A stretch of 63,088 nucleotides of DNA, counting the filler, from Reclinomonas americana ATCC 50394 (Eukaryota): assembly GCA_048213135.1 (NCBI GenBank). It is 6 parts of 3 records of this genome, joined end to end, with 100 filler letters (N's around TTAATTAATTAA, not from the genome) between each part and the next. Parts side by side here need not be neighbours in the genome. Positions count along the whole stretch, not along the records: positions 1 to 11,023 come from PS015190.1; positions 11,124 to 17,077 come from PS015190.1; positions 17,178 to 30,896 come from PS015190.1; positions 30,997 to 50,648 come from PS015190.1; positions 50,749 to 57,742 come from PS015191.1; positions 57,843 to 63,088 come from PS015192.1. One strand, 5' to 3'. The translations under genes and the position numbers were made by a program. Below are positions 1 to 63,088 of the stretch, one piece after another (positions within the stretch are counted from its first letter, which is position 1; every line of letters starts with the position of its first letter). Below the pieces are notes generated by a model, which did no database searches, had not been told where the DNA came from, and worked only from the letters and a program-made list of their open reading frames with translations.

Positions 1-3000
1 GACTCTCGTCGTTGCAGATGCGTGAGTTGCTCTTCTCTGGCGAAGTGATTGACCAGAGTCTGGTGCGACGTGTGCTCCGCGAGGCGCTGCAGTCACCCGA
101 AGTCCTGTCGCGAGGTTTGCACGAACCATAAGCATTCCATGTCGCGCTGCTGTGCACTCAGTCTTGTTCTCTTATGTGCGACCAGGCTACGTCATTGACG
201 AGCTGCCGCAGTCGGGTGCCGATCGCTCCACACTCAAGGAGGTGAGCCGACCAGTCCGTCTTCTTGCATTTCGTTGGTGCTTGCGTACTCATTCGCGTGG
301 GACAGTTCTTTGACGAGGCCGGCCTGCGCACCAATCCTCCCGAGTACATTATCGACCTGGATGCCAGCGACGAGGATGTGTTGCGACGCACCACGGAGCT
401 GCAGGAGAATCCGGTCACGAACCAGTATCACTCGGAGTGGGATCTCAATCCACCCGAGTACCAGCATCGCTTGCATCGCCAGCGACTGGAGGAGAAGAAG
501 CGACGCGATCGTGCTGGCCGAGAGGACGAGGAGGAAGAGGAGGAGCCGGAGGAGGAAGAGGAGGAGCTCGACGAGGACGGCAATCCGATTGTTGCGTGCG
601 AGTGTTGTGGAGGAGGCGTGGCGATGTGACTGAAGGTGATTCTGTGTTATTGTCGAGCAGCCGAAGTGCGGAAAGGGCGTGTATCTGGACCCGGAGACTC
701 GGAAGCGCCTCATTGCACCGCTGGTGTACCAGGAGACCGTCAAGGAGAGCTTCTTGTCACACTTGCCGATCAGCCAGCTCATTCCGCGCCCAGTGTACGA
801 GGCCGCCAGGAAGCGCAATCGTCTAATTGTTCTCGACGCATGTCAGGTGCTGTGAGCCGTTGTTGGGCACTCTTGTTGCGGATATGTGACTCATTGCGAA
901 TGCGTACTCTCAGCCATTTGCGGATGTGTGGCGCTCATTGCAGCTGCACTTGGGTAACGTGCAGCGTGTGGCTGTGGCTCGCCGCGCGTTGCTTCCGCAA
1001 GACGAGGACTCGAAGATTGAGGATCCCGAGCAGCAGTTGCAGTTTTTGCTGGAGGGCAACGAGGCCATGGGCAAGGTTGCGCTGTCCGAGTACGGCCAGT
1101 CGTGCCCGGTGGAGATGATGATGGGACGTCGTATTGCTGGATCGCCCGAGTATGCCGTGGTGTACCGAGTTGCGCGCCACACACACCCCCACCCTCTCAA
1201 CCTGTCGTCTCCTGTTTAACTCAACCGCCCGTCGTTGTTGTTGTCGCAGAATCAACTGTACTTGTGCAGTTCGGCCAAGGCCATGCAAGTGATGCTCGAC
1301 AATCCCACTCTGGTGCTGCGCTTCAAGCCCGAGCTGCGACACTTTAATGGCCTCGTACTTGGTCCGCGCCAGAGCGGCAAGCGAACTCTGAGTGAGGCCC
1401 TGGCCGAGCGCTACAATCTGCGCACCCTGTCCATGCCACATCTCATGCACAAGCTGATGAGTTCGGAGCTGGAGGCCACGCACCCGCTTGCTCCGCTCAA
1501 GCAGGAGGTGACTACGCAGCTGCGCAAGAACGAGCCGCTGTCGCCCGATTTCTTTGCCAAATTGCTGGCCTTTGAGCTGCGCCTGGTGAGTGACCGTAGT
1601 CGCACTACGAGTCGTCATCCCCGCTTCCCACATTACTCACCTTGTGGCGTTGGCACAGGCGGAGCCTGTTGTGCAGTCACTCTCCAGTGTGGAGGCTGCT
1701 GTGGCTGGTCACTGCCGTTCTGGCCAGGGTGTTCTGCTCGTCGGTTTCCCGTACACACTGGAGCAGTTGCAGGCGGTCATTCGCGTTGGATTCCAACCCA
1801 ACCTCGTGTTCTCCCTGGAGGCTGGTGCGGCAGCTGTTCGTATTTTACACAGTACGGGCATTTGACTCATTCCTCTGTTTTTTTCGGTGTAGACTTGGAT
1901 CAGGAGGAGAGCATTGTGGCGAAGCGCTACGCGGCACGGTATCCGGGTATTCCCGGCGAGCTGGAATCGTTGCGTGGCATGGTGGCGCTTGTCTTGCTTC
2001 ACCCTTTAGCTATCGCGCTCACCTGTTGTCGTTACGACAGGTTTGGTCCACCGCTGGCATCTCTGGCCACGGCCAATGCCGCTATTGCCGCCATTTGCGG
2101 ATTCTGCGAGAGCCCCGAAGAGCCGTTCCAAGACATGCCCCCCGTCAAGGTGATTCGCCTCGAGGTGCCGCGCATGAGGACACCGGAGGTTGGCTTGGAG
2201 CTGGCCTCGTTGGCGTTTGATCCGTTCGTGCGCAAGTGTGTGCCGGCTGAGGAGGATCAGCTCGGTGGCGAAGAGGAAGACCCTGAAGGTTTGGATTTTT
2301 CGCAGTTGCTGCCTGCCTTTTGCTGCTGCTGCTCACGTGGTCGTGCTCTCACGCAGAGGATGAGGACGCACCGGGTCCCAAGTACACCGACGACGAGAAG
2401 GCGGCTGTGCGCAACGTGACGTGCAAGTTTGGCGACTACCACAATTACTGCCCGGTGGAGTTCCACGAGCGACGGCGGCTGGTGCGCGGAAAGCAGGAGT
2501 TCGCCACTGTGTTTGAGGGACGCGTGTATCTCTTTGCCTCGGAGGCGAACATGACGCGCTTCACTTCGCTACCGCTGGCGTACCTGGAGCAGATGCCGGC
2601 CGTGTCGCAAGCGCTGTTGCTGAGCAGTTGCGCGCACTCGATCATTCTTGTGTGTGGCGATGGCGAAAAAAGAAAAAACTCACACTTGTCACCGCACACA
2701 CAGTGAGTGAGCGGCGTCCGATCCCGCCGATCCGCGTTGCGATTGCTGGCGTCGACGGTGCCGGTGCTACGACGCTGGCCGAGCACTTGAGCAGCACCTA
2801 TCAGGTACCGGTGGTCAACTGTTCCGACGACTTCCTCGCGTCGCTGGCGGAGACCGACTCGGAGGCCGGCATTGCTGTGCGCACTATGCGCGATGAAAAG
2901 GCGGCCGCAGCAGAGCTCCGCGAGCGCAACAAGGCGATCCAGAAGGTACACGACTTGTGTGTGTGCCTCTTTTTATTCCTCGCACCTGCGTTCTCCTGTC

Positions 3001-6000
3001 CTGATTGTCGCGATACAGACCATCAAGCTGCTGGCCGCCAATGGTGTGGCCGACGAGGAGGAAGAGGGCGATGGAGAAGCGGCGGCGGCCGAGGAGGTTT
3101 GTCGTATTGCTGCGCCGTGGTATCACCACAATGTGCACAGTGCTGACTGGGCTGACGCAAAAAATCGTAGGGCGCTGCGTCGCTGGAGCGCCTCCGCACG
3201 CTGTTGCGCGCGCTCGAGTGCGAACCGTTCCGCTCTAGCGGCTACATTATCGACAAGTTGCCGATGGATCTGTCGGCGGAGCAGACACAGTCACTAATTC
3301 CTACTCTTCGACTCGACGCCGTCATCTCGCTGCAAGTGGAGAGCGAGAAGATTGTGAAGAGGTGGGGTTGTGTTGGTTGTTTGCTGCAGCGCGCACAGAG
3401 TCGCTGACTGCATTCTCTGTGCTTTTATTCGGCAGACTGAGTCCGGCAGCGGCCAAGGTCGAGTACGCCAGGCGCGCCACGAAGAAGGCGGAGCGCGCTG
3501 CTCGACTGGCCGAACGTGCCGCACGCCCATACACGGGAATCGACGAGGAGGAGGGTGAAGAGGCCGAGCAGGAGGAGGAGGAGGAGGAGGAAGAGCCGGT
3601 GGAGGATGTGGTGCGCGGTCAGATCGAGGAGACGTATGGAGCGCAGAGTGGTGGTGTGGAGGCCGCAGTGGAGGCGCTGCGTGAGGAGAACGTGCGAATC
3701 GTCGAGGTGGATTCGAACCGCACGATCAAGCTCACTCGTTTCCTGGTCGAAAGAGATGCGCGTGACATTTTGGCGTCGCGCGCCTCGCTCTTCCAACAGA
3801 CTCACGTGCGCCCAATTGACGCTTGCCTGGCTGAGCTCGGTGAGGAAAGCTGTGCATCCCATGTGTTCGAGTTCTCTCGTGTGCTTACTTACTTGGTTGC
3901 AGACAATGGCACGCTGCTGCTGAGCAAATTCGGCCGCTGCTGCCCGGTGACGTGGAAGGACGACGGCCTGGTGGCCACCTGCCCCGTGGACTACACTGCT
4001 CGCTTCGCCACTGGTTTGTGTGGTGGTCTACCTCTTTCTCGCGTAGCATTCGCCTTTTTGCTCACAATTCGCCGTGCAGGTATCGAGGTGCAAGAATGGG
4101 TGGCTGTGTGCTGTCGCCAGTTTGTGTACTTTGTGCGTGGTCGACTGCGCGCATTGCAGTTCCGTCGCTTCATCCGCGACTACGTTGCGTCGCCAGCGCC
4201 ATCGCCGCTGTGCACACCCAAGATCGCTGTCGTCGGGCCGCCGAAGAGCGGCAAGACGTCGCTTGCTCGCCGTTCGGCTGAGCGCTGGGACGCTGTGTAT
4301 GTGGAGGTCGAAGAGTGCATTGAGCGCGCGTTGGCACTGAAGAGTCCGCTCGGCAAGCGCGTCAAGGAGGTCTTGGTTTCCGGTCGTCCGGTGCCACACT
4401 CGATGGTGGCCGAGTGCGTCAAGTCGTACTCCATGTGCGACGAGTGTGTGCAACGGTTAGTCGCCGATGTGAATGGTGATGTGGGTGCAATGTTGAAACG
4501 CTCACGTGTTGGTGCGTGCAGCGGGTACGTGATCGACAACTTCCCGTCGAGCATGCAGTACGCGTCGCACGCCGAGCGTCTCGGAGTCGTGTTGGACATG
4601 ATTGTCGACCTGGCGATCTCGGCGGACGAGTTGGAGCGACGACGACAGGTTGACTACAATGCCGCGTACCAGTCGACGACGTTGACCAAGGAGCAAAAGT
4701 TGTGTGCCACCGCATGCTCGCTTTGCCGAGAGAGAGTGTGTGCTGACATGCCCCGCAGGAGCGAGTTGATGTATGCCAACTCGCCGCATGTCATGGCCTC
4801 CAAGGTGCAGGGCCAGGGTGCAAAGCAGGTACAGGAGCGCATCAAGTACTTCCAGAGTCTGCGGTGGAACACACAAGGTTTGTGCGACACGTGGCAGCTC
4901 ATCCAAGGCGATGTCGGCTCATGTCACTTACTGTACACTTGCAGAACTGGATGCCAGCGAGTCAAAGTGGCAGCTGGTGGAGCAATGCTGCACCGTTTCC
5001 GACAGGAGACGTGCCAATCTGCAAGCGTACAAGCGCGCACTGGCCACTGGTTTGTGTCCTCATATGTGCAGGTGCCATTAGTTTCGCCAGCTGATTGTTG
5101 TGCGTTTCGTTTCGGCAGATCAACCAGTGTGCATCTACGACACGGGCATCACTCACGAGGATGTGGCGAGTCGATTGAGTACATTTGAGAGATATTGTGC
5201 CGTGCACCACTTGGACCAGAATGTGCTCGTGGAGTGCGACAGCGACGTCAAGTACCAGTTTGCCGCCGAGTACAAGGTGCGACACTATGATTCTCCGTGT
5301 GGATTTGTTGATGTGAGCAGCTCTAAATCTCACTGGCTACATGGCGCAGGACTACATTTTCTTTACGCGCGACGCTGCGTCGCTGGCCATCTTCATGGAT
5401 AATCCAGAGAGGTACTACGCGGCGCATGTGGACCGTCACGCACCACTGCCACCGCAGAGACCACATGCTCTGTCGGCAGAGGAGCTGGCGGTGTACGACG
5501 AGCAGGACTCCTCACACGGCTCGTCGGCGTCGGGCGACGTGGTGCTGGACACGAACCGTGGCCCATTCGATGTCGACTACCGGTTCGGCCTGGGCGGCTA
5601 CTGCCCGGTGACACTGACCGAGTCGCCTGTCACGTGAGTGCGCGTGGTCATCATGAGCTTCCATCACTGCCCCTAATCGTCGCCGTGCAGTGCACCCAAA
5701 TTGATTCGCGGCCTCAAATCGCTGGCGGTGGAGTACGCCGGGCACGTGTACACCATGGCCGACGAGGAGAAGCGGAAGCGCTTTATGAAGTTTCGTCGTC
5801 TTGTGAAGAAACTTCCGTTGACATTGGCTGTGTGTGTCTGACACGTTTCGCACGCGCGCAGTGCTCCGTGGAAGTTTATCAATCGCCAGCTGCCGCGGAA
5901 GCTGCCACCACCGAAGCAGCCGGACTTTGACATCAAGTCGCTGCCGAATCTGGGTTTCTTGGAGCAGACACTGGCCGAGCAAATTGTACAGGTGTGCAGA

Positions 6001-6435
6001 TGATACACAAGAAGCGAGGAGCGCTATGCGTGGCAACTTACATTTTTTTTTTTTGTGCGTTGCAGAGTTTGAATGCCGTCGGTCGTTTCCGCCCCAAGCA
6101 CCCCGAACTTGACGCCCGTGATTCGGCGCTCAAGTATCTGGCTCTCCACTTGCGAGGTCAGTGCTTTACTGCCGGTCTCTCTTTCTCTCAAAACACACAT
6201 CATGCATGTGCTAATGTCGAATCTCTCCGCAGCTGCGAACGCAAGGAACACGTCGTTTGCCAAGGAGCGACGGGAGGAGGTGCTGGAGACCTTTTCTGAA
6301 GCCTGCAGATTGCTGGCTGCACTGGCCACCGACCAGGATCAGGTGAATTCGCCGACTGGAAAGGGAGCGGCGCGTCAGCAAATGCAACTGTTTGCGACGT
6401 TGAGCGGCAAGACCTGGAATGAGTATTGGGTGTGA
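1..6435 (+). CDS. AK9: Adenylate kinase 9-like multi-domain flagellar nucleotide kinase with YHS-like repeats; about 21 introns; 5' end outside the window
   Basis: Spliced exons give repeated kinase domains (GYVIDELP, P-loops GPRQSGKRT and GPPKSGKTS, GYIIDKLP, GYVIDNFP), repeated YCPV/CCPV...YLF YHS-like motifs and a C-terminal AVGRFRPKHP...SALKYLALHLR segment. Stop TGA at 6433-6435. Confidence 0.9.
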
Positions 6436-6511
6436 GCGGGTGGTGACAGTACGTCGCAAGCGCACACCGGAAGTGAATAACGAACAAACAACATTATCAT
6501 AATCTTCATCG

Positions 6512-7771
6512 TCAGCTGGCACAACTCCACTTGAATGCAGTGACGCGGGCGTCCTCCTCCACAAAGCACCGCAGCACGAGTCGCGGCAGTGGTTCCCACA
6601 CGTAGCCGTCTTCGTCCTCCAGATCCGCGGCATCGTAATCCGAGAGCCAGTCGACGCACTGTGAGACAGCCTCCCATTCACGCTCGGCACACCACACGGC
6701 ACTCCAGGCTACGACACACAACAGGATGTCAAGAAACAAAAGCGGTGGGTGAATCAGCAACTGCGAGGATACGAGTGCCATCTCACCACCACTCCACACT
6801 CGCGCGCTCTTATCCCACGACGCCGTGATCAGCTGGCGACTTGGCAGCAGCGCCGCCGCACTCACCGACGAGGAGTGACCGTTCAACACACTGATGCACT
6901 CGCCCGAGTGCGTCGACCACACGCGAGCGGTGCGATCTGTCAAGAAAACAAGGGAGTGTAAAGACAAGAGAAGAGGCATGCAGACAGGTGCACTCGCCGA
7001 ACCGTCCGAGGTGGAGACAATGTGGCGCCCGTCGGGTGTGCTCAGCACAGACGTCACGGCCTTGGTGTGCCCCTTCAGTTCGCGACTCATCGTTCCTGTC
7101 GCCAGTGACCACAGCTCGACATTCTTGCCGGCCCCAATCACCATGGTGTCGCCGTCGGGCAGCAGAGCGAGAGCAAACGCCGGACGACCCGTGCGGATCG
7201 CACGCAACTTGCTCCCACTGGCCGTATCCCACAAACACACTGTCTGATCACGCGACGCACTGACCAGCGTCGTCGCATCGGTGGGGAGGAACGCCAGACC
7301 GCACACCGTGTTCATGTGCTCCTCGATGCGTCGCAACAGTGCACCCGTGTCGGCATCCCACAGAATGATCGCATTGTCGCCCGCCGCGCTGCAGACCAGC
7401 TGGCCATCGGGCGACATCACCAACGCGCGCGTGGTGCTCCCATGCCCGACGCCCTCCCACACAAGTCGCACCGCCTTGCCGCCATCAATGTCAAACTCAA
7501 ACGCGCGAATCACCGCATCAAAGCTGTACCCGCCATCGCCAGTCACCAATCGCCGCGGCCGCGTCGGATCAAACACCACACGATACACCGTGTCACGATG
7601 ATAGCCACTGCTCACCGTGCACACCAGCTGCAGTCGACCACTGGCACCCACAGCCTGCAGCACATACACCGACTTGTCCGCGCATGCCAGCGCCACCAGC
7701 GAATCGCACGCCGACACCGCCACCCACTGAATGGTCGCCACAGGAGGCACATCAAAGCGCGAGGTCTCCAT
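6512..7771 (-). CDS. WD40-repeat protein (two probable in-frame introns)
   Basis: GH...SAAGDNAIILWD, SASRDQTVCLWD, GHTKAVTSV and TASWDKSARVW repeats; ATG at 7771. Confidence 0.9.
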   Translation of the reverse strand: METSRFDVPPVATIQWVAVSACDSLVALACADKSVYVLQAVGASGRLQLVCTVSSGYHRDTVYRVVFDPTRPRRLVTGDGGYSFDAVIRAFEFDIDGGKAVRLVWEGVGHGSTTRALVMSPDGQLVCSAAGDNAIILWDADTGALLRRIEEHMNTVCGLAFLPTDATTLVSASRDQTVCLWDTASGSKLRAIRTGRPAFALALLPDGDTMVIGAGKNVELWSLATGTMSRELKGHTKAVTSVLSTPDGRHIVSTSDGSASAPVCMPLLLSLHSLVFLTDRTARVWSTHSGECISVLNGHSSSVSAAALLPSRQLITASWDKSARVWSGGEMALVSSQLLIHPPLLFLDILLCVVAWSAVWCAEREWEAVSQCVDWLSDYDAADLEDEDGYVWEPLPRLVLRCFVEEDARVTAFKWSCAS

Positions 7772-7881
7772 TACTGTTTTTGCGCGCGAAAACAAACTTG
7801 ATTAATTGCTTTTTAGACAGCGGACGGGTGGATGAACCGAGAGGCGTTGATTGTGGTGCTGGTGTTTCCCTGTGCGCCCAC
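7772..7881. promoter_or_regulatory. Probable 110-bp bidirectional promoter region between the WD40 gene and CCDC81
   Basis: Head-to-head ATGs at 7771 (-) and 7882 (+). AT-richer stretch with near-palindrome TTTTGCGCGCGAAAA (7778-7792) containing an E2F-like TTTCGCGC on the - strand. Confidence 0.5.
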
Positions 7882-10432
7882 ATGTCGTCCTTTGACACGG
7901 CTGCACTGTTCCAGCAGTGCTCCACACGCAAGCTATCGGCGACAGCTTCCGCGGCCGACGCAGCTCGCTTTGAGGCGGTGTGGACGGCACTGTGCCGCCA
8001 GATCCGACAGCGACTCGATGCTCGCCAGGTTAGAAGCAGTCCTCTCTGACAGTCAAGAGGCCTGTCTGTCTGTCTCTCACACAAACGTACACATGCAGGG
8101 CGTTGTGGTTCCGGGCCTCGGTCGTTTTTCCTTTGATGTGGGTGCCTTTACGGTGGCCGCGGCCGATGGAGGCGACGTGCAGCCGCGCCACTCGTTTGTN
8201 NNNNNNNNNNNNNNNNNNNNNNNNNNNNNNNNNNNNNNNNNNNNNNNNNNNNNNNNNNNNNNNNNNNNNNNNNNNNNNNNNNNNNNNNNNNNNNNNNNNN
8301 NNNNNNGAGCGCCACGATCGTTCCGAGCCGTGCGAGGCAGCCGTGGCCGGACGCCGTGTGGGCACCGTGATCGCCGCCGGTGTCGTCGGTCGATGAAGCG
8401 AAGGCACGTTCTCCGACGACGGCGACGGCAACGGAGGGAACTGCTGCTGCGGCGCCGAGTGATACGACTGCGGCGACGACGGGTGCGGGTGGTGGTGAGA
8501 GGACGACACGACGGAGCCTCGCGACGCCGGGCGATCCATAATGTTGCCACGCGACGGCGGAGGCGGCACGAGAATGTTGGAGCGCGTACTCGCTGCCGTG
8601 CCCGGCCGCCCACCCGACTGCGCCGTTCCCGGCCTCGCCGCCGCGGCCGCCGTCCGTGGCCGCTCCTGCGCACCAGCAGCGGCCTCCGCCGTCTCCATCG
8701 CCGGCAGCGGATCCACTGTCTGCTCGGAGCCCCCTCCACCAGCCCCGTTACCGAGCGGATAAAACGTCAGCAGGCCACCATGTGCACTGAAGACGCCGAC
8801 ATCATCCATCACCACCTCCACCGACGAGTACGACGCAATGGCCTTGCCGAGCTGGTACACCAGCTCGGCCAGCGCTCGCGAGACAATCTCAAACGAGATG
8901 CCCGTCTCTCTGCTCAGCGACCCCACATGCACCTCGTGCACTCGCAGGTGGCTGTTGAGCGTCTTGAGCGTCGTGCGCACACTGGCCGACAGCACCGGAT
9001 TCGCCATGGTCATCATGCCCCCAAACCGCTTCGCAGGCGACACGGATCGCCCACGTGCTGCTCCTCCTCCTCCTCCTCCACCCACTGATCGCCTCATGCG
9101 GATGTTGTGCGACGAGAGGAACTGCTCCGAGGCCNNNNNNNNNNNNNNNNNNNNNNNNNNNNNNNNNNNNNNNNNNNNNNNNNNNNNNNNNNNNNNNNNN
9201 NNNNNNNNNNNNNNNNNNNNNNNNNNNNNNNNNNNNNNNNNNNNNNNNNNNNNNNNNNNNNNNNNNNNNNNNNNNNNNNNNNNNNNNNNNNNNNNNNNNN
9301 NNNNNNNNNNNNNNNNNNNNNNNNNNNNNNNNNNNNNNNNNNNNNNNNNNNNNNNNNNNNNNNNNNNNNNNNNNNNNNNNNNNNNNNNNNNNNNNNNNNN
9401 NNNNNNNNNNNNNNNNNNNNNNNNNNNNNNNNNNNNNNNNNNNNNNNNNNNNNNNNNNNNNNNNNNNNNNNNNNNNNNNNNNNNNNNNNNNNNNNNNNNN
9501 NNNNNNNNNNNNNNNNNNNNNNNNNNNNNNNNNNNNNNNNNNNNNNNNNNNNNNNNNNGTCGTCGAATCCACCGGCCAGCAGGAGAAGTGGGGAGGCGCA
9601 CGCGCTGTCGGCCTCGATCATCTCGTCGGCACAGGGCAAGGGCGTCAGCCGTGCGCCCAACCCGATTGCTGTTGGTGAGCGCTGCTTTCTTTTTGTTCTT
9701 CCTTGATTGCAGTAGCTCATGATCGCGGCAGAGACGGCCATGACGGAGGCTTTCGAGAGGTACCGACAGCAAATGGAGCGTCGGCTGGCGGAGGAGTCGC
9801 AGTGGCACCAGGCACTGGAGAACGACATTTCCGACGCACGACTCGACCGCATGCGGCACAAATTGGAGACGCGCAAGCGGCACCAGGCCACTGCCGAGTA
9901 CCTCACCGCGCAGGTGTGTGGGGGTGTGTGGGTGTGTGGAAGAGGAGAAAGTCGTAGGAGCGTCGAATCTCATCTCCTTGTCGGTTTCTTGTAGATGCAA
10001 GAACGCAATCACCATCGCGACGAGGAGCGACAGGATGACCTATCGGCACCGATCGATCTGGATGTCGAGCATCCGGCCTTCCCCGTGGAGCCGGGCGAGG
10101 AGCTCCGCGTGTATCGACGCGGGCGACTGACCAAGGCCGACACCGTGCCTGTCCTGCTGCAACAAATGCAAGAGAAGCGTGAGCGCGACGCCCAACTGCG
10201 TGAGCAAGATCGCCGCGAGCAGCTGGAGATGGTGCAAGCGGAGCAGCGGGCCATTGAGGCGGACCGGATGGAGCGACTGGAGAGGAAAGTCATGACCACG
10301 CGCGTGCTCACCGACGCCTGGGCCAGCCAGCGGGCAATTCGACCACCGGATATGCAGAATCCGCGTGTCGCGATGCAGCTGCTGAGCTCGTCCGGCGGTG
10401 CCACTCCCATTGCCTTCCACAACCGCAATTAA
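7882..10432 (+). CDS. CCDC81: CCDC81-like protein (two HU-like domains plus C-terminal coiled coil); middle segment 8307-9134 is flipped in the assembly
   Basis: VWTALCRQIRQRLDARQ|GVVVPGLGRFSF...HSFV continues in frame into ASEQFLSSH...SRETGISFEIVSRALAELVYQLGKAI...VVMDDVGVF on the reverse complement of 8307-9134, then into coiled-coil exons ending at TAA 10430-10432. Confidence 0.8.
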
Positions 10433-11067
10433 TATACACCTCTCGGAGCACAAAACCAAAACGCCGACGTTCACTCTCGATTTCTCCGACGTTCTCTTTG
10501 TGAATCTTGCATCGTTGTCAGTGAGAGAGAGAGAGAGCGTGAGAGGGAGTACGCAACTGTCATGACAGACGCAGCCGACAAATGTTGCGTCGCATACACA
10601 CACACGCACAACACGCACAGTCGTTCGTTCCACTCTCTCTCACACACACACGCACTCCACAACGTAGCAAGTTGCAATTCCGCCATGTCGCGCGTGCTCT
10701 CTCTCTCTCTCTCACACACACGCGCGCGCACTCTCTCACGTGTACTCTCTGTGCCTCTCTCTGACGTGCACACATGTGCGTGTTCTCCTCGTCTCCGCAG
10801 AGAGACATGATATCTTGCATGTCATGAAAGTGTGCGAAAGAGAGAGAGACACACACACACACACTCGTGCACTCTCCTGCAGTGTGTACGCTCACATACA
10901 GCGCAGCCTGCTTGCGCACTCTTCTCATCTACCCTCACGAGACACACACATATATTATTCGCACTTGCACTTACTCTTTCACTCTCCTCCCTCACCCGGC
11001 ATGATGTGTCGTCCCCTCTCGTGNNNNNNNNNNNNNNNNNNNNNNNNNNNNNNNNNNNNNNNNNNNN

Positions 11068-11079
11068 TTAATTAATTAA
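11068..11079. other. Artificial scaffold-concatenation linker TTAATTAATTAA
   Basis: Six-frame stop 12-mer flanked by N runs; identical copies occur at four other sites. Confidence 0.97.
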
Positions 11080-11123
11080 NNNNNNNNNNNNNNNNNNNNN
11101 NNNNNNNNNNNNNNNNNNNNNNN

Positions 11124-14100
11124 CTGGAGGTGAAGGGCGACCGCGATCGCATGCGTGAGCAGGTCGATCGACTCAAGTCGGAGAACGAGCGCATGCTGCA
11201 GGAGAAGCGCCTGCAGAGCGAGTTGCAGGTACGTGTGTACACGCCGCTCTCTCCCTTGCATGCACCGCCACACTCATCACCCTCGATCGCAGACTCGATC
11301 GCAGGAGAAGCTGGCGGCCATTTCACAGGCGCACTCTCTGAGCGAGGAAGAGCTGCGCAGTGCGCTGGTGACTGCCGAGCAGCAGCGTGAGATCGCACAG
11401 CAGCTGCTGAACGAGCGCAACGCACGTCTCTCCGAGGTGATGGCGGCGCTGGAGACGGAACGGAGTCGCGCAACCTCGCTTGCCGACGAGAACTCGGTGC
11501 TCAACGATCGGCTGGACCGGCTGGCGCGTCTGAGCGACGATCGCCTCACGCAGGCGCAGGCGCTGGTCGACGAGTTGACTCATTCGCGCGATCGTGCCGC
11601 GGCCGACACGTCGCGTGTGTCCACTGCTCTCGATCTGGCACGCAGCGAGTCCGAGCACTTGCGACAGGAGCTCATCAATCGCGACTCGACCATTTACCAG
11701 ATCCGTTCGGAGTTACGCAAGGCCACTGGCACGTGCGACGAGCTGGAGAACACCATTCGCAAGCGCGACCGTGACTTTGAGGAGGAGCGGCGGCAGGAGC
11801 AGCAGGTGCGGCAGGCGGCCGACGAGCGACACGCCCTGCGAGTGCGCGATCTTGAGCAGCAGCTCAAGGCATCGGCGACTGAGGTGGAGCGGCTGTCGGA
11901 GGAGAACTCACGCCTGCGACGAAGCACCGACCAGCGTACCGGCGATCTGCAAGCGGAGTTGCTGGAGAAGACGACCAGTCTGTCGCGTGTGCAGGGCGAG
12001 GCGGACGAGCTGCGCAATCAAGTCGGACAGCTGCGTGTGGATGTGTCCCGCAGCGATTCGGAGTGCGAGGCACTGCAGGCCAAGGTGTTGGCACTGACGG
12101 CACAACTGGCCGAGGCGAAGCGCAACGTGGAGGCTCTGCGCACGGAGGCGGCGGCGGCGGCGGCTTTGCGCAATGACGCATCGTCGGATTCGGAGCGGCA
12201 GCGAGTCATGCTGGAGGCGCGAGTGCGGTCGATGGAGGAGGACGCGGCGGAGGTGGCGCAGGAGCGCCGCCGGCTGTTGGACGAGCTCGAGAAGGCGCGC
12301 AAGGCGGCCTCGCTGGCACAGACCGAGCGCTCCGACATTGCCGCACAGATGGCCAAGCTGTACGGCCAGCTGCACGAGTTGACAACATCGAAGGACGAGC
12401 TGATCTCGGAGCGCACTCGCATGCTGCGCGAGCACCAGGCTGCTCTGGACGCCCTTCGCGCGCAGCGTGAAGCACTGGAGGTGCAGCTGTCCGACGCCCT
12501 GCGTCGTGCCGAGGTGAGCGTGACACGCATTGACAAACCCCTCCCGAGACGTGCGTCTCATTCTGTTTTTTTACCTTCACAGGCACTCGAAGTGGAGCTG
12601 AATCACGAGCGACGTGAGCGCGCCGACCTGGAACACCGCCTGAAGCGTGAGCGTGAGGAGTCGACGGCCACCATCTCGAACCTCCGACAGGAGCGCGAAC
12701 AGCTGGTGGTGTCGTTGGAGACGGCGGAGATCAAGATCCAGACGTTGACGCGCGAGCGCGACGAACTGCTGGCGCAGTTGCGCCGCCTGCAGGATCAGCT
12801 CGGCACCGTCACCAGTGAACGCGACCAGCTGCTGCTGCGTGTGACGGAAATCACTCAGCGTGCCACCACGCTGATGGAGTCGCTGGAGAGCATCACCATC
12901 GAGTACGAGGAGCTGGTGGAGCAGCACCGCGTGGTGACGGTGAAGCTGGAGTCGACAGTGTTCGACTCGTCGAAGCAGTACGCGACGCAGGGTACGCGCA
13001 TTGACGAGCTGACGGCGGAGGTGCGCCGGTTGACCGAGGAGCTGCGACTGACGCGACAGGCCCACGACGATACGGTGTCGCGATTGCAGAACGAACGCGA
13101 TCGGTTGGCGTCGGATGCGGCGGACGAGCGTCGTCGCTTCCAAGACGATGCGGCCGCGCTCCGCCAACAGTTGCTCGATACGGGCGCCGACCGCGACGAC
13201 CTGGCACGCCGCTTGGCCACCGTGCAGGAGGCTGCCGATGAGGCCAACCGTCGCAACGCCGCCAAGATCGAGCAGCTCAACAATTCGCTGCAGCACACTG
13301 GCGAGCGCTTGTCTTCCACCGAGCAGTCACTGGCGCAGTACACGGCGGAGCGCGACGATCTGCGGCGCCTGCTGGAGGAGACGCGCCACGCTCTCGACCG
13401 CTCCACTGCCGAATGCGGCGACTTGCAGGTGCGCCTGGCTGACAAGGACGTGGAGGCCGACCGGATGCGCGTGCAAATCGACCAGGCGAACCAGCGTGCC
13501 GATCAGATGACGACTGAGCGGGCGCACCTCGAGGACGAGTTGCGTGCCGACCGGCAGCGTGCGGCCACGCAGCTGGCCGCTCTGCAAAATCAGTACGACA
13601 CGGCGGCGAGCGACCGTGATCGCGCCGTTGAGGAGGGCCGTGAAGCGCGCCGCGTGCATGAGGAAGCGGTGCACAAGCTGGAGCAGTCGGCGGACGACTT
13701 GCGCGCGGAGCGCGATCGCCTGGCTCGTGAGCTGGAGCGTGCGAAGCAGCAGCTGGCAGCCACTGCCGCCCAGCGCGACGAGCTCAACACCCGACTCGGC
13801 GAGCAAGCCGAGGCACTCAACGTCGCCAATGCGCAGTTGGCAGGTTTGTCTTGTTTGTTGTTTTCTTCACACACGCACGCACACACAATGCTGCCAGTCC
13901 CGGCTCACTCGCTTTCTGCTCTGTTGTACTCAGATGTCCTTCGCGAGCTGCGTGAAACGTCGACCAAGCGCGACGAGCTGCAAACCCTGGCCAACAAGCA
14001 AGAAGGGCAGATTGACTCGATGCGCCGGCAGCACAAGGAGGAGTTGGCGATTCTCGGCCGCGAGCGTGACCGCTTGAAGGAGGAACTCGCGGCCGCACAG

Positions 14101-17077
14101 GAGGCCGCGACGCAGGCGGCAGCTGAGCGCGACCGGCTGCGTGGCGAGTTGCACCGTGCACGCTCGGAGATTGAGGCGCACCGTGCCACCATTCTGGATC
14201 TCACGGGCGAGCGCAACCGCTTGCTCGATGAGATTGAGCGACTGAAGCGCGAGTACGTACTGGAGATCGATCGTGTGCTGCTGGAGGTGCAGCAGCTGCA
14301 GCAGATGTTGGCCGACCGCACCNNNNNNNNNNNNNNNNNNNNNNNNNNNNNNNNNNNNNNNNNNNNNNNNNNNNNNNNNNNNNNNNNNNNNNNNNNNNNN
14401 NNNNNNNNNNNNNNNNNNNNNNNNNNNNNNNNNNNNNNNNNNNCTTGACGCACGTGCTGCTCAATCATCTTCTGGCGCTCCTCGACAAACTCCTTCTGCT
14501 GACGGATGAGATCGGCGCGCACGCCCTCCAACTCCGCCTGCAGCTGCGCAATGCGAGCCAGCAAATCGTCGCGCTCGTGCTCCAGGTCTGCCACACGCCG
14601 CGCGTGGTCGCGCAACGCGGCCTCGTGCTCGGCGCGCAACTTGTCCAGCTCTTGCTGCAAGCGATCGCGGTCACTGGTCATGGCCTGCAGAGCCTGGCGA
14701 GTACGCTCCAACTCGGCCTGCAAGTCGGCCAGGGCGCGGTTGCTGCCAATAGCAGTCAGTTTCCCCATCAAAATGTATAGAATGAACACAACCAAACTCA
14801 CCGGTCCTCCAGCTCTGCACGCGTGGTCTTGAGCTGCTCGCGCGTCTGGTTCAGCTGCTGCTCCAGGTCGGCCTTGATGCGACGCAGGTCCTCAATCTCC
14901 TTTTCGCGCTCCGCCAGCAACTTGCGCAGACGCTCAATCTCGGCATCGCGCTCTGCCACCGCCGCCGCACGCTCCTCCTTCTCGCGCTGCAGACTGGTGC
15001 GCAAGCGATCACGCTCTCCGCTCAGCTGCTCCACCGTCGTCTGGTGCGTCCGCACCAACTGCTGCCGCTCGGTAATCATCGTGTCGCGCACAGTCTCCAG
15101 CTCGCGAACCTCGGCACGCAGCCGTTCGGCCGTCGTCTGCAAGTCGGCCAGTCGGCGTGCCAGGTCGTCGCGCTCAGTCGTCATGCGCGCAAGAGCCTCC
15201 CGTGTGGACTCCAGCTCACGCTCCGTGCGCTGCAACGCCAACTTGCCCTGCTCAATGGCCTGGCGATGCACCAGACGGGCCATCTCACCCTCGGCCAGCA
15301 ATCGCTCAATCTCGGCNNNNNNNNNNNNNNNNNNNNNNNNNNNNNNNNNNNNNNNNNNNNNNNNNNNNNNNNNNNNNNNNNNNNNNNNNNNNNNNNNNNN
15401 NNNNNNNNNNNNNNNNNNNNNNNNNNNNNNNNNNNNNNNNNNNNNNNNNNNNNNNNNNNNNNNNNNNNNNNNNNNNNNNNNNNNNNNNNTTGAGCAGCTG
15501 GAAAAGGTCATCGACGAGCTGCGCAAGCAGCTGCAGACGGCACTTGCAGAGCGCGACGATGCCAGGCTGCAGCTGATGGTGGCTCTGGAGCAGCTGCGAC
15601 ACTTGAGTCAGGTGAAGGGCCGCGTGCAGGACCAGCGCGATGCGGTGGAAGCGGAACTGGACGACACAGTCAAGGAGCGCAACCAGAAGAATGCCGAGGC
15701 CAATGCGGCCATTGCACAGCTGGACTCGTGCAACAAGTTCCGCGGACGCACCATTCAGCAACTGGAGGATGACCGTGACAACCTGCAGCGTCGTGTGGAC
15801 TTGCTGGTACGTACAAATAAGTCATCATATGACGGAAGTGGTGATGAGCTGATCGTTTGTTTGTGGCAGACTCCGCGTACGTTGATGGTGGAAATGTGGA
15901 GCAACCGACAGATCCCGGTGACGGTGAATGGTCTCACGCCGGTGCGCAAGATTCGTGAGCAGACGGCCAAGGCCGCCGGCCTGCCCAAGTCGACTGCGCG
16001 GTACATGTCGATCGCCGATGCTGGCCGCGTGCTGCCGATGGATCCGGCCCTGACAGTGGCTGACGCCGGCATTCTGCACACGCCAGTGGTGCAAGCGGTA
16101 CGTGATCACCACCGAGAGTTGGTAATGGACCCATGTGTGGGTGTGTTCACTGACTTGATATTTGCAGTCGCTCGACTCGTACGCCGTGGATGTGAGTTCG
16201 CCAAGCGGTATCAAGACTCGCCTCACCGACGTGACTCGTTGCGTGCGCTCTGCTTGTTTCGCGTCACACATACTATTCTGCTTACGGGTTCATGACATGC
16301 AGCTTCGGATCCGATCCGACGGCTCAAGCACGCCGTGTTGGCGCTGGAGACGGTGTCGGTGGACTATGTGGATCACGTGCAGCTCCTGGGTCGCAATCTG
16401 GCACCCATCGATGGGCCGGACGACGAGACATGCGGCGCTGCTGGCATCGAGCACAACTCGGTGGTCGGAGCGGTGCGTTGTCATTGTTTTGATCTTTTCT
16501 ATTCGTGATATGTTACTGATATTCACACGCGAAACAGCGCTGGAAGGAGATGCCGTTGAATCTGCGCACGTGGACCGGCCGCCAGGAGACGCTCTCTGTG
16601 AAGCGTTGCGTTGATTGTCTGGGTTGTGTGTTTTGGCACCTGTATGTGTGTTTTCCCAACAAATGTTTCTCCGCTCTTCGCGCAGCGGTGACGCAACTGG
16701 AGGCGCTGGAGAACCACGTGGTGCAGTGCGAGAGCCTGCCGAAGACGTCGGTTCCGTACATTTTCTTCCGCCACGGCACGCGCGACATTCCAAAGGAGCC
16801 GTCGATGCGTCTCGCCGATCTGGGTCTCAAGGGCGGCGAGATCCTCACTGCCGTTTCGTGCACCGAGTGCGGAAGTGCCTTGTTGCTGTGTTGTCGCTGA
16901 CACGCACGCACATCTGTGTGTACACGCAGACTCTGACGACGCTGTCGGTGGACGTGGTGACACCGTCGGCCACCACGCTGCGCATCACCAGTCTGCGTCG
17001 TGAGTACAATGCCTTGTTGTGCGAGTGCACAATGTTGTCACTCACTCATGCTGGCGACTGCAGCGACGCACACGATT
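11124..17077 (+). CDS. Very long coiled-coil protein with C-terminal tandem ubiquitin-like domains; partial at both ends; segment 14444-15316 is flipped
   Basis: More than 1000 aa of E/R/Q/L/A heptad sequence, followed from about 15870 by repeats such as YAVDVSSPSGIKTRLTDVTPSDPIRRLKHAV and LNLRTWTGRQETLSVKPVTQLEALENHV...LADLGLKGGEILTA. Confidence 0.8.
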
Positions 17078-17121
17078 NNNNNNNNNNNNNNNNNNNNNNN
17101 NNNNNNNNNNNNNNNNNNNNN

Positions 17122-17133
17122 TTAATTAATTAA
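17122..17133. other. Artificial scaffold-concatenation linker
   Basis: TTAATTAATTAA within N runs. Confidence 0.97.
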
Positions 17134-17177
17134 NNNNNNNNNNNNNNNNNNNNNNNNNNNNNNNNNNNNNNNNNNNN

Positions 17178-17617
17178 TGGGACCACAGCACGTTGACACA
17201 CTGTCGACCATGCACCGCGTTGTTGCGTGCCTCGCCAAGCAGGGCCTGGTGAACGACGCTCGCAGCCTGTGCAAGAAGTGCCTGAAGTACCGGCAGGAGC
17301 ATCCGGACTTGGGCATGCACCACATCGACACTCTGGTCAGCGAGTACACCCTGCTGGTGCTGTGTGCCGACCCCGACGCCTCGCTGGAGAAGTTGACAGA
17401 GTCCTATCGGCAGCTGACGACCCTGCTGGTGCGGCAGCACGAGGCCAAGGTCGACCCGGAACTAATCGAGAACACGAGCGGCGCCCTGGAGCAGCTGCAG
17501 GCACACATTCAGCAAAAGAGAACTGCAAAGACCACGGAGGAGCAAATGGATTGTGAGGAGCGGCGAAAGGTATTGCGGCAGCGTGCTGCCGCGGCAAAGA
17601 GCCGGCGACAGCGCTAA
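17178..17617 (+). CDS. 3' end of an uncharacterised helical protein
   Basis: Open frame from the scaffold edge to TAA at 17617 with host-like codon usage; convergent with the Myb gene. No family recognised. Confidence 0.5.
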
Positions 17618-17696
17618 AGCAGAGAGCCATGTGTATAATGTAAACAAGAGTTAATTGTAGTTGTTCATTTTCTCCGCACACGCACACAGCCCAACA

Positions 17697-19698
17697 CTAT
17701 GTTGTTCTGACGGCGTCAGTCGATGATTCTGCTGCTGCTGCTGGTGGTGGTGGTGATGCTGTGACATTGCTAAACGCACCAGACGCACCGCGCGCCATGG
17801 TGCTCAGCATCGAGGCCGTCGACAGTGGGGCGGCTGTCGGCGCAAACATCGAGGTCGCAAAGGTCGGCTGCGCAGTCGGAGCAAACATGCCCGTCAGCTG
17901 CGCTTGCTGTTGCATAAGCAGCGCGCCGGTGGATGGTGAAGCAAACGACAGCATGGGTTGCACCGACAACATCGAGGTGGGAAGGGTGGTCATCGCAGTT
18001 GGTGTGGTCGCAGGTTGAGGTACTGCAGAGCACGCACAGCAGAGCGATGAGAAAAAAGAAGGAAGCGTGCGAAGCAACATGGTCACCAACCGTAGTAGGC
18101 GGTGGGTGGTGCGGCGGGAAGGAAGAACGGATTGCTGACTTGCGCCTCCAAGGCGAATCGTCGAGCCATCTCCGCTCGCAGCATGGCTATTTGCTGCTGT
18201 TGGATTTGTTGCTGGGCGTGGAAGTGCGAGAGAATCAACGAGTCGAGGGCGGCGGCGGCACTGTGCGGCGTCGTAGGTTGTTGACCATACGACAGCGGCG
18301 TAGTCATGGCGGTTGCGTCGTGGAGCATCGATGGCGGCAGTGGTGGCGGTGGTGAGCATCGAGAACACGCCGGCGACAGCTTGGTCGTGGCCGGTGGCGT
18401 GGTGGTGACACCGCTGCCACTGGTCGGGGCCACTGGATCGGCGCTAATGGCCTCCAGCAGCGCAGCAAAGGCGCTACTTGAGGTCGGCGAGCTTGAGCCG
18501 GCCGTGGCGCCCTGAGCAGCCGCAGCCGCAGCCGCAGCCGAAGCAGCAGCAGCAGCAGCAGCAGCAGCCGTTGGCGACCGTGGTGGCTTTGGCAATGCTG
18601 CTGCGGAGGCCAGCGACGACGAGGAGCACACAGTGACTGGCGATGCAGATGGTGAGGAGGATAGCAAGGGCCCGTCGTCTAGCTTGTGCTTCAATCTGCG
18701 TCGCCAGCCGCACCCGGGCGTGTGAGATGCTGCAGATCAATACAGCAGAAAATAAACAGACAAAAAGCTCACCGGTAGTATTGTGTGCGGCAGTGCAAGT
18801 CGGTGCGACCGGGAAACGCATTCGACACGCGCTTCCAGTTCTTCTCGCCCACACGCTCCACCACCACCATCAACTGCTGCAACTCCTCTGCACAAACGAA
18901 AGACAGACAAATGAGACGGTGCAATTGGACGAACAAGATGCGCGCAAAGACACGCACCTTGTGACCACGGATCACGATTGATGCCGGGCTGTACGTATTC
19001 AACAACACACACGCGCGTACATAAGAGACATGAAAGAGACAGAAAGACACACCAATACAACTGCTTACCCGCAACACACGGTTCCATCGTTGACAGCACT
19101 GTGCGGCGGTGCGCGAGCCCACATACGCCGCAATTTCACGCCACGACGGCAGTCGCAGTGCCTGCTTGGCCTCACGCAGTCGCTCATCTTCCTCCTGATG
19201 AGACAAACAAAAAAAGAAAGAGAGAGTCGCACATGAGCGGGTTGCCGCGCAATAGAGTTTTTCAAACTTCGCTTGTCCACTTCTGCACTGCTGTTATCGT
19301 CGACACACTCAGACACACATAGAGAGAGAGAGAGAGAGATGGAGTGTATGGTGATGCGAGGGGAGAGGGAGAGAAAGAGAGATGGGGAGAGACTGTGCTT
19401 TCGTGGTCGCAAACAACACAACGGCACTCGCACAATCTTCTCCACTGGTGCACGGGAGTTGTGGTGCGCCTGCGTGACTCGCTCGCCCACAGACTCTGTG
19501 CGTGCGTGTGTGCTCTGTCGCGCTGCGCGCGGAAAAGACGCGTGCGTGGAGGCACACGAGGGTGTCGATGTCTCATCTCTCTCACACACACTCTGTCTGG
19601 TGTCGACAACTGACCTCATGCCAGAAGCCTCTGGAGCCATTCAGCTGCTGCTGCTCCGCCAGCAGGTGCTGCTGATCCTCACTGTTGTCGGTCTCCAT
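17697..19698 (-). CDS. Two-repeat Myb-domain transcription factor with low-complexity Ala/Ser/Gln tail
   Basis: Spliced: RGFWHE|EEDERLREA...WREIAAYVGSRTAAQCCQRWNRVLR|PGINRDPWSQ|EELQQLMVVVERVGEKNWKRVSNAFPGRTDLHCRTQYYR. ATG at 19698; long first intron of about 420 nt. Confidence 0.9.
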
Positions 19699-20303
19699 AT
19701 TCTCGAGGTTTGCCAGGGGTGGAAGCGGTCGCGCACAGGAGACACTCGAAAAAGTTTTGGTGTGTGTCTTGTTAGACAACCCAAATCGGGCGCGCTTGTG
19801 TCTCGTGCGCGCTCCGCGGTGTCACACACTCGCTTTTCCCCGTGTGAATGGTGGAGAGTGTTGAAGTGTGGGGTGTTGCTGTGCATGGTGGTGTGTGGCG
19901 TGTGAGTGGTGGTGGTGGGGGGGGAGAGATGATGGGCCACAGAGTTTTCGAATATCGACGAGAAGTTTCTGGGCGTCCGAGCGTTTTCGGAGCTCCCTTT
20001 TCTCCCCCTCCTGATTGAGCGCGGGGTGGTGGAGGAGAGGATGATGTGTGTCGTGGGCGTGGCGCGGCCGTTGAGACTGGATGAAAAGAGGGTGGGTGGG
20101 TGGCGGAGCGTGACCGATATCGCACCCGGGGTTTTCGCAACTACAGTGATATTGGGTCCGTCCGTGTGCATGCAGCACATGCACGCCAACTTTGTCTGTC
20201 ACCAACGAAGCAACAATGTGCTGGAAGACCAAAATCAAGGCGAAAAACACGGATCCGGATTCGGATCGCGACAAGAAGTTTTCGAATTCGAATTCTCGCG
20301 ACG

Positions 20304-21075
20304 TCGACTGACCAACAACAACAATACAACAACAACAACAAGCAACAGCTGTCTTGATGACCAAGTTCAACCATATCCAAAACATCAACACAGACACCAA
20401 TCTTGAGGCAGCAGCAGGTTCCTTGTGTGTGTGTGTGTGTGTTCGCTCTCGGAGCTCCGAACAAGTCGAGAACTGCGATCTTGATTACACCATCTTGCAA
20501 TAGGCAACGCACGTGGAGAGAGGAGGAATTATGTTTGTCAATGCTGATTCGCTGTATCTGTGGCGCACGCAGTGCCGAGGACCGCGAAATTCTGTATGAT
20601 CGACCATCAACTTGCAAGCTGGTGCACACTCAAGATGGTGATCATCATGCAGCTGTGTTGCTGTTTGGATTAGTAAAATTGTTGTCGTAAACGAGAACCC
20701 CATCCATCCTCACGCATACGTTGCTGCTCAAGTTTCATGAAGCACGTAAGTTGAATTCGGAATACAGCAAGCTTGCAATTGCATCGCCTGGACCTGGTTT
20801 GTTTGCACTGTCTGGTTTGGCCTTTTCAGAAAACTGAATGAGGTGTGTGTGGACGCAGAAAACCGCTACGCGTCAATGCAAGTGCCTCAAATGCGCTGTT
20901 CTGCCACTCGGTATTACACGTGCAGATCGATGCAGTTCTCGACTTGTTCGAAGCCCCGAGAGCGAAAACACCAACAAGAAAATCTGCCACAACCCTCAAA
21001 AACTGGTGAATTGTTGATGGTTGGGCTTGGCCATCAGGACAGCTGCTGTTGCTAATTTGTTGTTGTTGCCGTCGA
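20304..21075. repeat. Diverged inverted repeat pair (arms about 20304-20476 and 20932-21075); possible MITE or decayed element
   Basis: 20442-20476 matches the reverse complement of 20932-20966 at 33/35 positions; 20346-20374 matches the reverse complement of 21017-21045 at 25/29; both outer ends carry TCGAC followed by a (CAA)n tract. Confidence 0.8.
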
Positions 21076-21389
21076 GGTTCTGATTTCCGGTATTGCCCCA
21101 GTTGTGGGGTGGTTTCTCCAAGTTGGCGACCCTGCTCGTCCGAGTCACGCTCAGCAAAACATTCGATTACGTTCATTTTCCATCTCTCCCCCCCGGCCCC
21201 TCCACACACACTCTATACTCCGCAGCACTTGAGTTTGCATGCGGCGGCTCACACTTGCGCGTGCAACGCAGCGGTGCGACACAACAAAAAAAGAAAAAGA
21301 AAGCGGATGCCACCGCTACGCTTTCGACAACACAACAAAGCAAAACAAACAGAAAAATAAAATACGGAAATAGGAATGCGAGGCAGCTC

Positions 21390-24300
21390 TCAGGGCCTCG
21401 TCTCGACGCGCATGCGCTGCAGCCACAGTGCATCCATTATGTCCACCGCAAGTTGGTCCCACGGCTCTCGTACGGCATACTCGCCGGCAAGCATCCCCTG
21501 CTGCTGCGATTGCTGCATCGCAAACAGTCGCTGGTGTTCGAGGAATGTCGCCGGCGGCAGCACAGGCGGTGGAGCCGTCTGGTGAGGCCAGAAGAAGTCG
21601 CTCCCTAATAGGGGCGACAGCCGGCCCAGAGCCGCCAGCGGGACACTGCCGCCGCCAAAGAAGCCTGTGTGACCCGACAGTGGAGGGTCGCCAGCGGCAG
21701 GAAAGCCCTCCACCATGCCCAGCACATCACCGCCGCCGACAATGCCGTCAGTGGCGGCGGCACTGTCCACGGAACCAATGGAAAACGAGCGAGGCATCGC
21801 GGTGAACTTGGCGGCGCGAGAGCGTGGCGTTGTCATCGTGGCATCACCTCCACCCGCCAGATGCAAGGCATGCACGGCGGAGTGTTGTGGCGACTGAGCC
21901 GACATCAACGGCAGTGTTGCGGCTCTTGCCGCTGCTGTGGTGGTCGTTGTGGTCGTCGTAGTCGTTGTGGTGCTGGAGGAGGGGAAGCGACGCGAACTCA
22001 CCACGTCGAACGACGACGACGATGATGGTGGTGGTGGTGGTGACTTGATAATATCTCCGCCGGCAGAATGCATTTGTAGCGACGCTGCGCGCAACAACGG
22101 TGATGCCGCGTCCGGAACCGCAGGCATGATGCCGCTGTCCGAGTCCATCTGCGAGTCGGAATCGTGATCGTACCCCGTGCCCACGGTGTACGTCCTTTGT
22201 TCTTTTCGTCGCCGATTCTCAAACCATCTGCAGGGGTGCGAGAAAAAGGTCACCAGTGAGCGACTATCGATGAACACAACGGGGGTTCAATTGCAAGAGT
22301 GCGGTGCACGCAACACGGTGATGCTGCTGACGGAGCGACCGAGTTGTGCGGCCAGCACCTCCTTCTGGTTCCGATCACTGTGTCGCACACGCACACCAAT
22401 GACAATGAGTGAAGATGGCAACAAAACAGGAACACAATCTCCGAAAAACGAGAGAGATGCGAGTGAAGTCAGGAGGGGAAAGGTAGAGAAAGTGAGTGCG
22501 GATGATGGTGGATGTCAGAGTGCGAGCGAGAGATCGTAGTTCTCCCTGAACACGAGTCGCCAAAAAACGAAATCAATGCATGTGACAAGGAACATAGCCG
22601 CGCGCGCAACGAATGCTTGGCATGCGCATTCAGCGACTGCACACGCTCATACATACAACACGATACAACTGGGAGGAGAAACAGCTTCATCGCGTGCGTG
22701 CGTGGGAGGAGCGAGGGAGCGAGGGAGAGAGAGAGGGAAAGGGAAAGTGTGCACTCGCCAGAGGACCAATCATCGCGTAGCCAAAGAAGGGAAAAGAGCA
22801 CTCGGGACACTCAGAGAGAAGAGAGAGCGTGAGGGCGGCGAAACACGGGGGCACAGTGCATGGGAGGGGGCAAGGCCGCCATGGCACACAGCCGCCATGT
22901 GCCACAGCGGGGGAAGGGAGGAGAGGCAAGAGCGGGGAGGCATGTCGAAGGCGCTCTGCTGCAGCCTTTTTTCGCATGCTACGAGGGAAGAGGGCTAAAG
23001 AAGAGGAGCAAGGAGAAGCGAGGGGAAATGGAGGAAGAGGCACAGGGGAGACATATCGAGAGGAGAGGAGGAGTGGGGGACACTTGAAGGGGGAAGAAAC
23101 CGCAGCGAAATGGATTGCGCCATGATGACGCAAACAGTGCAGATACGCACATGACGCCACGCACTATCACGCTCGACAACAAGACACATGAGAAGACACA
23201 CACGCGCACACAGACTCGGACCGGTACCGATGTAAAGAATGCCAACATGGCATGATTCCCCACAAGAATCTTTTCGTGCCTTTGACGCAACCGGCGAGAG
23301 GGAAAGAATATCGCGCGCGGGGGTCGTTCCCACGCACTCCTCCTGCGTGCACACTGCCTCTGGTGCTCGTGCGCGTGGACACACACACATCCACACGTGC
23401 AGAGAGTGTGAGAGAGACCACGATCGGTGCAGAGGTGTGTGCGTCGTGTCGTCGTGGTGCCATGCCCGAAGGAAAAAAAGAACAAGGGCACAACAAGAGG
23501 AGGGCGACAGGAGCAGAGAGAGAGAGTCGTGCACGTGCGTGCGTGTGTATGTAAGAAAGCGACAGTGAGAGAGTGATGGCTGCCGCACGGNNNNNNNNNN
23601 NNNNNNNNNNNNNNNNNNNNNNNNNNNNNNNNNNNNNNNNNNNNNNNNNNNNNNNNNNNNNNNNNNNNNNNNNNNNNNNNNNNNNNNNNNNNNNNNNNNN
23701 NNNNNNNNNNNNNNNNNNNNNNNNNNNNNNNNNNNNNNNNNNNNNNNNNNNNNNNNNNNNNNNNNNNNNNNNNNNNNNNNNNNNNNNNNNNNNNNNNNNN
23801 NNNNNNNNNNNNNNNNNNNNNNNNNNNNNNNNNNNNNNNNNNNNNNNNNNNNNNNNNNNNNNNNNNNNNNNNNNNNNNNNNNNNNNNNNNNNNNNNNNNN
23901 NNNNNNNNNNNNNNNNNNNNNNNNNNNNNNNNNNNNNNNNNNNNNNNNNNNNNNNNNNNNNNNNNNNNNNNNNNNNNNNNNNNNNNNNNNNNNNNNNNNN
24001 NNNNNNNNNNNNNNNNNNNNNNNNNNNNNNNNNNNNNNNNNNNNNNNNNNNNNNNNNNNNNNNNNNNNNNNNNNNNNNNNNNNNNNNNNNNNNNNNNNNN
24101 NNNNNNNNNNNNNNNNNNNNNNNNNNNNNNNNNNNNNNNNNNNNNNNNNNNNNNNNNNNNNNNNNNNNNNNNNNNNNNNNNNNNNNNNNNNNNNNNNNNN
24201 NNNNNNNNNNNNNNNNNNNNNNNNNNNNNNNNNNNNNNNNNNNNNNNNNNNNNNNNNNNNNNNNAGTCAACGTGGCCGCGAAGTGGTGCATCAACGCAAC

Positions 24301-24637
24301 GGAAAGCGCTGTGTGCTGTACACGGCCTCCAGGAGCTCCAGTTGCGGCGCAGAGCTGTGCCGCAAAAACAGATGCAGATGAGAAACAGGGGCATTGAGTG
24401 GTGGGAGCTGGCCATGGCCACGAGAGAGAGAGAGAGGCGCAACTATTTGCGATAATTCCTGCGCTTGTACTGTGGAAACATGCTGCGCTGGCCTGCAGCA
24501 GTCGTCGTCGTCGTCGTTGTCGCTGTTGTCGTCGCAGCGGCAGCGGTGGCCGACTGCGGCGCACGAGCACTGCTGGTGCTGCCTGCCCACTGCGCGCGCA
24601 CCCGACACAGAAGAGGAAAATCGAGTGAATGACTCAT
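21390..24637 (-). CDS. Non-TALE homeodomain transcription factor; 5' end uncertain (gap)
   Basis: Exons ending at 24444, 24354-24301, 22377-22315 and 22227-21390 splice to KRRNYRKYSAPQLELLEAVYSTQRFPDRNQKEVLAAQLGRSVSSITVWFENRRRKEQR, with canonical 60-aa spacing. Confidence 0.9.
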
Positions 24638-26635
24638 GAACCTGACGATACTTGCCCAATTCTAGTCATCGTGNNNNNNNNNNNNNNNNNNNNNNNNNNN
24701 NNNNNNNNNNNNNNNNNNNNNNNNNNNNNNNNNNNNNNNNNNNNNNNNNNNNNNNNNNNNNNNNNNNNNNNNNNNNNNNNNNNNNNNNNNNNNNNNNNNN
24801 NNNNNNNNNNNNNNNNNNNNNNNNNNNNNNNNNNNNNNNNNNNNNNNNNNNNNNNNNNNNNNNNNNNNNNNNNNNNNNNNNNNNNNNNNNNNNNNNNNNN
24901 NNNNNNNNNNNNNNNNNNNNNNNNNNNNNNNNNNNNNNNNNNNNNNNNNNNNNNNNNNNNNNNNNNNNNNNNNNNNNNNNNNNNNNNNNNNNNNNNNNNN
25001 NNNNNNNNNNNNNNNNNNNNNNNNNNNNNNNNNNNNNNNNNNNNNNNNNNNNNNNNNNNNNNNNNNNNNNNNNNNNNNNNNNNNNNNNNNNNNNNNNNNN
25101 NNNNNNNNNNNNNNNNNNNNNNNNNNNNNNNNNNNNNNNNNNNNNNNNNNNNNNNNNNNNNNNNNNNNNNNNNNNNNNNNNNNNNNNNNNNTGCTTCTGG
25201 ACGATACAGCCATTACAAGAAACACAACTCCGGCCGCACATTTCCACACGCACTGCCCGACAGAAAACGATACAGACAAGAGTGCGAGTGCGTGTGGGTG
25301 TGCGTGTGTGCGAGGAGAGAGAAAGAGCGAGGGAGTGAGAGGAGAGAGCATTGGTGCGCGATACAGCGCGCTGATTGCGATTGCGCGCACCAGTGAATCT
25401 GCGTCGCATCTCGCTCCCCCATCGCTCCATCAGTGCAGTTGCCGCGAGGTTAATGGGCAGAGAGAAATGGGAGGGAAAAAATGCGCTCTCTCGCGTCTTG
25501 TGTGCGCAGCGGTTGTCACTGATGCACTGACGTTGTCTCATGATCGCTCTGACTCCGGCGTGTGTGCAATCACTCACCAACTCGTCACTGCTGGTGCCGC
25601 TCTCCAACGACTGCTGGCCGAGAGACGTGCCGGGGAACGCGACGAAAGCGGGTGGAGGGAACGTGGTGGGAGTGTGGCGGTGCGAGCGTGCGTGTTGCTC
25701 GCTCTCTCGGTTGCACACAAAATCGGGGGAAAAACCAAGGCTCACTCCGTAAGGAATTCATCGGCCACTAAAAAGTGTTCGCTGCTACCGCTTACTTTGG
25801 CGAGGCTTCATGCGGATGCATGGGAAGGCGCATGCGTGTCGGTGGCCACGGGGGACACAGACAGCGAGACACACAGTATGAAATATGCGGTCCACAGCGT
25901 TCGAATTCGAATTCGGCTCTCTTTGTGCAAAATTATACGTGGGCGCTTGGTAGCGTGCGCGTGCAGCGCAGCGCGCTGGATGGCGGCCATAGACGCCCGC
26001 GGCAGCCAGCTGGTGCATCAAGGGCCACATTTGCGTGCTGAGAATATTCTCGGCAAGTCTCAGATTCATCATGTCGGAGCGCCGGCGTGTGTCTCGCGAT
26101 CGATCTGCGAGCACTCCGATCGTGATGTCCAGGGTGTGTATAATGGCGGCCGCGTACGACGAGTGGGTCCACGTTGCACGACAGACACACAAGAAAAATG
26201 TTCAAGAGGAGCTCGACAAGAGCTTTACGAAGCCGGCGCCGAATCCGGATCCCTTGCGTCAGACTCGACTGCTGCATCACTGAGGGTGCGCGCAAGCGCA
26301 GCGGGAGTGGCGGGCTCATTCAGTGTCCTCACACTCTGCATTCATGTGTGCATGTCACAGGCTCGTGCGCCTGATGCAGTGCTTGACTGCATCTGCACAC
26401 TGCTGTCTCTCGCGATCGTCAGCACCAGTGCTGCAGCTGACCCGCTGCGGCTGTGAGGAGTCGCGACGCGGTTGCTCGAGGAGAGTGACTCATCTCGCTC
26501 GTTGCAACGGTGTTTTGCAGTCGACACTCAAAGTGACACCGAGACAACTCACGACTCGGCAAATGCAAGACGTCCTCGTCGGCGGCGTCGATCGTCCTGC
26601 GATCGATTCATCGTCGCCGTTCACACACGCCATCC

Positions 26636-26730
26636 ATGGAAGAAGTCTTCGAAGTCATGCGACAGGTGCGCCTCTACCGTCTTCGAGTCGCAGCACATTG
26701 CGTCGAAAGAGTGACTCAGTGGAAACAGAC

Positions 26731-26764
<34 letters not shown>

Positions 26765-26894
26765 GCACACACACTCTCATGTTCTCCGAATCCTCGCTCT
26801 CTGCATCGCCTCTCTCACTGAGTCGCCGTTCTTCCTTGTCTCACTCCGTCTCTCTCTCTCTCTCTCNNNNNNNNNNNNNNNNNNNNTCGTCGTC

Positions 26895-26961
<67 letters not shown>

Positions 26962-27449
26962 CCTTCCTCCCTCCCTCCCTCCCTTCCCTTCCCTCATCAC
27001 CACCACCCCTCTCTTGCCAGGTGGCCAGCAACACCACACAACACGCCTCCCTCAGCGACTCACTGCACGCCTTCGCCTCGGCCGTGCGGTGGACCGAGCC
27101 CCTCATCCTCGGCCTCTGCCTCTTCCACGCCCTCGTCTTCTCTCTCGTCGTGCTCACACGCCGACGCGACTTTGCACAAATCGCGCTCTTCCTCACCGTC
27201 GTCGCCCTGGCCTACGTTGCCGAACCGCTCAACCGAGTGGCGGCGTCGCACTGGCGTCTCATTGCCTCGCAACCGTACTTTGATCAGCGCGGCGTGTTTG
27301 CCAGCATCTTTTACAGCGGTCCGCTGCTGGTCGCCGCCTTTATCATGCTGGTCAACGCACTCGTCAAGGCCGCGCACATGATGGTGTTCATCAAGAGGAG
27401 GCAGCTGCGCCAGCAGCACGACGCGCAGCAGAGACTAAAGTCCGAGTGA
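26636..27449 (+). CDS. TMEM18: TMEM18-like membrane protein
   Basis: Exon 1 MEEVFEVMRQ (26636-26665), intron to 27020, then WTEPLILGL...AEPLNRVAASHWRLIASQPYFDQRGVFASIFYSGPLL. Confidence 0.88.
26896..26957 (+). repeat. (CT)n microsatellite in TMEM18 intron 1
   Basis: Uninterrupted CT dinucleotide run next to a gap. Confidence 0.95.
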
Positions 27450-27482
27450 TGAGTTGACAACACAAAGAGTGAAGCTGTCGCG

Positions 27483-28129
27483 TCATTTACGCTTGATGGC
27501 CGTCGTCGCCGCAGAGGCTGCGTGTTTGCCTCGTTTTCTTGGCGGTTCATCCGTGTCGGTGGTCTGTGCGCCGTTGCTGGCTGCGGCTGCTGCGGCGGCT
27601 GCACTCTCCAATGCCGAGATCCGCTCCTCGTACAGCAGCAGCAGTTGTTGGATCTTGACAACGTCGGCTTGGAGGCTGACGGCGGCCACTTGTGAGGCCG
27701 CCATGGGTGCTGGTGGTGCTGCCACTGCGTCCTCCACAGTGGCGCCATCACCATGCATGTAGCTACCGAGAGCGTAGCTGGAGAGTGCGTCGCCAAAGAG
27801 AACATACGAANNNNNNNNNNNNNNNNNNNNTGTCTGCGCATGTGAGAGAGAGTGAGCAAAAAGTGACGCACCTCTCTCTCTCTCCGTATGTGTGCCCGTG
27901 TGCGCAACGGGTACATGTGCTTGTCGCTGGCCCTGTGGCCCAGCAGCGCCTTGCACGACACACATCGGAGTACTGGCGACTGCGCTGTTCTCTCCACGGC
28001 CGGCGTGACGACCTGCACGCAGATGCAACCGCCGCGCTCGGGGTCGACGCTTTCACCGACAAAGGCACACGAGTCGCTGACGATTTGCCGACAGGAGCGA
28101 CACTGGAACACCACGCCTTCGTCGCCCAT
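27483..28129 (-). CDS. MIS18: Mis18 (Yippee/Mis18 zinc-binding domain plus C-terminal coiled coil)
   Basis: VFQCRSCRQIVSDS...LRCVSCKALLG (two CxxC), YALGS, and the helix KIQQLLLLYEERISALES; basic C-terminal tail. Confidence 0.8.
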
Positions 28130-28184
28130 GACAGCAGCGACAAAAGGACGGAGGCAGCGAGGAGGACGCATACATTTTCTGCGA

Positions 28185-29103
28185 CTACGATTGCACTCGG
28201 GCGTGGCGCAGCAGGAGGACGTGGTTGCTGCCCTCCGTCTGCTGACTCAGCAGCTGCTTGGTCGTGGTGGCAGCGGCGGCGGTGGCGGCGGTCTTGATCG
28301 GCAAGCCTGTGAGTTTGCCTCCGCCGCCGGCGTGACGAACGTCGAGTGCGGCCAGGACCGTGTGCACCACTTTGGTGACCACGTGGGAGGTCGCCACTGG
28401 CACTGAGCGATGGTGGTGGTGGTACTTGAGCAGGAAGAGTGCAGCAACCAGCAGCACAATGCTGGAGAACGTCAGTGTGGCGGACCACATGAGGTCGAGC
28501 CACGCACTTTGATGACGATGGCAAACGGCCACATTGGCAAAGTCGTGGTGCACTGCGCGATGCACTGTGCGGCATACACACATACACACCTCTCGTGAGC
28601 GTGTACACAGAGGGAGGGAGCGAGGGAGAGAGAGACGTGGAGAGACAAACCAGTCATGTCAAAGTCAAACACGAGCGGCGTGGAGCCATTGCACTCGTGC
28701 AGGTTGTCCACTGCCGCCACCACACGCCACCAGTCAACCGACTGTGGCACAGCTGCTGAGCGTCGCACCACCAGTCGGTAGTGGCCACTGGCACTCGTCA
28801 CTGTGGAGGCACTGGTCACCCCATCTTCCACCATGTGCGACAGCGTGACTTTGACGTTGGCCACGGCCTGCTGCTGCGCGTCGGTCACAGACCTGCACAG
28901 ACACACACATGAGAGTGAGTCAAGTGCATGCCCGTCTGTGTGCGTGTGTGTGAGTAGTCATTTGTGTGTGTGACTCACCCAAACACGACCACCAGTGAGG
29001 CATCATTGACAACAATCGGCAGCGACAATGCTCCACCATCGCCCATCACTCCGCTGCCTGCCACCACGAGCAAGGAAAGAACGAGACACAAAAGTTGATG
29101 CAT
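28185..29103 (-). CDS. Type I membrane protein: signal peptide, carboxypeptidase-regulatory/prealbumin-like beta domain, one TM helix
   Basis: MHQLLCLVLSLLVVAGSG signal; GSVTDAQQQAVANVKVTL...TVTSASGHYRL; TM segment TLTFSSIVLLVAALFLL; two introns. Confidence 0.6.
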
Positions 29104-29185
29104 CGCTTCAATTGCTCTCGAGAGTCAAACGCAAAAAGAGAACAACGCGGGAGGCTCGCGCAGAAAAACTGTCCTCCTCCGCTGA

Positions 29186-30720
29186 TTAGCGTCCTCCTCC
29201 GCGAAGTCGAGCCACTTCGCGTTCCAGCTCAGCGATGCGTTCCATGGCGCGATGCAAATCCGATGTTCGTGTGCGTAGAGCGTCGGCAAACTCGGCGGTG
29301 ACAACTGACACCTGCTGGCGTGCTGCACACGGCGAGAGATACAAACAGTGAGTACTTTTCTCAGCTCAGCAGCTGCCCGTGTGTGTGCACGTTCACGCAA
29401 CGGTCATCGAATTGTGCGAGCAATGGAGAGGCAGGTGTCGGCGGAGCCGAGTTGGCGGCGATAAAGGCGTCACGGAGTGGGGTGCGGCTCTGTGCAAAGC
29501 GATGAGTACAAGCAACACAAAATGCGCTTCATCATCGTCGTCACATACCGAGGACGACACCGACAGCGGAGACGATGCCGACGAGGCAGGCGACGAAGCC
29601 GATGATGATGAGTTCTGCTGCAGCGCGGTGAGTGACGGGTTCAAGCATTGGTGGGGTGATCTCCTACCGTGGCCGAGACGGTGCTCGGAACTGAACGCCG
29701 TACAGAAACCGGCGCACCCACGAGAATGCCGGCGAGGAACGAGTCAAGTGACGGGTCACGCTCCCAGGCGCACGCTGCGCGACGAGAGCTCAGTGACCAG
29801 GCGTCTGACTCTATAGATGCACACACACACATACCCGAAGACAGTTGCACGCCGAGAGCGCCGGTCTGCACCGCATGCAGCGATGAGCGCAAGTTGCGCA
29901 GATCCTGCCGCAGTCGCGCACTCTCCTCGGCTCCCAGCGATACGTTGGGTTGCACTCCCTACATTGTCTGTGAGTGCAGAGGGAAGGAGAAGAGAGGACA
30001 AGAGGATTTTCTGCGCGCACCGGAACCGTCTCCTCAACCTGTCATGAAAAAAGACTCTCGGCGTAAGCAATTGGATGCACACACGCACAGCTCTTCATCA
30101 CAGGACACTCACATCGCAGCTGGCGTACTGCAGCTGAGACACGGTCTTCTGAATGGTCTCCAGCCACGACGCCGCTTCGGCCTCCTGCACACACGAAATG
30201 TCCAGTTCCTTGTTCGAGCCGTACACAGTGAACACGTTGGCTGTGCCGGTGCAGAGATCAGTGGTGCGTGCAACACGACAGACGGCCAGCAACATTGCAG
30301 CGTGCGCAACGTCGGTGCGTTTTGACTTCCTTCTCCAGATTGCGTTCGACGCGCGTGTCGGGCCGGAAGAGAATGACACCAGCCGGCTTCTTGCCGGACC
30401 GCACATCGGACTCCTTCTCAAAGTAGAAGAGTGCGTACCGTACCAGGATCATGTAGCGACGTGACCAGTTCTGCACAGAACACTCAGCGACGACAACCAG
30501 ATGAAGCATCGCGAAAAAATGAGTGCACTAGCAAACCTTGCGAACGTGGCCTGCGCGCAAGACAAGAAAGCATGCAAAGTGAGTGAAGAAACGCACACGC
30601 GGCAACAAAAGCACCAGATCAACACACACCGAGCTTCTCCATGTATCCCTCACGAACAATGCCATCGGACCAGCATGTTGGGTCGGCGGCGATCCGTTTG
30701 GCGAGCTTGATCGGGTCCTC
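29186..30720 (-). CDS. PH-domain protein with C-terminal coiled coil; 5' end missing
   Basis: IVREGYMEKLG...NWSRRYMILVRYALFYFEKE...PAGVILF...RPNVFTV...EAASWLETIQ; last exon AMERIAELEREVARLRGGGR with TAA at 29186-29188. Confidence 0.85.
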
Positions 30721-30742
30721 TGCAGCCACGAGTTCAGCCACA

Positions 30743-30744
<2 letters not shown>

Positions 30745-30794
<50 letters not shown>
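30745..30794 (+). repeat. (GA)n microsatellite
   Basis: Uninterrupted GA run. Confidence 0.95.
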
Positions 30795-30795
<1 letters not shown>

Positions 30796-30940
30796 GACGA
30801 CTATACTACAACGAGAGCGCGCCTCCTACCTACCACTACAACACCGACGACGACGACGTACGGACGGAACGGACGGACGGTACGGGTCGGACGGACNNNN
30901 NNNNNNNNNNNNNNNNNNNNNNNNNNNNNNNNNNNNNNNN

Positions 30941-30952
30941 TTAATTAATTAA
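30941..30952. other. Artificial scaffold-concatenation linker
   Basis: TTAATTAATTAA within N runs. Confidence 0.97.
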
Positions 30953-30995
30953 NNNNNNNNNNNNNNNNNNNNNNNNNNNNNNNNNNNNNNNNNNN

Positions 30996-33900
30996 NGAGA
31001 GAGAGAGAGAGACGCCAATTATCAAACAGATGGCGCTCACCTCCACTCAAATCCGACAGCAGCTGGAAGGACAGCGGTGGCAACGCGGCGGCTCCAGCAG
31101 CGGCCGTCGTGGGACTGAGATCGAGTTCGGCGCCCACCGACTTGGCCACTCGATCCAACAACTCGTTGGTCCACGCGAGTGAGTCGCGCATCTCCATATT
31201 AAATCGGCGCAACAACTCGGGCTGCACGAAGAAGCGCGCGGTCAGTTGATCTTGGACGATGCACGCTGTCATGGCTGTTGCGCAACTGCCTCGGCCATTG
31301 ACGCCGCCGATGAACCAACCGGCTCGGGCTCCTTGAACTGTGCGCGATCCATTGAGACAACATGAAGGGAGTTTTTTTTTTTCCAATCCACGACAGAACG
31401 CAACGGCGACGGAGATGCGGCGCGGCTTGTCGCCAGGCAGTCCGCAGTCAAGTTCAGTTGCCACGACGGCGTGCGGCAGCAATCCAGCCTCGCGTCTGTC
31501 GAAGCACACATAAGCATCACTGCTATGTACAGCTCAAATGACGCAGTGCGCAGGCTCACCGCTCCAGTCCGACAAACAGCGGTCCGGCACGAATGGAATT
31601 CAGCGTCATGTCGCCCAGCGGCACCGGCTTGGGCAAGTCGAACTGAATGTGCGCCACTGCGGCGAACACCAAAATCTTGGCAGGAGGTGGCGCTGACGGT
31701 GGCAGCTTCGGCATGCCTTGGCCCACAGCCTTGCCAATCTCTGCAAGCTGCTTGATTCTGCGCGACCAGCACCATGAGCAGGGCAGGCGGCGCGCGAATG
31801 CACATCTTCTCTCTCTCTCTCACACACAGGCCAACGCAACTGCCACTCGCTTATCCGTCCCTGCACGGGAGACACCTCCACAAACGCCATCAGTTGGTGA
31901 CGGCAGTTGACGTTGGTCGGATCCATGATGCCAAGTGCCACTCGCACGCTCAGAGGCGCCAACAGATACGGAGTCTGTGCATTGGCATCGCGCATGGCCA
32001 CTCGCACGTCGCCGATGCTGAGTTCGATGCGCTGCGCAAACAGCGGCAGCTGCTCGGCCACAATGTCGCGGATTTCGTCGAGGCGCACTCGGTCTGCCAG
32101 AGACACCTCGGCGGCCACCAGGGGCGGTGCGAACTTGGAGTACTGCTGCACTGGCAGTCGCGCCGAGACTACAGAGACGCCCGCACACAAAGTAGTGAGG
32201 CAGGCTGCGCAAGAAGAGAACAGGAGGGATTTCTGTGGGCACCGCAACTCGAATCAATGACCACCTCCAACGACGGAGACATTTCGAAAAAGTGACCCGT
32301 CGGCATGCGAACCACAATGGCGTCAACCTACGGCGCCGGTACCATATGAGTGTCATCCGAATTATGCAAACCAAGCGTGGCGCACACAGACGTACCCGAG
32401 CCTCGACATTGGGCGGCGGGCCTGCCGCTTGCGGGGCCGCTGCCGAGGCCGACGCTCCAGAGAATGATGCAGTCGACAACGAGGAAGAACCGGTCGGCGA
32501 CGCAGCAGCAGCAGTAGGCGACACAGGCGACGGGGTGGGCGGTGCGGGCAGAGTGGTTTGGAATTTGCCTAGTTGCACCACCAGGTTGAGCACGCTGCGC
32601 AGGAGTGCCACAGCGGGCATGATCTGCATGGAGTGAGCGCGTGTCAGCATCTGCCTGCGTGCAGCACAGCACGGCACGGCACGCCCACCTGCAACGGGAA
32701 CACGCGCGCCTGGATGCTGACCACGGGGGCGGCTGCGGGGCTTCGCTTGCTGCTGCGCACCAAAAGACGGATACCACCGTCACCCACCGCTGTCACAACA
32801 GTCAGACACGGAAAACAACAAAGTAAAGTTTGGCCACGGAGACGCACGAGGCGATGGGCGGGTGGCGATCCAGCTCGCTTGCTCGAAGTCAATAATGGCC
32901 GGCCACACTTCCTTTTGCGCCGCAGCGGCAAGTGGCGAACCTGCGCAGCAAACAATGATTGAGCAAGTGATACAGAGAGAGACTGTACTGGTGGATTTCC
33001 GACGCAACGGTACTCGGCGGCGGTCAGCGGCCGCAAAATGTCCACGCCCACGGAGCCCTCGGGAACCACCTCGGACAGCCGGAAGTCTGGCAACGACACC
33101 TGGATGGTGGTATCCGGTGGTCTCACCAGCACAGTCACCTGTGTGTTTTTTACACCGATGAATTGACTTGGAGAGTTTCCCAATAAATGCGATGAAGCGC
33201 ACCTTGGTGCCAGTGAGAACAAAGGTCACACCGTACAGTGGTCGCGGCTCAAAGATAAAGGTGAACTCCATGCGCGGAATGAGCAAGTTGATCGAGATGG
33301 GTGGCGCTGCGGGAGCCGAGCTGTCAACGTCGCTTCCGGCGGCACTGATGATCGACTGTGCGCCGAGGTCAGCGAGAGCGCGCATCAAGCGCACAGAGCA
33401 TAGAGGTCATACCTCCTCGTCGACGGTTGACTCGTCGGAGAACTCCACCTCGTCCATGTTCAATTTCTGTGCAGGCCGAGTGAGTGAGAGGGAAATCAAA
33501 TAGAAAAAAAGGCGATGGTGAGAGCGCAACAATGGCGTCGGGTCGGCGGAGGGCGGCTACCAGGGCGTCCATTTCCGATATTCTGCACGCAGTACGTTGT
33601 CACACTTGCTGGTGGTGCGTACGTACGCCTAAGAGGCGTGGACGGCGAGTTCTTCTTTGTCCCTTCCCTTCCCTCTTTCTCCTCTCGCTCCACACGCAAC
33701 TCTTCCGGTGGAGCCGCATCGGCCGGCTTCTTGCGGCTCATCGCCTGCTGCGCGTATGCCGCAAACGCCATGATGTTGGCCACACCAGAAAAGGAGATGG
33801 CGAGTCCGAGCCGGTCCAGCTGCGTCTCAATCTCGATGCCCAGCATGCGCACACCGACACGCGACTTTCGCATGGTGATCTGCACAGGGTGAGACCACCG

Positions 33901-34849
33901 TCATGCTAATGTCATCCACTCACACTGGAAGGTCGTCAGCAAACGCAACTCGCGCGTCCACCTGCAGCTCGTCCAGCAGCTTGTTGACATTGCCCGAGTT
34001 GTCAATGAGCGCGGCCGAGATGCCGGCAATCTGCACGCGCTTGAACACAAACATCTCCGCCGGCAGTCCACGTCCACTCGTCGGCAACACATCCGCGAGG
34101 TTCTTCACTGGCTCCCACCGCGCATCCGTTGTCTGTGCCGACAGGAAGCGAATGTCGAGCTGAAAGCGTGGCGGACGGGCGGCAAGAGGTGCCAGCGCGC
34201 CAAACTTCGCCACCACCTGTATGTGATTGATGGCCACCGATATCCCGTCGCCTATGCGGTCGCCAAAGCCGTACTTGCGCTTGGCACTCTTCGCCGCGTC
34301 GTCCTTGGAGGCGTCGGCGGCTGTCTCACTGTCCTCGGCCAAGTTGAGCAGTGTCTTGAGCAAATCGGCCGACTCGTGCCACTGCTCTGTCTCCTGCACC
34401 TCGACCACAATGCTGTCGATTTGCACGCGGATGGGCTTGGTCGACAGCTTGGTCAGTGACAGCTTCACTGTCACGTCGGAGATGAAAATGCGCGTAAAGG
34501 CCAGTTGGCCCACACCGGCCTTGCGCAACAGGTCATTGATGATGTCCACATTGACCTCTGCGTGAGCGTGCGTGTGTGTGTGTGAGAGACTGTGTGTGAG
34601 AGAGAGACTGTGTGTGAGAGGGAGACTGTGTATGCGAGCACGCACCTAGGTTGGTGAAGGAGGTCTTGCCGCGCAGAAGTGAGATCTCAAACTGACTCTG
34701 ATGGAAACCCTGTGTGTGTGTGTGCATGATGAGCGGAGAAATCAACACACACTCACACGAACACACACACACTGTGAGAGAGAGTGCACCTTGATGAAGA
34801 TGACCAGGTACTTCTTCACAAAGGCAAGGATGAGGCGCTTGAGCAGCAT
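30996..34849 (-). CDS. Bridge-like lipid transfer protein, BLTP3/UHRF1BP1 (SHIP164)-like, Chorein-N domain; 3' truncated
   Basis: VKKYLVIFIK|GFHQSQFEISLLRGKTSFTNL|EVNVDII...LTKLSTKPIRVQIDSIVVEV...KYGFGDRIGDGISVAINHI...AQTTDARWEP. ATG at 34849. Confidence 0.8.
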
Positions 34850-34974
34850 CGTCACTGCGCAGACAGCAGAGAAAGCGGAGGAAGACACTCCTGACTGCGG
34901 AAAATTTGCTTGCAAAACATGTCCGCCTCTTTTTCATTCAGTCTCTAGTGATTGATTGTGTGCCTCTATTGTAT

Positions 34975-36771
34975 CTATAGGCGCGCGCGAAGCAAGGCTG
35001 CAGCAGGCGCGTGATGGTGCTCTTCCGCCGGTGCCGTGGCAGCAGCTGGCAATTTCGGGAGGGCAAGTCGTTCGCGAAGCCACGGAAAGACAACTGTGGA
35101 CCACCCGTGCTGGCAGCGTGGTGAGAAGAAGCCGTGGTGACCGACTGCTGTGGCGCCACGCTTCTGGCCGTTGTTGCTGCGAGGGTTGTGTGGGACAGCT
35201 GCGTCGCGTGGGTGGAGGTGGAGGCGGGTAATGTCGGAAACGGCACTGAAGCGACTGGCCAGGTCGTCCACGGCGGCTTTCGGCGCAATTAGCGTGTCGT
35301 CGGTGAAACTGAGTGACAGCACCGGGGCTCTTGTGGCGCGAGAGAATGTGATCATGAGAAGAAGGGACTTGGTGCGCTGCGATGATTGCACCTACCGCAG
35401 AAACGTGTATGTTGTGTCTGTGTGAGGAGGAGGGTGAGGAGGATGGAGGCGACGCTGCGACGAGAGTGGCCAAGGAGAAGACGCACCGAAATCGCGCTTG
35501 TGATCTGGTCGCTCCATGTACGCCGGGTGGAAGCCCCATGTTCCCCACTGCAGCAAGAGAGCAACAAGGATGAGCAGCTCGTCACCCAAGCCATCAAGGC
35601 AGCGCGATCGATGGATGCGCAACATTGTTGGCCACTCCGTACGGCAAGTCACCACCCATCTGTGAGCGACAGCGGCAAGTGACATGAGTTGTCTGTTCAA
35701 AGGTTTACGCTTGCCACACAACCGACCTTTAGCATTCCTGCAGAGTCACGAAGAGATGAACGTACACAGGCGTGAGAACACCGTAGTGATAGACACAGCG
35801 AGTGCCGCGCGCCACCACTCACCCATCGGCGCATACCCGAAAATATTATTGATGAGCCACACTGATGGGTACCAGAATGCGAGGACGTTGACCATACTGC
35901 ACAAACACCGCACGCGAGTTTAGTGTCAAGCCTGCCACCCACACCCCTGCTGACGCACCTCATTCCCCTGCAAGAAAACACGAACAAACTTGTTGTTTAG
36001 CCCAAGTGGAGGATGTCACTCTCTTCCTCTGCAGTGCTGCAGTGACCACGCCGCAACTTCCACAGACGATAGTAGCCCGTCTGCGACGCAATCATGACGA
36101 CGGCATCGATGCGCTCGACCAGGTCGCGCGGCAGCAGACCGATCAGCAGGCCAGAGATCGAGTGCACCGCCAGCGTGAGTGGTACATGCGGGAACCGCTC
36201 CAAGGCGTACCTGAGAAGCACGCACACGAGACAGTCAACAACACAACGACACTCTCTCCCTCACTGACACACGCACCGAATGACAGCAGCCAGGTCGCGG
36301 TGCCCCCAATCGTCCAAGTCGGCTGCATGCAATCACACAGTCAGTGTTCGAAAAGCACAGCAGCAGCACCAAGCGGACGTTGTCACTCACCACGGAAGCC
36401 ACGCAGTGACTTGCGTCCTGGAGGAAACGAGTCACCCGTGCCGCGATAGTCAAACGTGATGGCTGTGTGCGCATCTCACGCGTATCAGATGCATGCATGC
36501 GCTGCAAGAAGTCCTCTCTCTCTCTCTCGCGCGCGCGCGAGCGCCACCACGCACCAACCACACCCAACTCACGCACTGCAGCAGTGGCAAATGCATGGTA
36601 GAACGATCGTTTCGCACCGAGCCCCGAGCCGACCACCATCACTGCTGTTGGAGGCGCATGCGCCTGCAACACACTGCCGGTGAGCACGTACCCATCGGCC
36701 GCCACAGTGGTGGTAAACACCTCTTCTCGCACTGCTGCTGCAGGGTCTCCTGTGGGGGTCTCTGCAGACAT
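34975..36771 (-). CDS. Alpha/beta hydrolase resembling the bacterial COG4757 family; multi-exon
   Basis: [31 protein letters not shown], nucleophile elbow [48 protein letters not shown]; Ser-Asp-His triad candidates all present. Confidence 0.8.
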
Positions 36772-36860
36772 CTGGTCACGTTCGCTTTTCGAGGTGCGTG
36801 AGAAGAAATGCCTGATTGAGCGCGTGTTCGCTTCTTCGAGTACACAAATTTCGCGATTCA

Positions 36861-39800
36861 TTAAGAGAAGTGATTGTCGGCGGCGGCGGTGGCGTCGTCG
36901 GTCGGAAGGCGTCCGACAAGCAGGTAGCCAGAGGCCTGGCCCTTGCCCTTCAAGTCCACTTGTCGCTCGTCGAATCGGTACCGCTGTCGCGGATTTACCA
37001 GGTCGAATGTCGCTTGACTGATGTGCACATACATCGGTTCGCCACTGGATTCCATGCGGGAGGCCACATTGACCGTGTCTGTGTAAGAGAGATTGCGTAC
37101 GTGTGTGAGATGAGATGCATCGGCAAGCGTGCTTTCGGCATCCCCCAGAAAACGCACCACCCCACATGTCCCACTGGAAGCGCTTGCGACCAATTACACC
37201 AGCTGTTACAGGACCCGAGTGAATTCCGACTCGGATCTGCGCGCAAGTCCATACCCCCACAGATCAGTGCCTCTCGCACCCACAGAGATCATTCACGGAC
37301 GCGCTCACCTGCAGATTCATCGAGGCGGCGATTTCGATAAAATACAGTGCCGCCTCAATTAGATTTTGGGCGGCCAACGCCGCGGCGGCTGTGTCGGTGG
37401 CGTCCAAGCCACTGCACGCCATGTAGGCGTCGCCCACTGTTTTGATTTTGATTACGTTGTGCTCGTCGGAGACCTCGTCAAAGAGGGTGAACAGCGTGTC
37501 CAGCAGCTCCACCAGCTCAATCGAGGAGATGTCGGAGGACAACTCGGTGAATCCTGCACGCATCAAGAATTCAGTGACCTCATGCAACATTGCTGTGCGC
37601 GGCAATCACAATAGAATGTCGAACTCACCGACAATATCCAGGAATCTGTGTTGGTGGGGTGGTGCAAAAAGTGAGAAAACCGCACAAATCGTGTTGCCAT
37701 CTTGTGACGGGGCACGCAACAGAATGGATGCCCGCTCGTACAGTTCCGCAATGGGCCGATCGTTGTTCTGCAGCCGAGAGGCGATACGGCTCGGCAGAAT
37801 GTTCAACAGCAGGTCGTGGGACTTTTTCTTTTGCTCTTCGAGTTGCTGTTGTCGTTTCTGTTCGTTGCTCAGGTCGCGGAAGAAGCACGTGAAGATCGGC
37901 AGCGAGCCAATGTATCCAAAGTGGAAGGACACCTGCGTACCCAAATACGACGTATATCATCAGGAAACCGGGTGCACTGCTGCGCGCGCACACACACAGC
38001 AGCAACTGACCCAGACGGGGAACAAGCTGGACTTTGAGCGCACACGCTGTGCCTCGCCTTCGTCGTCCATCAACATTTCGGTGTCGGCCATCAAGTCGTC
38101 GTCGCCGATTGGCGTTTCGTGCTCGCCGTTGAACGAGTCCCATCGAGCGCATTTCATCTGTGCAGCAAATCGTTGTGCGAAGCTGATCAGTACACAATGG
38201 CATGCGCGCTGCTGCTGGTCGTCAAGACTCAAACCTCTCTCTCAAACACACGCGACTGCTTGCGACTCTTGAGGAATTCCTGCACCTCCAGTCGAATCTC
38301 GTTCAGACTTCGCACGTCGAACACTTGTTTCATCTATGTGCACAAGTCAGCACACACAGACGTCTCGCAGCTTGGAAAAACAACAAAATAGATTGCATAT
38401 CACGCACCCCGTCTCCGAGCAGTCGCGTGGCCGGCAGGCCAATCATTTCCTCGGCCGACTTGTTGAGCTGTCTCACACACCCGTTCTGATCAAATTCCAT
38501 AAAGCCGTCGGCAGCCGTCTCGAGGACCTTTTGCATCTTTTGCTGCCTCTCCGCCACCAACTTTTGCAAATCCTGGCGGAAAGCATGGCTGCGGTCGGCC
38601 ACAAACGCATGAATGTCGGGGATGGAGTCGATGACAGATAGCGGCAGCATCAGCAGCATTTTCGTCGTCCGTTTGTGCTGCGGGCGCAGTCAGTAACGGC
38701 GCTCAGCAAAACGCGAACAAGACAAAGACAAGGTGGTACGTGCCTCCTCCGAAAGATCGTTGATGAGCGGCCGCATCAAAAGCAGGTAGAGTAGCGGGAA
38801 CACAATCAGGCACACCACCAGGAGCACGGCAGCAGAAGCCTCCAGCACCAGAATGATTGGACCGTAGACCTGCGCAGCAAGAAGAAGTGTGTACACGTAA
38901 GTCCCCGTCTCTCACTCACGCATAAGGTATGCTTACAAACCGATGCGAAGCGGTCAATCAGCGCATTGGTGTACACGATATACGGACCCATCAATGTTGA
39001 AACTGTGCGTGCCTGCCACGTTAGTGGCTGGGCTGTACACATCTCTTTAACGGAGTTCTGCTCACCAAATGAAGTCCACACATCCGAGGTAAGGAGTGAC
39101 GTTCCCCGCAATGTCGTCGTCGCCTGCATGCTGCTCAGGTAGGCAAACAACACGCGCACAACGCTGTCAAGCGAGTAGCAGGGTGGCGAAGTCCCCTCCG
39201 GACACCATCCATTGACCAGCACCTGCTCTGCCTATGTTGGCAAGCGACAACGAGAGAAAACACCAAAGGCAACTGCAAACGCACCTCATCCACACTGTCT
39301 ACTCTGTGCAGCAAGCCTGCGCCTCGACCCCCAAGAGCCGCTCCATATAACAAAAAGTCGAATGACGCGCGCGCACGCGCAAGCTGCTCAGCGACAAAGG
39401 TTCTGTGCACAACAAAGTTCTCGGAGATGAGCAACGTCTTTGACGACAAGCCGCACAACATGGTGCACACGCACGTAGCACTTGCTTCGTCCACCACAGT
39501 ACTGTAGGCACGTTGCAGGATGCCGTCTGCAGCAGCGTACAGGCGAGCATCAAAGTCCTGCGTTTGTACGTGAGCGACAACACAAAGACAAGCACACACA
39601 TTATCCCCTCCTTCCTGTGCAGCTTACCGCCAGTCTCGACGTCTCATCCGACAGGTTGTGGAACGTCTTGTGGTACACCAAGAGCATAACCACAAAGGAC
39701 ATACTGCCGAGCAGCAACACAAAGGCAGAGAATCCAAACACCAGCAGCAGCTTGCGGAAACTCGTCAATTGTCCTGCGTGTGGACGATGGTAAGCTGCCT

Positions 39801-42800
39801 GCTGCTCCACCAGAAGTGGCTCTCTCTCTCTCTCTCTCTCTTACCTGTGCGGAATTCCGATTCGTATTGAACCGAGTCCGACGAGTGAGACGAGTGCATG
39901 GCTCGACGTGCGCGAAGGCGCGTGTGCACTCGTCGCACGACAGTCTTGGGGATGCGGCTAAACAATGACGCCACACTGCGGATGGCAGAGGACTAGTGAG
40001 TCACCCCATTTCGATGTCCACGGTAGCTGAAAAGTCAGCAATCTTGGCGCAACTCTCCACGCTCCTTCATGGCGCTTCGGAACGACGGAATGGTGACAAA
40101 GATCAGGAACACGATCAGCAGCACGCATACGGCCGCCGCCAGAATGCCAGAAGTGAGGACAAGTCGATCGGTGTTTCGTGAGACAATCTGCGACGCATAT
40201 GAGCACCAACAGTGGAGAAGGCGAGGCGTGAGGATCAGAGAGATACGTAACATCTTTGAAGACATCGGTGGATGAACTGTATGCGGCCGTCACACGCTGC
40301 ACATTATCACGTTGGAAGCGCATCGCTGCATTGCAGCGCAGCGGAGACTCGGTGGAGCCGGTGGCAAGACACTGCACCCGTGGTGAGGCACAATCACGGG
40401 AATTAAAGCACGCTGAGGGTACTCAACTGACAAGATGTACTTGGTCGACATGTCAATCTCGTGGACCATGTCGGCCAGCGTGCGGGTGATGCTCACCGCA
40501 GTGGTGGTGCCTGGAAGTCCTGTGGGGAACCACAGATCCACTGGCATGCGAAGTTGTTGTCGCATCTCAACTTCGGGCGCCACCAGGTGGAATTGCGCGA
40601 GGATTGACACCAACTACAAGCGTGCAGTGAGCATCTCGACAAGTTGCTGCATGCATGCACACGCTTGGCTGTAAGCGCACCTGTGTCCCGACACCATTCA
40701 GGAAGAGGACCAACGGAGATGTGGTCGCCAGTGGGGTTAATATGTCACTCCGTGCCGCTGCCGCCGAGGCCACCACCACATAGTCGACAGCCCATGCTGT
40801 ACAGGGGAATGAGCAAACTCACATGCGGCAACAAGGGGAAAGAAGGATGGAGTGATGCCACAAACTCACCAAAGCGACTCGTCAGTGCGTAGCTGTACAA
40901 CCAGAGAATGTACGAGTACAGACTGGCACCCCTGTTAACGTCGACCGAGGCATTGGGATCAAACTGCGGCTGAATCGACAGCACGGCCACCACAAACAGC
41001 GACACTAGCATTGCGACGAAAACCAACACGATGCCGAGCTGCGTCAATGCGTGCACCAGTGTTACACACACGATTGTTGCGCTCGACACAGACACCTCCT
41101 TACCGACTGCATCTTGAGTCGTAGAATGGCGGCCGATTCGCGCGACTGTAGGCGACTGCGCAGCAGCTCCAGCTGCATGCGTTCGCGCTGTGTAGCCAGC
41201 GTGTTTTGTCCTTCGACCACCTTGTTGCGATTCCTTGCCCGTGCAGTCTGTGTGCTTGTTAGGAGAGAAGAAATGACACCACTGGTTTCATCACAAGACG
41301 CGCGCACGCAACTCTGAGGTCCGGTGCGGCAGGATCCAGTGCGTCGAGCTCCCCGTCGAAGCGCAGCATGGCACTTCGTGGACGAGACTGCCGGTCGTTG
41401 GTTGTGGTGCCGGTGTTGGCTGGTGACAGGCCGTGGCCGATGGGTACCAGAGGCGACACTGGCGACGCCAGGTCTCCCAATCCCACACCTCCATGGCCTC
41501 GTCCACCCCCTTCTTCTCTGCCTTCCCTTCCGTTCATGCTCAAGTCGTCGCCAACCAAGGCGCTCGACTGAATACGATCGAGAGACACCGATGAATGAGG
41601 TGACATGGCATCGATGGCCTCGGCGGCCTCGGCGGCGGCTGCTGCAACGCCAACGCCAGGCACCATTTCAGCACGTGCACTGAGCGCCACCGCGTCGGCA
41701 CCTGACATGCTGCCGGCACCTAGTGCGAGTGGCTGCATGGCAAACGAGTGCGCTTCGATGCTGTCATCGCGCGAGGCATCCATGGAGAGCGCCTCGGCAC
41801 GTGAACCCGTGTGTCCAGGTCGCATGCCACGCTTGCCACGCCGTGCGGTCCACCACAGCGATGCTCGGCGAACGGCGGCCTGTGCTTGACTGCCACCGGC
41901 ACCTGCGGCGGCCACACTGCGCACGGGCTGCGTGTCGCTCGACTGGCTGTCGCCACCTGCGTCGGATCCAACAGTGGCCAGCGAAGGCAGATGTGCCGGC
42001 GAGGTGAGTCGATGTTCCGGACTGAGCACACCGTTGGGTGCTGCCAGCAGTGGCGTCGACACGCGCACTTGCTCACGGCGGGGATTCGACCGGAAGCCCA
42101 AATTGTCATCGTCGTCTGCGTTGTCGACTGCGTCTGACCCACCAATGCCACCGCGACTGCCATAATCGCAGTCGCCGTCAGAACCCTCGTCGTCGTCGTC
42201 GTCGTGGCGCCCAGAAGCGTCGCCACTCTGATTGAGCATGTTGGGCAACCGCTGAATGTGATGCGACAGCCATTGCGTGTCGTCCATGTCGTGAGCGTCC
42301 GTGATTGCATTGCCACCATTCAGCGATGACGGCGGCGGTGGACGCCACATTGCGTCTTCCGTGAGCGGTCTGCGTTCCCGCACTGGCGGCAGCCACCGCT
42401 CCGTTGCCGACGTCCGGCGCTCATGCGCTCCTTCACCGCTGCTGTCCGCACGAATGGGGGACAGCTGAAGAGCTCGCGCCACGCCGTCGTCGGCGCTCGA
42501 TGCCGCAGCACCAACGGCAGCGGCACCCACTGGAGGTAGGCGCGCACTGCCGAGGCGAAGTGGGAGTTGAATGCCCAACGAGCTTGACACTCCACGCATC
42601 ATTGGAGGCCGCACTGGCTGCGACTGCGAGGAGACCAGGTGCTGTGGCAAGCCAGCAACGTGTGGACGCCGGTGTTCAGAGGCCAGCCGTTCCGGTCGGG
42701 CTGCCACTCCGGAGCCCCAACCACTGCCGCCCTCGTCGCCGTCGACATCGTCAACGTCGTCATCGTCATCAGCATTGCTGTTGCCGTCGTCGCTGGTGCT

Positions 42801-45506
42801 AGCAAAGTCGGCCGCACCCGGTGGCTCCTCCGTGTCCACGAATGTTCTGATGACGAGAGTGGTGAGCCAGGCGTCAACAACCGAAGAACAACAAGCGAGA
42901 GAGGACAAAGCAAGCACACGCAACTCGTCCGCACGACGTCGATCGCGGAAGCGCTGAGCGCGCACCTCCACGGCGGCGTCGTCTTCTACGTCGTCGGCGC
43001 GCTGCATCAGAAGCTTCGAGAAAAGTGGACTGTAGGAGGAGTGAGAATGGTGAAGTGGGATCTCCAATGCACACACCACAGTTGAGCGCAACTCGTTGTC
43101 AATGTCGTCAATGTAGCGGGCGTAGGCTCTCAGCACTTGTGCAGAGCGCGGTGCGTCGGCCAACAGGCCGTCGAGCACGCCTCGCAGGCGCTCACTCTCG
43201 AATGCTGCGCAACAATAGTTAGCAACGGAGGAGGTCGATCGCGATACAGAAGAGGAGAGGAGACGCACAGATTTCCCAGGTGACGCGAGCCAAGTGGTTG
43301 TCGTCCAGAGTCGGCTTCATGAAGAGGTCCCAGAAGGAGAGCATGTGGCCCAGCAGTCGCTGATGCAGGTGCGTGGCGTATCGCACACGTCGGAACACAC
43401 TGCGACTTGTTCCGTCGCCCTCGTTCAGCATCTCCATGCGGACGTATCGGAAACACTGCACGAAGAAGCTGTAGTCGGGCTTCCAGGCCCACAGCGAGGT
43501 CTCGCCCAGCATCTGCATCGAATCAAAGCGGGTGGCGCGGGGTGGTCAGGAGTAGCGCCACAAGTATATATACGTAAGACGAGGGGACAACAGACCAGTG
43601 CGACTTTCGGCATCAACAAGGCGCGCATCTGCTTGTTCGCCGTCTCCTCCAAGTACTGCGCATTCATCAGGCGCAGTCGCGCAGAGCTGGGGAAGCGCAA
43701 GTGTGCGCTGGCAAACATCTCCAGCGCCATGTCAAAGTCGATGCTGGAGATGGAGAAGCGCAGCCAGATTTCGAGCTCGCCATCCGAGTCGGCCTCGTCG
43801 ACCAGTCGGTTGCAGAATTCCTCTTCCTGCTGCGCGGCTGCGTCCTCGCCCCATGCTTGCATCATTTCCTCGTCAGCATTGGCAGGGGCGGGTGCCACTC
43901 GACTCGAGATCTGCCATCACACAGTCAGCCGACAGTGACATTGACGACATGTACAAATGCTCCAGTTCGCAACCACACTCACCGCCGCCCGCGATCTCGA
44001 GGCCACCATCGCTAGCCGACGGACGACTTGGCGCTCACGAAGTTTGATCAGGCCGGCGGCGATCTGCACGCACAGAGGTCGTCAGTTGCAGTCGACAACA
44101 GTCCAATAAGAAAATCGCAAGCACACCATGATGGCGACAGCCACGCTTCCGGCGAGCGCATACGACGATCGGAACCATAGTGATATGCCGGACAAGGAGG
44201 TGAAGGAGCCAACCAAGCAGACCAGCATGTTGGAGGCGGAGAAGGCGAACGGAAGTGATCGATAACTGGAGACGATGCATGCGAATGAAGAACGTGCAAT
44301 TAAGTTAGATGGTCTGCACAGCGGACACTGTTCGCTACTCGACGCAACGTGTAGAAGGCTCCGAGGATGCCCACCGTCAACAGGCTGGCAATCTGCGTGT
44401 GGGAGGAGCAGGCGCGAGAAGATTCCGTGTCATCAATGGCATGCATCCAAAAGCAGTAGTATGTTCGCAAACTGCACTCTCACCGCTGGAGTCTCCATGT
44501 CGATCGGTGCCAGCTGCGTCGCCACCACAGCCAACTCTGCCAGTGCCAACCACAGCAGCACGCGGCTGTGTGTACACACGCCAAAGTAGGACTTGGGGAT
44601 CACACTTCGTCGTTGCATGAAGAGGGCGTACAACGGCACGGCCACCAATTGGAGTGGGAGCATGCCGAGGCAGAGCAAAGCGAGGCTGGCGTGCCACGTG
44701 GTGAATGTCGACAACCGATTGCAGACCTCAGTCAAGTACAACAGCAGGATAAGGCACAGGGGCCAGAACATGAACGCCAGAGGATGACACCAGGTCATGA
44801 AACGGAGCACAGTGGCGCTCTCCGATCGGCCGGCGCTGATGTGGTACTTGCGCACAGCCATAACCATGGAGATGGCGTAGAACAAGCCAATCAAACATAC
44901 GCCACTTGTTGCCACGAGGCAGCCAATCGATACGAAGTGATGCAGCCAGATCCAATTATTCAGCGGCATCACCCACCAGGCCGCAATGAGAAGCGATAGA
45001 CCGAGATGTAGCGCCACCGACGCCGACACCAACCACTGCGGCCGCAGAGCATGTGTCTCCCTGTCCACACAAAGACGAAGACGACGGAGTGGGGTGAGTC
45101 CAAGGACGTACCGTCAACCAGATGCTATTCGTGCGCACCTCACTAACACCCACAAGAACTGCCGCGCGGAGTTCAGCACGGTGTGTGCTGGCTCCGTGTC
45201 GATGGTGGCGGCCATGGTGGCTGCATTCATCGAGGTGCCAGTGCTGGAGGCACGCATGGATGACGCCTTGAAGCCGGAGGTGGCAATCGAGTTGCGATGG
45301 CTGCCGGGTGTCGCCGAGCGCGCCGGTGTCATGGTGTGTCGACCATGACCAGCGAGAGGACCGCCTTGCCGCGGAGTGGCTGCGCGCACACGCACACACA
45401 GAGACACACGTACACACAGGAGAACGCATCATGAGTTGTCACGCGACAATGTTGGGCTGATTCAGGGCTGATGCAAAGAAAACGCACCTGCGGTGCCAAA
45501 CGGCAT
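36861..45506 (-). CDS. Large multi-pass membrane class III nucleotide cyclase (TmcB-like N-terminal membrane/TPR region, PAS domain, probable adenylate cyclase)
   Basis: Catalytic domain [123 protein letters not shown] helix; many TM segments. Putative ATG at 45506. Confidence 0.88.
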
Positions 45507-45725
45507 GTTTGCGTGTGGTTGTCTACCCACTGCTACTCACGTGGCCGCCACACGCACACAGAGAGAACAAACAACGCGACAGCAGACGAACTCTCGTGGC
45601 GACTTGCTTCCTTTTCTCGCGGAAAGATAAAATTCTGAGAAAGGAAAACTGACCGTTGAGCAGCGAATGCGTCCCGACCCGCATTTACCCTTTTTGATGC
45701 CCAGCAATCAACAACCGTTCACTAC

Positions 45726-47277
45726 TCAACTGTTGATCCACGCGGGCTTGCGATGCATCGCCCGCACAGCGGCGGTACTGGGGGTGACGGAAGCAATATA
45801 GACGACTGCTGGTGTGTTCGAGTGTTTCGGTGTTTTCCCAAAGCATTCCCGTATCTCGTGCGACCGTCCACGCACATCGATGGCGACGGCGTCGTGACAC
45901 GACGTCATGCACCACTCGTCGACCCGCAAGAGAATGGAGCATGAAAGATTCGCGCCATCTTCCCAGCATAACGGTCACACGCCGCTTGCGTCGCGACCGC
46001 GGATCTCCCCCACACGATCGACTACCGTCGCACCCGCCGCCTGCAGCAGAGGCCGACTCCACTGCGCCCCGAGAACGCGCTGTATGTGTGGACCAGTAAT
46101 CGCCGCTTCCGTCGCAGCGTGCCCAAGAACAAGCCTATAGGTAATCACATCGAAATCAAAATCAACGTTCTCACGCCGCAAAGTTTGATTGTGTTCGAGC
46201 ACGCAACAGCGTGTCGAGATGCGACAGAGATGCAGCTGGCTCGGCAATGCGCGCGGCCACGTGTGCACCGACTGGCCATCGATCTCCGCTGCTGCCGGCA
46301 TGCGTCTCGAGTTTGCCGCGCACACTCAGCCAGGCCAGGGTGGCGGCGAGAACGGCCCACTTGTCTGGCGCCGCATGCCACGGCGTGCGCAGCACAAACA
46401 CCAAGAATGCGGCCTTGGTAAACACTCCTCCTCTCGCCGAATGCGCCAGGCGTGAGCCTGCGAACAGCGCCAGTTTCTCCTTGAACATGGCGACAACGTG
46501 ACGCGCTCGTTCCACCGTGTGCAAGTCGCGCCACAGTGGGCACGCCAGCAGGAGACGCCCGAGTGCCGCACCACGCGCACTGAGCTGCAGGAAGACGCCA
46601 TACTCGCGCGCAAGCTGCTCATCGCCATCGTCCAGCGCGCATCGATGGAACGAAGCTCGACGATCGCCATCGCCCACCACGTGCAACAGCTCGTCAAACG
46701 CGCGCAGGCACACCAAACGAGCTCGCCAGGCCATCAGCGACACTCCTACTCGCTGCTCCAGCACTCGGCGTCGCTGCACCGCACACAAATGCGTTCGCAG
46801 ACGACGACGCACCAGTCGTCGACACACGCGCAGTCTCAACACCGACGAAGACGAAGAGGAGGAGGAGGTAGCGCGAGGAATCGCTGCCTCTCCTCCTGTC
46901 CACAGGGCGCGGAGAGCGTGCGGCACTCGACTCCTGTCTCCGTCCCCATCAATGTCGCGACTGCTGACAGAGGATGATGCATGTGGAAAGGCGGTGCGGA
47001 GACGCGCATCGCATTCGCGCGCGACGTGCGACCACATGCGCTGTTCCAGCTCGGAGGGCACATGCAGGCTGTGCATGTGCATGCGATGAGAGGAAGAATG
47101 GTGGTCATAATCATCCGAGGGAGAGTACCTGGTGCGTGTGCTCGCCAGCGTCTCCAGCGCACTGTCCACGGCATTGAAGATCCTACAGGTGTGAGTGAGC
47201 GACGGAGCTGACAAGTGCACTCGGCGAGTGTGTGTGTGTGTGTGCGTGTGCGCACTGTGTTGCTTCCGCAGCCGCAT
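45726..47277 (-). CDS. Uncharacterised spliced protein; boundaries uncertain
   Basis: Long open frame 46171-47277 with a plausible first intron and further short exons; no family recognised. Confidence 0.4.
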
Positions 47278-47334
47278 CGGCGTTCATTGTTTTCGACAAC
47301 TCATCAACGAAAGGACAGGGACCAGCAGGATTCG

Positions 47335-49473
47335 TCACTGCACCGTAATGGCATCTGCTGCTGCCGCGCCTCCGACTGCACGAGCAGCGGCCACTGCCTG
47401 GGGCGCCTTCACCTTTTTGAGGCGCACGATTTCCTCGAAAATGACAGAGAAGACGAGCTTGAAGTGCTGCAGACAGTGCAGGCGCGCGCGCTCGGCCGAC
47501 GGCAGCGTCACAGCGGCGGCGGAGAGCTCGTCCACCTCATTCACGACCCTCATGCAGGCAATGTAGTTGAGTTCGCTGTTGAGCGACACGAGCACGTCGA
47601 CTTCGGGTGGCACGGCCGAGTCGACATAGTACTCTGCAGGCGGAATGCGTGTCATTGCAAGCGCTAGCTGTGGCCAGTGGCGGGTCGGCGGTGATGGCGT
47701 GCGCGACGCAACGACGTGTGCTCACGCGGCTAAGCGCATGATTGCACATTAGCAGACGACGAATGCTGTCCCAGCCCACCGGGCCCATGTCATTCACTGC
47801 CGACATAGGAGATGAGCACACAGCACATGTCACCCACGTGGTAGACTCGTCCGCAACACTCAATGTCGAGCTCCACCACCGACATGTTGTCCTCGAGTGC
47901 CGAGAACAGATCCACGATGCCCTCGTCATCGATCTTGTTGGCTGTGAGATGGACAACATGAGCCACGTCCTTCCTCGCTCTGCTGCGGAGCGAAGGAAAC
48001 GCAACACTTGAGCGACAACTTGGTAATCTGGTCCTTCTCGCGGAAGAACTGAGCGAATTCCTTGGCACCCGGCGTGCCAATCTCGTTCGACGTCATATAC
48101 AGCTTCCGCAGCGACACATTCTGCTCTCGCAACGCGCTCACAATCGCCCGTGCACCGTCGTAACCAATGCGGTTGCTGTCGAGAGCCACCCGACGAATCG
48201 TCGAATTCTGAGCAGGATGAGAATGCGCGTTGGCCCTATGCAACATAATTGTACTTGTCAACACCAGCACACCTCTCGCAGCAGCTGTCCCAGTGCAATG
48301 CCGCCGTTGACTCGCAGACCATTGCCACTCACGTCCAGCGATCGCACGGTGCGATTGTGAGCCAGGCCCTGCGGCGTGCGGTGTGACTACAACACAGACA
48401 TGTACAGCACCTCGAAAGCGATTACACACCACGCACACGGCTCGCACACCCACGTCCTTCAAGGCGCACCCATTAATGTGAAGCGAGGTGAGCTTCAGCT
48501 GCGGCGAGGCGAGTGCCGGACCAACGTGTGCCACCACACCCTCGTGGCCCAACTCCATGTCTGACAATCGCACAAGGATGAGCAGCCGCAGGTCAACAAC
48601 AAAAAAGACAGAGAGTGCATGCACCGGTGACCACGAGCGTCTCGAGTGTGTCATTTGACGCCAGACACATTGCCAGAGCGCGGCAGGCAGCCATAGGATC
48701 CTGGCACTTGCTGGCCGACAGGTTGAGCGACTTGAGCGTGTGATTCGTCGCCAACCATCGACACAGTGCCTCGATACCGGGAGCGCGACATGGGGCGACT
48801 GTATCGACTTGCATCAGCGCTGTGGAGGGAAGAAAGAAAGAAAGAGAGAGGAAAAGGCGTACACTGCAGATCCAGAGTCTCCAGCGCGCCGGCGTGTGCA
48901 AGTCCGTTCTCCACAAGCACATCCAGCAGGCGGCCAAATACCTTGTTACCTGAAGCACATTCAACGAGAGGAGTCAAGCCATGCTGTACTTGCAATGTGC
49001 GCTCTCTCCGGAGCTCTCACCGTTCAGTCGGAGCCAGCGCAGAGTCGGAACAGATCGCAGCACGGCGCACAGTTGGTGCACCGATTCCTCATCGAATGTG
49101 TTGGCTGTTGGCTTTGCGTGAGCACCAGACAGCGACAGGAGCAAGAGGCAGAGAAGGATGGGGGCGGACCTGCCACATTGAGTTCCTCCAGCGTGGGATG
49201 GTTCTCGAGAGCCGCAAAGATCAGTCGCGCAGTCGACGGCTGCAAATGAGTGTCTGTCACGATACGACGAGTCAGTGAGGATCGAGTGAGTGAGGGCGCT
49301 CGAGTGAAGCAACACTCAACAAGTCAAGTCGATGCGACGCAGTTGAGTGGGTCGAGTGGCCAGAGCCTCGGCCAGAGGCCGCGCCAGTGGTTCATACAAT
49401 GGTTGACCTGACGCAATCCAACAATGAGAAATGACTGATGAATGCACGCGCACGACAGCTCCTTCTCTCTTCT

Positions 49474-49523
<50 letters not shown>

Positions 49524-49712
49524 CGTGACGCAACGAGCCAGAATCAAGTTGGTGACTGCATCGCCATCGGTCACGCGCAGACGCGCAAAGAGCGCCTCGA
49601 AATCTTTGGGCGAGAACGCGCCCAACTCGGCCAACACCGTGTTCCGCTTGGGCCACACTGAGTCATCGTACACGCGCTCTTGTGCACCCTCACCGCCCTC
49701 TTCCTCTGCCAT
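47335..49712 (-). CDS. Ribonuclease-inhibitor-type leucine-rich repeat protein
   Basis: Repeats such as HPTLEELNV, HTLKSLNLS, VALDSNRIGYDGARAIVSAL, SLRKLYMTSNEIGTPGAKEFAQFF and LSLKSNKIDDEGIVDL. ATG at 49712. Confidence 0.88.
49477..49519 (+). repeat. (CT)n microsatellite in LRR gene intron 1
   Basis: Uninterrupted CT run. Confidence 0.93.
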
Positions 49713-49779
49713 GTGAATGAAGAAGAAGAAGGTGGTATTTTTACTCCCCGAGACAACTCCCGCTCTTGTAACGGCTTCG

Positions 49780-50648
49780 TTAATCATGTGCTGCGGGATC
49801 GAGCAGCTCGAGCCACTCGGCCTCGTGCTCGTCGGGTGCATCGATCTCTGCGTCGGCCACCGCACATGCAATGTGCCAGGCGGTCGCACCGTGGGTGTTG
49901 GGTCGCGACAAATCCGCTCCGAACTCGTCAATCAGAACCCGCGCACACGCAATGTCGCGCAGACCGAGCAGTGCGGCCACGTGCAGTGGCGTGTGACCGG
50001 ACACGTCGGCTGCCTGCTTGGTTCGATTGTAAGGGTGAGTATGCAGCTTGCACAATGCCTATAGCTGGCAGAGCAACGAACGCAACATTGGGATCGGCAC
50101 CGGCGCGCAGCAAGAGCCGCAACAGCTCGGGCGACGCCAGTGGAATGGCAAAGTGCAGTGCGGTGTGTCCGTCCACGTCGGCGACATGCACGTCGGCACC
50201 GCGTTGCAGAAGCAGATTGGTCAGCTGGATGGTGGCGGACAGGTTTTGTGCATCGCTGCGATTGATACGACTCGCCGGCGACAGAGCATACAGCAACACC
50301 TGTCGAGAGGCGATGAGTAGGGTGGGGGAGGGGGGGTGCTGACAAATACATACACACACACCGATGCCGATCGCTTGTCAAGTTCGTGAATGCTGCTCGG
50401 GTCGTGATCGAGAAGCACGGTGACAATGTTGATGTGGCCGCCGAGCACGGCCAGATGCAGCGCCGATCGACCTGCATCGTCCACCACACGCCAGAGCGCC
50501 AGGCTGGAGGGTGCCTCCAAAAACAGCATCACCAGCGACAAGCTGCCGCGGAAGGCGGCATAATGCAGCGGCACAGCTTGCCGGTCGTCGACCGCATTCA
50601 CCTCGGCACCGGCGGTAATCAGTGCACGAGCCACATCGACGCGACCAC
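49780..50648 (-). CDS. Ankyrin-repeat protein, 3' part
   Basis: AGAEVNAVD...PLHYAAFRG, GRSALHLAVLGGH, GADVHVADVDGHTALHFA, GHTPLHVAALLG, GATAWHIAC. Confidence 0.92.
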
Positions 50649-50692
50649 NNNNNNNNNNNNNNNNNNNNNNNNNNNNNNNNNNNNNNNNNNNN

Positions 50693-50704
50693 TTAATTAA
50701 TTAA
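50693..50704. other. Artificial scaffold-concatenation linker
   Basis: TTAATTAATTAA within N runs. Confidence 0.97.
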
Positions 50705-50748
50705 NNNNNNNNNNNNNNNNNNNNNNNNNNNNNNNNNNNNNNNNNNNN

Positions 50749-53558
50749 GTTCTGCGCCACCGATGGCGGCGCCTGAGTAGGCGGCGGTGGTGGCTGTCGC
50801 GGCTGACGGGCTGGCGGCAGCGGATCACCAGGTCGCAGGGGCAGGCGTGTGGCATTGGTCACCAATCGCATGGTGGCCTCGGCGTCCGCCGCCGACAATG
50901 CATCCACGCCCTTGGCCTCCACCGCCAAGCGCGTCACCTGACGCGCCAAGTGTCGTCGCCAACACCGCTGAATCACAGTGGCGGCGTAACTCTCCACAGC
51001 TGCGACAGCAAACAAAATATACACAAGATCAGCAGGTGGAGGGGGAAGCAATCGAACAGAGTGTAGCAAGACTGACGACGCAACAGTGGAACCACTGCAT
51101 GGCAAAGCGATCGAGCACTCGTCGCCATGCGCGTTGTATTCTGCGAGCTGCGCTCACTCGACGAGCGTGGTGCGCCAGCCAGGCCATCTGGATGGTGCAT
51201 GCTGCACCTTGCTCTCGCGCCTCTTGCAGGGCGTGCTGTTGCTGCTCGGCAAGCTTCTTGCGAGCAATGAATCCTCTGTTCAAAAAAAAAGAGTGATATG
51301 ATTCAGCGGGCGATGGAATGCGTGCGTTGACCGACACATACACACACAACACTGCACCTCCACGCCGACTGAATGAGAATGGCGGCACCACGGAGGAACC
51401 AGCAGAACGAGCGGGCGCGGTTGGTGAAGGTGTAGGCCCGAATCGACCGCTGCAGAATGCCAGCTGCACGCTGATACACCACCGCCGCCGCCTGACACAG
51501 TTTCGTGTACAGTTCCGGCTGTAGCGCCACCGACTGATTGCCAATGATCCACTCGCCACGCGGTGCGTGCGTCTGCAACAACAGCTCGCATAGCTTCTTG
51601 GAGAACAGGCGTCGCACCACTTCCTGCACGACGGCTCCGTCCGAGAACGTCGAGTCGGCATCGTGCGATTCCTGCGCGAACGCCACTGGTGAGTCTTGAT
51701 ATGCGGTTCTCCCTTTCCAATCACCGCGGTCGCAACTGCCACACGCTCGCAGCCACGGCGAAGACTTCGTCGCGCCGTATGCTCAATCAGACCCCCACCC
51801 AACTGCTCCGAAAAGGCCGACAGCGGCACAAACACTGTGCGCAAAAAGTGTCGCAGATGCAGGATCGATCGCAGAGCCGAGCAGCCGGGTGCCGACACGA
51901 GCTGCACGTTGCCAGCGTAAGATTACACGGAAACGCACACGCCAACATGGACAGGTGTGACTCACATCGCCGCACAACGCATTAAAGTATGACACATCGG
52001 CACCGCCAAGAAGCGACATCTCGAGTGCCACAGTTCCGTATGCTGAGCACACCCCCCAAAGTCAGCACGAGCACAAANNNNNNNNNNNNNNNNNNNNNNN
52101 NNNNNNNNNNNNNNNNNNNNNNNNNNNNNNNNNNNNNNNNNNNNNNNNNNNNNNNNNNNNNNNNNNNNNNNNNNNNNNNNNNNNNNNNNNNNNNNNNNNN
52201 NNNNNNNNNNNNNNNNNNNNNNNNNNNNNNNNNNNNNNNNNNNNNNNNNNNNNNNNNNNNNNNNNNNNNNNNNNNNNNNNNNNNNNNNNNNNNNNNNNNN
52301 NNNNNNNCATCATCATTCGTCTGTCCCTCACATTCCCCCTTTTTCTCGGTGCGCCGCGACAGGAGCATGCACGCATGCCCACAGAACGCGCTGCTTCGTC
52401 CTCTGCGGCTGCGTCGGGAGGAGACGGTGGCGACTCGTCGGCCGGCGCGTCGGGAACATTCGCCTGCGGCTTGCAGGCACTGCTGGCTGCGTGCAACACG
52501 CGCGCACACGAGGGCCTCATCATGTGTCTGCGGCACACGGCAGTCAAGTCGAGCAACTCGTTTGCGAATCCTGTCACGGCACAGATCCTTTTGCGCCCCG
52601 CCTCGGCGTGGTTTGGCAGTGCTCCACGGACCGACAGCTCAGCGGCTGCGTCGGCCGCCGTCGACCTGGCGGTTCGCTTGTTCACGTCGGTCGATGATGA
52701 AACGGTGTACGTGGCCACGGGTGCACTGGCGCCGCTGCAGGCTATGATGGTGGACATTGGCGAGTTGCTGGCCCCGCGCATTGTCGGCGAGGCAGCAATC
52801 CCGTACATGGTGTGCGTCTGTCAGGCGTACCTGCCGTCGTCGCCGGTGGTGCCCCCGAATCCTCTCCTCGGAGGTTTGTTGAGCGACGGACACGTGACCT
52901 CCNNNNNNNNNNNNNNNNNNNNNNNNNNNNNNNNNNNNNNNNNNNNNNNNNNNNNNNNNNNNNNNNNNNNNNNNNNNNNNNNNNNNNNNNNNNNNNNNNN
53001 NNNNNNNNNNNNNNNNNNNNNNNNNNNNNNNNNNNNNNNNNNNNNNNNNNNNNNNNNNNNNNNNNNNNNNNNNNNNNNNNNNNNNNNNNNNNNNNNNNNN
53101 NNNNNNNNNNNNNNNNNNNNNNNNNNNNNNNNNNNNNNNNNNNNNNNNNNNNNNNNNNNNNNNNNNNNNNNNNNNNNNNNNNNNNNNNNNNNNNNNNNNN
53201 NNNNNNNNNNNNNNNNNNNNNNNNNNNNNNNNNNNNNNNNNNNNNNNNNNNNNNNNNNNNNNNNNNNNNNNNNNNNNNNNNNNNNNNNNNNNNNNNNNNN
53301 NNNNNNNNNNNNNNNNNNNNNNNNNNNNNNNNNTTTGGAAAAAAGAAATCGCGCTGCGCGCACCCCAGGATGGCTGGCTTGCATTTCCAGGTAGGTTCCG
53401 TCGCCAGACATGGAAAACGACGATTGCACATGCAACTGGCCGCCGGCACACACCACGCGCTTCAGCTGGCACAGAGTAGAGACAAATGCCGAGAAGCTGT
53501 GGGATGAACTGTGCGAGTGCATCGTCACTGCGGAAGAATAAAGGGGTGAGCCAGCCAG

Positions 53559-53591
<33 letters not shown>

Positions 53592-56407
53592 GTTGCGGAG
53601 GGTACACAACTCGTACACGGGAGTCCTTCGGGGCTGAGTGTGCGCATGTACATGTCCATGGCATCCCGAGTGCACGAACTCAGGCGCGCCGAGAACGACG
53701 AGTCGGAGAAGCGAATGCCCTCGTCACCGTATCGCTGATACACCGAGTCCACGACTTGCCCCAACATCCACGAGTGCATCAAGTGCGAAGTAACAAACAG
53801 CGGCACCGCGGCTGGCGACAGTGGAGTCGGTGCGTCTGCGGAGGCCTGATCGGCGGCAGTGGACGACTTGCTGGCATACGCAAAGTTCTCGGGCATCGAC
53901 AGGAAGCTCAACACAGGCTGGTCGTCGGCCGCGTTGGGGCCGACAAGCTTGCTGTTGATCTGCTCCACCAACCACGACATGGTCGACAAGACACCACGGC
54001 GCACAAGCGCGTCAAACATGTCCTCCAGGCGACGACCGCAAGCGTGGCCCTCTGCAACAGACACGCGTGAGTTTTTCACTCAGTTGACGACGACCATGGT
54101 GAGCGTGCTGCGTACCTCGAGCCGCCGTCTCCAGACGATCGAGAATAAACTCGGCCAATGTGCCGCCACTTGCAATCTGCGGAATGGATGCAGAGGTTGG
54201 CACGCAGAAGCACACAGAGAAATGCATGAGGAGCAGACGCACCGTATTCTCCACGGCCACCGTCGAAAGACCGGCGTCCAGCACCTCCTTGGCGCACTCT
54301 GGATCCGACAACAGCACGTGTAGCACGTAGCGATCGAGATCCAGACCCGAAAAGTGGCAGGCACACTTGACCAGCATGCTGAGATCGGAAAAGACAAAGG
54401 TGCTGTTGGTGAGCACGCCGTCGCGGTTCACCAGCAGCGCATCGCGAGACGTCAGCGACGGGCCACGCGAGCTGTAGCACGACAGGGCAATGAGGCCAGC
54501 CAGGTGTCGCAGCACGCCGTGCGTTTGTTCCGGAGACAGGAAACGGGAAATGAGCTTGAGCAGTCGCGGCCACGACTGCACGTCGGATGACAGCTGGTCC
54601 GCCGCTGCGCCAGCACACCAACACACACATCAGTGACAGGAAGGGGAAGGGGGAGAGGGGAGAGGAAACNNNNNNNNNNNNNNNNNNNNGAAGAGAGCAA
54701 ACCATGACTGTCGATCTTGGCGAAATGCTGCAAGAACGGCAGGTAGGTGTTGCGGTGCTCGACAGGCGACGTCAAGATAAAGTTGAGCACCGACAGGCGA
54801 CGAAGTTCGGTGCGCGAGAAATCCAAAAACTGCCTCACGCAGCTTGTGAGTTCGCGAACCGGCACACAATACGTGCAAGAGAAGTTGTCACACCTGACTA
54901 ACAACAGAGTAGTGAAGCACAAAACGAGAGGCATGATCGCCCTCGTCGAAATAAATGTCCAGTCGCACGCCAGGAATCACCGACGGCGAGGCGGTGGTGC
55001 GCAGATGCGGGACGCCGATATTTACAGCACCGGCATCCGCCAGCGTGCTGGGTGGTGGCACAAAGTAGCGCAGCAACTCCCAGGCGTTCAGGAGACGCTC
55101 TGGATCCGGACCGAGTGCGTCGTGACTGATGTGCACACGCAGTCGTCAGCACACCCATGGTGCAGAGAGAGGCAATCACATGTGCGACGCAACGGATGCA
55201 CTGGGGCGCCATACAATCTCTGCCGCAACCACGACGGCGTGGCGGCACCGGGAGAGTGAAAGCGCGACGGATGTATGCCGGAGCGCACCGGCGATCCATC
55301 AATGTCGGGAACATGCGTACTGGCGAGCAGCGAGATCAACTCGGACATTAGCTGCTGCTTGGCGTGATCGCTCGGCCCGTTGAGCACCATCAGGTGCGAC
55401 GTGCGATGTTGCGTGACCAGTAGCAGGCCTGCAGCGACAAAAGGGGAGATGTCGGTGAGCCGATAAAGGAGACCAGGGGGTAGAACTCAAACCGCGCACG
55501 GACCGTCAATCAGCATCTGCTTGGCGGTGCGATACAGGCCCCTGCTGCCCCACGGCAACGCCAGTCGCGACATCGGAACCGCATGTGCAAAGAGGGCCTC
55601 CTCGTCGTCCTCTCCTTCGCCGCCCGCCCCACTCCTATTCACACGATGCAGACGCAGGTACTGATGCAAGTCCTCATCATCGCCGTCCACCGACGGCACC
55701 GCCGGCACCTGCAACGACAACGAATACCTATGCGCGATCCCGCTCATTCTCAGGAGCCACACAAGGGTAAAAACACAGCAGGAGAGACACACACCCTCCA
55801 CGTCTCTCCGTGACGCGCGACGCTGATGATCTCGAGGTTGTCGTCGTCGTGGTCGAATCCAGCTGCAACATGCGCTCTGTCAATGGCGCAGCCACGGCAG
55901 TCACACTCGAGTCTTCCTCATCGCGCAGCACCGGCACCATCGACGATTCGCTCTCCGCCAGACTGCGCAACACGCACGACGCGAGCAGCGGTGCTCTCTG
56001 CAACTGCAAATGGTCCGCACCACACCACAGACGAACACAAGAGAGAGCGAGAGAGACAAGGGGGGTGTCAACATCAACCCACACTGTGTCACACACACGC
56101 GCGACGGAGAGAGAGACAGACCTGTGCATGTGAGACATCGACCAGAGCCGCCACAGAAGTGGTATCGCGATCATCGGACTCGAACGGAATCACCGCCAAG
56201 TGCGGCAACTGCACATCCATCACTACTCCCCCCGCACACAGCATGAGTGCACACACACACACGAGCAGCGCAAGAGAGTGCATGAGACAGACCGCGAGCG
56301 CCGTGCACATCGGTTCTCCGCACACGCACTTGCACCCATCGATCCTCACTGCTCACAATCACACCCTGCACCCACTCGCCACCACGTACACACGCCCAAC
56401 AGCGCAT
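50749..56407 (-). CDS. Highly divergent myosin-like protein (SH3-like N-terminus, degenerate motor, IQ motifs); 3' truncated; segment 52308-52902 is flipped
   Basis: Colinear myosin landmarks: CWACVRGGEWVQGVI, LLCFYP, GLYRTAKQML, MVLNGPSDHAKQ, RLLNAWELLRYF...RLDIYFDEG, DALVRRGVLSTMSWLVEQINSKL, YQRYGDEGIRF, TFACGLQALL...LIMCLR, WIIGNQSVAL, then LQRSIR, IQSAWRG, IQMAW, IQRAWRR, IQRCWRR. Confidence 0.72.
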
Positions 56408-56526
56408 TCGCGGAGAGAGGCAGAGGGAGAGAGAGTGATTGTGGAAGCACCGTTGTGGGTTACCTTACACGGAGGAATGTTCGTGGAAGGACTGCGGTAA
56501 CCCACTGCCAAACATCAATCGCACAT

Positions 56527-57742
56527 ATGTTGGGCGACAGTGACAGTGCTGGATGGAACACGGTTTACTTCGCCTGGTCTGGGTGCCCCACATGCACTCT
56601 CTCTCTCTCTCTCTCTCTCTCGCTCACTGACACACACACAAACTGACTGTCACAGCGATGTGGCGCTGATTGTGCTTTACCTGCTCACGATTGTGCTCAA
56701 CGTGCGACGTCTGTGGATCGGGTGGCGCATGTCGAGCAGTGAGTCGGCGAATCAGCAAGGGCGTCGATCGTCGTCACATGTGCAGGAGAATGCGCAGGCA
56801 AATGCCGCGGAAAAAAGCAGTGGTGCCGTGTCGCCGGTCGCTGCGGGAGTGTCAGTGTCGCCCGCGCTGTTCCGTCGCATGTTGTGCTTGTTTACACTGG
56901 CAGCGTGTACTTGTTGCGTCATTCCGCGTGAAGTGAGAGAGAGTCCTGTGCACACGCTCATTGCCGATGGGGTGCTGCAGTTCGCGCCATGATGTGTCTG
57001 CTGGATTCGCTGTATCGTACGCCGCTGTATGATAGCGATGAGAAGGTGCGCTGGGTACATTCGGCGTTGTTTACCACGTTTTCGCTGTTGCCGGCGTACT
57101 TTTTCGCCACCATGGAGAGTCTGCTGATCACGTACTGGTCGGAGTTGTACAATTTGGCGTTTGCCACGGCCTCGCGTTCGCTGAGTGCCACCGAGGCTGC
57201 GGCGCGCAGTGCGGCGCGTAAGAGTGCTGGTGGGCTGCCGGTGTCGGAGAGCACGGGTCTGCTGTCGAGTTTCAATGGCGCCGATGAGGAGTATGGTGGT
57301 GGTGGNNNNNNNNNNNNNNNNNNNNTGGTGGTGGTGGGTCGCGATCGCGTGGTGGTGTGCCGTCGGCGTCGTCGGGTGCGGCGTCGGTGCCGTCGTCGCA
57401 GAGGCGGCAGCGGTTGCAGGAGGCGCTGGCGAGTCTGCCGCCGCCACCCGGCGCGCACATGGTGACCACAGACAATGTGGGTCTGCCGACCAGCATCAAT
57501 ACCGCGTCGCCGAGCGAGGGTGTCGGCGGGTCGATGACGGCCCGGTCGGCGCGGTCCGATGCTGCCATGGGGGGCGCCGGTGTGATAGCCGCCGGGGGCG
57601 CGAGCATGAATACGCCGCGCTCGCTCATCTCCGACCCCGGCGATGCCATGTCGACGCCCGGTTCGCAGACCATGTGGAGGCCAACACCACGCGCACAATT
57701 TGGCGTCGACGACGACGATATTCGCGGCAGCGTCAAGTCGAC
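56527..57742 (+). CDS. THH1/TOM1/TOM3 (DUF1084)-like multi-pass membrane protein; 3' truncated
   Basis: TM helices with CLFTLAACTFRAMM and LLPAYFFATMESLLITYWSELY. ATG at 56527, head-to-head with the myosin-like gene (119 bp). Confidence 0.65.
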
Positions 57743-57786
57743 NNNNNNNNNNNNNNNNNNNNNNNNNNNNNNNNNNNNNNNNNNNN

Positions 57787-57798
57787 TTAATTAATTAA
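57787..57798. other. Artificial scaffold-concatenation linker
   Basis: TTAATTAATTAA within N runs. Confidence 0.97.
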
Positions 57799-58161
57799 NN
57801 NNNNNNNNNNNNNNNNNNNNNNNNNNNNNNNNNNNNNNNNNNATACAAAAGCGCACTCTCTCTCTCTCTTTCTCACACACACACACACACTCACACATAC
57901 AGTGTGTAAAGACACACTCGCCACGCGCTCTCTCACTCATTGCTCTGGCCGCATTCAATGCATCCTTCGCCTCTCTCTCTCCCCAACTGCACACACACAT
58001 AAAAAAACGCAACTGATTTGTTGATTCCGGGAGTAAAAAAGAAGGGGGTAACGAGTAGCAAGTAACAGAAGAAGCAAAGTGAGCGGAGTGAGCAAGTGAG
58101 TCTCTCTCTCTCTCTCCCGAGTAACAAGAAATAAGTGAAATTTCATATCGACTTTTATCAC

Positions 58162-61100
58162 ATGGATCCCAGCGGTGGTGGTGGCCCTTCTCTGGGCATG
58201 CACGAGCGACGCACTGATCGTCGCTTTGAGCCGTATGGCGGCGGTCGCGCAGGTCAGCTGCAAATTCGCGCGCGCGTGTGTGTGTGTGTAAAACAAAGAA
58301 GTGAGCGACATTTCCACTTACTTGTGTTTCCCGCCCTCGCCCTCGCACGGAAGGCGGTGCAGGTGGCGACTATCCCGGCGCACGGTCTGCTTGTGTGCAT
58401 GTCTCTCTCTCGCTTTCTTCGTCTCGATGCTCATGTTTGTGTGCGTTGTGTAGTAACGAGGCTCCTGCATATGGTGGCGGTGCTCCTCCTCGCGCCTCTG
58501 GGTTCAGCAGTGGTGGTGGCGGCGGTGGTGGCGGCGGTGGTGGTGGCTACGATGGTGGACGTGGAGGAGTTGCGTTTACTGTGCAACATGGAAGTTGTCG
58601 CTCGTGGCCAAAGTGCATTCGCATTTACAGTTTGGTGGTGGTGGCGGCGGCGGTGGCGGTGGCTTTGGTGGCGGCTTTGGCGGTGGTGGCAATCGTCAGG
58701 TGCAGTGCTCTTTTTTTGGTTGTCGACAACCGCGAGCGACGATCTCACGGTGTTTGTTGATAGCAGAATCGCGATGAGATTCCGCCGTCACGCACGCTGT
58801 GGATTGGCTCGTTGCCGGCGCCTGTGGACGATGCTGAAGTGCGCGCCATGTTTGAGCACTTTGGGCAAGTTGCGTCGCGTGTGTGTGTGGACTGCTCTCA
58901 GTGAGGCCATTGCACGATTGACACTCGGGTGCAGGTGGAGAAGATGAATATTCTGCACGACCGCAACTATGGCTTTGTGACCATGGTGCGCATGGAGGAT
59001 GCGGTGCAGGCGCGTGACGCGCTTGATCGATCGGATCTCAACGGACGGCGCGTCATTGTCAACTTTGGCACTGGTGAGTGGCAGTCTGTGTTTTAAGCAG
59101 TGTTTGTTGGCCCGAGAGATATATAGAATGGCCAGCGGTGTCTCGTATTGTGTTGTTGGTGGACGATGATGCCTCGTGACGGTCATTCGTGATGTTGTTG
59201 ACGATGATGTTGTTGATGATGATGGTGGTGATGACGGGCGACATGAGTGATGAGATTTGATGATTGATCGTGATATTCTTGTTTATCCACGTAGAATCAC
59301 AACGAGATCGCCCGCGCCAGAGCGACAGGTTAGTCGCGAATGAGCCATGCATATTCTTCATGAGGAATCCCTGCACCGAGTGGCGACGTGTATCATTCAA
59401 TCTTTTTTCGATGCCGTTGCCGGATGACTGACATGCATTTTCTCTCTCCCTCCCTTTCCCTCTTCTCCCACCTTCCATGATCCACCATCCGTGATGTTTC
59501 TGATCCGTCCACGATCGTGCATGATGATGATGTTGATGATGATGATGATGCTGTCGATGATGATGCTATTGTGCTTGGAATGAGCAGCGGTTTTGGTGGT
59601 GGTGATGGCGGTGGTCGTGCTCCGGTTCATCCAATCATGCTCTCTTTTTGTCGATGTCGGCCTTATTGTTGCTCACTCTTCTGTTACTCTGCGTGCAGCG
59701 TGAGGAGCAGCAGCCGTCGACCACCCTCTGGGTCGGCAGCCTCGATCCGCAGACCACCGAGCAAGACTTGCACTCGCTCTTCTCGACCTGCGGTCAGGTG
59801 CGTGAGCGCGTCGCGTGCACTCATGCTGGTATCCCGCTCACACGTTGTGTTGCAGGTGGATCGCGTGTCGGTGCTGTCGGACCGCCGTTTCGGATTTGTG
59901 ACGTTTGTGCGCATTGAGGACGCGATCCAGGCCAAGAGCCGACTGCACGACACTGTGGTGCATGGCTCGTCGATTGTGGTCAAGTTTGGCACTCGCCGTG
60001 AGGGTGGCGGTGGTGGTGGTGGCTTCGGCGGCCGACCCGGCGGTGGTGCTGGCTACGGAGGTGGCGGTGGCGGTGGCGGCGGATACCCGCCTGCGTCACG
60101 CGATCGCGACTACGACCGCGATTACCGCGAAGGTGGTGGTCGTTCGTCGCCGCGCTACGACCGCGGTGCTCCTTCTGGTGGTGGCGGAAGTGGCTTTAGC
60201 GAGCGCCGTGACGATCGATCGGAGCGTCCGCGGTACGATCGAGATGCGTACCCTGCGGCCGGATCTGGCGGTCGTGAAGGTTTGTGGAGTTGTCCTCTTT
60301 TTTTTTGATATATTCTGTTTGCTGAGTACATCACCATTCAGGAAGCGGCTTTGACAGCCGTGCGCCCGCCGGCTACAATCGCGGCGGTTTTGACGACCGT
60401 GGCGCCGGTGGCTATGACCAGCGTGCGGCAGGCCAGTCTCGCCAACCCGATCCGTACGCTGGTGGCGCCGCTGCGCCACAGGGCGCAAGTGCCGGCGCTG
60501 CCTACGGACGGCCGGCAGCAGCGGTGAGAACGTGCTGCTGCTGTTGATGATGAGAGGGAAGAGAGAGATGCTTACCAGGTCGCCGCTGCAGGCGGGTGGT
60601 TACCCTCAGGCGGGTGCGCCTTACGCGGGCGGACAGCCTGGTGGCTACCCGCAGCAGCCGCAGCAGCAGGCACAGCAACCGCAGCAACAGCAATGGGCTG
60701 GAGCGCCACCGGCTGCCGCTGCGGCGTCGGGTTTGCCGCCAGGTTGGGTTGAATTTGAAGATCCGCAACAGCGACGCAAGTACTACGTCAACACGGCCAC
60801 CAACGCCAGCCAGTGGACGCGTCCTGAGGCGGCACCGGCGGCGGCTGCCGCTTCGTACCCGCATCCGCAGCAGCAGCAGCAACAGCAGCAACACCCCATG
60901 GCGGCGATGCAGCAGCAGCAACAGCAACAGCAGCGACCTGCAGCCGCCATGCAGCAAGCGCCAGTGCAGCAGCCGCAAGCGGCTCGTGGACCTGCTGTTG
61001 CGTCACTGTCTTTTGTTGCATGAGTGGGGAGGAGAGTCTAACATTCGAGGCGCGCTCACAGCCACTGCCCGCCGGTTGGGAGGAGCACAAAGATCCCACC

Positions 61101-61163
61101 TCCAACCACGTTTACTGGTACAATCCGCGAACGGGCCAGAGCACATGGGATCGCCCGCAATAA
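58162..61163 (+). CDS. Glycine/RGG-rich RNA-binding protein with two RRMs and two WW domains
   Basis: RRM1 TLWIGSL...RNYGFVTM; RRM2 TLWVGSL...RRFGFVTF; WW domains LPPGWVEFEDPQQRRKYYVNTATNASQWTRP and LPAGWEEHKDPTSNHVYWYNPRTGQSTWDRP. Stop TAA 61161-61163. Confidence 0.92.
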
Positions 61164-61671
61164 TGCCGCCACTGTACATCTATTCCCCTGTGAACTAGAC
61201 GCCGAGACGCGTACTAGTTTATTCGTGAATATTAAAAAGGTCCTGATCCGAAGGGAAGGGGGAGCGGCGGGTGGGGAGGACAAGGCTCATCAGAGGCGAC
61301 GACACTTACTTGCAATATGGCAGTGAAAGAGAAGAAAGACAGAGACAACATGAGTTTGGGCTTGTTACTCCTTGGAAATGAGCCATGGGTGGCCTTTGAG
61401 TCGTATACCATCGCGACATAGGTGTGCTGGAATGAGCTGAGGGTTGGTACTTGTACTTGCATCGGGCAGCGTATGGGCAGCTCTGTGGGACACCACCTGC
61501 TGCTGACCGCCTTTGGTTGTGTAATATTAATGAACGACTTTGTTTGATCATGATGATGCGCCGACGCCGGAGGAGAGATCGTGTTGACGGGTGCCATGAT
61601 GCCATGAGGGGGTGGGGCCGGGGGGAAAGGTGTCTCCCTTCCTCCCTCGGGATTGTCGACGTCAAGGGCGC

Positions 61672-62632
61672 ATGACAAACGACGAGATCTCGAGAATGGA
61701 TGACATTGTGCTCGTGTCACCGACGGGCAAAAAGTATCACAATCGGCGGCATGCACCAATGGACTCAGTGGAACGAGTGACGCGTCGAGAGGCAGAGGTT
61801 GACCGCGGGTTGACGCCATGTGTTACATGCTTCAAAGCGGTGCGGTGAAAATCTCCACCGCTGCGCATGCCTCATGTCTGACACAACAACCCACCATGTA
61901 GTATGACGCTGCCGCTGTTGAACGAGCGAGCTGGCGTATCCAGGTGAGATTCATCACTGAACATTGGGTGGTGGGTGCCTGCCTCGTCGTTTCACCTAGG
62001 CCTGTCTTTTGCAGACTGCTCCTCCCTCAACTCCCAGCTCGGAACTGCTGGCAGAACTGGTCGCTGCGATGACTGTATGTGCCACTGACTGTTCGCTCAC
62101 CCGTTCATGTTGCCTGCAGCTGCTGAGAATCTCATTGCTGCGCTGCGTGCGACAGGGGATGAATATGGTCGCTCCAGATGTTCCTCAGCATGCGCAAGAG
62201 CAGCCACCCGCCACCGCACTTTCAGCGCCCGACTCCTCAGCCAGCTCACAGCTGCGCGATGATGCGAAAGATAATTCACGTGCATCTCGACCTGCCGCGC
62301 CAGGCGCACCTCCGGTTTGTCATCGCCCTGCGCATGCGCATTCCACGTCTGTTTTCATGCCCGCAAAGCAGCGACCGTACAACTCTCGGGCGTCGTCTCC
62401 GCCACGCCAGCAAGGAGTTGCCCCGTTACGACCAAGCCTGCCAGAGCGTGAGCTCCCGCAGCAGGCGAATCCGCAGCAGCGGCCTGTTCCAGCCGTGCAG
62501 ACGGCGCCACCGCCGCGGCCTCCGTCAGTTGTGGACAGCGAACGATCTGCGCCGCCCGCGCCACACGGTGCCGCCAGGAGAGAAGCCAGGAGCGGGTTCC
62601 TTTGTTGCTGCCTGACGATGAGTGATGAGTGA
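61672..62632 (+). CDS. Protein with N-terminal Ada-metal-binding-like (YH...G.PCxxC) domain, Pro-rich region and C-terminal Cys cluster
   Basis: Exon 61672-61839 VLVSPTGKKYHNRRH...TRREAEVDRGLTPCVTCFKA splices in phase via 61840-61901 and 61944-62014 to downstream exons ending SGFLCCCLTMSDE. Confidence 0.6.
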
Positions 62633-62827
62633 AGCCAGCTCGTTCCGACGTTGCCAAGAGCTCGAGGTGTTCCAAAGCACGACACAGAGTTCACTGAACA
62701 ACAGGCCGACTTAATATCCGTGTGCGAACGCCAAGGAAGCGTGGCAGGGTATAAGAAACAACGAAGCACAAAGCGCAGTGCGGGACGCTGCCGGAGGACG
62801 CAATCACAGACCAAACATTCACTCGTC

Positions 62828-62932
62828 ATGCGCGCAGTCATCTCTGCCATCGCCATCCTCGTGGTGTTGACAGCCACGGCTGCTGTGTGCAGCGCACAGT
62901 CGTTCCCGCCGGATCCATCCACTCTTGGCAAG
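62828..62932 (+). CDS. First exon of a secreted or membrane protein (continues beyond the window)
   Basis: Signal peptide MRAVISAIAILVVLTATAAVCSA-QSFPPDPSTLGK followed by donor AAG|GTCAGT. Confidence 0.65.
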
Positions 62933-63027
62933 GTCAGTAAATGCGACACTGTCAGACACGATGTAAGAGAGAGAGGCGCACACACACACACGTGCACGCG
63001 CAAAGGAGAGCACGCTTGTGCACGTGA

Positions 63028-63030
<3 letters not shown>

Positions 63031-63071
<41 letters not shown>
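63031..63071 (+). repeat. (GA)n microsatellite in an intron
   Basis: Uninterrupted AG run. Confidence 0.93.
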
Positions 63072-63072
<1 letters not shown>

Positions 63073-63088
63073 GAGGAGGTATGTGTGC

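Follow-up and report, generated by a model that had tools for sequence, protein, structure and literature searches.

The window analysed here is a 63,088-nt stretch of Reclinomonas americana ATCC 50394 (GCA_048213135.1), composed of six parts that are separated by N..TTAATTAATTAA..N filler at positions 11068, 17122, 30941, 50693 and 57787. Its genes include those with YHS, ubiquitin-like, LRR and ankyrin repeats, and homeodomain, PH, cyclase, IQ-motif and RRM/WW genes. The sequence is eukaryotic and intron-rich with short introns, and its common ordinary donors include the GTGCG and GTTTG types. Frames were read by hand, and all junctions were inferred from frames, motifs and paralogues. The intron total of about 147 is a hand count of hand-made models, with the ordinary introns only partly frame-checked.

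Introns starting with GTTGCG

The initial annotation had placed 30 introns starting with GTTGCG over 11 genes and all six parts. All 30 positions carry the hexamer, fall as it stated and were accepted as donors on hand-read frames. Its count was too low, and seven GTTGCG donors were added (29401, 33008, 36057, 47712, 47857, 50086 and 51736; Table 1). The resulting 37 make up about 25% of the ~147 hand-modelled introns, close to the quarter roughly estimated before.

Frame supports 25 of the 30 listed introns, by an in-frame stop on read-through or a length not divisible by three between exons of clear frame. The other five (1969, 16605, 37720, 42924 and 43092) have 3n lengths and no stop, so frame is no proof for them. 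Among these, 16605 is backed by three paralogous ubiquitin-like repeats with the intron at the identical codon, and 37720 by the cyclase motif. For 1969, 42924 and 43092, with no frame or homology support, the sole basis is intron-like signals, and all three match the architecture pattern given below. The hand-read frames near 51736 and 33008 were confirmed by a separate check. Pfam profiles are contiguous over two junctions, RRM_1 at 58869 (the upstream exon ends at profile position 24 and the next begins at 25) and Ank at 50086 (29 and 30).

GTTGCG occurs 93 times on the two strands together, whereas shuffled sequence has 68.75 copies on average (sd 8.98); a count of 93 or more came up in 1 of 100 shuffles. 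The intron architecture was searched as GTTGCG, then a branch-like CTNAY, then YAG, with 100 shuffles as background. Matches numbered 39, with 9.78 expected by chance (sd 3.91), and no shuffle reached 39. These matches have 32 distinct starts, namely 25 accepted donors, 2 ambiguous sites and 5 non-donors; the ambiguous GTTGCG sites in all are 27908, 33700 and 33949. Within exons, 19 sense-strand copies of H-GTTGCG in the window go unused as donors, which shows that the hexamer is not enough by itself. The observation of GTTGCG as a putative donor class in the window is confirmed as real, and no description of this class was found in the literature searched.

At paralogous intron positions, GTTGCG appears interchangeable with ordinary donors. 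RRM 1 has A/GTTGCG (58869) where RRM 2 has G/GTGCGT (59798), at an equal RRM_1 profile position. The ubiquitin-like repeats have GTTGCG (16238, 16605) or C/GTGAGT (17000) at the equivalent codon, the YHS repeats GTTGCG (1169) or G/GTGCGA (5277), and the LRR repeats GTTGCG (48005, 47857) or T/GTACGC (48862). The class is also broader than GTTGCG itself, as it includes, more rarely, GTTGAG, GTTACG, GTTGTG and GTTTCG, likewise preceded by A, C or T and never by G.

Table 1. Putative GTTGCG donors, rarer variants and ambiguous sites of the window. The last exon base precedes the slash; "added" marks donors beyond the initial annotation; "frame" means hand-read frame; "pattern" means a match to GTTGCG, CTNAY, YAG.
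Donor	Position	Strand	Phase	Intron (nt)	Context and basis
T/GTTGCG	591..596	+	0	70 (591-660)	adenylate-kinase/YHS repeat gene; read-through stop, no other in-frame GT
A/GTTGCG	1169..1174	+	0	81 (1169-1249)	junction inside ungapped block common to YHS paralogue 2359-2625; paralogous intron 5277
C/GTTGCG	1969..1974	+	2	72 (3n, no stop)	intron-like signals only; pattern
A/GTTGCG	2627..2632	+	1	77	frame; pattern
C/GTTGCG	16238..16243	+	1	65	ubiquitin-like repeat gene; codon position shared with 16605 and 17000; pattern
C/GTTGCG	16605..16610	+	1	81 (3n, no stop)	paralogous repeat position
T/GTTGCG	56913..56918	+	1	68	membrane-protein gene; frame; pattern
A/GTTGCG	58569..58574	+	0	62	RRM/WW gene, Gly-rich part; frame
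A/GTTGCG	58869..58874	+	0	66, in-frame stop	inside RRM 1; RRM_1 24/25
T/GTTGCG	60997..61002	+	0	65	before WW exon; frame; pattern
T/GTTGCG	22309..22314	-	2	87, with stop	homeodomain helix 3; W48 F49 N51 R53 spacing kept (homeodomain numbering); pattern
C/GTTGCG	24295..24300	-	2	~1.9 kb, two gaps	homeodomain; read-through stop, P26-to-W48 spacing kept
A/GTTGCG	24438..24443	-	2	89	homeodomain N-terminal arm; intron G completes in-frame TAG; pattern
C/GTTGCG, added	29396..29401	-	1	79	PH gene of 30310 donor; read-through stop; pattern
C/GTTGCG	30305..30310	-	1	70	PH-domain gene; PH profile 17-52 in upstream exon; pattern
A/GTTGCG	31281..31286	-	0	65	VPS13-like gene; frame; pattern
C/GTTGCG	31399..31404	-	0	67	frame
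A/GTTGCG	31835..31840	-	2	83	frame
A/GTTGCG	32243..32248	-	1	80	frame; pattern
C/GTTGCG, added	33003..33008	-	1	68	frame, confirmed
T/GTTGCG	33525..33530	-	0	64	frame; pattern
T/GTTGCG	35618..35623	-	0	76	hydrolase-like gene; read-through stop; pattern
A/GTTGCG, added	36052..36057	-	2		acceptor 35968 (9-nt micro-exon) or 35897; read-through stop, no other in-frame GT
T/GTTGCG	37715..37720	-	2	75 (3n, no stop)	cyclase domain start; next large exon begins at Guanylate_cyc profile 19; pattern
A/GTTGCG	40048..40053	-	2	78, with stop	cyclase gene; pattern
A/GTTGCG	41307..41312	-	0	65	frame; pattern
A/GTTGCG	42919..42924	-	2	78 (3n, no stop)	intron-like signals only; pattern
A/GTTGCG	43087..43092	-	2	63 (3n, no stop)	intron-like signals only; pattern
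C/GTTGCG	44343..44348	-	2	83	read-through stop; pattern
C/GTTGCG, added	47707..47712	-	1	79	LRR gene; rival C/GTGAGC 14 nt upstream would need GAG acceptor
T/GTTGCG, added	47852..47857	-	1	61	LRR gene; frame; pattern
T/GTTGCG	48000..48005	-	1	64	LRR gene; LRR_6 in upstream exon; pattern
C/GTTGCG	49529..49534	-	1	127, with (GA)n run	LRR gene; frame
T/GTTGCG, added	50081..50086	-	0	73	ankyrin gene; Ank profile 29/30 over junction; pattern
T/GTTGCG	51079..51084	-	1	85	between IQ motifs; frame; pattern
A/GTTGCG, added	51731..51736	-	0	65	IQ-motif gene of 51084 donor; frame confirmed; pattern
C/GTTGCG	55188..55193	-	2	68	read-through stop; pattern
A/GTTGAGT, variant	40422..40427	-	0	56	frames read on both sides
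T/GTTGAGT, variant	49315..49320	-	1		LRR gene; hand-read
T/GTTACGT, variant	40246..40251	-	0	64	hand-read
A/GTTGTG, possible variant	4699..4704	+		60 (3n, no stop)	intron-like signals only
A/GTTTCG, variant	5790..5795	+	2		paralogue spacing of motif after YHS domain
C/GTTTCG, variant	16853..16858	+	0		other two repeats have G/GTACGT, G/GTGCGT at equivalent position
C/GTTGCG, ambiguous	27903..27908	-			following exon lost in gap; pattern
A/GTTGCG, ambiguous	33695..33700	-			in-frame GTACGC 78 nt downstream would leave 40-nt intron
A/GTTGCG, ambiguous	33944..33949	-			in-frame GTGTGA 24 nt downstream possible; pattern

Base composition around the cut

The last exon base was claimed to be A, C or T, and indeed none of the 37 GTTGCG donors in the window follows G (A 14, C 12, T 11). 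GGTTGCG occurs 10 times in the window and never as a donor. Ordinary donors mostly follow G, as also proposed, with G at −1 in ~90%. In the 12 phase-0 GTTGCG donors, −1 is a third codon position and is A 6, T 5, C 1 and G 0, while third positions generally are ~75% G+C.

The −1 base of the class ranks as the ordinary −2, unlike the ordinary −1; the −2 base of 92 ordinary donors with −1 G is A 43, C 25, T 16 and G 8. The class +7 is T 24, C 9, G 3 and A 1, and the +6 of 21 ordinary GTGCG donors is T 14, C 5, G 1 and A 1. All these register counts (−2, −1, +6, +7) were made by hand within the window. Position by position, the class is the ordinary (A)G/GTGCGY signal displaced by one base. The counts at −1 and +7 support the earlier idea that GTTGCG and G/GTGCG are one signal cut one base apart.

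C is somewhat higher at the class −1 than at the ordinary −2 (32% vs 27%) and T much higher (30% vs 17%). Zero G in 37 is only mildly significant (about 0.03) under the shift model, where ~9% G is expected. The −2 base of the class (C 12, G 11, T 8, A 6) has no clear U1 complementarity. The shifted class has 37 GTTGCG and 2 GTTGAG, whereas the ordinary GTGAG (23) and GTGCG (21) are equally common. Hence, the GCG dominance of the shifted class is unexplained by a simple shift.

Recognition of the displaced signal

The sites exist, appear to behave as donors and have, position by position, the make-up of the ordinary consensus shifted by a single base. On balance, we lean towards GTTGCG and its rarer variants being a major U2-type GT-AG donor class, the ordinary signal recognised one base out of register. 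The donor would be the ordinary (A)G/GTGCGY signal with T replacing the usual G+1. It would be bound by an snRNA, most likely at the 5′ end of U1, that pairs with xGTTGCGY as it does with xGGTGCGY; relative to the cut site this pairing would be one base out of register. Cleavage would then be set before the only GT on offer, one base upstream. A search of the window for snRNA genes found none, so the mechanism is what we infer, with U1 and later U6 as the probable partner and one snRNA serving both registers.

U12-type introns have a strict 5′ hexamer without G preference at −1, and the class is alike in both respects. However, the window has a single RTATCCTY (1.25 expected), which lies at no donor, and the class has neither the RTATCCTT motif nor a TCCTTAAC-type branch site. 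Its branch-like CTSAY lies 10–35 nt before YAG and its 3′ signals are ordinary, so a diverged minor, U12-like class is barely credible. Wrong models, a spurious T from assembly errors or a family of introner repeats starting with GTTGCG might also mimic a class, given that the models are hand-made from sequence alone, the assembly is a gapped draft and 5 of the 30 listed introns have 3n lengths and no stop. Against these stand the enriched architecture after GTTGCG, the unbroken RRM_1 and Ank profiles and the ordinary donors at paralogous positions, and 37 identical errors solely at exon ends and solely after non-G are not credible. Moreover, the intron bodies are mutually unrelated; 15 of the 37 introns, when aligned, share only GTTGCG and CAG (mean column identity 39%), so a mobile-element origin was rejected. 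An artefact is very improbable.

The initial annotation had lumped a shifted with a bulged U1 register. In the latter, ordinary U1 would pair with G+1 and U+2, a U at +2 or +3 would bulge, and GCGY would pair as +3 to +6. GT-T-GCGY is GT-GCGY plus one T, the class +7 equals the ordinary +6, though the shift fits this equally, and humans have a validated bulge +2/+3 register, with 68 predicted of 201,541 5′ splice sites (PMC4856993, Table 3). As the −1 base would still face U1 C9, this register predicts G there in ~90% as in ordinary donors, but G is absent even at the 12 synonymous phase-0 sites, and we find a bulge improbable. The shifted register is favoured because the class −1 is like the ordinary −2 and +7 like the ordinary +6. 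The earlier interpretation is partly supported: its shared-signal core agrees with the counts, its shifted register is favoured over its bulged one, and the class is wider than claimed.

A dedicated snRNA or factor would instead read the class on its own terms and not by a mis-registered ordinary U1. One candidate is a second U1 paralogue with full 5′-end complementarity to GUUGCGU, as though altered at the position normally facing G+1; the other is a hexamer-reading protein. This would suit the very strict hexamer (37 exact GTTGCG vs 6 near variants by hand counts, ordinary donors being degenerate) and the GCG dominance, which would not be expected from a plain shift. Entamoeba and Mastigamoeba are reported to have lineage-specific U1 changes that match odd donors, and U1 variants are mentioned in Physarum (bioRxiv 10.1101/2022.06.08.495308). 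However, the window, having no snRNA gene, gives it no direct support, GTTGAG and GTTACG mirror other ordinary consensus types so that one flexible U1 is simpler, and the branch and 3′ signals are as in ordinary introns. We hold a dedicated reader to be unlikely, though worth keeping in mind.

Comparison with known donor systems

In the human shifted (+1) register (Roca and Krainer 2009, via passages of PMC4856993), the whole 5′ss/U1 helix is displaced by one base with cleavage kept at GU, and in the test oligo (CA/GU) the base before GU is A instead of G. The window class is alike in the non-G exon base before GU and the usual G+5 at +6. It differs in having one dominant hexamer and in coexisting with an ordinary class that nearly requires −1 G. 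Furthermore, U1 is a putative partner for the window class. The human bulge +2/+3 donors in the same passages are alike in being GUU-type with the consensus resuming one base later, but that register predicts a retained −1 G, seen in 0/37 here.

According to passages of bioRxiv 10.1101/2022.06.08.495308, Entamoeba has the donor GUUUGU with U1 ACAAAC and Mastigamoeba GUGCGC with U1 ACGUAC, and Physarum is mentioned as having U1 variants of both standard and modified type. The window shares with the former two an unusual donor consensus and a pyrimidine at +4. However, theirs is a single consensus change in the normal register, whereas the window has two registers side by side, and its +6 is mostly T where Mastigamoeba has C. 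The window is also far richer in introns than Entamoeba or the apusozoan lineage (Thecamonas), which the introduction of that source places among lineages of reduced intron number. Shifted reading is a rare exception in humans, but in the window it would serve roughly one short intron in four.

GTTGCG donors and their introns

The initial annotation proposed 30 introns starting with GTTGCG, and the hexamer stands at all 30 positions. We add seven donors (29401, 33008, 36057, 47712, 47857, 50086 and 51736, each the window position of G+1), so the total is 37 in 12 genes. They make up about 25% of the roughly 147 modelled introns, in line with the quarter guessed at before. Exon chains were rebuilt via reading frames, and the denominator is approximate, as the ordinary introns were frame-checked only in part. 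All donor, phase and flanking-base counts were made by hand from the printed sequence. Three further GTTGCG sites, 27908, 33700 and 33949, are ambiguous in donor use.

Frame evidence supports 25 of the 30 listed introns, either by a length not divisible by three between clear coding exons or by an in-frame stop on read-through. No alternative in-frame GT was found at those listed sites checked for one. Domain profiles run on across the junctions: RRM_1 stops at position 24 before 58869 and restarts at 25 after it, and Ank ends at 29 of 33 before 50086 and resumes at 30. Translations agree with the hand-read frames at 51736 and 33008. At the homeodomain gene junctions 24443, 24300 and 22314, the spacing of Y8, Q12, L16, Y20, P26, W48, F49, N51 and R53 is canonical in the usual residue numbering of this domain. 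Pfam gave no usable matches on the very short exons (homeodomain pieces and the exon after the PH junction), and BLASTP found no match between the exon after 1169 and its YHS paralogue, so the likeness there was judged by eye. Removal of the introns restores the frame or domain, and 3 of the initial 30 are putative.

GTTGCG occurs 93 times on both strands of the window, against 68.75 (sd 8.98) in shuffled sequence. The architecture of GTTGCG, CTNAY and YAG at intron distances has 39 matches against 9.78 expected (sd 3.91), with none of 100 shuffles reaching 39. These matches come from 32 distinct starts, namely 25 modelled donors, 2 ambiguous sites and 5 non-donors; under the set gap limits, 25 of the 37 donors fit the pattern. 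All 37 introns begin with GT, the 15 aligned ones end with CAG, and the other acceptors read are CAG or TAG. Thus, with GT and AG ends, a branch-like CTNAY and the restored frame or domain, the GTTGCG introns have the features of U2-type GT-AG introns. The donor observation is real and stronger than first reported. Unspliced exonic copies also exist on the sense strand, 21 in number and 17 of them Leu-Arg codon pairs, which implies that the hexamer needs a branch site and an acceptor nearby.

Other readings of these introns were rejected. They lack the U12-type 5′ motif RTATCCTT, and RTATCCTY occurs once in the window against 1.25 expected, a chance level, away from the donors. They also lack a TCCTTAAC-type branch site near the 3′ end; their branch-like motifs (CTCAC, CTGAC, CTAAC, CTTAC and CTCAT) are like those of ordinary introns. 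Mobile introns of the introner type should be similar in body, but in an alignment of 15 of the 37 nothing besides GTTGCG and CAG is invariant, and the mean column identity is 39%. In 24 of the 37, another GT stands at +6/+7; as the true donor it would put the frame off by two bases, and most such hexamers have no G+5. An assembly artefact is not credible, as it needs 37 identical errors, all at exon ends after non-G.

The window is eukaryotic DNA of about 57–60% genic G+C, gene-dense and very intron-rich, with an intron for about every 300 bases of gene. Most introns in the hand models measure 56–90 nt, and a CTSAY branch-like motif lies 10–35 nt upstream of the CAG or TAG acceptor. The linkers N..TTAATTAATTAA..N at 11068–11079, 17122–17133, 30941–30952, 50693–50704 and 57787–57798 are the joins of six draft scaffolds. 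Internal gaps are many, the shortest being 20 N, and several genes are interrupted by joins or gaps. Long (GA)n/(CT)n and (CA)n/(GT)n microsatellites (26740–26990, 30760–30830, 49470–49520, 53560–53600 and 63030–63070) are intergenic and intronic, and several adjoin assembly gaps. Scans of the window returned zero Rfam families, hence no snRNA, and zero tRNAs.

Some loci are unusual in their structure. The three introns inside the homeodomain all have a GTTGCG donor, and one intron of this gene, 22377–24300 (−), extends about 1.9 kb over two assembly gaps, far more than the 56–127 nt of the other introns modelled. A candidate 9-nt micro-exon at 35959–35967 (−) lies between the GTTGCG donor 36057 and a G/GTGCGT donor (the slash marks the cut), and the frame is kept if it is skipped. 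In the cyclase gene, about 38740–38750 (−), there may be a GC-AG intron (exon ...gaggag then gcacgt) or a C/GTACCA donor 4 bases later.

The base before the cut and the wider class

The base at −1 of the 37 donors is A in 14, C in 12, T in 11 and G in none. The restriction to A, C or T claimed for the first 30 thus extends to the seven added donors. GGTTGCG is found 10 times in the window, twice in exons, twice in introns and otherwise antisense or intergenic, and never as a donor. Ordinary donors (GTGAG, GTGCG, GTTTG, GTACG, GTGTG and others, all with G+5) follow G in about 90% by hand count, and most of the remainder have the best consensus hexamers, GTGAGT or GTGCGT. In the 12 phase-0 GTTGCG introns, −1 is a third codon position and reads A in 6, T in 5, C in 1 and G in none, despite about 75% G+C at third codon positions of the window genes. 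Hence the base appears selected, beyond mere tolerance.

Several GTT variants (Table) share the lack of G at −1, so that the class is wider than one hexamer. Each corresponds to an ordinary type, GTGAGT, GTACGT or GTGTG, with one T added. Unlike them, GTTAGT, GTTTGT and GTTCGG carry their G at +5 and are preceded by G. Together these yield a rule: G+5 is associated with G at −1, and the combination of GTT and G at +6 with a non-G base there. A third common donor type in the window is GTTTGY after G, with about 14 cases counted by hand. In the WD40 gene at 6540–7771, one intron has the donor G/GTTCGG at 7002 (−), the ordinary-register counterpart of the H/GTTTCG donors (H being A, C or T), and splicing yields a canonical WD repeat junction. 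A WD40 exon queried against the ESM Atlas matched generic WD40 clusters only.

Variant donors of the class and putative introns of a length divisible by three without a stop
Feature	Position	Length (nt)	Donor	Basis
Variant donor	40427		A/GTTGAGT	
Variant donor	49320		T/GTTGAGT	
Variant donor	40251		T/GTTACGT	
Variant donor	5790		A/GTTTCG	
Variant donor	16853		C/GTTTCG	
Possible variant donor	4699		A/GTTGTG	
Putative intron	1969–2040	72		intron-like signals alone
Putative intron	4699–4758	60	possible A/GTTGTG	
Putative intron	16605–16685	81		paralogous ubiquitin-like repeats
Putative intron	37646–37720	75		cyclase domain start
Putative intron	42847–42924	78		intron-like signals alone
Putative intron	43030–43092	63		intron-like signals alone

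Five of the 30 listed introns (donors 1969, 16605, 37720, 42924 and 43092) have a length divisible by three and no stop. The one at 16605 is supported by three ubiquitin-like repeats that share an intron at one split proline codon (16238 GTTGCG, 16605 GTTGCG and 17000 GTGAGT), and the one at 37720 by the next large exon, which opens at Guanylate_cyc profile position 19. All six putative introns of this kind have a GTT-type donor, and retention of any of them would add 20–27 residues with the frame intact.

Both donor classes occur at paralogous intron positions, as in RRM 1 and RRM 2, the YHS repeats, the ubiquitin-like repeats and the LRR repeats, which suggests that the two classes are functionally equivalent. 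The large gene at 1–6433 (+), with about 24 introns, encodes a series of repeated modules of P-loop/adenylate-kinase-like type, and a YHS-type Cys-Pro-Val motif comes after every one of them; Pfam supports YHS (E 3.4e-06), and its ADK and FAP206 matches are weak. Two paralogous YHS copies in this gene have an intron at the matching place (1169 and 5277).

Register of recognition

Displaced by one base, the class aligns with the ordinary consensus. Its G+1 falls on the ordinary −1 G, T+3 on T+2 and GCG on +3 to +5, leaving T+2 against the ordinary G+1 as the sole mismatch. The −1 position of the class (A 38%, C 32%, T 30%, G 0%) ranks as the ordinary −2 (A 47%, C 27%, T 17%, G 9%; n = 92), and its +7 (T 65%, C 24%, G 8%, A 3%) matches +6 of the 21 GTGCG donors (T 67%, C 24%, G 5%, A 5%). 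By these hand counts, the composition is that of the canonical consensus moved along by one position, the exon side included, as a shifted U1 register predicts; the −2 base is without clear complementarity. PMC4856993 describes such a register in human cells, with a test site that also has CA before GU.

Judged from sequence statistics, a one-base-shifted snRNA register would best explain the class. A shifted or bulged register had been suggested initially, and the −1 and +7 counts favour the shift. With the U at +2/+3 bulged out, −1 would still pair with C9 of U1 and G should stay favoured there, but it is found at 0 of 37, the phase-0 sites included, so the bulge is not supported. The main rival, on the same statistics, would be a dedicated snRNA variant serving the class. 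It draws on the dominance of GCG, 37 against 2 GAG, which misfits a plain shift, as ordinary GTGAG (23) and GTGCG (21) are equally common. Under the shifted register, only the most stable pairing could survive the loss of the G+1 pair, which would predict a U1 with G opposite +4. A dedicated U1 variant or a hexamer-reading protein could instead underlie this dominance.

Implications and known systems

The shifted U1 register is a curiosity at a few dozen human sites. To our knowledge, work on how the cut site is chosen under such offset binding of U1 has been confined to those rare sites in humans and to artificial constructs. We tentatively propose, with slightly less than even confidence, that this lineage has made the one-base-shifted U1 register a second standard intron mark, used by about one intron in four, with the exon base before the cut selected against G. 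If so, the helices that both U1 and U6 form with the 5′ splice site would accommodate a constant offset of one base relative to the catalytic GU, or else another U1 species, altered at its 5′ end, would have evolved for this class. An organism with a quarter of its introns at out-of-register sites, thousands genome-wide, would be a natural system in which to ask which of U1, U6, U5 and Prp8 determines where cleavage falls, and whether donor classes and snRNA variants evolve together. Gene finders trained on a single G+5 donor model would overlook or misplace roughly one in four introns of this genome and hence shift reading frames.

In the literature, we found no GTTGCG or shifted donor class described outside the rare human cases, and genome-paper supplements may hold one. 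Unusual donors are known with a co-evolved U1 in Entamoeba and Mastigamoeba and without it in Thecamonas and Mamiellales, according to 10.1101/2022.06.08.495308. None of the four fits the intron density and the +6 preference of the window. Mastigamoeba differs by C at +6 and a reported 2.5 introns per gene. Thecamonas is listed there as a lineage reduced in intron number, and Mamiellales and Ostreococcus are intron-poor, unlike the intron-rich window. The GTTTGY donors after G in the window resemble the Entamoeba consensus GUUUGU given in 10.1101/2022.06.08.495308.
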